Position numbers and translations under genes: made by a program. From positions 54,560,001 through 54,624,000 of the forward strand of contig OX597823.1 in NCBI GenBank assembly GCA_951406725.2: DNA of 64,000 nucleotides, given 5' to 3'. This DNA comes from Octopus vulgaris (lineage: Eukaryota). Under the pieces are notes generated by a model that had not been told where the DNA came from, did not search any database, and worked only from the letters and a program-made list of their open reading frames with translations. Positions 1 through 64,000 of the stretch are shown piece by piece (position 1 is the first letter of the stretch; every line of letters begins with the position of its first letter).

Positions 1-290
1 GTTGTAGCCAATGGCACCCACTCTGAAGAGACACCAATTCTCAGCGGAGTCCCACAGGGAACTGTACTGGGGTCACTACTATTTGTGGTGGCCCTCTCAG
101 AAATGCTTTCCACAATAGTCAGCCAATTTGACCAGTTATGTTAACGACACAAAATTATCATAGGCAGTTAAGAACCCAGAGGATATCATAAAACTGCAGA
201 AAAACCTGAATGAAATTTACAAATGGTCTAACAAATATAACATGCAGTTCAATGCTATGAAATTTCAGGCACTCCACTTTCGGTCCAATA
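1..290 (+). pseudogene. CR1/L2-like LINE reverse transcriptase fragment (frameshifted, stops)
   Basis: Translates to VVANGTHSEETPILSGVPQGTVLGSLLF, then after a frameshift SYVNDTKL*...LQKNLNEIYKWSNKYNMQFNAMKF. These match the RT motifs GVPQG and a degenerate YADD. Confidence 0.85.
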
Positions 291-721
291 CCAGGCTAAA
301 ATCAGAATACACTGTCATAAATAAATATTAAGCATGATTACTAAGTATAGGCCACTGTCTTTCTAATTAAACTTCTTTTTTTTTTTTTACCTTCCTTGGT
401 GAAAGAAAACTTTAGTGATTAAACATCAGCAATCTGAATGCACATCCTCATCTAGATATTTGATAACAACCAGGAAAAAAAAACCCCAATTAATATCACA
501 ACATCAAGCCATGCATAAAGTGTTCATTAAACATCTGTTTCAAGGACTGCATTTAAGCTCTGAGTTCAAATCTCACTTGGTTCAATTTGTCTTTTTGTCT
601 ATCCAGGGTTGCATTTAGGTATGAATAGACACATGGGAAAAAGCAGTAAATATGTCAGTGGTTATTTTGGATAGTGTATTTTATGTTTATTACATGTGGT
701 CTACTTGTATCTTTTATTTTT

Positions 722-1102
722 TTTTTTACTTGTTTCAGTCACTGGACTATGGCCTTGCTGGGGCACTACCTTGAAGGATTTTTTCAAACGATTCAACCCA
801 AGGACTAATTTTAGTTTTTAAAGTCTGACACTTACTCTATTGGTCTCTTTGGCAGAGCTTCTAAGTAACAGGGATGCAAACAAACCAACATCAGTTGTCA
901 AGCAGTGGGTAAGTATGTGTGCACGTGGGAAGGGGGAACACAAACAAAAGGAAACACATACACACACATATGATGAGCTTCCACACAATTTCCACCTACC
1001 ACATTCACTAACAGCCTAGGCCTATAACAGAAGACACTGGCCCAAGATGCTACACAGAAGAATTGAACCTGAAACCATGTGGTTGCAAAGCAAGCTTCTT
1101 AA
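722..1102 (-). mobile_element. tRNA-derived SINE family A, degenerate copy
   Basis: Reverse complement of the family tail (ttacttgtttcagtca...) and head (...gcaagcttcttaacca), shared with many copies in the window. Confidence 0.75.
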
Positions 1103-1539
1103 CCATGTAGCATTCAAATTACTCTGTCAAATGTAATATATATCTATTCACATTGTTTGGAATCAATCATGCATTACCTCGTAGCCTTGAAATTTTGATG
1201 ATGTGATTTAAAAAAATTTTTAGAATGACTTTGTAAAGCAGGTACAAAAGATCTTGTTCTGACTGGTTTTAACATACAACATGTAGACTATTTGGCCCAG
1301 TATGGCTGGTTTAACCCTTTAACATTCAGATTACTCTATCCAAAGAAATGCTTATTTATTCAAACTGTTTTGAATGAAGCATGCATTACTTTGTAGCTTT
1401 GAAATTTCAATGATGTGATTGATTATTTTTTAAATGACATTGTAGGGTAGGCGTGAAGAGGCTAAATTTGATTGGTTTGAATATGGAACAGGAAGGATAT
1501 TTGGGTTGGATATGGACTATTTAAATGTTAACGGATTAA
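1099..1539 (+). mobile_element. Two tandem piggyBac-like MITE copies (~220 bp family P1)
   Basis: Second copy begins TTAA-CCCTTT; both share cattcagattactct...; TTAA at 1099, 1311 and 1536; same family at 11.7-12.1 kb and 13.8 kb. Confidence 0.7.
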
Positions 1540-2397
1540 CTACACATTGTTGTATGTTTATGTTATAGAGTAAACGCTCTTAAATATGTATGAGTAAATG
1601 AAGTTTTGTAATAATACAGTCTCAGATCTCTGATGTTAGTTTTAATATTAATGAACATGTTTATAGTATTAAAAGATTATCTATTTTCCTTACAATGAAA
1701 TAATTTTACATAAAACCTTCAAGATGAGTATAAACACTAAACACAAGAGAATGAGCTCTGTGGTTGGTTTTAAACTGTGTGTCACTGACTATGTTGAGGA
1801 ACATAGCAATTGTAGAACTGAGATGGAATTTTTAGTGTTTGAAGAAGTCGTTAGCGACCGATAAGAAAAAAGAGAACAAAAGACACTCTTTAGAAAATTC
1901 CAAAAACAAAGCAGACCAAGTATTATACCATTTCTCACCTTGAGAACTTCAAAAACGATTTGTTCATTAGGTAAAGGCATGGCTATGAGGCTAACCAATG
2001 AGGCTGACCAATGCTTTGTGGATGAACATGGTGGATAAAACGTGTGTAAGCCCATTGTGTATGTGTGTATATAGGTTTATATATAAATGTTAACATTAGT
2101 GTCTTATAAAGCTAGATTTATAAATCCTAAGATTGCAGAACAATTTGTCACTGGGCATTTTAGCTTAAAAGTAAAGCACTTGACACATAATCACAGGACA
2201 GTGAGTTAGAGTTTCATGGCTGGCCACTGACAAATTTTTTTGCAATGTATTGATAGTTTATCCTGTTCATGCATTATTAGCATTATCCTGCGTTTGAGAG
2301 TAAATTATTTCCTTATCTGTATCTTTCAATACATCTCAATGCTTCTAAAGCAAACTTTGTTTACTTTCATTGTAAGTTGAATTTATATATATATATA

Positions 2398-2800
2398 ATC
2401 ATCATTTAACATTTGTTGTCCACGATGGCATGGGATGGATGGTTTGACCAGGGCTGGCAAGCTGGAAAGCTGCACTAGACCCCAGTCTGATTTGGCATGG
2501 TCTCTATAGCTGGATGCCTTTCCTAATGCAAAACCACTCCGAGAGTGTAACAGGTGCTTTTTATGTGCTACTGGCATGGGTGTCATTTGTGTAACACCAG
2601 TATCTGCCACATCTGCAAATTTATTTAGCTAGATGGGTCTTCTTCTCAAGCATGGCATAATGCCAAAAGTGTTGGTCAGTCATTATTGCCTCTGTGAGGC
2701 CCAACACGCGAAAGCTGCTTTTCCTGTGCCACTAGCATCAGCCACTTTGCCTGCATGAGGTCCAGCGCTCAAAAGGTGCTTTTTACATGCCACTGGCATG
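2398..2800 (-). mobile_element. RTE-LINE 3'UTR-derived repeat
   Basis: catcatttaac...ctggatgcctttcctaatgc, homologous to the RTE 3' end at 50992-51650. Confidence 0.7.
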
Positions 2801-3274
2801 GGCGTGAACGTGTGTGTGTGTGTGTGTGTGCGTGTGTACAAGTATCTCTGTATTTGTGTTTGTTCCCCACATCCAATGCTTGACAAACTGTTGGTTTGGT
2901 CACATCTCTGTAACTTAGCATCTCAGCAAAAGAGCCCGACAGAAAATAAGTACCACACTTAAGAAAAGACAAGTAATGGGATTGATTTGTTCAACTAAAC
3001 CCTTCAATGCAATACCCAACATGGCAGCAGTCTGAATGACTGAAACAAGTGAAAAATAAAGATTTGTATATTAAACCACATTCGAATGAACAACTAACAT
3101 GTATGGCAGAACAAGAGCATTACAGCTTTCCATGGATTCAAAATACAATATCACACAGAAAAATTCCATGTATCAGTAGATTGGTGTATAAGGTCCATGA
3201 ACTGATGTGAATTGACTCATAATGCCCAAAGTTCAATGTGGACGATAAAGTTTTCATAAGTCTGTAATTTTTAT

Positions 3275-3445
3275 TTTATTTTATTTTATCTAGTTTCAGC
3301 TCACGAGCTGCGGCCATGCTGGGGCACCGCCATTTAAAGGATGAAAGGCAAAGTCGTCCTCGGCGGAATTTGAACTCAGAATGCAGCGGCGGACGAAATA
3401 CCACTAAGCATTTCGCCCGGCGTGCTAACGTTTCTGCCAGCTCGC
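3275..3445 (-). mobile_element. tRNA-derived SINE family B, internally deleted or chimeric
   Basis: aaaggatgaaaggcaaagtcg...ggcggaatttgaactcag...cgtttctgccagctcgc (reverse-complemented head with B-box) joined to an A-like tail. Confidence 0.75.
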
Positions 3446-4130
3446 AACATTTTGTGATTATAATTTATTAACAATTGGGCATATAAATGCAACCCTAATG
3501 TTTTTTGATAGGTCAGATAATACCACTATAGACTTTACAGGACATCACACTGTTAGAATCAAAACCACAGGCCACATGAGACATCTCACAATAGTTGTTT
3601 TAGTTTGCTCAGTCCTCTGTTGTCAAGCAGTTGTAGATAAGATAAAGTCCTCTGCATAGTCTTGTGGCTTGCTGTTGGCAAGTGCTATATTGTTGGAATT
3701 TATGCACATGTGTTTTTGAAATACATCAAGACCTGTCTGCTTTACATAATTGCTCAGCCTTTCAGTTTCCCCAGTAGATAACTCTTTCAGGGGAGGGCAT
3801 CAAGGTCATCTACATTCTCTCATCTAAATAAGAGAAAAGCAGCAACTGTATGCCCCTGGATTTAACTGGAGTGGTCTTACACATGATCCAGTTTACAATA
3901 ACCAAGAAAAGAACACAGCCCAGCCACACACCGGATTCTGTTGAAAAACCATTCAGATAATGTTTCATTGTCAATGTTCACTTTGCACTACATTGTTATC
4001 ATGCATTTTTATTTCACCATAAAGAAGTAGATCAGACCATTGCAGTTCTTCTTAGTATATTGTTGATATTTAACTTACCCATTGGGGAGCTTCCAAACAG
4101 GTGTTTTACATCAGAAGACTACATCTTATA

Positions 4131-4357
4131 TATTTTACTTTGTTTCAGTCACTGAAATGTGGCCATGCTGGAGCACCACCTTGTGGGGGTCTAGTTAAGC
4201 AAATCAACCATAGTACTTATTTTTAAGTCTTGTAATTATTCTATTAAGACTTTTTGCAGAAGTGCTAAGTTACAAAGATTGGAACAAACCAACACCAGTT
4301 GTCAAGTAGTTGTAGGGAAGGTCAAACCCACATCACACACACACATAAAAATTTACA

Positions 4358-4388
<31 letters not shown>

Positions 4389-4526
4389 CACAACAAGCTA
4401 TTTTCAGATTCTGTCTACCGAATCCACTCACAAGGCTTAGGTCAACACAAGGCTATAGTAAAAGACATTTGAACCAGAACCATGTGATTGGGAAGCAAGC
4501 TTCTTACCACACAGCCACACCTGCGC
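4131..4526 (-). mobile_element. SINE family A
   Basis: Family tail, central (CA)/(TA) microsatellite and head ...ccacacagccacacctgcgc. Confidence 0.8.
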
Positions 4527-6559
4527 ACAAACACACATAAATATATATATATATATAACAGGCTTCTACACAAACTTCAGCAACTATATTCACTTACAAG
4601 GCATTTGTCTGAGGTGCTGCACAGTAGTACTGAACCTGAAGTCACATGGTTGTAAATGTGAACTTCTTAACCACATCTATAATTAAAATATGTGTAAGAG
4701 ATATTTTGTACTTCTCAAGATAACTGGAGTGTTAGCTATATTTCAAAGGTATGTGATGACATGAATGCAATACAGTATTTCTTGTGATCGAATTTCATAA
4801 GATGTGTTGTTGCATATGATTACACTAATTAACTATTGCTGTTACATGAGATTGAATAAATAAAATACAATTATTAGATATAAAGAATTAAGAGATCATT
4901 AACATGGATTTATTGTAAGAGCTACCAACAGATTTGTTTGACCATTGTCATTGGCAAGTTCAATGACCAGGTAGAGCAGGTTCCTAATCATTTTTTTAAT
5001 TTGTGGTGCACTGGAGTTTAAGTAAAAGACTGCTGGTACATTTCACATGCAGAGTTAAAAAAGAACTGCTCTAAGGTTAAAAATTATGAAAAAAAATACC
5101 TGTAAACTATTGGGTACATAATAAAATTATAAACAGCTGGATTTTCAAGATACTCATGGGTTTTCTTGAGCCTTGAATCATCATCATCATAATTTTAATG
5201 TCTACTTTTCTATACTTACATGAATAGAGTATGTTGGGGCATAGATTTTCTGTGGCTGAATGTTCTCACAGTCCCCAACCTAGCCTGGTTTCCAAGTGAG
5301 GTAACAATCTCCCAGCCTATCAAATAACAAACAGCCTGGTGAAGCCATACTCGACAAACCAGCAAAATGTAAGTGTAATACAAGCTCACACATAGATACA
5401 GACAAACTTGCACACACACACACGATGGGATTCTTTCAGTTTCTGTCAACTACATTCATTCACAAGGCTTTAGCAGAAAACACATGCCCAAGGTGCCACA
5501 CAGTGGGACTAAATTTTAAAGCATACATGGCCAAGAGAAGCGAACTTGTTAACCACACAACTATAGCTAAGTCTTCAGTTATGTATTTTAAATATTTGCA
5601 GTGCACCTAGATACCACTTGTGGTACAGTTATTTCAGGGCCACAGATGTAGAAAGTCCCTTATTAACTAAAAGCTGATACAGTTGTAGGAGAGGATCAAA
5701 AACAAACCGTGGAAAGCATTGAGCCTCTGTTCTTGTGTACAGCAGATATCTATGTCTCACAGACATTCAAAAGGACAGGCAATAGTATTAGAATACAATG
5801 GTGGACTGCATAAAAAATATCATATATGATGCTACCCTACTCCTTATCTTAAGTGATCCTACTGCGATTATCAAATTTTCTAGCAATCTATCTAAGACTA
5901 CAACATCTAATGTTAAGCTGATAACATGTGATACAAGAGAAATCTGTCTGCTATTCCAAGTACGTTGGGTGACCAACTAAAGTAACTTTTTCACTACAAA
6001 GGGATCTTTTTTCTAAACAAGTTTTCCTCTTGGACTACAGGTTTTTGAAAGGTCTATCTCCTCAATTAATTTTGAACTTATGGGGCTCCAGTAATTTTCT
6101 TGTGAACCATAAAAGATACATGAATCCAGATTAGGAATCACTGAATTAGAGGCTCTAAGGCTCTAATCAATTGTTTTGTCAGACAGTAGAACTGATACTT
6201 TGACTGTTCATAACTAAAGGAATTCAACACAGGAAAAATTAAATTCAGAACATGAAAAACACTCATCAGTTTTAGTATTGCTATTGCATGTTTTCTTACA
6301 AAATCGTACATCTGTTGACTGCTAGGTGCATGGGACTATTTCAGAGATAAGTTTCTGTACTATGAACATAGTGAAGAAATAATGTTAAGGATATAAAAAT
6401 CCACACATAGCTCAGGACTAAATGGATTTAACCATACATACTCTCCTACACCTAATACAAATATAAGCCCTGTGTTTAAAGAAACATCATTGTCATGGTC
6501 ATCATGATCAATAATCATTTTAAATTCAGGCTACAGCAGTTCATAAAGGAGGCATATAA

Positions 6560-6805
6560 ACTGATGCTTAGTGTGTTGCACTCACAATAGCATGACTGTG
6601 GTTTCGATCCCTGGACCAAGCAGTGTGTTGTGTTCAAGGGCAAAACGCTTGGTTTCGTTCCAGTCCACTCAGCTATAAATGAGTATCCCTGTGATGAACT
6701 GGTATCCCATCCATGGGGATGTTGTGATCATAGTCACTTATACACCATGGAAACTGGTTAACTGGCCCTTTGAGTTCTAAGACTTGAGACAGTTATGTCT
6801 AGGGG
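6560..6805 (+). mobile_element. tRNA-derived SINE family C, degenerate
   Basis: B-box-like ggtttcgatccctgg, ccagtccactcagct and gatgaactggtatcccatcca, shared with 56626-56883. Confidence 0.65.
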
Positions 6806-7307
6806 CTGATGATGATGATGATGTAAAGCTGTTTTCAGGAATAAGACAAATAGACACCTGAACAAAATGATGCCAAACACTATATTTTGGTGAATCTAAG
6901 TCTGTATTCTATTGGCATTTTTTGTTCTATTGTGAAGTAAGTTAAAATTGATTTTGTACAAAATAAATGCATAGACGAGTGGGCAAAGATGAAAACTAGA
7001 TATAATGGGCAATAGCATCAAAAGTGAGCAGGCATGGCAATGTTAACAGCTCAATTCCACTGCATATTGACCAATGACTTGTAAATGGAATCTGGGAGAT
7101 GGAAATTGTGCACAGAGAGAGAGGCACAGGTGATAATGCTTTCTCCGAAATTTCAAAACCTGAAAACTTCCAGAGTCTGGAGTAGATGGGAACTTCTGGG
7201 AAATTTTTTTTTTTTCTGAAAGTACTCAAAAGCTGCACCTTTTTTAAACAATGGTGGAATAGGCGAGGATAACAGCAGATATGTAAAAAGTGAAAGCGAT
7301 GTGTGAA

Positions 7308-7668
7308 GGCGCAGAAGTGGCTGTGTGGTAAGTAACTTGCTTACCAACCACATGGTTCCGGGTTCAGTCTCACTGCGTGGCATCTTGGGCAAGTGTCTTC
7401 TGCTATAGCCTTGGGCCAACCAATGCCTTGTGAGTGGATTTGGTAGACGGAAACTGAAAGAAGCCTGTTGTATATATGTATGTGTGTGTATGCTTGACAA
7501 CCGATACTGGTGTGTTTACGTCCCCGTCACTTAGCGGTTCAGCAAAAGAGACCGATAGAATAAGTACTGGGCTTACAAAGAATAAGTCCCGGGGTCGATT
7601 TGCTCGATTAAAGGCGGTGCTCCAGCATGGCCGCAGTCAATGACTGAAACAAGTAAAAGAGTAAAGAG
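7308..7668 (+). mobile_element. SINE family A (young)
   Basis: ggcgcagaagtggctgtgtggtaagt...ggttcagtctcactgcgtggc...ttgggcaagtgtc (CORE-like)...gactgaaacaagtaaaagag. Confidence 0.9.
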
Positions 7669-7680
7669 ATATGCAAATAT

Positions 7681-7904
7681 TTAACCCTCTTAGGACAGCT
7701 AGGCTGATTGATCGGCCCAAGTGATACAAGCTGAAAGGACTCTGAGGCCGATCCATTGGCCTGATTGAACAAATGTTGTGAATGGTTGGTTTTGAAGTAA
7801 TAGCCAACCAGAGATCATCTTTCAGTAAATGTATCTCAATAGAAAAAAAATTTTGGTCTTTTTGGCTACACATGCCAAAGCACCATGTGTCTCAAAAGGG
7901 TTAA
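7681..7904. mobile_element. piggyBac-like MITE (family P2)
   Basis: TTAA-CCCT...AGGG-TTAA termini (TTAA at 7681-7684 and 7901-7904). Confidence 0.65.
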
Positions 7905-8298
7905 TATGTTTGACAAGCTGCGAAGGAAGTGTAATAAGCAGAGTTGGGTTGAGGAAGCAGTTGACACAATCTTAAAATGAAACTTATCTGAGTAAAATGA
8001 AACTTATCTGAGTAAAACTGAACTACCACCAAATTTATATAAAACTACCTTCACAGCAGATGAATAATTTGTATTTGTCAATAAATATCTGCTTTTCTAT
8101 GATTGCATAGGTCAAACACAATTTGTTTAAGCAGATTTTCTATGGCCAGATGCTCTTCCTGTTGCCAACCCTCAGCCTGTTCCCAAGCAAGGTAATATTT
8201 GTCCATGGCCAGACGTTTCTACTCAAGACTGGAAAGTATTGATATTTCAAAGTAATAAGATAAAGGAGCAATGAGTCAACACAATTAGGTAAGATAGC

Positions 8299-8723
8299 TG
8301 GTTCTTGGTCTCAAGTATTTGTCTTATGAAGAAAGGCTGAAGATGCTTGACTTTTATTCTCCAGAAAAACACCGACGCCGTGGTAATCTCATTCTTGCTC
8401 ACAACATCATAAGCGGAAAGTGTAACCTCTCGAAAGAGCTGTCCTTCACTCCTGCTCCAGAGCGTTGGCTGCGGGGTCACTCCGAAAAGCTCTATCTGCG
8501 ACGATTTCATCTCAATCGAAGGAGAGGGGCTTTCTCCGTCCAGGTTGCGGATCCGTGGAATAAGCTGCCGGACGAGATAGTGAAGATGCCTACGACCGCT
8601 CGGTTCAAAGTCTCTCTTGACCAGAAATGGCCTGAACTCTTTGCATGAACACCCTCCCTGTACATAACTCCAGGCCCCCCTACATGGCCTTGCTTTTTGA
8701 GCCAAAAAATTAACTTTAACTTT
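8299..8723 (+). mobile_element. 5'-truncated CR1-like LINE: ORF2 C-terminus, 3'UTR and (TAACTT)n tail
   Basis: ORF 8319-8648: LSYEERLKML...RRRGNLI...LRGHSEKL...FSVQVADPWNKLP...FKVSLD, a typical CR1/L2 C-terminus. Boundaries set by the empty-site paralog at 9588-9646. Confidence 0.88.
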
Positions 8724-8805
8724 AAACTGCTACATCTTACATTCTGATTCAAATCTACTGCAAGCCGCTGTATGAAAGTAATGCTCATTTACAACCATCT
8801 CATGA

Positions 8806-9203
8806 CACTGTAGCCATGCTGGAGTACCACCTTTAGTCAAGCAAATCGACCCTGGGACTTATTCTTTGTAAGCACCTAGTACTTATTCTATCAGTCTCTT
8901 TTGCTGAACCACTAAGTTACAGGGACATAAACACACCAGCATCGGTTGTCAAGTGATGTTGGGGGGACAAACACAGATACACAAACATATACATGTGTGT
9001 GTGTGTGTGTGTGTGTGTATATACATATATATACACACACATGACAGGATTCTTTCAGTTTCCATCTACCAAATCCACTCACAAGGCTTTGGTTGGCCTG
9101 AGGCTATAGTAGAAGACACTTGCCCAAGGTGCCATGCAGTGGGACTGAACCCAGAACCACATGGTTGGTAAGCAAGCTACTTACCATACAGCCACTCCTG
9201 CAC
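8806..9203 (-). mobile_element. SINE family A
   Basis: Reverse complement of 7308-7668. Confidence 0.9.
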
Positions 9204-9204
9204 C

Positions 9205-9240
<36 letters not shown>

Positions 9241-9719
9241 TATTTATTATATATGTATATAAGTCCCAGTAATTTTCAACTTTCCATGCAGTGTATGCCT
9301 ATAGTTTTCTGCTTGACCTCAACTGCACAATGAAGTGAAAGAAACTGGGGACTACTGTAGTAGATACATGATGCCTAAAAGAAAGACAGGATTGTCAGAG
9401 ATCATGGTTAGAATGGTTTTGATTGTGAATCTGCTTCATCAGAAAGTCAAACAGGAACTAAACAACAACTATTTCATTTACACATTCAACATACTAAGGC
9501 AAACACGGATATAAGATTTGCGCTGTCACAACTTATGTATTAATATACTGTTCAAAATGATAAGATAAAAGAACAGCAAGCCAACAAAATTAGGTAAGAT
9601 AGCAAACTGCTACATGTTACATTCTGATGCCAAATCTACTGTAAGCATTTGATTATTTCTGGTTTACTGAGTCAGCGTACCATAAAGAGTAGAAACATAA
9701 CATCTCTATCAATGCTATT

Positions 9720-10138
9720 TTTATTTATTTCTTTATTGCCTAGAGGAGGCTAAACATAGAGGAGGCAAACAAGGACAGACAAAGGGATTAAGTCAATTAC
9801 ATCGACTCCAGTGCATAACTGGTACTTATTTAACCGACCCCCGAAAGGATGAAAGGCTAAGTCGATGTCGGCTGAATTTGAACTCAGAACGTAGCGATAG
9901 ATGAAATACCTATTTCTTTACTACCCACAAGAGGCTAAACACAGAGAAGACAAACAAGGACAGGCAAACGGATTAAGTCGATTATATCGACCCCAGTGCA
10001 TAACTGGTACTTATTTAATCGGCCCCAAACGGATGAAAGGCAAAGTCGACCTTGGCGGAATTTGAACTCAGAACATAGCGAAAGACGAAATACTGCTAAG
10101 CATTCGCCTGGCATGCTAACGTTTCTGACAGCTCGCCA
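9720..10138 (-). mobile_element. Two tandem SINE family B copies
   Basis: Two repeats of tttcttta...ggattaagtc...aactggtacttatttaa...ggatgaaaggc...gaatttgaactcagaac. Confidence 0.85.
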
Positions 10139-10384
10139 CTATTTATATTAACATACAGCTTACAATGATAAGAAAGTGGACTATGAATAGAAATAATTAA
10201 ATGGACTTTTAATTAATTACTAAGACTTTAATGTAAACTATATTAGAGCATTTGTGCGAAACCAAAAACAGCAACAAACCCACAGATGGAACCCAGTGTA
10301 TCTCTAAAATACTGCCAATTGAATTACATAGTGCCATCCTACACATGTAGTTAGAGACTTGTTTCAGTCATTTGACTGTGGCCA

Positions 10385-10752
10385 TGCTGGCATCTTAGGC
10401 AAGTGTCTTCTACTATAGCTTTGGGCCAACCAAAGCCTTGTGGTAGGATTTGGTAGTGAGTGGATTTGGCAGAAACTGAAAGTAGCTCATCATAAACATA
10501 AATATATATGTGTGTGCATGTGTATGTATGTTTTTGTATCAGTGTTTGTCCCTGCACCATCACTTAACAATCTATGTTGGTGTGTTTAGGTCTCTGTAAA
10601 TTAGTGGTTTGGCAAAAAAGACCAATAGAATAAGTACTAAGCTTACAAAAAATAAGCCTTGGGGTCAATTTCCTTGTCTAAAGAACCCTTTAAGGCAGTA
10701 CTACAGCATGGCCACAGTCAAATGACTGAAACGAGTAAGAGAAAGTAAAAGA
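10385..10752 (+). mobile_element. SINE family A, 5'-truncated, preceded by an inverted copy of its own tail (10357-10390)
   Basis: ttgtttcagtcatttgactgtggccatgctg abuts the body; normal tail at 10705-10752. Confidence 0.8.
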
Positions 10753-10987
10753 ATATTCATTTGAATTAATCATGTATCTTATCAGTTCAAGATTTTGATG
10801 AGTGATTGTTTATTTTTAGAATGATATTGTAGGGTAGGTGTGAGAGGCTGAATCTGGCCAGTTTAGACATGTAGAATATTTAGGGCGGATTTGCTTGGTT
10901 AAAATGCTAAAGGGTCAAACCTGGTAAAACCCATCCCTTCCTCCATCTGAACATAGCCAAATTCTCCTTCTTCTTCTTCTTAGAGAG

Positions 10988-10991
<4 letters not shown>

Positions 10992-11061
<70 letters not shown>
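10992..11061. repeat. (GA)n microsatellite
   Basis: Direct observation. Confidence 0.95.
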
Positions 11062-11063
<2 letters not shown>

Positions 11064-11538
11064 TGTAGGAACTCTAATAGTGGACTAGTACTTTATTTAT
11101 TGACCTTGAAATAATAAAATGCAAAGCTGACCTTTGCAGGATTTGAACTCACCATGCAGGAATTCTGCAAAGCATTCCATCTAATACTCTAACCACTCAG
11201 TCAATTTTCTGTCCATAAGATGCTTACAGTACCTAAGTTTCCCAAGCAGTCACTTATTTAAGTAGATACTATGTTCAATGCTGCTTTATTTTAGTCATTG
11301 GACATGAACTAGTGTTTACAACATACACAAACATCAAATTGAAGTAAGGACACCATACTACGTTGTACATTTCTAGAAGAACCTATCCTGTTAGTGCTAA
11401 ATAATTGATCAATTGTCTTTTTGGACATAAAATAGTACAGCTACGATAGTATAGACAAATCATGTTGGATATTTCAAAAATAACCTACCCTGATAAATTA
11501 TCTTCATGAACATAAAATAGTACAGTTAAAATAGCAGA

Positions 11539-11574
<36 letters not shown>

Positions 11575-11661
11575 TGTAAGACAGAGATGATACAGCAAAC
11601 ATTCTAATCTAATCAGTAATGTGGACACCTGGTAAGCAACAAATAAGTCCCACCAGCCACT

Positions 11662-12115
11662 TTAACCTTTCGGCATTCAGATTATTATGTCAAATGTAAA
11701 GCTTATTTATTCACATTATTTTGAATTAATCATAAGCTATCTTGCACCTTTGAGATTTCAATGATGTGATTGTTTATTTTTAGAATGATAGTGTAGGGTA
11801 GGTGTGAGAGGCCAGATCTAGCTGGTTTTAACATAAAGCATGTATGATATTTAAGCCAGACACAGCCAGTTTAAATGCTAAATGGTTAACCCTTTAGCAT
11901 TCAGATTACTCTGTCAAATGTAATGCTTATTTATTCAGATTGCTTTGACTTAATCATGCATTATCTCATAGCTCTGAGATTCCAATGTGATCATTTATTT
12001 TTAGAATGACACTGTAGGTTAGGTGTGGTGTGAGAGGTCAAATATGGCTGATTTGAACATGAAACAAGTAAAATGTTATGGCCAAATATGGCTGATGTAA
12101 ATACTAAAGAGTTAA
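11662..12115 (+). mobile_element. Two tandem piggyBac-like MITE P1 copies sharing a TTAA
   Basis: TTAA at 11662, 11886 and 12112; termini ccctttagcattcag / aatgctaaa(t)gg. Confidence 0.8.
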
Positions 12116-13778
12116 ACCGCATACCGTTGCAATTTTGCTGTTTTTAATTAATGATCTAACATCATAAGCAAAATAGATAACCTTAAAGTTCTTTGAACGA
12201 GAAAGTGCTACAAAAAGAAAACTTCAGATAGCACATGGGAAACTTCCAAGAGATGTACAACTGTTGCAAGCGCTAACCCTTATTCACCCTGGTTTGGATC
12301 AAGTCCAACCCATTGAAATTGGTGCCATAACAGCAGCTGTCATAACAACACCTTTGTACATGCATTACTTATGCGTTTTGTATTCCACTCAGTGTTGAAA
12401 ATGTCAATAAAGACTAGATATCACTATAGGTAATACAGAAAGCATTTTATGTCTATTGATACTATAAAAAGTGAAGCTGTTCTAAAAAATCTTAGTGGTG
12501 TAAGTGTAAAACGTCTGACTGGAGTGTTTCATGTTGGAACAATCACTATACAATCTTAAGAAACTCTACAAAACTTTTTTTAAGTTCTATACTGAAAATA
12601 ATGGATGTAAGTTAATGAAAAATAAATAAACATTGCATAGAGCAAAGACTTGAAATTGTGATCATAAGTTAATGGAGTAAATTTGTTAACTTAGAGAAAG
12701 ATTAAAGTGGTATGGAGTTATGAGAAAACAAGAAATCATGGCAGGGTATAAAATGAAAGAGATTACCATGACAATAACCCTAGCTAGCAAGACCAGTGTT
12801 ACTTGAATCATCTAATTCCATTTCCATCTAAGTGTAACATGACTAGCATCATTACTTGTGTGTATGTATACAAAATTATTGATTTAATATCATAATTAGT
12901 GGTCTAATATCATAAATAGTAGAATAGATAAGGTATTGAATTACACACGCATATGTTTTGAGGTTAAATCAATTGTATCTTATTGTTTCTGGAATCAACC
13001 AAAAAACAAACTTAATTCACTGAATCAGTACACTAGTAGAAATGGGTTATATAGCAATGGTAAGAACAGAGATACAGCAGCTGTCATGTACTGACTTATT
13101 CCATTAGAGAGCTACAATGTGATGCTGCTATAGATTACATCTTTAAAAAAGGAATTTTTTAACTTACATTCACATCCGCATAATATGGTTGTAGTAACAA
13201 TTGACAAAGAACATGACAGAAAAGTCACAGCTGGAATATCTTTGCTTAAAAGTTTTTTTAATTAGGGCTGATATGAGGCTAAACAAGAACAGGTACACAG
13301 TGCAGAAAGTACATGCCCAGAATGTCATACTACCTCCAACATGATTTTCTATGATATATTAGTGTGTAGTATGGTCCTCAACTATAGAGAAGCATAGCAC
13401 ATCTGGAACATATGTGGGTTGTATCTAGTTTGTTCAGTTAATTTATTGACAGGTCAAAAGACCATGCAATCTGAGCTGCCTAGGAGCAATACAACAAAAA
13501 CCAAGGTAAAACAGCTCACAGTGATATAAAACCAGAGAGTCAGCTTAATAAACTTAAAAATTTAAAAACCTTTATCTAAAATGTTTGAGTGGAAGTATCT
13601 TGAATTTAGAAATGATTATTTATTTGCATTTATAAAATGGCTCAGTTTAAGAGTCAAACATATCTATTTACATACAGCTGATACAAAGTGAAGACAGTTT
13701 TATATAAAATTCATATACTATAGAGTGAAGTTATCAAATTTTTTAGTCTAGGCATGTTCATTCAAAGCTGAACTGAGA

Positions 13779-14007
13779 TTAACCCTTTAGCATTTAAACT
13801 GACCATATCCGGCCAAAAGTATTCTGCCTGTTTTATGTTCAAACTGGCCAGATCTGGTCTCTCACACCAACCCTACAATATGATTTTAAAAATTAACAGC
13901 TACCTCATCAAAATCTCATAGCTACAAGATAATGCTTGATTAATTCAAAACAAAGTGGATGAAGAAGCATTAACTTTGGTAGAATAATGCAAACACAAAA
14001 GGATTAA
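13779..14007 (-). mobile_element. piggyBac-like MITE P1
   Basis: TTAA-ccctttagcatttaaac...ggaTTAA; reverse complement of P1. Confidence 0.8.
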
Positions 14008-14867
14008 ACAAGAAAGGAACCTTCATACAGGATCCCTATGATCAATTATGATACCAGATCAAGTGGCCAACAATGTTCTGAAGTTCCATGCTTAAATGGA
14101 TACAGTAACAAATAAACCATTTCAACTTACTGTTCCACAGAAAAAAGAAAAAAAAACTGCAAATGAGTCATCTACAGTAGTTGCCAAAATTCTTCTCATT
14201 AGTCTTAATTAAAATGAAGGTCTTCAAGCTAACAGGTTTATAAAACTGTTAACTACCAAACTATTTAATATAGCTCTTTGTTGCTGGATGTTAATGGACC
14301 AGAAACTGTTTTAAATACATTGTCAAAAGAATATAAATTCAAATTCAATAAAACTTTAAATAAAAATGTATACCAGTATAACAATAAGCACCACACAGTA
14401 CACTCAGTTACCGCCAAATAGTTACACAGCAAATAGATGGAATACTAATGTAACACCAGAAATGAAATATATCTCAAAGCAAAATTGGTGTAGTGTATAT
14501 ACAGACAATTCAACTCCTCAAAAGACAATACTACACACAAAGGTACAGAAGAAACTTGAACGAAATTGTCAAAGACCTGATGTTTCTAACATAGTAATAA
14601 GGCTTAAAACTTTTGGAGAAGATGTCAGGTATTTATATTGGTCCCAAGACACTTTGTTTCACATTGTTCCAGTACACTCAATTGTAGAAATGAGTTGTGA
14701 CAACAGTAGTGCCAAGCTGCATGGCCTTTGCCTCCCCCTTGGATAACATCAATGGCATGGAGAATGGAGGCTGGTATTCATATGGATGACTGCTGGTCTT
14801 CCATAAACAACCTTGCCCAGACTTTATATACAATATATATATGTGTGTGTGTGTGTGTAATATATAA

Positions 14868-14901
<34 letters not shown>

Positions 14902-14989
14902 GTGTATATATGAACATATATATGTGTATATATGTATATTTATCTATGAATATATGTAAGTGTATATATGAACATATGTATATATATGT

Positions 14990-15359
14990 GACTGTGTGGT
15001 AAGTAGCTTGCTTATCAACCACATGGCTCCAGGTTCAGTCTCACTGGGTGGCACCTTAGGCAAGCGTCTTCTGCTATAGCCTCAGGCCGACTAAAGCCTT
15101 GTGAGTGGATTTGGTAGATGGAAACTGAAAGTAGCCCGTCATATGTGTGTGTGTGCTTGTGTGCATCTGTGTTTGTCCCCCCATCATTGCTTGACAACCA
15201 ATGCTGGCATATTTATGACCCTGTAACTTAACAGTTCGGCAAAACAGCCCAATGGAATAAGTACTAGACTTACAAAGAATAAGTCCTGGGGTCGATTTGT
15301 TCGACTAAAAGCAGTGCTCCAGCATGGCTACAGTCAAATGACTGAAACAAATAAAAGAA
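14990..15359 (+). mobile_element. SINE family A
   Basis: Head, CORE-like ttaggcaagcgtc and tail gactgaaacaaataaaag. Confidence 0.88.
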
Positions 15360-15409
15360 TATGTATGTGTGTGTGGGGGGGGTGTATATATATATACACA
15401 CACACATGA

Positions 15410-15700
15410 AAGTGCCATGGCTCAGTGATTAGAGCATCGAGCATACAATCGTGAAATTGTAAGTTCGATTCCTGGACCGGGCTGCATTTCATGTTCTTGA
15501 ACAAGACACTTTATTTGATGTTGCTCCAGTACACTCACAATAGCATGGAGAGGGGAGGCTGGTATGCATGGACAACTGCTGGTCTTCCATAAAACCAACC
15601 CTAGGCTGTGCATCCATTGTTGGGGTGACTTTCTGTCCAGACTTGTATCCCAGAGGGGAACCTCTTAGGTGCACCCATGGTCATGTAACTGACGGAGTTG
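15410..15700 (+). mobile_element. SINE family C-type copy
   Basis: A/B-box-like tggctcagtgattagagc / agttcgattcc; related fragment at 14640-14825. Confidence 0.7.
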
Positions 15701-15709
15701 AGAGAATAT

Positions 15710-15742
<33 letters not shown>

Positions 15743-16380
15743 CATACAGAGAGAGAGAGAGACACACACACACACATATATATGACGGTATGTGTGTATG
15801 CTACACTACCATGGAAATGTAATCTGTATGACTGGAAACTGTGTGGAAGCTCATTATGTGTGTGTGTGTGCGCACATCTCCCCACACTAGAACTTTACAA
15901 CCAGTATTGGTTTGTTTATATCCCCATAACCTAGCAGTTCAGCAAAGATACTGATAGAGTAAGTATCAGATTTTAAAAAATGAGTACCGAGATAAATCTG
16001 AACTAAAATCTAATAACATGGTGCCCCAGCATGGCCAAAGTTCAATAACTGAAGCATAAGAAGAAAGCTATATATATTATATATAATAAATATTGTACTA
16101 TAACTGAAAACTATGGCCGTGAATTCAAATACAATCCATTGAAACTGCTGCTGATGATGATGCCCAAGGTGTTATGTTTTGGAAAAGATGCCTCTTCCAC
16201 TACATAACAAGGGAATACTACTATAAAGTAAACATCTTAAAAACAATATCTACACCTTTAAGAATATATTGAAAACAGCTTGTGAATCCTGTTTGTCATT
16301 AAAACTAAAACTATTGGCCACTATAAGACACTATCACACAGTATAATTCCCAGATAGCAACCACCCTGTATGTAGACTAT

Positions 16381-16781
16381 ACTCTTTTACTTGTTTCAGT
16401 CATTTGACTGCGGCCATGCTGGAGCACCGCCTTTAGTCGAGCAAATCGACCCCGGGACTTATTCTTTGTAAGCCTAGTACTTATTCTATCGGTCTCTTTT
16501 TGCCGAACCGCTAAGTGACAGGGGCGTAAACACACCAGCATCGGTTGTCAAGCAATGCTAGGGGGACAAACACAGACACACAAACACACACACGCAGATA
16601 TATATATATACATATATACGACGGGCTTCTTTCAGTTTCCGTCTACCAAATCCACTCACAAGGCTTTGGTTGGCCCGAGGCTGTAGTAGAAGACACTTGC
16701 CCAAGGTGCCACGCAATGGGACTGAACCCGGAACCATGTGGTTGGTAAACAAGCTACTTACCACACAGCCACTCCTGCGCC
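16381..16781 (-). mobile_element. SINE family A (young, near consensus)
   Basis: Full-length reverse complement with CpGs retained. Confidence 0.92.
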
Positions 16782-18010
16782 CATGAACTTTTTCTTAATT
16801 GCTAAATTAATAAAGCTCTATGGATAAAAAAAACAACACATTTTATGAATTTCTTCCAGGCTGTAATCATTTTCCATCTACACAAAGTTTCTCACATCTT
16901 GATATGCTAATTAAAACATTTTTGATGATGTAATACAGGTGATTTCTAAACAGAATAAAACAGGGCTATACCTGATTACCACAAACAAGAAATTTAAGAA
17001 CATGGAATAAGCAAGCAAAAACACAAAATGTGAATTTTATGCATTATTCCCTTATAATAGCTTTATTTCAAATTCAAATCCTGCCCAAATGTTATGAAGA
17101 AATGAATATTTCCCTCGCAATAACTGTTCACCGGGGATCACTCACACACACACATTATAAATATATGTATATAATATATATCATCATCATTTAACATGTT
17201 TTCCATGCTGGTATGAGATGATTCAGAGAACTACACCAAAGACCAATGTTTGTTTTGGTATGGTTTCTTAGAGCTGGATGGCTTTTCTAATGCCAACTAC
17301 TCCACAGAGTGTAATGTTTGCTTTATATATGGCACAACCACTAGTGAGGTCACCAAGTAACTCCATAAGACAAGACCCTTCAACTAAGGGTTGGTAGTAA
17401 TGAGGATGGCTTTATGCCAGGTGATGAGATGTTAAAATATGAGAGACAGAAACAGATGTTTTGTAGTAGCTGGAAAAAGTGAGAAGATGGTAAAAAGTTG
17501 TCAAGGCATACCCTTAAGGTGAATAAAAAGAAGTGATCCAGAGGACTGGACAGGGTGAGTGGGTATGTAAGATGAGGAGAGTGTGGAAGAAGAGTGGAAA
17601 ATGGCAAGAGATGGGGATAGAGGTGAATGCAGTGAATGGTAAACATGAGTGGAGATGTGCTCAATGGTGACTATTAGTTGTAGGAGAGAAGTTGGAGGAA
17701 ATAGAATTGAATCAGGAAAATGATAGGTAGCAAGACAGGTGATGTAATGTGAAATATGAGCATTGTGGGAGAGATGCACATTGTCAGGGTACAGGGTAGA
17801 TATAGTTGCAAATGAACATAAGTAGTGGGGACTGACGTTGTTAGAATGAAAGGGTGTATAGGAGAAGAGTAGTAATGGAAGGGGAATTGAGCAGAAAATT
17901 AGATGGCATGGGATGATACTGAGAATATGAGAAAAAATTAAAAAAAGATGTTGTCAACATCTGTTATGGACTTTCTGGGTACTAAACTTTCTGGCACACA
18001 AATTGACACA

Positions 18011-18173
18011 GGTGCAGGCATGGCTGTGTAGTAAGAAGTTTGTTTCTCAAACTTATGGTTCTGGGTTCAGTCCTACTGTGTGACACTTTGGGCAAGTGTC
18101 TTCTCCTATAGTCTTGGACCAACTAAATCCTTGTAAGTGGATTTGGTAGACAGAAACTGAAAGAAGCCTGTTG

Positions 18174-18229
<56 letters not shown>

Positions 18230-18437
18230 TGTCAGTCAGTCCTCCCATTACCACTTGACAACCGATGTTGGTGTGTTTATGTCCCTGTAACTTAGTAGTC
18301 TGGCAAAAGAAACCAATAAAATAAGTACTAGGCTTAAAAAATAAGTCTTGTGCTCAATTTGTTCAACTAAAACCCTTCAAGGCAGTGCTCCAGCATGGCC
18401 ACAGTCAAATGACTGAAACAAAAAAATAAAAGAAAAG
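18011..18437 (+). mobile_element. SINE family A
   Basis: Head ggtgcaggcatggctgtg, central (TG)n and family tail. Confidence 0.88.
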
Positions 18438-19145
18438 AACAGTACATAGTGTAAATATGTAGTGTAAACATTCAAACCACTGTCACTATCTTTCCAAATT
18501 TTGCTACATTTCACACAGAATTTTTGGTCCTCTAATGTCATGTTTGGTATATAATAGTAAGCCTAGCTATTTTGGTGGTAAATTTTGATCTAAAGGAAAA
18601 CTCGATTTGTATGCTAGAAAATATGATAGTTACAATTTTTAAATTTCTTGTGGACTTTTCCAGCTAAATATTCCTGTACATCTACAACATAAGAAGTCTT
18701 ATCTGTCAGCTTGCATGAAAAAATTTCTTTGCACTATTTGTAATCCCATAGCTTGCAATGAATAAACAGTATAGAATTCCTACATATTCCTTTACTGCAG
18801 GTCAAGCAGAATTATTCTCAGACAACTGTTTTCTTGTTTTCTTTTCCACTCACTAATTAAAACTTTTATCTTTGCTAAGCTGACATTCAGGCATCTTAAT
18901 TCTAGAACTTTTTCCTCTAATTCATTACAAAAAAACAAAACATGAAAAAAAACTAATAAATAAATGGAAAATACCAAGTGAATACAGTTTTGTGGAATGT
19001 ACTAAATGATGATTCAATACATGTCAATAAAATAGAGTAACAGATGTAAGGTTTTATTTTCAAAACAAAAAAAAAAATCAAACAAGTATATAAAAAACAA
19101 TTCTGTTGATTTTTTGTTGTGGATGGCTGAGAAACAGCAGCTGGG

Positions 19146-19189
<44 letters not shown>

Positions 19190-19203
19190 CACACACACAC
19201 ACA

Positions 19204-19598
19204 CAAAATGAAAAGTAAATGGAGATTTATGATTGATACATTTTAATTTATTAACATATTATATTATTATTATTATTATATAATATAATACAAATATTAT
19301 AATCCTACAATTGTTTCAATTCAGTCCCAATAATAAATTTATAAAAATTCATGTTTATAATAGGCAAGAATCTCATCAGGGAAATTTTTGACAAAATATA
19401 AATCCTCATATGCAATTTTTGTCAAATATTTCCCTGGTGAGATTCTTACCTATAAACATGATTAAATTTATTATTGGGTCTGAATTGAAACAATTGTTGT
19501 AGGATTATGATATATTTATATCATATAATAACAATAATATAATATTTTAATAAATAAAAATGTGTTAATCATAAATCTCCATGTTCTTTTCATTTTTG
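19204..19598. mobile_element. Fold-back element (~190 bp arms) with hammerhead core; Penelope-like inverted pLTR
   Basis: Arms 19204-19397 and 19415-19598 are reverse complements; hammerhead core on the - strand. Confidence 0.75.
19303..19382 (-). ncRNA. Minimal type-I hammerhead ribozyme
   Basis: tcc-CTGATGA-gattc...gaatt-GAAA-caattg-TA-gga: 3-bp stem I, stem II, palindromic stem III, GUA triplet. Confidence 0.65.
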
Positions 19599-19976
19599 CA
19601 TATTGAATATATACCCATTTGGATTGTGGAAAGTTTATACCATTGGGTATAAAACTGCCAAACCACCTGCACTACCTGATGACCAAGATAGAACTGAGGA
19701 GTAAAGTTGAAATTAAACTCCCTTTGTTACAATGGCAAAGCAGATTGAAGCCCCCAATTTCAAATAAATAAATTATAGGCCATGAGGAGGATAGCATTGT
19801 GACTGGAGATCTCAGTGGTAGAAATATCAGACAAATTTCCTTAAATGACACACTGGATCATGTCCTAGAGATACAATGCTTAAGAGAGTAATGAAGTGGT
19901 CAGTCATAGCTGACGCAACCTTTGATCACAACTGACCTGGGGCTTAAAACAATTTTGTAAAAATAGGTTGACTTAA

Positions 19977-21610
19977 GGCATGGATGTGAGGTAAAAAGCT
20001 TGCTTCTCAAATACATGGTACTGGGTTCAGTCCTACTGCATGGCACCTTGGGCAAGTGTCTTCTACAGCATTGGGCCAACCAAACTCTTGAGAGTGGCTT
20101 TGGAAGACAGAAACTCAAAGAAGCCCGTTGTGTGTATATGTATGTGTGCGGATGGATGGATAGATAGATAGATATTGGGTTGACAAGAAAGCAATTTCAT
20201 TTTTTTCTAGTGTGAACTAAAAGTAATTTTTTTCATACAAAGAATGAACTTTAATCAATTATATATGTTCCATTTTGTTCAGTGACCTTTTGCCATCTTT
20301 CTGGTAACTTCATGATTCTGCACTCATAGAACTTCTGATCCTTATCAGCCAAAAACTGAAGCAAGTGCAATTTCAGGCCATCATTATTATTGAAAGTTTT
20401 ACCATTCAAAGAATTTTGCAAACTTCGAAATAAACGGTAATTCAATGGTCCAAGCTCAGGGCTTGTGAATGTGACATCACTTCCCAACCAAGCTCCAATA
20501 AATTTTCAAGAGTTAGCAAAGACCTGTATGATCTAGCGTTGTCATGGTGGAACACAATTCCTTTATGATTTGCCAATTCTGGCCATTTTTCTTTGACTGC
20601 TTCCTCCAGTTTCATTAGTTGACAGTAAGCATCTGAATTGATTGTTTGGTTCCTTGGAAGCAGCTCAAAATACACAACACCTTCGTAATCCCACCAAATT
20701 GACAACATGACCTTTAATTCAGCTTTCGATGTGGTTTGTGCTGGTTCATTATGCTTGGACCTTGATTGTTTTCAATTGATGTCATTGTAGATAATCCATT
20801 TTTCATCACCAGTGATGATTTGTTTCACCCCCCTCCCCCCAAAAAAACCGTCGATTTTATTGCGTCTGAGATGCATATCACAAATATTGATTCGTTAAGT
20901 GAATCTCTTTTAATTTATGTAGAACACATATATCAAGCTTCTTAACAAGTCCCTTGCACAGTTATATGACAATCAGATTCAATTATGACTGATTTGGTCA
21001 TCATCAACTTCAGTAGGTCGACCAGAACGTTGGTTATCTTGGAGTGAAAAATCTCCAAAATGGAATTTTTAAAACCATTTCTGACATGTTCGTTCTGTTA
21101 AGCAATCAACACCATAAACTTCACATACCTCTTTGTGAGCCTCAGCAGCTTTCTTGTTTTTACGGAAATAAAAAAAGCAAAACATGGCAAAAATGTTCGT
21201 TTTTGCTCTCCATGTTAAAATTAACACTGACCTAACAGTTGTAAACAAAATTGCGCGCAATTTGCTTCTAAAGTAAGCTAAAAGTGAAAACTATCAAATG
21301 TCAAAAGGAAAAAAAATCATAACATTGACAAAAGTCATACAAAATATCTTAACTATTTGCGAAAAACGAAATTACTTTCTTATCAACCAAATATGTGTGT
21401 GTGTGTGTATCCATGTGTTTGTCCCCTACTACCGCTTGACAGTTGATGCTGGGGTGTTTATGTCCTCGTAACTTAGCGGTTCGGCAAAACATTCCGATAG
21501 AATAAGTACCAGGCTTTTAAAAAAAAGTCCTGGGATCGATTTGTTTGGCTAAAACCCTTCAAGGAGGCGTCCCAGCATGGCCGCAGTCAAAAATGTCAAA
21601 CAAATAAAAG
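19977..21610 (+). mobile_element. SINE family A split by a mariner insertion
   Basis: 5' half 19977-20172 and 3' half 21394-21610 join into a normal copy. Confidence 0.85.
20175..21391 (-). mobile_element. Full-length defective mariner transposon (~1.2 kb)
   Basis: TIRs ttgggttgacaagaaagcaatttc / gaaattactttcttatcaaccaaa with TA TSD. Transposase pieces: EVCEVYGVDCLTERTCQKWF, WWDYEGVVYFELL, HHDNAR, SPELGPLNYRLFRSL, KLPERWQKV. Multiple frameshifts. Confidence 0.93.
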
Positions 21611-21630
21611 ATATATATATATATATATAT

Positions 21631-21828
21631 TTCTTTACTATCCACAAGGGGCTAAACACAGAGGGGACAAACAAGGATAGACAAACGGATTAAGTCGATT
21701 ACATCGACCAAGTGCGTAACTGGTACTTAATTTATCGACCCCGAAAGGATGAAAGGCAAAGTCGACCTCGGCGGAATTTGAACCCAGAACGTAACGGCAT
21801 TTCGTCCGGCGTGTTAACGTTTCTGCCA
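21631..21828 (-). mobile_element. SINE family B
   Basis: Matches 52409-52640 in reverse. Confidence 0.88.
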
Positions 21829-23207
21829 ATATATATATAAATTAGTCGGTTCTCTGAGAGTCCTCAAATCCTTGATAGGCCTGGGTGGGCTAGACATTCA
21901 AAATTACTGTCTCACCTAGCAGATCCTCAAACTAGTAACATCAACAGATGTTCCAGCTCTGGACGAGATCTCACAGATAACAGTAATAAAAACAAAACAA
22001 GAATGGCAGCTACGGTTTCTACTAATCTACAACGTATTAAAGAGCCTCCATGTAACCACTTGAACAGTTAGAAATAACAGCCAAATTTCCTTGAAATCCA
22101 AATAGAAGTTTAAAGACTACATCACCACGTTAGATAATGTAGTGGTATTCTTTCGATGAGGATATTTTATCTATAATACAGGAGCCTCTACAAAGTCACT
22201 CGATTTGCTAGAAATAGTAGCCAATATTACGTCAATTCATTACTGTCTTTAAAAGGATGTTAAATAGTTGGCGAATAGAAAGATAAATAAAACAGGTTAA
22301 TCACGATCGGAACGCCTTAGGTCAAGTTTACTAGTTCAGGACAAAAACTGGGGTTAAAATAGCAAGGTGAAAGATTTCAAATTGAAGCACGGGTCACCTG
22401 ATTTTTTTTTTATTGGGGGGGTGGGCGGTAGTTGGTGTAAGGTTAAATAATTCATTAAACTAGTTAGTACTTTGACAGGTACGTATCTGATTAAAAATGA
22501 AAGAACGAAAGACAAAAAGACAACCCAGGCAGGATTTGAACTAATAACATAATGCTTACGCGAGTGACTAGATGCCAATAAAGAGCGTTAAAAATAAAAA
22601 AAAAACTGGAAATTTACAACGAGTCAGTCACATGTAAAAGCAAACTTTGTGATTACACACACACACACACACAAATAGGCGTGTGTGTATGTGAGTGTGT
22701 GTGTGTAACACTAACATCGTGACTCAATGATAAGTACGCGAGGTCGGATTACGAAGTAGTCATGTGAGATGGTAAAACAATAAGCAAACAAACGATCAAC
22801 AAAACCAAATAGCAAATAGTTTCAGTTGTTTTGTCCCACAGTCAGCTAACTCTGCCTGAGCAGAGTTAAAGGTGTGTGCCCGTAAGAAACAACATCACCA
22901 TGTCGTTATAAAACAGGACGGGCACACACGCGGGATGAAACTCTTTAAAACAATATTCAACAATCGGTCATGTTTGTTTATGTGTGATATATTTCGTCAT
23001 ATATTGGCATACACACGCACTTATTAAATAATATATACTACATCAACTCGAAATGAGGTTAATTATTATTGACATTAGGTTTGGATTAAGTGCCAATACA
23101 CGAAACTCTCGGACCTTCAGTCACTCTGTTACTTCAGCTAAATATTAATTAAAAATATACATATACTCATATTTTGAGTTCTATTGTCTTGTTTGCACCA
23201 ACATGCC

Positions 23208-23239
<32 letters not shown>

Positions 23240-23339
23240 CGTGAAAATTGAGAGGATGATCCGGTTCTTGACTGAAGATTGAAGGTTTCGAATGTCCCGT
23301 CCGTGCTTTTTGTATCGTCTTCTAAATGTTTTGCGTTCT

Positions 23340-23432
<93 letters not shown>

Positions 23433-23559
23433 TTTATTCACCATAAGGTTGAGAAAAAAGGGGACGATACAGGACAGACAAAACAAACATTGGGGTCAGG
23501 GTATCGAATGAGAAGAAACATATGAGAGAGTTATAAACATTTAAACTCACTGGCATGCA

Positions 23560-23617
<58 letters not shown>

Positions 23618-23714
23618 GTTTTCAAATAGCCAGATAACCGAAGAGATGTCGTGGATTCCCACTTCGGCATCAGAAACTCAGTTTTATCTTGACTATCGAG
23701 TAATGTAACATATT

Positions 23715-23758
<44 letters not shown>

Positions 23759-24332
23759 ATCCAAACATGAAAACACAAAGAGAAAACACAACAACGCGAG
23801 GACGTGGAACAAATATAGTATTATTGGACGCTCAGGAGAGAAGGAAAGAAGGAGGGTTTAACGTTTCGATAGGAGAAGGGAAGATCCAGAGAAGGGAAGA
23901 CAGGAAAAAAAAGAGAGAGAACATTTTCTCAAAGCTACCCTGGTCTTATCTCCAGTCTACATCTTGCATGTGTATATATAAGCATTATGACACAGCTCCA
24001 CATGACAAAGTTGAGGACTCTCGTGAAAAACCCATCCCTCTAGATATCTGATGAGATGAGTCCGTCCCACTTGCCTACGAATCTCTAAAGTCATATGGAG
24101 GTGAGTCAAAATTGTTATTGAATAATAAATGCAACTCCTAACAAATGTGTAGAGTGTCATTTACTTTCGTTTGCTTACTCATTCGTGTCTGTGGTAAGAA
24201 GTCTAGTTCCCAAAATTGTTCCCTGTTCAGTCCCATGCGTGACACCTTAGGAAAGTGTCTTTCTATTATAGCTTCGAGCCAACCAAACCTTGTGAATGGG
24301 TTTAATAGGCAGAAAACTGAAAGAAGCCAATC

Positions 24333-24388
<56 letters not shown>

Positions 24389-24530
24389 ATGTGTGTGCGT
24401 GTCTTTGTGTCTGTATTTGTCTCTCGTTAGACCAAACTTCTTCAATGGCTGCAGTCTAATAACTGAAAAGATAAGTTACGTACATATGTATGATGGCATT
24501 GTGAGCACAGAATTTGGTTATGCTGTAGAC

Positions 24531-24772
24531 TAGTTATTCTCAACGGCAGTCCGTATGACCCTTGGAGACCCTGTAAGATTTTAAGTTTATGCGCAAATTG
24601 GCTATACTTCTACGACACACATTAATATCTTTTAAAATACAATTCCTGATAATATTTAATTATAACACAACAGGAGTTTTTTAAACATCGAATGGCTATC
24701 GGTGAGGTGGACCAGCAGAGTTAAATAGGAACCACAAGGGCCCATAGGTAAAAAAATAGTTGAGAACCACTA
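24531..24772. mobile_element. hAT (Charlie-like) MITE
   Basis: TIR tagttattctcaac / gttgagaaccacta; 8-bp TSD CTGTAGAC / CCGTAGAC. Confidence 0.8.
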
Positions 24773-25754
24773 CCGTAGACAATGCATAAACACCAGCCAA
24801 CCACACATCCACCTACACACTCACTAATTCACAAACAATAACGTGATCGTGTAGTTACCAGCAGTTTAACTAAATTCGGTCATAACAACGTCAACACCAC
24901 CATTGTTGCCACCCAGGAGCCATCATTAGCAACATAAACAGCGAGATGCTAATTACACCAATGGAAGTTTAAAAGAGCAATCATTACTGCACAGGACTTT
25001 GTGTGTATGAGACAGACAGACAGACAGGCACAGAGAGAGAGAGCAGTACCGATTAAAAAAGAAAAAAATGCGTGACTCCGATCCAACGAGAAAGTCCCTT
25101 TGTGCTGTTCAGGTCTGCACTACAGTAATTTTTCGATGGCGTGCCATTCAGAAATAAACCCCGCTAGCCGCAGTTTACTCGTAACTGCTCTGCGTGGTAC
25201 TTATTCTACCAGTATATTTTGACAAACCGCCTAGTTACGGGGACGTAAACAAAGCAACACTGGCTGTGTGATGGAAAGGGGACAGATACGAAGACACATA
25301 CACATATATGACGGGCTTCCACAGTTTCCGTCGACTGAATTCACTCACAAGGCATTAGTTGACCCAGAGCTACGGGAGATGACATTTGCACAAGGTAATG
25401 GTACAGCGACACTGATCCCACTGCGTGGTTGCTAAGCGAGTCTCTATACAGCTCAATTTTTATTTTACCTAAATCAGTTCTTACTTAGAGTCTAGATTAG
25501 GTATCTATGTGGACAATTGAGTGACATTATATAATTTGCTTAGAAAATATGTTAACCTCATAAAGGGATGGTTACACCCAATGACATACTGGTTCTATAA
25601 CATGTTTTTTAGGGAAATGAAATTCCCTTAAATCAATAGGTATATATTGAGCATATCATTCATGTTCAGTTGACTGAAGGGGAGAAAACGGCTGTAAAGT
25701 TACCAATTTGTTAATAAATAATTAACTATCACTCCAGTTTCTTTCTTTCAATTA

Positions 25755-26282
25755 ACTGAACAGGCCATAATGATGGGACACATTTTAAATGATCTTGGAT
25801 TATAAAAATAACAGTACCAAATACATTTATTACTTAATTGATATACAGGGGTTCAACAAATCTAAGATTTTACTATTTTTTACAGGCAGTTGGTGTTGGT
25901 GACCCTCATAATGTCGTGGACTCTAAAAGCAAAAATTGCACATGTGGTCGAAGCTCACTTCACTAGCCAAAAATCCATCGTTGCAGGCCAAAGAAAATTC
26001 CGTCAGCATTTTGGAGAGCAATAGACGTCATCCCGAAAGGTGACCCAGTGAGACAGGCGATTGCAGCCACTGTAGTTGATATGCTAAGCCGCAGTGTTCT
26101 TAAATGAGAAAGCGAGCTGGTGAATGTTCTCTTCGTGATGGTGACCATCTCCCGGATGTAATATTCAAATCTTAGATATGTCGAACTCCTGTATATCAGT
26201 TATGTAATAAATATATTTGGTACCCTACGTCATTTTTATAATAGCATTTAAAATGTGTCCCATCATTATGGCCCGGGCTGTA
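25755..26282 (+). mobile_element. Tc1/mariner-type deleted element
   Basis: 29-bp perfect inverted repeat ggccataatgatgggacacattttaaatg (25763-25791 / 26245-26273); right end ...ctgTA; internal RKRAGECSLRDGDHLPDVIFKS* resembles a transposase C-terminus. Confidence 0.7.
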
Positions 26283-27464
26283 CACACATACACACGTTTA
26301 TTGTGTTTGGAAATCTCGTAGATGAAAACAGGAAATAATAGCTGTGTAAGCCCAAGGTGAGGTAAGCTTGATTGAGTGGACATGATCAGACAGGGTGTTT
26401 AAACCACGGTCATACCTTCTTTGTTGAAGGTATAATATATCAAGGACTAATAATATCCTGTCCCACTTAGCCGAATAATCCTTTTTGAATAGCAGACGCT
26501 ACTACGACGTTCACGCAACACCTTTGCGCTTCTTCAAGAGTATTACCTCAAACTTGACGCAGTAATGAGACAGGAGTTAGAAAACTCCGAGTAAACTCGT
26601 GGTCTTTATTGTGGCAAGAGAGAGCTTGTTGCTTCGATTAAAAAAAATAAACTAGTTTGAGTAGGAAGATTTAAAATAAGAAAAAGGGAAAAAGTTCGTC
26701 TGCTGTGAAGGGAGACGGCAGGATTTTATTTAATGTTTTGGCTCGTTCACAGACTCGATCGAATTTCTGCAGTTAATTGATTTTGCATCGGTCGGCCTCT
26801 TGACTGTTACAACGTAATTAGTGTTAAGTACTCGGTCGGAGGATCTCGACAGGAGCAGTCATTGCAGCATTTCACCCCTCTGCTTGGCCATAGCGCAATC
26901 TACTTAACGAGGGAGCTTCTATATCTATACGGTTGCACAATATGTTAGAAGTACCAGCCAAATCGGCCTTGAATTACACCCTACTGTTCTAAGAAAGGAA
27001 ATTACATACTAGACATACTTTTAATGCTTTTGATCAAGATGATCCGGGGTTAAACAAAATCAGTAGCAGCAGGTGGTGTGCAGAAACAGACAGGACTGTA
27101 GCGAGAATACATGTCTAGATTGTTAACAAGCACACCAAATGCTGTTCTCGCTCCTACCTGCATGTCGCGAGACTGACAACACATTAAGTAAATAACAACA
27201 TACCGGTGTCTCTCGACAAATAACACGAACATTTTTTTTACCTGCAGTAAGGAACATGTATAGTCGATTGCGGGATACCTTGCCGAACAAGTATATTACA
27301 GGTGTTTTATATATATATACCCCTATATGTCAAGACTTCCTTTTACACTCCCACAAAAGCACCCCTTTATTTATTTATTTTTTTCAGCAATTTTTTTTTT
27401 AGAAATATGCGGAAAAATACGGAAGATTATGATTCTGAAAAAAATTCCCAAAATTTTTTGTAGT

Positions 27465-27514
27465 TACGGTAGGGTTAGGGTTTTAGGGTTACGGTTACGG
27501 TTTTAGGGTTAGGG
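27465..27514 (+). repeat. Degenerate TTAGGG/TTACGG telomere-like repeat inside a probable non-autonomous element (~27327-27675)
   Basis: ttacggtagggttagggttttagggttacggttacggttttagggttaggg. Confidence 0.7.
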
Positions 27515-27679
27515 AAAAACGTGAAAAATGAATAAATTGGGGGAAGTGGGGGGGCAAATTTCAAAATGCTGATTTTTAGCAATTTCCCGGAATCTCCATA
27601 TCCGAAAACGGGGTTTTGAGCAAAAAAAAAAAAAAAATTGGGAGAAAATGGGGTAGGGGAGTCTTTCCCAATACCTTTG

Positions 27680-28020
27680 TTTTAGTCGAAAAAATTTAGA
27701 TCTTTGCCATACCTTCGCAAAAAATTCAGAAGTGGTTGTTGGAAAATTTCTACGACATTACAAACTCCAATTTCTGGATTCCTAATTCTCCCGATTATAA
27801 TCTCTTGGATTACTACGTGTGAGAAAGACACCAACCGCTCTGCTAGCAACATCAAAGCCGAAGTGGTGGCTAAGATCAAGGCGGTCTTCGAAGATCCTCC
27901 CAGGGACACAACCATAATCTAATTGATATTTGTTAATTTTTAAAAAATAAGTTTATTTTGGGGATGGGATATTGCGTTTCTTTTTCTTTTGGCAAACAAA
28001 TTTAGCCTGAACACCCTCTA
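27680..28020 (+). pseudogene. Tc1/mariner (DD37D/maT-like) transposase C-terminal fragment with probable right TIR
   Basis: CHTSQKIQKWLLENFYDITNSNFWIPNSPDYNLLDYYV*, then EKDTNRSASNIKAEVVAKIKAVFED (WPPNSPDxNPxDY motif); ends aaatttagcctgaacaccctcTA. Confidence 0.75.
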
Positions 28021-28105
28021 TGTATGTCTAAGCATATATATATATATAACGCGAGGACGTGGAACAAATATAGTGTTATTGGACGCTCAGGAAAGGAAAG
28101 AAAGG

Positions 28106-28140
28106 ATTTAACGTTTCGAGCTGAGCTCTTCGTCAGAAAC
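28106..28140 (-). ncRNA. Minimal type-I hammerhead ribozyme in a Penelope-like pLTR fragment (28048-28205)
   Basis: gttt-CTGACGA-a-gagc(tca)gctc-GAAA-cg-TT-aaat. Confidence 0.65.
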
Positions 28141-29083
28141 ATAGAAAAAGGAAAGATCCAAGGAAAGGAAGACGGAGGAAAAAAATCGCCAACGATACAC
28201 ACGTGGACCTCAATGAAATGCACAAGGCTCTCATCAGCTCCCGGGGCAATAAGATACTTGCCCAAGGTGTCGCGAAGTAGGACTAAACTCAAGACCACAG
28301 GATTGCTTTCTACAACTAAATAGTAGAGTTGATAAAACTGAATCACCTTCATTTCTACAATCTACGACCAAATACACATTCTGTAGAGAGTCGACCAGGA
28401 AGTGAAACAGCGAAAGAAATTATTCTGTGTTTACGTGCATATTGTGTGTGTGTGTGTGTGTTGGATAGAATATTCTGTTGTAACAGTTCCAGTTCAGCTC
28501 GCCCTTCATCCGTTCGGTGATCATGAAATACTGTACCAGTCAAGAACTGGTGTCAATTCTTCGCTCTTTTCCCTCTCTCAATCTATTTCGCAAGATGTAA
28601 TAAACCACCCAAGAAACATGAATGGTGAAACCAGTGTGTGTTACTTGTGTTAACGACCTAGCAAGATATAAATGGCATCATTGATTGAAACAGGAATTGA
28701 ATTTTGTACATACAAGGCTGCCCTTTGTACAAAAACTCGTAGATAATGCAGATTTATCTTATATTCCTTTATAGAGGTTTTATTATAAGGGCTAGTTATC
28801 TATAATACTGGTTTCAATATTTCAAGACGCTTCAAAACACACTCAAGATTTCAAAGGGTGGGTAATCGATTGTATTAATACAGTAATTCAGTGGTAGTCG
28901 TTTTATTGACCCCACGCACCCACATTCTTTTTCTAAATGTTGACGAATAAAAAGGTAAACACCGGTGGGATTTGAACTCAGATCATAGATTAACGTAACT
29001 ATACACATATACTTCCAGGTATTTTATTTTAGTAAGTTCAACGCTACCGTTTCTTCTATTACCTCCCAAATCCTTAGATGACT

Positions 29084-29175
29084 AAGTAAAGAATACGTAC
29101 ACCACCCGTTTTCGACGTAACAAAAACCCTAACCTAATCCTAACTGTAAACACCGGGTGTGCGTATTCTTTACTT
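29084..29175. mobile_element. Tiny TIR element or hairpin with CCTAAC repeats in the loop
   Basis: aagtaaagaatacgtacacc...ggtgtgcgtattctttactt arms; loop aaaccctaacctaatcctaac. Confidence 0.6.
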
Positions 29176-29193
29176 TCGCAAATATATAAAGTC

Positions 29194-29325
29194 GGTTTAT
29201 GTCCGGTCATAGAGTGACCAGTGGTTTCCTATCCACAAAGGGCTCCCAAAGTCTGACAAGCCGTCCATGGGGCTAAGCCCTTTGTGGGTGCGAAACCATT
29301 GGTCCACTATGACCGAACATAGACT
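29194..29325 (+). ncRNA. Fold-back with hammerhead ribozyme carrying one core substitution
   Basis: agt-CTGACAA-gc...gggc(taa)gccc...gc-GAAA-ccattgg-TC; arms 29194-29244 / 29276-29325. Confidence 0.55.
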
Positions 29326-29377
29326 TAACTACATATAAATACATTACTGTTCTCTACTTCAGAGTGTACTTCTTTTT

Positions 29378-29422
<45 letters not shown>

Positions 29423-29588
29423 CATCTGATGTAGAAATAGATATACAGCTGCTAAGTTAACCCTAAACCTAACTCGACGTAGGTCATCATCCAGTCTGCT
29501 TTCAGCATAGAGGTTAAGCAACTATTATATTTTGTAGTATTACTGGTTATAAATAAAGCAAATATGTAAGATAACTTACGATGAACAC

Positions 29589-29740
29589 AAGTTTATATTA
29601 TTAGTTCCTTTTTGCGTTTCACTATCGTGATTGTTTGGAACTCTCCGCGTTCGATGTTCCAATAGTACTTAGAACATTCAATGCAGAGCTCCAAACACTC
29701 ACAATGGTGAAACGAACGTAGGAACTAATGATATAAACTT
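29589..29740. repeat. ~70-bp-arm inverted repeat
   Basis: aagtttatattattagttcct...gatgttc / gaacatt...aggaactaatgatataaactt. Confidence 0.85.
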
Positions 29741-30752
29741 AAATTTTATAGAAATTTCTCAAATACATAGATATAACACTTAAAGCGCTTAGCTTTACAT
29801 ACGTTATGGGCGCGAAACATTGGGTAACTCTATAAACCGGCCCAAACTATCTATCTGTATACATAATATATATATATAACGGATTTTAATAAACTAAACA
29901 TTCATACAATAGTCATGAATTTTTTAAATAATCATTAGGTGATACGTAATATAATTAAGAACTGGTTAAGTGTAAGAAATTATATAACTGAAGGGCAACT
30001 GCCCCACAAAATATTAAATCTGGACGTTATTATCTTTCACCTGGTTTCTAGAAAAAGAAAAATCTTAAACGTTGACTAAAATAGATTATTATTATTACTA
30101 TTATTATTATTTTGTTGTTGTTTTCTACCGTTTTGTAGAAACTGGAATCGGTGGTTGCTTCTTAAATCCCACGCCCAAGTCAACAGCCATGACAGAGCAG
30201 ACCTGTATGATTCAAAGGTATTCCGATTGTGACCATCTCGTCTTTTTGTATGTAATCAAGGACAACAATGCTCAAATGAATTCTCCACACATGCTTTTTC
30301 GAAGCGGTTAGATGGGGGTTGGATAAAAGAAATAAAATGAGACCTGTCTGCTAGAAATGGTAGCCAGATCTCATTCCATTTCTAAGAAATACGTAGAAGC
30401 TTCCTTATTGGTTTGAGAAAAGTGAAAGACAAGGCCTACCGGCGTGTCGAATAATATCAGTACGGAATTCTTTATTTGTTATATAGGGCTAGTCAATAAT
30501 AAATAGTAGAATAACGGGTAATGAAAATGAACCGATTAAGAAAAAATAAGTCACAATAAACATATGCGTATATTACGCATGTAACAGGTAAATCAGACTT
30601 ACTTCTTGTTTGCAAAACAATAGACACAACAAAGATTATATCTTTTTAAGCAATAGAACGACAGAGAAAATATTCTTCCTAGTATTAAAATGGTATTCAA
30701 TAACTAATTTAATAGCTGGGCAATTATTAAGATTTTATTACACGACAACGAC

Positions 30753-30812
<60 letters not shown>

Positions 30813-30968
30813 ATATATGTTTATGTGTATAATCTTTTGCGTAATCGAATTAACTAGCATCGAAATAAAAGCAAAAATATCGAACATTTAAAAGTTTAAC
30901 AACCTGTATATTCTATTTTTATAATGTACGTAGTGTTTGACTGCGTACGTCATTTATTTAATTTACAA

Positions 30969-31019
<51 letters not shown>

Positions 31020-31359
31020 TATATATCGACCATAAGTTGTTGATTTTAGGTGTTGCAACCAGGATTTGAAGCGTTATATAAAGATATTAAATGCAGAAAT
31101 TCAATTTTAATCAAGACATTAAAAAAAAGAGAATTAATATTGATACGTACAGATCCAAAGGTGAGAAATCATAATCTCCAATTTTACAGTCTTTCCCGTC
31201 GTCACATAAGACGTAAACTCCGTGAATAAAAACAGCAGCGATTAACGATAGCCAAAACCTTGTCCAAGCCATACTTTTCCTGTTCTATAGCAAATATATC
31301 TACTTAGCAAATATTGATACGATATAGAATGAGGACACACATATATACTACATATATAT

Positions 31360-31413
<54 letters not shown>

Positions 31414-33203
31414 GTATGAGTCTTTTCGGCGTGTACTATAAAAACCTGTGATGTGTTGTTTCTGTTAATAGTAAATAAATGTATGTGTGTTTTAAAGGAT
31501 AATAATTAAATATTTTTTTGTGTATACTAGCAAGAGAGAGATTGTTGTAGTTACTTGTTACTTTTTCCTAATTTTTTCTCGTCATGTGAAAATACGTATT
31601 TTTGTTGCTGGTATTTTTAACAATACGGGGAGTGTGATATAACACGGATGTTCAATGCGTTTCAACGTGACTATATATATACATACATAAATAAGACAAT
31701 TAAAACGTTATATATATATATATATATACGCGGATAAAAAAAATAAGAGTACAATGAAGAAATTCGTCAGTGGCTATTCATAAGACCACTGAACGACGAC
31801 GACCGAGCTATTCAGTTAAAAATCCACAAGACAAGACACATTTGAAAAGATAACCACCCAGTGCCAAATAAACCAGCTGTAAGTGTGTTAATATCTAACG
31901 GGAAGTTGTTAGGTGCGTCACGGAAGCTAAATTAAAAAAAAAGGGGCAGATAACTGCGATTGTTGTTTGTCCACGCAATTATTCTCCGCAGGTTCTTAGT
32001 AGTCGAGAATGACTCTGATCCTAACCTCTCCATATCTGACCATCCCCATCATTTATCCACACATAGTGTAATTTAAGACTATGTTATATTTTAACTTTTA
32101 CTTGTTTCAGTCATTAGACTCTCAGACATGTTAGGGCACCGCCTTGAAAGTTATATTTAGTTCAACGAAATACTCTATTGATCATTTCTGGTCAAACCAC
32201 TAGGCTACAGGAACCTAAAATCCACACCAGTTGTTGGGACCTAAAGTAAATTCACACACATACATACACACGTATATAAATATATATACGAAGGGCTTCC
32301 TTCAGGTTCTGTTTGCCAAATCCACTCACAAGGCTTTGGTTGGCCCAGGGCTATACTATAGACACTTGCCAACGTTGTCACGCAGTGAAACTGAACACAG
32401 CAGTAATAGGACGATTTGGCTACTATTTCTAGCAGGTGTTGCAACGTCGTTAAGCAGTCCTTTTTTACAACCTGTTTGTCACGAAACTGACATCATAATA
32501 TTTTATGACTGTTGTCTCATATTTACAGATTAAATACATTGATTTCATATTTTACTCACCCATGCAATCAGGATGTTCTATTTCGGAGATTGTGGTTGTT
32601 GTTGGTGGTGGTGGTGGTCTTCTTCTTCTTCTTGTATTTAGTGTGTCGAATTTACCATTACAATTACAATAGTAATAATAAACATCTTTCAAAGTTGATT
32701 ATGTTTTTTCCCCTTTTTGAAAATGTTATAGAGATTCCTTTGGGTGAGGTGGAGTGGGTGGGGGTTTGGTCCTTGCTGGCAGAATTGGTAGACCGGCAGA
32801 CAAAATATCTTTTGGTGTCTTAGTTTCGTTCCTTTATGTTTTAAGCTCAAATCTGTTTGGGTGCCAATTTAATAATACCCTAGAGTATTTGGGATCGATT
32901 TAATTGAATGCTAGCAGACGTACCTAGGAAAGCGGGGCTTATCCCTTGGTTCCGTTGTCATAATTGTTTCACTAATCCAATAACAACAATACAAAATATG
33001 TAGCCCTTAAAACGGTTTTTGTGCATTTACAGATGATACCGAACTGGCTTACACAGGATCTTGTTTTTAGGAATGAATACCCAAATTGTGAAGTCAGATC
33101 GGTAATAACATGAAATTAGTTACCCGATAGTAAGGATTCAAATAAAGTAACCCCGAAAATGGTTTTACTGTGTTCCCAGAATATATAGAACTTAGAAGGA
33201 AAT

Positions 33204-33595
33204 AGTGTGGTAAGTAGCTTGTTTACCAACCACATGGTTCCGGGTTCAGTACCACTGCGTGGCACCTTGGGCAAGTGTCTTCTTCTATAGCCTCGGGCCG
33301 ACCAATGCCTTGTGAGTGGATTAGGTAGACGGAAACTGAAAGATGCCCGTCGTATATATATGTATGTGCGTGTATGTTTGTGTGTCTGTGTTTGTCCCCC
33401 TAGCATTGCTTGACAACCGATGCTGGTGTGTTTATGTCCCCCGTCACTTAGCGGTTCGGCAAAAGAGACCGATAGAATAAGTACTGGGCTTACAAAGAAT
33501 AAGTCCCGGGGTCGAGTTGCTCGATTAAAGGCGGTGCTCCAGCATGGCCGCAGTCAAAATGACTGAAACAAGTAAAAAGAGAGAAAGAGAGAGAA
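33204..33595 (+). mobile_element. SINE family A (young)
   Basis: Near-consensus sequence. Confidence 0.92.
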
Positions 33596-35124
33596 AGGTA
33601 TGTATGCTAAAATCGTGAAGCATGTTACGTGATAACAGGCTAATCAGATATGCGATAATAACAATTCAAAGTAAATAACTCTGAAAAGGGCTTTTGTGCA
33701 TTCAAAAAGAATATTACTCTCAGGGGCGCTAGTGTTGGTATATTCGTGAATAAGTCACTAACAGAAATAAATGGATCTATTGGTTAGGAAAATACTATTG
33801 TTTAAGGATTGTATTGGATAAATTGCGAAAATAGCTCTCTAACAGTTCAAATAGTAAGAAATAAGCATACTCAGTTTCATTTTTACCAAATAATTGGTTA
33901 TTTCTCTTGGCTATATATAAGGATTCCTGCCAGGGGCGAATGGGTTATTTTCCTTGGTTTTTAAAATAAAATATAATATATATAAGAATCCCTTCCAGAT
34001 GTCCTTTTATCAATTTTTTTCAACAATCTGAGTATGCCATGAGGTTTCCAGACATGAGTAGTACTCACGTGTCAAGTTTCATCAAAATCGATAAAACGAT
34101 GTATGATGAGTTAGCTAACACACCCACAGACAAAATTTACCACATTTGTAATAGATACCAAGCCTCAGAATCGTGCAGGCTTGTTATGTCACAATTGTTA
34201 AACATTTTATCTCTGGCACAAACTATAAAGTGAAGTTTGCACAACATTTTTTTTAACGTTGCAATGCTAACATTAGGTACTTTTCTTGGGAAAGTATTCT
34301 TAAGCTTTTTTGCTTTTAGTTCTTTGCAGTAAATATGTTGCAGCTTCTGATACCTATGGGTTGATATGTAACTAATTCATGAACGTTTAACATTTTATTA
34401 AATATTTCACAAATAAAAGATATTTTTGCAACCTTTTCAGAATTATACTGTGACCCATAAGTTGGGGAACAGTAGGTGTGAAGAGTCGGACAATCAATAT
34501 TACTTAACAATCTTTAGTTTCGTTCATCTCTGTTTTGTACCCAAATTTATCAAAATCGATTTTGCCTTTCCTTTGTCTGAATCAGTAATATGAGTACAAT
34601 TCGTTTCAATTAATCAAGTAAATCAGCATCAGTCATTGCTTCCCCATTGCTGGGTAAATAAATACTTTCCTATTTTGTTTCCATAATTTTTAGTTTGGGG
34701 TGACTTTTCGTTGTTATTGTTTTGGTCACTAATACGACCGCTAAAGTTGTTTGTTTAAGAACAATTCGATAAGTTTGGGTTCCATTTAACCAATCTAGCC
34801 TCTTGCATATTGTCTCAGATCGGCTTTGGGCTAGTTTCTTATTCAGCATATTAAAAATAGCTTTATTTCCAAGGGATTTCCTATCCGTCATGCCCCTCAG
34901 CTGATCTGATAATAGTTGCTGGACACCACCTGTTCCCTATTTTAGCCGACCCACCAGTAAACTAGGGGCAATTCTGAAAATGACGGGCTCATTTGGGCAA
35001 TATTTGATGAATGTGTGCTAAACTATAAAAGAAAATGAAATAATAATACAAATACGAAATTACTATTATTAGTTTTTAAAGGAACGTGTGTGTTTTAATA
35101 ATGGTATATATGGTATGTATGTAA

Positions 35125-35425
35125 AGGCGCGTGGCTTAGTGGTTAGGGTAATCGGCTCACGGTCGGATGGTCATGAGTTCGATTCCCGGCGGCGCGTTTT
35201 CTCCTTGATCAATGCACCAGTCCACTCAGCTGGCAAAAATGCGCTGTACCTGTAATTCAAAGGGCGGGCCTTGTCGTATTCCGTCACGCTGAATCTCCCT
35301 GGGAGCTACATTAAAGATACGCGTGTCTGTGGAGTGTTTTGTCACTTCCACGTTAATTTCACGAGCAGGCTGCTCTGTTGATCGATTCAACTGGAACCCT
35401 CGTCGTAGTAACCGAAAGAGTGTCA
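35125..35425 (+). mobile_element. tRNA-derived SINE (family C-related)
   Basis: ggcgcgtggcttagtggttagggt...gagttcgattcccggc head; ccagtccactcagctggcaaaaatg. Confidence 0.8.
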
Positions 35426-35619
35426 AGTTATATGTTATGAAAACAACTAAATACTGTACATAGTTGTTTTCACAACAGTTTTATAAACATTCCAAAGAAC
35501 GCGAAGTAATTCCTTTTCGGAATTCTCGAAGCACACGCACATAAAGCTATATATATTTATAATTGCATGTAAATATGTAAATATTGGGTTGAAAAACCCT
35601 TTTGGACAGAAAAAGTCGG

Positions 35620-35693
35620 AGGCTACACATGGGACTGAAATCCACATCTCCTGTAGACATGACAGGCTTTCTACCACTGAACCAAAGTAATCC
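35620..35693 (-). pseudogene. tRNA pseudogene, Thr-like
   Basis: ggattactttggttcagtggtagaaagcctgtc-atgtct-acaggagatgtggatttcagtccca...gtagcc followed by a T-run; the cctgtc..acaggagat arm resembles tRNA-Thr; anticodon loop corrupted. Confidence 0.45.
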
Positions 35694-35802
35694 TTCAAAT
35701 TTCTCTTTCCATTCAAGAAACTTTATTTGTATCAATGAGAATTGTACGTTGTTGACTACAAAAATTTTATAAACATTCGAGAGAAGGTGGAGTAATTCTT
35801 TT

Positions 35803-36385
35803 GGTTAATCTCTAGTTTAACACCCGGTCACAATTTTTTTTTTAAATAGTGTAATAGGTGTAAAACAATGTGTAGTAAACGAATATGTAGAAAAAAATGC
35901 ACGCTAACGAGCGAGTGAGGACTCGGAATATTTATTCGATCAAATTTTTTTCCCTCATAACTTTCAGGAAAATGGATATCTTTTAATGGGTGGGTGATAA
36001 GAAGCTTGCTTTCCAACCGCATGGTTCCGGGTTCAGTCCCAGTGCGTGGCACTTTGGGCAAGTGTCTTCAGCTATAGCCTCAAGCCGACTAATGCGTCCT
36101 GGATGCATTGGTCGGCCGTAAACCATGTAGTTGGGAAGCAAGCCCAGAATCATGTGGTAGGGAAGCAAGCTTCTTATCACACACCCATTAAAAGAGATCC
36201 CTTTTCCTGAAAATTATGAGGGAAAAAATCGGATCGTGTGAATATTCCTAGCCTTCCCCGCCTTCGTTCTTCAGCGCGCGTTTTTCTTCATATTCGTTTA
36301 CTACACATTGTTTTACTCCTATTACACTATTTTTTCCCCATTTTCTTCCCATGTTTTTGACCGGCTGTTAAACTAGAGATTAACC
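35803..36385. mobile_element. Merlin-like fold-back DNA element with ~200-bp TIRs
   Basis: Ends GGTTAATCTCTAGTTTAACA / TGTTAAACTAGAGATTAACC; 8-bp TSD ATTCTTTT (35795-35802, 36386-36393). Confidence 0.8.
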
Positions 36386-36836
36386 ATTCTTTTCCGGAAT
36401 TCTCGAAGCACACACGCATAAAGCTATAGATAATAGCCATGTAAATATATACATATTTGAAAAATGAATAGAAATGGCTTTGTTGATAATTGTTCCACTT
36501 GAGATGTTTATCAATCAATAGTTGTTTACAAAGCGTGACTCTGTTGTGAGTTTCTCACTTAAAAGTGGTTTTTAAGCTATTCTAATTTTCCTTTTACTTC
36601 AGTCTCCCCTTGTATGCGTAGGTAGAGTTGTTGAACTACACACACACACACACACACATACACACACACACATACACACACACACACACACACGCACACA
36701 CACACACACATTCTCGTAAACATCTAATGATTTGTAAACATTCTAATTATTAAAGTAGAAAAATTTTCAGAAAATCTATTTCTGTTCATAAGCAATAATA
36801 AATCTCTGAACGAGGTATAAACAGTAACTGCACGAC

Positions 36837-37146
36837 AATGTGAAGTATATTTGCTATTTAAATGTGGCTAACCACTAAGGGTGGATGCTAGTGTAGCTTG
36901 TAGCCCCAGGAGAACATCTCCAGCTGGCTATTGACACACTTTCTGTGCCCTATCAGTATTTGAAAAGGGAAGCCATCCTTCCCATCGTCGACCTGACGTG
37001 ATACGCACGGACCCGGGTTTCTGAATATTTACCCGTCGTCAACGCACGACAATCAGCTGGAGAAGATGTTCTCCTGGGGCTACAAGCTACAGTAGCATCC
37101 ACCCTTAGTGGTTAGCCACCTTTAAGTGGCAAATATACTTCACATT
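36837..37146. repeat. ~90-bp-arm inverted repeat element
   Basis: Arms 36837-36926 and 37054-37146 are nearly perfect reverse complements. Confidence 0.9.
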
Positions 37147-37203
37147 ATTTCTGTTCATGTTTTCAAATATATAATTCGATACCAAAGATTTTCTATCATA
37201 ATT

Positions 37204-37258
<55 letters not shown>

Positions 37259-37277
37259 ACACGAGCACGCACGCACG

Positions 37278-37309
<32 letters not shown>

Positions 37310-37626
37310 TAGGCATACTTCAACTTATATCAGTATTTTTTTTTAAACTGCGTAATGAAATTTTATTCAAAATACCAACAGGAATATGTGTGGATCTTTT
37401 CTGTTCACAAAAGAAAAACAAAGAAAAAAAGGGAGAATGAAAAAAAAAACATTAATTGCACAACGAGTGCTTCAATTGGTTGCCCGTTACGAGATTCAAC
37501 GGAACCTACAGAAGCAATCCAGTACGTCGGTAATTGGTTTCAAGGCATGTGATTTTTCACGAAAAATAACGTAACATTAAAGAATAAATTTTGAACAAAA
37601 TCTATTATATCTGTTTTAATAAATGA

Positions 37627-38132
37627 CTAGCAGTATCGCCCGGCGTTGCTCGGGTTTATAAGGGAAATAACTATATAAGCATTTTTAGAGAGTTACTTCC
37701 CTTATAGATGCCAATTCGGGCTTTCTTAGCCATTTCTGTTTTGGTGTCTTCAAGCCATGAAGTCGTTGTTCTAAAAGAACGCTGGTCTCCTTGACAACGC
37801 ATTACGACGTTGATTTCTTTACACTCCCTTCCCCACAGCTTCACGAGGGAGGGAAGGGGGAGAAGCAAACAGGTGCAGCTGTGAGCGTGGACGCCAACTC
37901 CGCCGCCATCGACACACGAAAAATTATGCATTAAAATGGAATAAAAAATGATGTTAAATTATTTTTAAAATCGTAGACTCATCGTTGACGCGCGCTAATA
38001 GCCAGACGGGCTCGATATGAATCACGACTATAAGATACCCGAATTTGGTTAAACTGCACCGCAAAATGTGGGAGGAGTTAGGAATCTAAATCGAAGGGGA
38101 CAGACACACAACTAGAGTTTTATATATATAGA
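37627..38132 (-). mobile_element. Non-autonomous Helitron
   Basis: On the - strand: A|TC(tatatata)...cccgagcaacgccggg hairpin...CTAG|T. This gives a 5'-TC, a 3' hairpin plus CTAG, insertion between A and T, and no TSD. Confidence 0.85.
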
Positions 38133-38295
38133 TTTGTACATATTTTCATAGGGACTTTATTTGATTCTCCTTTTCAGTATTGGCTTTTAGGCGTAAATTA
38201 GTTGGATTAAATTGATTAAAGTTGGGGTTTATTTTACCCCATTAATTTCTTATAAAACGACATGAGGTCAAAAAGATGTAAGTTGAGGTACGCCT

Positions 38296-38521
38296 GTCGC
38301 GTCTTGTCCCAACATTCGAAATGCGGAGTAGATAAAGCGATGATGAAGGGAATGTTCTTTAAGTTGCCTTTCTCATTTCTCTGTTTGTTTCTTTCGTTGT
38401 TCGTAAAAAAGTTCATTTTCTATGTTTTTGTTTTTTATGTCCTCGTTTCTTATTTTGTCTACATTTTTGATGCCCTGTACCCATATATGCATATATATAT
38501 AGATATATATGTAGGTATGTA

Positions 38522-38571
<50 letters not shown>

Positions 38572-39379
38572 CATATATTTATATATTTTTATATTATTAT
38601 ATGATCGAACGCCACGCATCCATTTCCAAGTAAGTTTTATTTTAATTACGATGCGCACTCTTATTCTATCTCTATTCTTTCTATCTATCTCCCTCTCTTG
38701 TTCTTCTTCCTTTCTGTTTCTCTCTCCCATCCTTTCCCTATTTTTCTTCTCTCCCCTTCACCGTTCTCTCTCTCTCTCTCACTCTTCCTCCTTGACTCTC
38801 TCGTTGATCACACGTGACCAACGGCCATCCATCTTTCTTTCTTCTACTTCCTGCCTAAAGACAAGATGTGCTTTTACCTGTCTTTTCTCAAGCTCGTTTT
38901 TCCAGCGATCACTACTTCACATCTTTTTGACTTAACAACCCTCACCGTTTGTTTTTACTATTTTGTTCTCACTGTCCTATTTTTGCTACCACTTTCACCC
39001 GCACAAAATCCCAAATTTTATTTAATTTGCTTGGCGGGAAGGATTGTTTTAACGAAGTCGCGTCTTGTCCTTACGTTCGAAACATGGGGTAGATAAAACA
39101 GGGGACAACTGATGAAGGGAATGTTCTTTATGTTGCCTGTCTCGTTTCTCTGTTTGTTTCTTTCATTGTTCGTAAAAATAGTTCGTTTTCTATGTTTTTT
39201 TTATGTTCTCGTTTCTCATTTTGTCTACGTTGTTTTGATGTCCTGTACCCATATATGCATGTATATATACATATATATGTAGGTATGTACATATATGTAT
39301 GTATATATGCATATATTTATATGTTATTTATATTATTGTATGATCGGACACTACGCATCAATTTTCAAGTAAGTTTTAT
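38296..39379 (+). repeat. Direct repeat pair (~330 bp; 38296-38640 and 39057-39379)
   Basis: gtcgcgtcttgtcc...gatgaagggaatgttcttta...tgtacccatatatgcat...aagtaagttttat occurs twice. Confidence 0.85.
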
Positions 39380-39385
39380 GCCTAT

Positions 39386-39419
<34 letters not shown>

Positions 39420-40342
39420 CATACATTCATGATATGATAAACACACCAATATATAGTTAAAGCATTGTTTGTTTCTTTAAAACAATTCTACGAAGTATCA
39501 CCACCGCCACCCACTCCATCTAAAGAAGTTGTTTAGTAATCGCTTTAAATAATATTCTGTATATCTTTAATTCCATTATATCATAAATATAAATATTAAG
39601 AGTTGCAACTTTGATTACCGCCACTCCATCCCTCCTTTGTAAGTTTTATTCAAGCGTTGTTGGCATTCTTGACGAACCGACAAGTTTATGACTGAAAGTC
39701 ACGTGAAATTTATCACAAGTAGTGTCCATGCATAAAAATAGAAACAAACGGGTTACTATATACACACACACACACATATATATGAAGATTCGGTCGGGTT
39801 TCTCAAAGAGGAAGTTTGATGACATATTTTCAGTCTGAGACTCTTGTTTCGTTTCGTGCACGTGGTATTTGTGGGCGTAGATTTCTAAGCACGTTGTATA
39901 TAGTCATACACACAAATACTCGCACATTCATACCCATCACATATAGATCTTTTTTTGTTTTTTACTTTTATCTGCTTTTGCTTGTTTCAATCAATGGATT
40001 GCGGTCATGCTGGGGCACCACCTTATTTATATATTTTTGTTTTCAGTCGAAAAATCGACACATGTACTTATTTTTCTCTCTGGTACTTTTAGTTATATTA
40101 ACCCTATTAAAAAAAATTGGTTCTCTCCCCGCCACCGTTTTACCGAAAATAACGGAAAACATGTAAACTAAAAAAATTAATGAACACGAGGAGTGGCTGA
40201 TTGGTAAGTAGCTTGCTTACCAGCCACATGGCTCCGGGTTCAGTCCCACTGCGTGGCACCTTGGGTAAGTGTCTTCTACTATACCCTCGGGCCGGCCAAA
40301 CCCTTGTGGGTGGATTTGGTAGACGGAAACTGATAGCCCGTC

Positions 40343-40440
<98 letters not shown>

Positions 40441-40902
40441 TGGAAGGTTTGGAGATGATGTACAGGTATTTTATATTAGAAGAAATGAGGTACTCAAAAA
40501 ATCGGATGGTTTATATTTACAGATATTTATTTGTATATTACATTTTTTTGTAATATACGGACACAAAGCCACATGTACACATGCGTGCACACACGAAAAG
40601 GTCCCACACAGTTTCTGTCAGCCAGATTCACTCAGAAGGATTTGGTTCACTTGTGCTCTAGCTGAAGACACTTGCCCAAAGTACTATGCTGTGGTATTGA
40701 ACCTGGAGCCATGAGATTCTTTACATTGATTACCATTCTTTCTAGAATTAGGAAGCTGGTTTCTAACAAAGAAACAAAAACTTCTTCCTTGATATCTTAA
40801 AATAACAACAGTGATAAGTGTCACATATCAAAATTTAAGAAAGTTTTGCATATTTTTACTGTTCCACTTATAGATTATATCTCTAATAGATTTGTGTTAG
40901 CC

Positions 40903-41086
40903 CAGTGCTCCTTGACCTTTTTTCACTTGTGGTACACATATTCTTTTCAAAATTCAGCAGCCCACCTGAACTCAAAATATAACTAAAAGTATAAGGGAAA
41001 AAATTACATTCAAATTACACTGCAACACACCTAGTATTGTCTCATGGCACACCAGTGTGCCATGGCATACCGATTGCAGAGCACTA
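40903..41086. mobile_element. hAT MITE
   Basis: TIR cagtgctc / gagcacta; perfect 8-bp TSD TGTTAGCC; internal ggcacaccagtgtgcc palindrome. Confidence 0.85.
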
Positions 41087-41149
41087 TGTTAGCCAGTCTC
41101 TTTCTTTGCTGGAAAATCCTAGCTTCTTCAGATTGTTATTTTATTTATG

Positions 41150-41450
41150 CACCCTTTTCAAAGCCTAGCCAGACTCATGGGCCCAGTTTCCCAGTTTCTG
41201 TGGTGTATGTGTTCCTCCCAGCTGGACAGGATGCCAGTCCATCACAGCGTTACTCAAGAAACAGGAAGAAAGAGTGAGAGAAAGTTGGGGTGAAAGAGTA
41301 CATTAGAGGTTGCCACCACCCCCTGCCAGAGCCTCGTGGAGCTTTAGGTGCTTTCACTCAATAAACTCACACAATGCCCAGTCTGGGAATCGAAACCGCG
41401 ATCCTCTAACCGCAAGTCCGCTGCCCTAACCACTGGGACATTATGCCTCC
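41150..41450 (-). mobile_element. tRNA-derived SINE (family C-related)
   Basis: Tail aagcctagccagactcatggg and tRNA-like head ...gggaatcgaaacc...cctaaccactggg in reverse. Confidence 0.75.
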
Positions 41451-41502
41451 ATTCTCCAGATTGTAGTTTAGGCATTTACTAACATTTGTATGCATGTATG
41501 TA

Positions 41503-41556
<54 letters not shown>

Positions 41557-42040
41557 TGTGTGGTGTTGGGTCACTTAGTGCTACTGGTAACATGTAACCC
41601 GGTACAACCTGTTGCATGGACGCATGTTTGGGCTGTCGGTGGCAACTTTATGAAACCTACCGGTAAGGAAGGTGGTTTTTTATTAACATTTCTGCACAAT
41701 GATAAACAAAATGAGTCAAAAGATGGATGAACTCAGTAGAGTCAACTGCCATCCAACAGCTTAGATTACAAGAACCTTAGTCTTTGTTTAGATATCTCTT
41801 TAAGAGAAGGAAATTCTGAAATAACACATGCCATGTTGCTAAGCTGGAGATCTCGCTTTTGCTCATTTCTGGAGCGCTTGGCTTTGTAAGTGAGTCTTAG
41901 TGATGTTGTGTAAGCTGTTATTGATTTTTTAATTTCAGCATTGGCATTGCTGACAGCCATTGTCTTTAATCTCAAGGATAAGATAATTTGTCAGTGATGG
42001 TCATATTTGTTTAGAAGCTGTCAGCCACCAATGCATGTAA

Positions 42041-42149
42041 GTATGTATGTATGTATGTATGTATGTATGTATGTATGTATGTATGTATGTATGTATGTAT
42101 GTATGTATGTATGTATGTATGTACATATGTATGTATGTATGTATGTATG

Positions 42150-42183
<34 letters not shown>

Positions 42184-42300
42184 TGTATGTATGTATGTAT
42201 GTATGTATGTATGTATGTATGTATGTATGTATGTACATATGTATGTATGTACGTATGTATGTATGTATGTATGTACATATGTATGTATGTATGTATGTAC

Positions 42301-42331
<31 letters not shown>

Positions 42332-42372
42332 TGTATGTATGTATGTATGTATGTATGTATGTATGCATGTAT
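42041..42372. repeat. (TATG)n microsatellite, ~330 bp
   Basis: Direct observation; source of the spurious MYVC/HTYI ORFs. Confidence 0.97.
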
Positions 42373-42393
42373 GAGTATGTGTGTGTGTGTGTA

Positions 42394-43241
42394 TGAGGTG
42401 CATTCAAAAATTATCTGAATTTATTCTTTCCTGCCAAAACTAATATCGCAAAGGCAAAATCCTTTAGGTGGTAGATAACGCCACCCTTTCTGCATATGCG
42501 TGAAAATTTTTGTGCTGATAGGCTGTATAAGGTCCAAGCTGTTATGTCTAGAGTACAGACGTGTAATATGCACTTGTCACATTTTTGTTTTCATGCAAGA
42601 TAACTGAATGCATCAAGTAGCGAACAAATGACTCTGCCAGCTTGCTACCTGAGATCATCCAATAGTAATTGAAAATTAAACTGCTGATGTCGTGCTGTTT
42701 TGAAAGTAGCATTAAAATCATTGTAAGGTGGCATCTGGATCTTGGATTGCACAGTGCAGCATGTCCTGAGCAATTTCCATGTGGAGTTGCTTCAACTGCC
42801 CTGCTAGCACCTTGGGGACGAATTTTGCCAAACCCTCTCTACATGCACAAATCCTTGGGTAAAATGGAATGCACTGATCCTGTCCCCATTTCCATTTCAT
42901 GAGTAATTTCCTGGATTGCTACATGATGGTCTTCCATGATTATTCACCAAACCTTCTCAATTGGCTCCTCATTTCAGCTTGTGGATGGCCTGCTTGAGTG
43001 TGCCGCACTCTCCATGGAAGTGTAGCCATGTTTGAAACAGTTGTATCATTCCTTGATCTGAGTTTTACCCATGGCATCATCATCAATGGTCCACTGAATA
43101 TTCTGGATGGTTTGAGGTTGATTATCACCAAGCTTTTGGCAAAACTTGATACAATATCTCTGCTTGATGCATTTGATGAGCCCAAATGACATGTCTGTAC
43201 TCCAGGAGTAAAAAGTTGGATACTTTTTTTAATGACCCTCG
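42394..43241 (-). mobile_element. Rearranged mariner element (N-terminal transposase relic)
   Basis: TA-flanked TIRs tgaggtgcattcaaaaattatc / gatactttttttaatgaccctcg. The - strand encodes CIKQRYCIKFCQKLG...MGKTQIKE*YNCFKHG...SRPSTS and a HTH/KFVPKVL-like region. Confidence 0.8.
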
Positions 43242-43480
43242 TATGTATTTGTAAATGTGTGGTTTTATGTAAAATCAAATAATTAAGCTGCAATTGAAAG
43301 AGTCCTCAATACCTAACAAAGAGTTTGACAGTAATGTTAAAGTTTTACCAGTGAATGACAAAACTTGGACATCATTGTCAAACTCATTGATCACTGCCAT
43401 AATGAAACTTCACTTTCACCTTTTTCTTTGTGGACACACACACACGCACACACGATATTACACATGATATTATATATATA

Positions 43481-43713
43481 TCTATTTCTTTGCTGCCCAC
43501 AAGGGGCTATACACAGAGGGGACAAACAAGGACAGACAAACGGATTTAGTGGATCATATCGACTCCAGTGCGTAACTGGTACTTATTTAATCGACCCTGA
43601 AAGGATGAAAGGCAAAGTCGACCTCGGCGGAATTTGAACTCAGAATGTAACGGCATACGAAATACGGCTACGCATTTCGCCTGGTGTGCTAACGTTTCTG
43701 CCAGCTCGCCGCC
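43481..43713 (-). mobile_element. SINE family B
   Basis: Full reverse-complement copy ending ...ccagctcgccgcc. Confidence 0.9.
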
Positions 43714-44008
43714 CTATATATCATCATTTAACGTCCATTGTCCATGCTGGCATGAGTTGGACAGTTTGCTAGGCTGGCACACTAGAAGGCTGCACCAAGA
43801 TCCAGTCTGATTTGGCATGATTTTCTATAGCTGGATGCCCTTCCTAACACCAACCACACTGAGAGTATAATGGATGCTTTCATGTGCCACCGACATGGGT
43901 GTCATTTGCGTGACATCAGTATCTGCCATGACTGCAATTTTGCTCAGCTTGATGAGTCTTCGTCTCAAGCACAACATAATGCCAAAGGTCTTCGTCATTG
44001 CCTCCATA

Positions 44009-44197
44009 GGCCCAACGCTTGAAAGGAACTCAGCCACCTCACCTCCATGTGGCCCACTCGAAAGGAACTCAGCTGCCTCACTTCTGTGAGGCCCAACACT
44101 CAAAAGGAACTCAGCCACCTCAGCTCCATGCGGCCCACTCGAAAGGAACTCAGCTGCCTTACTTCTGTGAGGCCCAACACTCAAAAGGAACTCAGCC
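44009..44197 (+). repeat. Minisatellite with alternating 42/39-bp units inside an RTE-3'UTR-type repeat (43720-44200)
   Basis: ggccc unit starts at 44009, 44051, 44090, 44132 and 44171; core aaaggaactcagc. Confidence 0.9.
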
Positions 44198-44432
44198 AAT
44201 GTTCAAAGGTTGGTTTTTTTACAAATAGTTATTGTTAAGGTATTATCAATCTGGGCAAAATGCTCCATAAGCTTTCTGTTTGCACACCAGGCTAACAATA
44301 TTGTTTAGATTGACAAGAGGCTCCAAGTATTCTTCTAGCAGGGTCCAAGGTCTATACTTCATCACCATTCTATATTGAAAATCTGTGGTTGTGCTTCTGT
44401 CAAACTGGTTTTTACAGTGAGTGATATACAAA

Positions 44433-44737
44433 ACAAGGTATAAATAATGGTTATCACATATTTTCCCTTTATTGGAGTAAATTTGGCTTACAGCTGTTTC
44501 CAGTAGTCATTATAGGTTTGTTACTGATAGGTTTCTCAATTGGTCTATTGCTCAGTTGAGTGAAATGGCTCTGATGAAAGTAGCATTAATTTTCTAGGTC
44601 GTTCAACTTTCTCAACTGATCAATAGACCAATTGACAAACCTATAAGTAACGAACATATGATGACTCTGGAAACAGCTGCAAGTCAAATTTACTCTAATA
44701 AAGGCAAAATAAGTGATGACCATTATTTATACTTTGT
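44433..44737. mobile_element. Fold-back element (~128-bp arms) with degenerate hammerhead
   Basis: Arms 44433-44560 / 44611-44737; tatgatga-ctctg-GAAA-cagctg-(C/T)A motif followed by AATAAA. Confidence 0.7.
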
Positions 44738-44764
44738 CTTATATATATATATATATATACAGAC

Positions 44765-44926
44765 ATAGGTATGGCTGTGTGATAAGAAGTTTATTTCTCA
44801 ACCACATGGATCCAGGTTCAGTCCCCCTGCATGGTATCTTGGGCAGTTGTATTCTACTGTAGCCTAGGGCCGACCAATTCTTTGTGAGTGGATATGATAG
44901 ATGGAAACTGAAAGAAGCCTGTTGCG

Positions 44927-44967
<41 letters not shown>

Positions 44968-45353
44968 ATATATATATATAGGTGTGAGAGTGGCTGTGTG
45001 GTAAGTAGCTTGCTTATCAGCCACATGGTTCCAAGTTCAATCCTACTGCATGGCACATTGGACAAGTGTCTTCTACTGTACCCTCGGGCTGACCAAAGCC
45101 TTGTGAGTGGATTTAGTAGATGGATACTAAAAGAAGACTGTTGTATATGTGTGTGTGTGTCTACGTTTGTCCCTGCCACCATCGCTTGACAACCAATGTT
45201 GGTGTGTTTGCATTCCCGTAACTTAGCAGCTTGGCAAAAGAAACTGATAGAATAAGAACTAGGCTTACAAAGAATAAATCCTGGCATCAATCTGTTTGAC
45301 TAAAGGTGCTGCTCCAGCATGGCTGCAGTCAAATAACTGAAACAAATAAAAGA
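44765..45353 (+). mobile_element. SINE family A: a 5' half followed by a full copy (44981-45353)
   Basis: Two heads, one tail. Confidence 0.85.
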
Positions 45354-45417
45354 ATATATATATATATGTGTGTTACAAATGTGTGTATGTGTTTGTGCAG
45401 GCAAATATGAATATACA

Positions 45418-45456
<39 letters not shown>

Positions 45457-46727
45457 ACACATTTGTAAACTTAGAATACATGTGTATATATATATTTGTA
45501 TATGTTTCCCCACTCATTGATGTGTAAAGAATATAAGTCTTAATTTTCTGTCCCTCTTGCAATCCAAGACTTGTGAAGGAACTTATGTGAACTGAGTAAT
45601 CACATGATTTATGTGACTCATCATGAAAGAATTCATGACCCTCTGACTGTCAATGGGGATAGGTATCATAAAAGGACATACCATTTCAAATCCTTTCTTT
45701 GATGTCTACAAAATTTACTTTGCTTTCAGATCAGCAATATGCTACTCCTATCAAGGATTGAATATCAGCATGCACATTCTACGATTACCACTGCAAGCTT
45801 TTATAAATGATATCATTACCTTAGTAGAAACAAGGACAAACCCAAAATTCTCTCTTAATTCAGTTTGATACACTATTCCTGCAATGCTAACCACATACAA
45901 ACTGTACCACCTTTTGGCATGAGCATACTGGGCACTTTTCCAGCTGCCTCAGAGTCTAGAGCAGCATGTACTGAACTGTGGTTCCCAGGGCTGCATGTGG
46001 GCCCTCAGGCATTCTTCCAGTGCCCCACCCCCTGACGGTCTTCCCTTTTTAAATATAATGAAGTTTTCCTTAATTGACTTGTGTTTTACATTTCGTGGGG
46101 AAGACCCCTAAAAATATCCAGGTTTTGGATCTGGCCTGAATATTAAATAGGTTGAGAATCACAGGTCCAAAAACACAATTCAAATCTCTGTAAGCTGCAG
46201 CTGTGTTTATTGGAGGCTTCAGGAACATTGCTTTGTCCAAGGTCCTATTGTGGTGTTGAGGCTCTTTGCATACCAAAGGTAAAAGGTATAATCTACCCAA
46301 ATACAAAAGCAGGTTAAGGAATTTCGCATTGAAACTGTTGTGGAGCTGATACCAAATATCAAGGAATAGGCTATTGGGATGAATTCAGTTTGGTAAACGA
46401 AGAGACAATTGTAGTTGTTTAGAATGTACACATTGGATTGGAACATACATGTAACTATACACACATTCACAAAAACAGTTGATATCTAGCCAGAATAACA
46501 AGGGCAGGTGAGATACCATGTTCAGTGAAATGCTTTGCAGTTGTGTATGGAAGTGTATGATTTAGAGGTCAGGGTATTAGATTCATGATTGTAAGATTGT
46601 GGTTTCGATACCTGGGCTGGGTGACACATTGTGTTCTTGACATTCTAAGACAAAACTTAGGGTGTTAATAGCTGAATGAGTCAATGAACATGTAAGGTTA
46701 TCTTAAGGAAACGGCAAGGAAGACAAG

Positions 46728-46788
<61 letters not shown>

Positions 46789-47179
46789 AAAATGGGGAAG
46801 CTGGTTTATGAGACTACTGTAAGGCGTATCGTCAGATCACAAAAACCTGTTGGCCCATAACCTCTTAAAAAATTATATATATATATATATATATATAATA
46901 TTTATAATATATGTGTCTGTATTATGTGCTGGTGCCATGTAAAAAGCACTCGGCACACTCTGTAAAGTGGTTGGAGTTAGGAAGGGCATCCAGCTGTAGA
47001 AACCACGCCAAATCAGACTGGAACCTGGTGTAGCTCTCTGGCTTGCCAGCTCTGGTCAAATTGTGCAAGACATGTCAGTAAAGTGAGAATGAGCAGCAAG
47101 TTAACTGAAAAATTTAACCTGCTACTAAGTAAGCGTCTATCAAAGTGCAGTTCACAGACTCCTCCTGTTTATTATATTT

Positions 47180-47500
47180 CTTCAGATCATGACAAAGGGA
47201 TTTAAAGTTGGCTGTGAGAACTCACATATGCTGATGATCTAGTTCTCACAACCAAGAAAGGCATGAAGGCCAATTTAATACAAATGAAAGTTGAGTTTAG
47301 CAGGAAAGAAAACAGGATACTAGTACTGCCTGGGAAGTTGCCATGGTATGCAGAAAGAGAGTATGCAGAAATTCTATATTGTGTACCAAATACAATCAAT
47401 GGGTATACAAGATGTGCAGTAGGATCTCAGGTGAAAACAGGTTTTATAGCTAATAGAAACAAGTGGGTCCTTAATAGTTAGAGCTCCCAACAAATGATGT
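47180..47500 (+). pseudogene. Degraded RTE LINE RT fragment
   Basis: ELTYADDLVLT (YADD) and a Cys-rich CRKRVCRNSILCTKYNQWVYKMCS segment. Confidence 0.7.
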
Positions 47501-47625
47501 CTTCTTATCCCATCTACAGCAGAAATCAGATATATCCACTCAAATTTTGTTGCAAAATGCGGTTGTAATACCAATTTATCTTTTGTTGAATAATGTCATG
47601 TTTGAAACTAGTTTTGTTGAGATGT

Positions 47626-48004
47626 AGGTCCAGGTGTGGCTGTGTGGTAAGAAGTTTGCTTCCCAACCATATGGTTCTCGGTTCAGTTCCACTGCATGGC
47701 ACCTTGGGCATGTGTCTTCTACCAATTGCCTCAAGCTGACCAAAGCCTTGTGAGTGGAAACTGGTAGCCGGAAAGTGAAAAAAGCTTGCTCTGTGTGTGT
47801 GTGTGTGTGTTTGTCCCCCTATCACTACCACCTGACAACTAGTGTTGGTGTGTTTACATTCCTATAACTGCAGCAAAAGAGACCAATAGAAGTGCCAAGC
47901 TGAAAATTAGAAATAAGCACTTTGGTTGATTTGTTCAGCTAAACTTTTTCAAGGCAGTGCCTCAGCATGGCCACAGTCTAGTGGTTGAAACAAAAAAAGA
48001 AAAG
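47626..48004 (+). mobile_element. SINE family A
   Basis: Family head, core and tail. Confidence 0.85.
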
Positions 48005-48588
48005 ATATGCCAAGTTTATTGAAGTAATGACTTGCAAAAAATATAATTTTTTGGTAGATATTTGACATCTTTATTGGAATAACCACAGAATTTAATTTTA
48101 CAGTTATGTGGGTAGCTGACTAGAAGGCTTGCTAGAAATAGTTAATAGCTTCTATTACTTAGGTAACCTAATCAGAAATGGAGTTGAGTGTTGTAATGGC
48201 ATGATACTCAGAATAAAGAACAGTATGAGACACGCTTGAGCAAAGAATATAATCAATGGTGTTTTGTATATGAAGTCTAATACTGTTATGGTAGTAAGGT
48301 ACAGGTACCAAGTGTGGATAATATGCAAATGTTGTAAAAGGATGGTATCAGTCTGCTTTATAGATTGTTTTAATGTTGCTGTGCACAAACGAGGGAGCAT
48401 AAGTGTGCCGACAGAAAAAGAAAAGCAAAAAAGAAAAAAAATGACTATAACAAGGGACATGTGATACATATGAAAATTGATAGTTGGGTAAGAAAAGGGT
48501 GAAACGGACATAAAAGAAAGGAATGTACAGTAGAGGAAGAGCTTCCCCGATCCCACCATCATACACACACACACACGCACACACATAC

Positions 48589-48628
<40 letters not shown>

Positions 48629-49114
48629 CAAAATGTCAGAAGTGATGATGTTTGACAAAAGGCATCACTTCATATAGCGAGATGCTGTTTGACCCATCCA
48701 GTGCACACCAGTATAGAAAAGCAGTCATAGATATAATGGTAGTGGTGGTGATGGTAGTAGTGGTGATAATGTTAATGATGATGATGATGATAATGATGAC
48801 GATGATGTTGTTGTTGATGATGATGATTGTGGTGGTGATGATGATGGTGACAATGATATGTGCAGGCATATTAACACTTTGATATCAGGAGAATGTTATT
48901 TTTAGGTTCTCAGGAGAATAATCTCTATTTGTGGAAGAGTAATAGTCCATTGTTCTCTAATTACTTCATTGGTGTTATCTATAATAACAAAGATGATAGC
49001 TTAAACCAAATTGATAGTTGCTGTCACACCCCTATTGCAGCTTACTTTCATAAAGAAGGATAAAGAATTAAAGTTTTCATAGAGATACACACACACACAC
49101 ATACACATATCTAT

Positions 49115-50422
49115 ACTGACAGCAGGGAACACTGATGGGGTCAGGTGTGGGTATACTTCTTGCAGAGAAATGGGTTGATAAGGTAATCGAGGTAGTCAGA
49201 GTATGCGACAGAATACTTAAGATTAGATTAGTGCTTCATCATGTGTTAGCAACCATTATCTCAGCCTATGTCCCTCAGCCGGGGGGGTGGGGGGAGGGGC
49301 TACCCCGATGGACAGAAAGACTAATTTTATGACACCCCCTTGCAGACTACCTCGTTGACGAATGACAGGGACCTTCTCTTTGTGGCTAGTGACTTCAATG
49401 GACATGTTGGACAACATACAGGGGGCTTCCGTGACGTACATGGAGGCTATGGTTTTGGTTCCCGCAATGACGAGGGAACCAGGATGCTGGAGTTCTGCGA
49501 TGCAAATGATCTTATGCTTTGCAATACTAACTTCAGAAAACCAGCCATTCACCTAGTTACCTACTGTTCTGGCAGATGCACTAGCCAAATTGACTACATC
49601 CTTGCCAGAGAAAGGGAAAGATGTCTGCTGCTTATAAATGCCAAAACCTTCCCAAGCGAAGAATGTACACCACAACATAGACTGCTAGTTAGCAACTACA
49701 GAATCAGGGCTAAATGGATGCCCAGAAGATGACCAGCATGGAGGAGAAGGGTCTGGAAGCTTAAAGGTCCAGTGAATGGACAGAGATTTAGAGACATATT
49801 ACGCAAAGCCTTTGACGAAATAGAAGGGGATATAGCTTCACACGATGTGGAAGACAACTGGAGATTTCTACGGGACAACCTGCTGAGAGCTACTGACCAA
49901 TCTGTGGATGGTGCAAAGTTCCCTCTTGACCCAAAATAACGTGGTGGTGGAACAATGTTGTTGACAGGGTTATTAGAGAAAAGAAACAGGCTTGGAAGGA
50001 CTGGAAGAACAGTGGTAGCAAGGAATTGTATCAGACTGCCGGAAGGGAAGCTAGGAAACGGGTTTATGTAGCCAGAGGAGAAGCAGGTAATAAAAAATTT
50101 GTCAATGTTCTGCAATGTAAGGACCAAAGACTTGAAGTATTTCATGTTGCAAGACAGTGTGTGAGAGCGAATTGTGATGTCATAGGAGAGAAATGTGTCC
50201 ACATGGATGATGGTTCACTTGCACTAAATGGGGCTGCAAAGAGAGAGGTCTGGAGATGCCACATGCCACTATGAAAGGTTGCTCAATAAAGAGAATGAAT
50301 GGGAGAAAGAGAGTCTGCCAAATGTTGACCTAATAGAGGGACCAACTATCTGAATTGACAGTACTTTGGTAGATAAAGCAATTAAGAGTATGAAGACAGG
50401 GAAATCCCTCGGCCCATCAGGC
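49115..50422 (+). pseudogene. RTE-clade LINE ORF fragment (AP endonuclease and linker), frameshifted
   Basis: GVGILLAEKWVDKVIEVVRVCDR...ISAYVPQ, SDFNGHVG...GGYGFGSRNDEG...SQIDYIL...QHRLLV, ending KSMKTGKSLGPSG. Confidence 0.9.
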
Positions 50423-50524
50423 TTAAAAAAATAAGTCCTGGGGTCAATTTGTTTGACTAAAACTCTTCAAGGCAGTGCTCCAGCAAGGCTGCAGTCAAAT
50501 GACTGAAACAGTTAAAAGAATAAA

Positions 50525-50568
<44 letters not shown>

Positions 50569-50596
50569 CATAAGACCAAAAGGGTACGGACGCCGC

Positions 50597-50975
50597 TATA
50601 TATATATGTATATGTAAAAAAATACAAACTGGGACAAGAACGCAAAACATTTAGAAGACGATACAAAAAACACACACGGGACATTCGAAGCCTTCAATCT
50701 TCAGTCAAGAACCGGATCATCCTTGCAATTTCGGCTGATTAATCTTGAAATTGCTCCGATCTGGCCAGCCCCAAAGGAAAATCTAAGCCAAGCACATTAG
50801 ATTCCTTGGAAGAAAGCCTCGAATGTATACAAAACAAGGACGGAAAACCGGACGATGTTACACGATGAAGATTGAAGGCTTCGAATGTTCCGTCCGTGTT
50901 TTTTGTATCGTCTTCTAAATGTTTTGCGTTCTTGTCCCAGTTTGTATTTTTTTACATATACATATATATATATAT
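50597..50975. mobile_element. Fold-back element (~100-bp arms) within (TA)n; same family as 23240-23343
   Basis: Arms 50597-50703 / 50866-50975 are reverse complements. Confidence 0.8.
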
Positions 50976-50991
50976 ATATATTTATCATCAA

Positions 50992-51650
50992 CATCATCAT
51001 CATCGTTTAACGTCTGCTTTCCATGCTGGCATGGGTTGGACGATTTGACTGAGGACTGGCAAACAAGATGGCTGCACCAGGCTCCAATCTGATCTTGCAG
51101 AGTTTCTACAGCTGGAAGCCCTTCCTAATGCCAACCACTCCGAGAGTGTAGTGGGTGCTTTTACATGTTACTGGCACGAGGGCCAGTCAGGTGGTACTGG
51201 CAATGGCTATGCTCAATTGTTTTTCCACGTGCCACTGGCACAAATGCCAGTAAGGCGATACAGGTAACGATCATGCTCGAATGGTGCTTTTTATGTGGCA
51301 CCGGCATGGAAGCCAGTCAGCTGCTCTGGAATTATCATGCTTGGATAGTGCAGTAGCGCTCCACTAGCACAGGTGCTAGTCATCAAATTTGATTTCATTT
51401 TCACTTGCCTCAACAGGTCTTCGCAAGGACAGTTTAGTATCCAATGAAGGAAAGGTATGCATAAGTGGGCTGGTTACATACCTGACATAGGACACAGGTT
51501 ATGGTCTCACTTGGCTTGCCAGGTCTTCTCATGAACAGTATATTTCAAAAGGTCTCGTTCACTAGTCATTACCTCAGTGAGGCCTAATGTACGAAGGTTG
51601 TGCTTCACCACCTCATCCCAGGTCTTCCTGGGTCTACCTTTTCCACAGGG
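50992..51650 (-). mobile_element. RTE LINE 3' end: ORF C-terminus, 3'UTR and (GAT)n tail
   Basis: The - strand reads CGKGRPRKTWDEVVKHNLRTLGL...; tail gatgatgatg. Confidence 0.85.
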
Positions 51651-52408
51651 CGAGTGTTGTGTTGAAGAAGCATGCTGTGTCACCAGTCAGGACATTTCAG
51701 CTGTGTGAACTTTACCAATCGAGTAAAGGTGACAGGCAATAGTATCATGAGAGCATCCCATCTGCCAGGCCAGTTCCCAACTAGATTGGCATAGATCCTC
51801 ATGGATAAGCTCATTCAGTTGATCCTCATTGAACTAAACAGGCTCACCAGAATGCAGAGAATTTGCAAGATCAAATTTCTTCTCCTTGAAGCATGAAAAC
51901 AGTTCCTGTCATGTTCTTTCTGTAATTGCCCTTTTTCTATGCACAGCACAAATGTCTTGGGCACATTTGGCAGCTTTGGGACAAACATTGATTGAAAGCT
52001 AAGAAAAGCAGGTGTCAAAAATGCAAATTTTTTTTAAAACTTGGCACTCTACCATGACATGTCTAAAAACTGATAAAATTTATTCAAATTACAAAAACAA
52101 TAAACAAAAGTTGTAGAGGAAGGACAGAGCTACAAAAAAGAAATTAAACACCATGATAAAAATATTTTACATGTTAATTCAAATAACATTGGAAAGAAAT
52201 GAACAAATTCAAAATGACACAATATAATATTGACTACATTCTTTCATCTGCCCTTCCTTTGTGAAAAGAATAGGGCACAGTTTGACTGAACTTTGGTTTG
52301 TATTTCTAGCAGGTCAGTCAGCCACATAGAGGCTCCTTTTATTATTGGTGTTTAGGCCCAGGTTATCCTGCATGAAGCAGGTATATGATAATAAGGTATA
52401 TGATAATA

Positions 52409-52640
52409 AGGCGGCGAGCTGGCAGAAACGTTAGCACGCCGGGCGAAATGCTTAGCGGTATTTCGTCTGCGTTACGTTGTGAGTTCAAATTCCGCCGAGG
52501 TCGACTTTGCCTTTCATCCTTTCGGGGTCGATAAATTAAGTACCAGTTACGTACTGGGGTCGATGTAATCGACTTAATACCTATGTCTGTCCTTGTTTGT
52601 CCCCTCTGTGTTTAGCCCCTTGTGGGTAATAAAGAAATAG
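52409..52640 (+). mobile_element. SINE family B (young) with TSD
   Basis: ggcggcgagctggcagaaacgttagc...gagttcaaattcc; flanking direct repeat aggtatatgataataag. Confidence 0.92.
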
Positions 52641-53269
52641 GTATATGATAATAAGTGCTGCAGCCACAATCATCCTGTATCTATAGAATGGACTACATTG
52701 TTTAATGTGTCCTTCCTTTTTAAGAAGCTTTGGCATATGATTTGATAAAATTTTGGCTGCTATTTCTAGCATTTTTAACGACTATATAGTGGTTTCCTTA
52801 TTGGTTTGTGGTTGATTTAGTTGTTATTTTGTCTAGGTCATTCCTGATTGATCATATTTATAATTAAAAACATTCTAGCCATGACCACCACATGTCTTTA
52901 TAGGTACAAAACATAATATATCATAACATCTAATGGGTCCTTCCTTTCCAGACAGTGGGCTGTAATTTCACTCAATGGTGTTGATAGTCTTGTTTTATGT
53001 ACTATAAACTTAATGGTACAATATATATGAAGATTAGTCAAATAACTAGCCAGACTGGGAAAATAACAAGTAAGGTTGATATTGATATAATAGTCAGCTA
53101 AAACCCTTGAAAGTAGTATCCCTGCTTGTTATAGGATGCTGAACTTCATGAAGAAGAGGATGTCGTACTGAATGTAACAAGGGGTTGAAATGCCGTGCCT
53201 GGAGAAGGCCCTCAAACCTATGCAAGCATGTAAGGAACATAGGACACTGTCAGTGATGACAATATCGAT

Positions 53270-53294
53270 CATGTTGGTGATGACAGTGAAGATA

Positions 53295-53328
<34 letters not shown>

Positions 53329-53575
53329 CAGTTACAATGATGATGGTGATGATGATGTCGATGATGATGATGATAATGATGATGATGATAATAATGATGA
53401 TGAAAATGATGATGAAAACGATAATGACGATGATAATGATGGTGATGATGATGAATGATGATGACAGCAATGATGTCAATGAGAACAATGATGATGATAA
53501 TGATGATGAAAACAATAACGATGATGACAATGATGATGACGATGATGATGATGATGATGATGACGACGACGATGA
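53270..53575. repeat. (GAT)n imperfect microsatellite
   Basis: Direct observation; similar tract at 48735-48860. Confidence 0.9.
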
Positions 53576-53989
53576 CACTGCGGATATTGTGGTTGACTTC
53601 ATTATAGAGATTGTCATAATATTTACTCAGTTTATCTCACAATTGACCCAATATGTATCACACAGTGAAAGTTAATTAAGCTTCTTAACAAAACTGTTGA
53701 TAATATAAATAGTCTTGTAAGGACATTGTAAAAAGGTAAAAAGTTCATGTTCATACAAGAATATAGAGATTGAGAGAGGGGGGATGGGAGGGGGAAGAGA
53801 AAGAAGGGAAGAGAGAGGAGGAAGAGAGACAGGGGCGAGAGATAGAGGCGGGGGGGGGGGCGAGGGAATTGAGTTGAGAAAGACATACAATCAGAAACAG
53901 TGACACAGACACACACAGTTATGAATACATACATACATACATACATACATACATACATACATGCATATATATATATATACATACATAAT

Positions 53990-54290
53990 TGGAACTGTAA
54001 AATTCTGTAAAACTTCCCCAAAGTTTAGCATTTAAGTACATATGTACAGGTTTAGATGTGCAACTATATGCATGAGAATACATACATAAAACAAGCCACC
54101 CCAAATCTGCACAAGAACCGACTTCAAGTACTGCATACACTTACCCAAACATGCACCAATTCCCTGATGATGTTGTTTAAAATTCCAATGGAAGAACCTT
54201 GGATTTAGGTTAAGAATGACTCTTTCTCCATCAACAAGAAATCTAGAAATAGAATGAAATAATATCATACATACATACATACATACATAC
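53990..54290 (+). mobile_element. Short 3' fragment of an R4/Dong-like LINE
   Basis: TVKFCKTSPKFSI* plus a 3'UTR homologous to 56360-56620, ending in (CATA)n. Confidence 0.7.
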
Positions 54291-54294
54291 ATTA

Positions 54295-54690
54295 TGTTAT
54301 TATTATTATTATGGCTGCCCCCCTCGTTATCGAGTATGGCCATTGCACAAAGCTTAACTGTTACTGGTGCTGTGATCGAATGTGACTTTTTAGCCCAGCT
54401 AAAGATCTGCAATGTCTTGTACAGAATTGGCAACTAATACCTTTACCGGTAATAGATGGCTATAGTTGTAACTGGGCTTTATGAACCTTTGTATGTCGTT
54501 TAAGTCCTCCTGCCGAATTACACTCTCTTCCACATGCCCGACAGATATGATTAGTATGGTGTGTTACACCACCACCAGTGGCCAGGTTGTCACTCATCTG
54601 TCTCGCTTTATGACTACAAAGATGACTCTTGAGTCCAGCTTTACTGAGGAAGGGTCTTGCACAGACATTGCATGTCAGCATCAAAGGAAG
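54295..54690 (-). mobile_element. Probable LINE 3' end encoding two C2H2 zinc fingers, with (TAA)n tail
   Basis: CNVCARPFLSKAGLKSHLCSH and CRACGRECNSAGGLKRHTKVH, stop at 54460, short UTR ending ggcagcc(ata)n. Confidence 0.55.
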
Positions 54691-54869
54691 ACATACATAC
54701 ATACATACATACATACTGTCAGACAGATAGACAGGCAGAGAGACAGACTGATAAACAGACAAACTGACAGACAAATACTGAGAATACCTGCTGGTAATAA
54801 TGAGTGTAAGGTTTGTCACAAGCAATGAAAATGTACTCAACACATTACAAATAGAGTTGGGTAAGTTTT

Positions 54870-56625
54870 ATCCTTCCATCCAATTTTTTTTCTGATGAAG
54901 CATGTTACAGGTATCTAGGGGTAGATTAAAACATACCTTTTGATAGCACCTGTAACAAGGCACATATCACTAAGGAATATTACAGCTGGGTAAAGAAAAT
55001 ATGGACCTTGGAACTCTCTGCATTCAATAAAACAGTGGTCCACAATGTGTTTGCAGTGCCAATACTCATACCAACATTTGGGGCTGCTTGATTGGATGCT
55101 TGATGAGATCCAAGTCATTGATGTGAAAACTCAGAAGATACTAACAAGCACATAATTTCCACATCAACAGTGACATAGACTGCCTCTACCTAAAAGAAAA
55201 ACAAGGCAGCAGAGGCTTAACATCGATTCAGACTGCTTTTGAATGTTATATCATATCCCTTCGGCAACATCTTTTAACCATCAAGTATTGAAGTGTATCC
55301 CTTGACCAAATTTGCCTACACAATGTAGATAACATAATGAGACTTGGAAAGCAGCCCCTAGAGCAGCATTCCTTGTCTGATAACCTTAAATACATGCCCA
55401 AAGATGTCACATGACTTTACTGCAACACATCATCAGATGAAAGGATGAGCATATATCAGAAGATCATCAAAGTAGTCTATCATGGACCAGCAACTGGATT
55501 ACTAACTCTCACTTGGGAGGGTATGCATTTGCAATCCAGGAACAGGAAATATCAATCAAATACCTGATGCACAAAAGGGGCAGAGATGCAGAGAAAACAC
55601 TAAAATGGGATAATCAATGCAGACTTTGTGGATTTAACACTGAAGATGTCACCCACATCGTAAGCAGTTGTCCAAAAATATCATTATGTTATTATCTACT
55701 TTGTCAGCCTTGTCTGGCACCTGTGCCAGTGGCACGTAAAAAGCACCCACTACACTCTCGGAGTGGTTGGCATTAGGAAGGGCATCCAGCCATAGGAACA
55801 TTGCCGAATCAGGCTGGGTCTGGTGCAGCCTTCTGGCTTCCCAGACCTCTGCTGAAGCGTCCAACCCATGCTAGCATGGAAAGCGGACGCTAAACAATGA
55901 TGATGAGGCAGTTTGTTGTAGCCATGACACGTATAATGAGATCTGTCAAAAGGATAGCCCCAAGGCCAAAGAGGTAAAATCTTACAGAATAGTAGAGATC
56001 ATAGCCACTCACAATATGAAATACTACTGTGGAATGTCCCAGTGAAAACCTCAATAAAATGTAAACATAACAGATCAGACATAGTGATCTCGGATGGAAA
56101 ATAGAAACTACGTACTGCAGTGGAAATCAGCTGCCCAGTGGATGACAGCAAGCTAAAAATCAGTGGAAAAGAAAACACCCATGCTGAACTATTGAGAAAT
56201 TTGCAGTTACTCTGCCTGGATTTCAAGTTCAGGTTTATAATTATTGGGGCTCTGGGATATGTAACAAACTGTCTAAGCACTGATCTTGAGAAATTAGGCT
56301 TCTTAAAACCAGAAAGGAGAAAGCTAATAAAAAAAGTACAGATTCAAATCATCAATGGAACTGGAAAACTTTGTGAAACTTTCCAGAAGTTTCATATTTA
56401 AGAATATATGCTCATGTCTAGACATGCAACTATATGCATAAGAATACATGCATAAGATAAAGCATATAAATCTGCACATGAACTGACTCTAAACACTGCA
56501 CACATATACACAAATACCCTGTTGATGTTGAAATTCCAATGAAGGACCCTTGGATCTAGGTTAGAAACCAGCTCTTTCTCTATAGGCAAGAAGTTTCGAA
56601 TTAATTTTGAATAATAACATACATA
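54870..56625 (+). pseudogene. R4/Dong-like non-LTR retrotransposon (RT thumb, CCHC, restriction-like endonuclease), decayed; interrupted by an RTE-tail repeat at 55703-55905
   Basis: YRYLGVD...KEYYSWVKKIWTLELSAFNK...GYAFAIQEQEI...CRLCGFNTEDVTHIVSSC...RSDIVI...EISCP...IIGALG. Confidence 0.85.
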
Positions 56626-56883
56626 ATAAAATAAATGTACCCTTTTAAAGCCTAGCCAGGCTCATGGTCCCGGTTTCCCGGTTTCAATGGCATATGTGTT
56701 CCCCAGCTGGATGGGACGCCAGTCCATCACAGTGTTACTCATTTTTGTCAGCTGAGTGGACTGGAGCAATGTGAAATGAAGTGTTTTGCTCAAGAACACA
56801 ACGCGTCGCCCGGTCCAGGAATTGAAACCACAATCTTACGATCATGGTGCTGACACCCTAACCACTAAGCTACGTGCCTCCAC
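56626..56883 (-). mobile_element. SINE family C (young) with 13-bp TSD
   Basis: TSD aataacatacata (56613-56625, 56884-56896); tRNA head ggaggcacgtagcttagtggttaggg. Confidence 0.9.
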
Positions 56884-57267
56884 AATAACATACATACTTA
56901 AGTATATAGTGTACTATCAATGATAAATTAATGGCTGAAATCAAAAAAATTGATAATCCACTAAAAGATCATGGTGGCTAAAGTTTAGTCTGAACTTCTG
57001 CGAGTGACTTCTACAGGAAGAAAATGGAGACAAGTAAAGGAATTATAGAGAGCCATAGTTATTGAAACAGTTGACTGTAATAGAAAAAGGTAAAAATGAC
57101 ACATATTGTTGTATCTTGCTGAAAGCATCAAGTATGCGGAAACAAAATTTTATGGGCAAAAAAATTTGTAAGGAACATAGCAATTTATGAAAATGAGTAA
57201 AGAAGCTCTCCTGATCTGAATAATCCATTGTTTGGGTTAGCTTCTTTTTTTTTTTCTTTACTTACAG

Positions 57268-57465
57268 TTCCGTTGTCATAAGGAATGCTCAATCCAACAT
57301 ATTGATTGTTCAAATTTATGCAACATGATCACAATCAGTAAACTGTTTCCATTCAAAAACAGGCAGTGGTTTTGGTGGGCGTTTTCTTTTTTGTTTTTGA
57401 TTTTGCACTATGGACTGTGACATTTCCAATACACATTTTATTAACCCCATACACAGAGATGAATG
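57268..57465 (+). other. Candidate spliced exon (5'UTR and possible ATG at 57410)
   Basis: Strong acceptor (T/C tract-cttacag) and donor ATG|GTAAGA; all three frames have stops before 57410 or shortly after; MDCDISNTHFINPIHRDE is open to the donor. Confidence 0.3.
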
Positions 57466-57506
57466 GTAAGATATGAACTTTGAATTAGTGATATCAAAAC
57501 TAAATA

Positions 57507-58994
57507 CTTTTACCCTTTTACTTGTTTCAGTCATTTGACTGCGGTCATGCCGGAGCACCACCTTTAGTTGAATAAAATCGACCCCAGGACTTATTCTTTG
57601 TATGCCTAGTACTTATTCTATTGGCCTCTTTTTGCTGAACCACTAAGTGACAGGGACATAGACACACCAGCATTGGTTGTCAAGCGATGGTGGGGGGACA
57701 GACACAAACAACAAACATATACATACATATATATACATATAGATATATATACGACTGGCTTCTTTCAGTTTCCGTCTATCAAATCCACTCACAAGGCCAC
57801 AAGGCTTTGGTCAGCCCGAGGCTATAGCAGAAGACACTTGCCCAAGGTACCATGCAGTAGGACTGAACCTGGAACCATGTGGTTGAGAAGCAAGCTTCTT
57901 TACCACACAGCCACTCCTGCACCTATTTGAAATACATCTAATACATTGCTGTACTGTCAGGGCCATCTTCACCACAACTATAATTGCAAAGAGACTCGTG
58001 GTCTCCCAAATGAGCTAGATAGTGTGGGAGAGTCAATGTAGTCACACAATCTGCTAGACATAACAGTAAAATGTTGTTGGTGAATGCAATTGAGACAACT
58101 TTAAATCAAAATCACCATCCATGCATCATATCATTTATCTTTTGCTTGTTGCAGTTGTTAGACTGTGGCCATGCTGGGGCACTGCTTTCAAGAATCTTAG
58201 TCAAATGAATTGACCCCAGTCCTTTTCCTTTTTTTTAAGCCTGGTACTTACTCCATTGGGCTCTTTTGCTGAACTGCTAAGTTACGGGTATGCAAACACT
58301 CCAACACTGGTTGTCAAACAGTGCTAGGGTAACAAACAGACACAAACACATGCACTCACACATACACATGCATGCATGCACACACACACACACACGAGTT
58401 TCATTCAGTTTCCATTTACCTGATCCCACTCACAAGATTTTGGTTGGCTGGAGGCCATACTAGTAGACACCGGGCCAAGGTGCCACACAGTGGGACTGAA
58501 CTTGGAAACCATGCGGTGGGGAATGAAGTTTCTTACCATACTGCAACATCTGTGTCATTACTAAATCTATATACACTGTTGAAAGTTATGATGCTTTTGT
58601 CTTTACTCTTTTACTTGTTTCAGTCATTTGACTGCGGCCATGCTGGAGCACTGCCTTTAGTCGAGCAAATCGACCTCGGGACTTATTCTTTGTAAGCCCA
58701 GTACTTATTCTATTGGTCTCTTTTGTCGAACCGCCAAGTGACGGGGACGTAAACACACCAGCATCGGTTGTCAAGAAATGCTAGGGGGACAAACATATAC
58801 ACACACATACATATATATATATAAATATATACGACAGGCTTCTTTTAGTTTCCGTCTACCAAATCCACTCACAAGGCATCGGTCGGCCTGGGGCTATCAC
58901 AGAAGACACTAGCCCAAGATGCCACGCAGTGGGACTGAACCCGGAACCATGTGGCTGGTTAGCAAGCTACTTACCACACAGCCACTCCTGCGCC
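57507..58994 (-). mobile_element. Three SINE family A copies (57507-57923, 58138-58548, 58601-58994)
   Basis: Reverse-complement family sequence. Confidence 0.88.
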
Positions 58995-59225
58995 TATGTC
59001 TGAGAAAAATCACTTTATAGACGTGTCAGAATAGGGCAAATATTGTTGAAGCAGTGGCTTATGAGAACAACAGATGCATTCTGCCCTATTTAGAACTTGT
59101 TAATGCCATGCACCTGTTCGTCACTTGTTAAAATTAAATTCATCTTGTGATATATAGAAAGCAGTGAACAGCAAACTCACTTGTTCTTGCAGAAAAGTTA
59201 CTGAGCTGTAAAAAAAAAAACTCAG

Positions 59226-59301
59226 TGAACAACAACAGCAGCAGCAGCAACTACAACTACCACTACTACTACTGCTGCTGCTGCTGCTACTACTACTACT
59301 G

Positions 59302-59368
<67 letters not shown>

Positions 59369-59369
59369 C

Positions 59370-59407
<38 letters not shown>

Positions 59408-59429
59408 CACTACCACCACCACCACCACC

Positions 59430-59497
<68 letters not shown>
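59226..59497. repeat. Compound (TAC)n/(CAC)n/(TGC)n trinucleotide tract
   Basis: Direct observation. Confidence 0.95.
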
Positions 59498-60690
59498 ATC
59501 CTTACCATTATCATCAATGTCATCACAATTTAGTGTCCATTTTCCATGCTGGTATGAATTGAATGGTTTGACAGGACCTGGCCAGCTGAAGAGCTGCCTG
59601 GGCCCTACGTCTCTTTTGGCATGGTTTCTACAACTGGATGCCCTTCCTATCACCAACTACTTTACAGAATGTACTAGGTGCTCCCATGCAGTACCAGTAC
59701 GAGTGCTTTGTACGTGGCACCAATACCCATGAGCCTGTAAGATTAAGACTGGCTCACAAGCTGATAAGATTAAAGTAAAATCATCATTTGTATACCATAC
59801 TTGATGTATATATATACCTTTGAAAGGCACAATGCTGTGGTTTTTGTCAGAGAGAAAATATTTTCCTGGACATGTTTTAAAAAATAGAATATATATTGGA
59901 ATGAAGCAAAGATCATTGCAGCAGTGACTCACAAGATAGATGCATTCCAACTCTACTTGGGGTGGATCAGGTTTCAATGGTGTGCACCTCTTTGTCACTT
60001 GCTAAAATAAAATCTAGTAAACAGTACATTCACTAGTATTGAGGAAAGCTTATCAAGCTCTAAAATCTTGGTGAATGTAATTGAAACTATTAAATTAAAA
60101 TTACCATCTGTGTATCATACTAAATGCATATACACCATTGAAAAGGTATGATGCTGTGGTTACTGGGAACAGAAAATCTCTTCACAAACATGTCATGCTA
60201 AAAATGCAGTATACTGGGGTCACACACACACACACGCTATTTTATTAAAGTTGTAAAAACTTTACAAACAGTTATTCAGAATTTCCAGTGACCCATTCAT
60301 CAGACAACTGAGTAATGGTTTAACTTTTTTTTTTCTGTAATAAAATAGTATTTTACTCTACCTTTGGTATTTGAGTACTATTTTTTCCACCTTGTCTTGC
60401 ACCTATGTGCTTACTTGTGCATATATACATATGTATATGCATTGGTTATCTGAGAAATAGGTCAATACATCACCAAGGCAAAATAAACTCCATTAATGTC
60501 AGTCATTATCACTGGGGTTTTTTTGTGTGTTTGATCTACTAAAAGAACAATGTAAATAGGTGTGTCAAATTACATTCTTATATGCCAAAAAAGTAAAACT
60601 TTAGCCATTTGATAAATAGATATTGAAAATTCCAGACCAAGTTAAAATATCTACTGGAGTCAATTTCATCTTTGACAGTTAGTATGTATA

Positions 60691-61097
60691 TTCTCTTTTC
60701 TCTCTTTTACTTGTTTCAGTCATTTGACTGCGGCCATGCTGGAGCACTGCCTTTAGTCGAGCAAATCGACTCTGGGACTTATTCTTTGTAAGCCCAGTAT
60801 TTATTCTATCGGTCTCTTTTGCCGAACCGCTAAGTGACGGGGACATAAACACACCAGCATCGGTTGTCAAGAAATGCTAGGGAGACAAACACAGACACAC
60901 AAACATACACACACACATATATATATACATATATACAACGGGCTTCTTTCAGTTTCCATCTACCAAATCCACTCACAAGGCTTTGGTCGGCCTGAGGCTA
61001 TAGTAGAAGACACTTGCCCAAGATGCTACGCAGTGGGACTGAACCCGGAACCATGTGGTTGGTAAGCAAGCTACTTACCACACAGCCACTCCTGCGC
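60691..61097 (-). mobile_element. SINE family A (young)
   Basis: Full-length reverse complement. Confidence 0.92.
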
Positions 61098-61153
61098 CGC
61101 ATGTATGTGTATGTGAGAAAAAATATGAACTGTCTGTAAGTGCGTGTGTATGT

Positions 61154-61184
<31 letters not shown>

Positions 61185-62111
61185 CACACGTGTGTGTGTG
61201 TGTGTAAATGGCCATGTCTGCAGGATGAGCACTGAAAGATTACCATGCCAATTTTTGTGGCAGCAGCAACTCATGCACTGGCAAATCCAGCACAGTGCCT
61301 CAAAGGAAGACATGGGTGAAACAAACTGTAGCAGAAGTGATTTAAACTGTCAATGTGTGAGATGTTTGCATTTTGACTCATCGAGGCTTAAATACCCCAA
61401 TATTGGCTCCACAAGGCCTTGTCGTTCCAGCAGTCACATGACCTTGTTATTAAGCGAACCTGTTGTTTGTATTGGTCAGCTTCTGGTTGTCCATTCGCAT
61501 TGGCACAACGGTTTATTTTTCCTTATGCAGGAAATTAATTGCCAGCTTCTGGAAGCCAACTATTCTCCATAAGTATGGCAGTTCTCAACTGTTGCAGGTC
61601 TTTGGCACTTGCCACTGACCACATGCAACATGTCTCCAGTAACGATGTATCTGACACCAGCCAGTCTCCACTTTCACCTCCACCGGACGCCTGTCTATAT
61701 AATTGCTGTATGAACACTACATGACCAACAGACCAACGGCTGTCTCTATACACCACCAAAGTATGTCAACTATGTCTACAATATCAACAGTCCAGCCTAA
61801 CCACAAATTTCTGTGTTGTAACATGTATCTTATTTCATCTATGGTAATCATTGTATTTTATAACGGAGAATAGATCATCACTTACCAGTTCAGTTTCAAT
61901 CTCAAATTGTATATATCACATTTCAACATTATCCTCATTAACCATCTTTGTTATATAAAACTGTGGAAGACTTGAAGTCCCAGCATCTCAACCTCAAGCA
62001 TGTTAAGGCCAGTGCCATGGAGTGTGAACTAATATCATCACCAGAGTCCCTCACCTACAGTAGTGTATTTGTTCATAGGACAGCTTTCCCCACTGGTCAC
62101 CAGCTGGAGAT

Positions 62112-62502
62112 TTTACTTACTCTCTTACTCTTTACTCCTTTACTCTTTTACTTGTTTCAGTCATTTGACTGGGGCCATGCTGGAGCACTGCCTTTAATCA
62201 AGCAATTCGACCCCGGGACTTATTCTTTTGTAAGCCTAGTACCTATTCTATCGGTCTCTTTTGCCGAACCTCTAAGTAACGGGGACATAAACACACCAGC
62301 ATCGGTTGTCAAGCAATGCTAGGGGGACAAACACACACACACGCATATATATATACATACATATATACGACGGGCTTCTTTCAGTTTCCGACTACCAAAT
62401 CCACTCACAAGGCTTTGGTCGGCCCGAGGCTATAGTAGAAGACACTTGCCCAAGGTGCCACGCAGTGGGACTGAACCCGGAACCACACAGCCACTCCTGC
62501 AC
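62112..62502 (-). mobile_element. SINE family A; a second partial copy at 62750-62908
   Basis: Reverse-complement family sequence. Confidence 0.9.
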
Positions 62503-62526
62503 CTATATACATATATATATATATAT

Positions 62527-62719
62527 ACTGGAGTAAACACATAAATGTGAAACAAGGTGGAAAAATGAGTACTCAAATACCAGTGGTAGAGTAATATGCT
62601 TTATTTAAAGCAGCAGAAAATTCAACAAAACCTGTTACTCTGAGTTTCCCGTTGCCGTTCATCAGACGGGAAACTCAGAGTAACAGGTTTTGTTGAATTT
62701 TCTGCTGCTTTAAATAAAG
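62527..62719 (-). mobile_element. Penelope-like pLTR with a perfect 54-bp fold-back, in (TA)n
   Basis: Arms 62599-62652 / 62666-62719 are identical reverse complements; hammerhead and AATAAA on the - strand; older relative at 60240-60420. Confidence 0.75.
62631..62670 (-). ncRNA. Minimal type-I hammerhead ribozyme
   Basis: cccgt-CTGATGA-a-cg(gcaa)cg-g-GAAA-ctcagag-TA-acagg: GNRA-capped stem II, GUA triplet. Confidence 0.65.
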
Positions 62720-63186
62720 TATATATATATATATATATATATACATATATACGACAGGCTTCTTTCAGGTTCCATCAACCAAATCCACTCACAAGGCTTT
62801 GGTCAGCCCAAGGCTATAGTAGAAGACACTTGCCCAAGGTGCCACGCATTGGGACTGAACCTGGAACCGTGTGGCTGGTAAACAAGCTACTTACCACACA
62901 GCCACTCCTTACTAGTTACTTTACTTAAATGGTTACATTATTAGTATGAACAAGAAGGCAGTGAGCTTGCAGAATTGTTAGCTTGCTGGAAAATAAACTC
63001 AACAGCATTTCATACATCTTTACATTCTCAATTCAAATGTCACCAAGGTCAACTTTGCCTTTCATTCTTTTAGGGTTGATAGAATAAATATCATTTGAGC
63101 ACTGAGGTTGATGTAATTGACTTGCTCTCTCTCCCACAAAATTTCAGGTCTTGTGCCTACAGTAGAAAGGGCTACTTGTGAGAACA

Positions 63187-63420
63187 GGGCAGCGAGCTGG
63201 CAGAAGCGTTAGCATGACGGGCGAAATGCTTAGCGGTATTTCGTCTGTTGCTATGTTCTGAGTTCAAATTCCGCCGAGGTCGACTTTGCCTTTCATCCTT
63301 TCGGGGTCGATTAAATAAGTACCAGTTACGCACTGGGGTCGATATAATCGACTTAATCCATTTGTCTGCCCTTGTTTGTCCTCTCTGTGTTTAGCCCCTT
63401 GTGGGTAGTAAAGAAATAGG
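63187..63420 (+). mobile_element. SINE family B with TSD; older copy at 62956-63170
   Basis: Flanking ggctac(t/a)tgtgagaaca direct repeat. Confidence 0.9.
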
Positions 63421-64000
63421 CTACATGTGAGAACAAAGGTAGTAGTAAACAGGCAGAACTGTTAAGAATGTAAAAAAAAAAAGAAAAATTGGCAGCATTT
63501 ACTTCCAGCTTTGTCTTTCATCCCCTTAGGGTCAATAAAATAAAGTACCAGTCAGGAAGTCAGGACTGGGGTCAGTGCTATCAATCAATCTCCTCCCACT
63601 AAAACTACTGACCTTCAACCAAAATTTGAAACAATTACTAGTGTGAGATGGGGTTCTGAGTTCAAATTCTACAGAGGTTACTTTCATCCTTTTAAAATCA
63701 ATTGCCTTACTGAAGTGTCAGGTATACGAAACAAGGACAGAAAAACTGACAATGTTACACAAATATAAATACAAAAATACAATAAAAAACAATAATAATA
63801 ATAATAACAGGACATAACAACAGGCATCTTTCGACTGGGGACGAATTGAATTCAGCTGGCATGTGTGGAAATGAAGCCTTACGACAGAGGGAAGAATATC
63901 GATGTGGCAGTGACCGTGGCCTTAGCCTTGCCATTGCCCATAGTAATGCTGTGAACATGTTGGCTTGCTTCAGTAGGTTCTGTTAAACCTTGTGGTATGC

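Follow-up and report, generated by a model that had tools for sequence, protein, structure and literature searches.

The 64-kb window of Octopus vulgaris DNA analysed here (the whole stretch of 64,000 nucleotides) contains seven loci, at 19.2, 28.1, 29.2, 29.6, 44.4, 60.2 and 62.6 kb, all of which are dispersed repeats, and fold-backs with an arm identity of 73-92% were found at 19205-19596, 29195-29324, 29589-29740, 44424-44746 and 62594-62724. The first of these forms the arms of an old fold-back stub of the family F19 (19205..19665), a Hydra-like Penelope-like element (PLE) end, which bears its extra tail on the right-hand arm and a (TA)n(CA)n tract on its left side. At 28.1 kb lies a solo copy of F28, a Neptune-type PLE end of the size of a pseudo-LTR (pLTR) with no inverted arm (28048..28206, minus strand). 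A second F28 copy, overlooked in the original prediction, is situated at 23762..23911 on the minus strand (81% to the F28 consensus) and has lost helix II together with the 5' core box. The remaining loci are a fold-back stub of F29a, a Hydra PLE end (29195..29380, with a tail reaching about 29380); one of F29b (29430..29765), both arms of which are cut inside helix II so that the 5' core box is missing; one of F44, another Hydra PLE end (44295..44746, arms 44424-44746, with the tail on the left arm); a degenerate fold-back from a family that is an older sister of F62 (60236..60420, tail on the plus side); and a stub of F62 itself, a young Hydra family (62524..62724, arms 62594-62724, 70-nt tail 62524-62593), with (TA)n at both ends. 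Copies in the old families are 84-88% identical to their consensus. An inverted duplication had been claimed everywhere except at 28.1 kb, and five fold-backs with none at 28.1 kb agree with this, but the inverted arm at 60.2 kb is short and degenerate. Adjacency to microsatellites holds for all seven elements, one end of each being at most 9 nt away when the ends are chosen as we did, with 8.4% of all window positions lying within 15 nt of such a tract; AATAAA likewise comes next in the 19, 44 and 62 kb elements.

A complete type I hammerhead (CUGANGA, GAAA, UH and helices I-III) is present in all six family consensuses, with a helix I of 3-6 pairs and a palindromic helix III whose words match those listed earlier, the 29.6-kb consensus reading CGTACG. 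The shared core proposed in the original prediction thus stands for the consensuses, but the window copies are often broken: five of the seven ribozymes are truncated or mutated, and both core boxes with a helix I of at least 3 pairs are found only at 19.2 and 28.1 kb. The former (19301..19384, minus strand, a descriptor match) has the order helix I TCC/GGA, CTGATGA, a 55-nt helix II region, GAAA, CAATTG and TA; helices I and II are closed in its predicted fold, and the z-score of the whole monomer is -0.23. The latter is a complete minimal hammerhead at 28141-28105 within the F28 copy. G8 is changed in the sense-arm hammerhead of F29a (29248-29310, CTGACAA), and U16.1 is changed to C in that of F44 (44567-44685). 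The 29.6-kb core is complete in its consensus, but the CTGANGA box is missing from both window arms. At 60.2 kb (60308-60268, minus strand) and 62.6 kb (62667-62628, minus strand, cut inside helix I) the cores are present as claimed, but only 2 pairs of helix I are kept because the 5' side has been cut off. The claim that the families are mutually dissimilar also stands in part, in that the six consensuses share a single 11-nt core match, but the 60.2-kb element resembles the 62.6-kb one at 80-83% over the 3' part.

The hammerhead descriptor matches three window sites (19379, 28136 and 60303), whereas 200 blockwise dinucleotide shuffles of the window give 0.14 on average and none of them reaches three; with helix I required to have at least 3 pairs, two sites remain against a mean of 0.075, a number equalled in one of the 200 shuffles. 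An Rfam scan of the window with E up to 10 returned no hammerhead family in the 150 rows listed of 155, the matches being microsatellites or hairpins that hit miRNA models below the cut-off. The helix II region measures 52 nt in F19, 68 nt in F29b and 96 nt in F44, and helix II has 2-3 pairs in F62, the sample of which is divided between CTGA and CCGA core variants. Between families the sequences of helices I and III differ yet remain paired, and compensatory changes in helix II within families are rare (2/713, 0/104, 9/478 and 9/1,344 cells). Conservation was 0.90-0.94 in the core versus 0.84-0.89 in the flanks, in a sample partly chosen by core-containing patterns, for which reason the difference was left out of account; the same choice biases the counts of intact copies upward.

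Exact matches to the F62 core number 4,443, with none for the reversed control. Direct repeats of F62 spaced 3,352-3,365 bp apart enclose an intact 727-aa frame (P0001), forming partial tandems that constitute the pLTRs of a 3.36-kb unit, and the autonomous unit in locus L225 and the copy in the window share 95% identity. The frame shows the motifs RWK, DKT, YRDD, CxCX5C, CxxC and CxH, with the last two flanking E and N as in the Hydra clade, whose protein features are set out in section 11 of PMC8557442. A Pfam scan of P0001 recovered no families, and the frame matches a Pfam-confirmed PLE protein at 21.5% (E 6e-7); its placement in the Hydra clade is based on the motifs, this match and a by-eye comparison with the supplement sequences rather than a tree. 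Copies are flanked by (TA)n, in keeping with Hydra-type insertion preference. Judged by its sequence, F62 is an intact and young member of the Hydra clade, present in thousands of copies.

The search for linked Penelope ORFs suggested earlier recovered reverse transcriptase (RT)/endonuclease frames for F62, F28, F29a and F44, and weakly for F19. A contiguous decayed RT-endonuclease frame lies upstream of F29a in L114 (E 4e-15) and, in a by-eye comparison with the supplement, is very like the Hydra-1_Obim protein. F44 has an endonuclease remnant 1.8 kb upstream of its hammerhead in L313/L475 (E 1e-11), a link consisting of one locus and a chain with an internal gap, and F19 has one about 2.3 kb upstream in L354 and also L358, two weak colinear matches with E 0.001 each. 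For F28, the RT-endonuclease frame (E 2e-47) was located in L469, with the hammerhead following 1.4 kb further downstream; although decayed, the frame displays a canonical GIY-YIG-type domain as well as DKG and a CX4CxxC linker. The master ORF of F29b was not found after three further searches. A search for the GIY-YIG family, in which 150 of 6,136 candidates were scored, yielded mostly an unrelated 781-aa PLE family, and none of 30 excised loci connected the ORF of that family with the seven elements; PLE-protein matches near copies in L107, L116, L085, L094, L272, L345, L401 and L422 were judged to be separate nested insertions or unclear and were left unused. Five of the six families therefore run upstream into Penelope-like RT/endonuclease sequence, against the earlier view of a set of ORF-less hairpin retroelements.

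The F28 family might instead be taken for a non-LTR retrozyme, propagating as tandem hammerhead monomers with circular RNA. Its unit of about 200 nt, whose 5' end is fairly fixed, its 2,164 exact matches to the core and the intact core and stems in 45 of 60 sampled copies (a count biased upward) are in line with this, as are the occasional tandem copies (L079, L268 and L415). Such retrozymes, as described in the accessible parts of their sources (bioRxiv 10.64898/2026.07.22.740005; PMC7229834), are likewise short, seemingly ORF-less and PLE-related with a type I hammerhead, but the former defines them by head-to-tail tandem units, and no same-strand neighbours occur at unit spacing among the first 100 matches listed for F28, nor among the first 100 for F62. 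Furthermore, at least 212 F28 copies continue upstream into a 1.3-kb UTR and then the Neptune-type RT/endonuclease frame, which makes the retrozyme reading very improbable. The CX4CxxC linker, DKG and an ACGT minimal helix III are as in Neptune-type PLEs (CX2-5CxxC linker), from which F28 differs in occurring mostly as solitary ends of 200 nt that lack the inverted arm; the clade assignment is tentative. Families with helix III palindromes of 8-9 nt make hairpins, and none was observed in 58 copies of F28 (ACGT); in an unbiased set of 30 F28 copies, 0 have an inverted arm.

The hairpins were studied in 78 F62 units from the first 100 matches listed, a sample of one family on one contig from which the duplicate rows L236 and L442 were removed in later tallies. 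An adjacent inverted arm is present in 49 units and lacking in 29, and in samples retrieved through their core or the sequence upstream of it, which favour longer copies, one of 14 F44 and one of 9 F19 copies have one. The junction varies from copy to copy (39 distinct among 49), and the arms span less than 50 nt to 3,263 nt. Neighbours at most 10 kb apart among those first 100 matches include 23 head-to-head pairs and one tail-to-tail pair. The 70-nt tail is on one end only, and a tailed (long) end is paired with an untailed (short) one in 47 of the 49 hairpins (p 4e-12 against 50%). The 5' ends accumulate just ahead of helix I and not at the cleavage site: of the 49 partner arms, 16 stop between 81 and 90 nt before the short end and one at the cleavage site, 42 nt before it.

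The view of the original prediction, that these are a distinct ORF-less class replicating as hairpins with PLE enzymes acting in trans, could draw on the dominance of short copies, the lack of an ORF link in F29b and a symmetric 86/86-nt junction recurring in 7 of 49 F62 hairpins. Moreover, 18 of 47 (about a third) are near-symmetric around one common spot, some with an identical junction, which makes a replicating hairpin subfamily possible. At the common 5' stop, however, the recurrent junction coincides with a micro-palindrome, CTAG, so that no replication is needed to explain why it recurs. Together with the diversity of junctions, arm lengths that are continuous up to 3.3 kb and into the ORF, the ORF links in five families and the paucity of inverted arms in F44 and F19, this leaves a separate hairpin class with a very slender chance.

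We consider it highly probable that the elements are 5'-truncated 3' ends (pseudo-LTRs) of PLEs of several families, mostly of the Hydra clade and each with a type I hammerhead, and that the hairpins likely arise anew at each insertion from two head-to-head partial cDNAs. The element endonuclease would nick (TA)n DNA. Downstream of the hammerhead, reverse transcription would have two alternative internal starts, separated by about 70 nt. Each of them would give rise to one cDNA that stops early, often at the probable RNA 5' end, on a template that is probably uncleaved RNA, and the two cDNA 5' ends would then be joined, often across a few common bases. The long/short end pairing is likely a consequence of two such separate copying starts per insertion, and two internal start sites have been demonstrated in vitro for a lizard element (PMC11167929). 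Most stubs would be dead on arrival, with the ribozyme broken by truncation or later mutation. Folding also predicts that the inverted arm covers the ribozyme, in accord with the masking envisaged earlier.

A PLE origin would also be compatible with a single-cDNA route in place of two primings, in which the hairpin would form by self-priming or fold-back; an antisense template, as proposed in PMC3846280, may be involved. The head-to-head rule, the correlation of arm lengths (Spearman 0.71), which fits two simultaneous cDNAs as well, and a few-base arm overlap at 36 of 49 junctions, a count inflated by BLAST end extension, all speak for it. However, under fold-back from a single fixed start it should always be the same arm that extends further 5', and the observed division was 10 versus 19, with 18 equal; the two internal start sites used by another PLE in vitro also weigh against self-priming, which we regard as possible but the less probable route.

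A more speculative extension of the two-start scheme is that the long palindromic helix III serves as a dimerisation signal, uniting two uncleaved RNAs in one RT-endonuclease dimer, each subunit of which would prime on a different (TA)n strand from a different internal start to give a hairpin with one tail and one tailless end. The predicted self-dimer energies are -6 to -11 kcal/mol for families with 8-9-nt palindromes and -1.7 for F28 with ACGT; we hold the idea to be unlikely. If it were true, the 52-96-nt helix II would be a hammerhead form overlooked by short-spacer descriptors.

A host function of the hairpins, be it as ribozyme switches or as substrates for ADAR or Dicer, would be favoured by arms predicted to pair over 120-390 nt and by findings in the accessible part of PMC5625713, where hyper-editing is reported as very high in octopus and Penelope copies as heavily edited in a lizard. 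Against this stand the decay of the old families and of the window ribozymes and the rarity of compensatory changes noted above; editing, if any, would be a by-product common to all transcribed inverted repeats, and we judge a host role extremely improbable. If the stubs are transcribed they would raise the double-stranded RNA load. A conspicuous class of octopus-type genomic hairpins is explained in this way as the ordinary outcome of PLE insertion, and its members should be annotated accordingly and not as new RNA genes. The end pairing, junctions and 5' pile-up of F62 provide quantitative predictions on PLE tandem and inverted insertion, the origin of which is named as an open question in PMC8557442.

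The inverted layout, the tail and the (TA)n targeting are already published from other animals. Less familiar are the tailed/untailed pairing in 47 of 49 hairpins, the 5' pile-up ahead of helix I and the 52-96-nt helix II in three families; outside most subscription papers, Repbase and bioRxiv supplements, we found no publication on the pairing as a rule or on a 50-100-nt helix II in Hydra elements. The original prediction was right in taking the octopus motifs for minimal type I hammerheads of the Penelope type, with a palindromic helix III, carried by retroelements that target microsatellites. Those of metazoan PLE pseudo-LTRs (Cervera and de la Pena 2014, PMC4209133) share with the octopus motifs an extra base after A9, the palindromic helix III, a predominance of single truncated copies, opposite-strand pairs 100-700 bp apart and 3-kb tandems around an RT frame. 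They have weak activity even as dimers, a property that the octopus motifs may share. In contrast to them, five of the octopus families have palindromes of 8-9 nt in helix III, and helix II either has 2-3 pairs (F62) or is very long. Also close are the Hydra clade PLEs (Craig et al. 2021, PMC8557442), including Hydra-1_Obim of Octopus bimaculoides, which have the same C-terminal endonuclease, CxCX5C linker, RWK and DKT motifs, (TA)n targets, type I hammerhead with a short palindromic helix III (3-4 pairs in the published ones), partial tandems, inverted 5'-truncated copy and optional tail. Moreover, ACTCAGAGT is identical in Penelope-3_HM and helix I CTGT/ACAG in Hydra-2_aMil. F62 is nevertheless a different young family with a 3.36-kb unit and a tail of 70 nt versus the 30-40 nt described, the 3' UTRs here reach up to 1.8-2.3 kb, and the helix II of F19, F29b and F44 (52, 68 and 96 nt) contrasts with about 12-26 nt in the Hydra supplement rows.

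The repeat elements of the window are real features of a known kind: they are ends of Penelope-like elements (PLEs) of the Hydra and Neptune types, in truncated and inverted form. They lie on contig C10 of a 2.8-Gb assembly of 227 contigs, in a setting rich in SINE-like repeats and microsatellites. Self-BLAST of the window recovered the predicted fold-backs at 19.2, 29.2, 29.6, 44.4 and 62.6 kb and agreed with the original prediction that the element at 28.1 kb has none. A hammerhead descriptor requiring both core boxes, two helix II closing pairs, a helix III that is a perfect palindrome, UH and helix I detected three sites in the window versus a mean of 0.14 in shuffled sequences, no shuffle out of 200 having as many. 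On base-by-base reading, the hammerhead is complete only in the minus arm at 19.2 kb and the copy at 28.1 kb. The other five are incomplete: those at 62.6 and 60.2 kb are truncated within helix I, G8 is altered at 29.2 kb, U16.1 is altered at 44.4 kb, and the 5' box is missing from both arms at 29.6 kb.

All seven elements are dispersed repeats, with 868, 262, 2,084, 1,744, 745, 328 and 2,049 first-look candidates, 40 of which were scored per element. Consensuses built from 9-60 copies defined families F19, F28, F29a, F29b, F44 and F62, named after the elements at 19.2, 28.1, 29.2, 29.6, 44.4 and 62.6 kb, and the 60.2 kb copy belongs to an older sister family of F62. Every family consensus contains a full type I hammerhead, with a palindromic helix III and a helix I of 3-6 pairs, the sequences of which are unrelated between families yet complementary. 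Mean identity to the consensus is 84-89% in F19, F29a, F29b and F44, 94% in F28 and 97% in F62. The helix II region is short in F62 and F28 (10-12 nt), longer in F29a (32 nt) and longest in F19 (52 nt), F29b (68 nt) and F44 (96 nt); the regions of these last three outperform their shuffles at folding into a closed stem (z -3.9, -4.7 and -4.0; 0/500 each). Compensatory changes in helix II are rare among copies, as expected if copies decay after insertion. About a quarter of the F62 matches listed form a subfamily in which CCGATGA replaces CTGATGA (U4 to C); helix II has just 2-3 pairs and a GCAA loop. A locus about 0.5 Mb distant (L162, G000:C10:55.08 Mb) is 95% identical to window 29500-29673, well above the 70-80% of other F29b copies; this likeness possibly reflects a local duplication.

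The original prediction of a set of ORF-less elements was not borne out, as F62, F29a, F44, F28 and, weakly, F19 lead upstream into PLE frames or their remnants; in F29b upstream searches found no RT/endonuclease frame. A 35-letter pattern for the F62 core had 4,443 exact hits, against none for its reversed control, and same-strand neighbours spaced at 3.35-3.37 kb flank a 727-aa frame with the RWK, DKT, CxCX5C, CxxC and CxH motifs, which define the Hydra clade in PMC8557442. The window copy at 62.6 kb is 95% identical to this 3.36-kb unit. The upstream walk from F29a reached L114, where a decayed frame for RT and endonuclease (aa 351-620, E 4e-15) resembles Hydra-1_Obim when compared by eye. 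From F44 it reached L313/L475, which hold an endonuclease remnant (E 1e-11); from F19, weak, colinear endonuclease remnants at two loci (E 0.001); and from F28, L469, with a frame of the Neptune type (E 2e-47 against a protein having Pfam GIY-YIG and RVT_1 matches). The window itself gave zero tblastn matches to two PLE proteins.

The layout of the hairpins, each consisting of two inverted arms of one element, was studied in F62. Among the first 100 matches listed, on contig C1, neighbour pairs within 10 kb were head to head in 23 cases, tail to tail in one and direct in four. An inverted arm adjoins 49 of the 78 units mapped from these loci, giving 39 distinct junctions, with a few-base overlap in 36/49 and a longest arm of 3,263 nt. 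Each arm terminates at one of two constant positions, which are separated by 70 nt, and 47/49 hairpins have one short end and one long, tailed end; of the remaining two, one is an internal tandem junction and the other a short/short pair. Which arm reaches further 5' varies (10 versus 19, with 18 equal), and arm lengths correlate (0.71). In partner arms, which lie outside the pattern-based selection, 16/49 end 81-90 nt ahead of the short end, at an initiator-like CCATTCT immediately 5' of helix I, and the cleavage site accounts for 1/49. F28 has a fixed 5' end resembling that of F62, and no inverted arm was seen among its 30 unbiased and 28 long copies. Near-identical F62 hairpins with flanks in common (L021-L026, L028-L029) on small contigs C35, C36 and C44 and at the start of C21 are inside a larger repeated unit.

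Further elements were noted alongside these families. An additional (TA)n-flanked fold-back at window 50597-50972, whose 107-nt arms are 97% identical, and a single copy lacking a second arm at 23230-23345 belong to a family with CTGAAGA, a short stem, a non-standard 3' box and a 3' end matching repeats that flank other PLE loci. The minus strand at 46835 has CTGACGA, the 5' half of a further hammerhead-like family, a similar but fuller motif being found at L187. The inverted repeat at 35802-36386, with TTAA-bounded ends and a SINE within, looks like a DNA-transposon MITE rather than a hammerhead element, and fold-backs at 36837-37146, 25763-26273 and 43317-43389 show no recognisable hammerhead core. 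A young PLE family, present at L181:1930-7172 (G000:C16:20.83 Mb) and at numerous further loci, has a 781-aa RT plus GIY-YIG frame, a second frame upstream and 456-bp pseudo-LTRs, and its hammerhead-like core, TTGATAA, corresponds to the U3-A8 variant of PMC4209133. The start of another Hydra-like element with a hammerhead (L116:2200-3111) shares its helix III with F44, and its helix I (GTCT/AGAC) is one compensatory pair away from that of F44 (GGCT/AGCC).

Retrozymes are defined by tandem units (bioRxiv 10.64898/2026.07.22.740005), an arrangement not found at unit spacing among the first 100 listed matches of F28 or of F62. PMC5625713 reports heavy editing in octopus and of Penelope copies in lizard, and makes editing of the hairpins plausible, if they are transcribed, while showing nothing for the window loci. 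Mechanistic details worth having are the pairing of a long with a short end, the accumulation of 5' ends ahead of helix I and the extended helix II. Copies that are 5'-truncated and inverted, a tail that may be present or absent, and insertion at (TA)n are described in PMC8557442 and PMC3846280, the latter of which proposes self-priming. In PMC4209133, minimal hammerheads occur in pseudo-LTRs, opposite-strand pairs lie 100-700 bp apart and dimer activity is weak; in PMC11167929, two internal RT start sites define the tail, cleavage is protein-assisted and uncleaved RNA is used. In the supplement of PMC8557442, the table of Hydra hammerheads has the same helix III type as F62, and helix I CTGT/ACAG occurs in a coral element.
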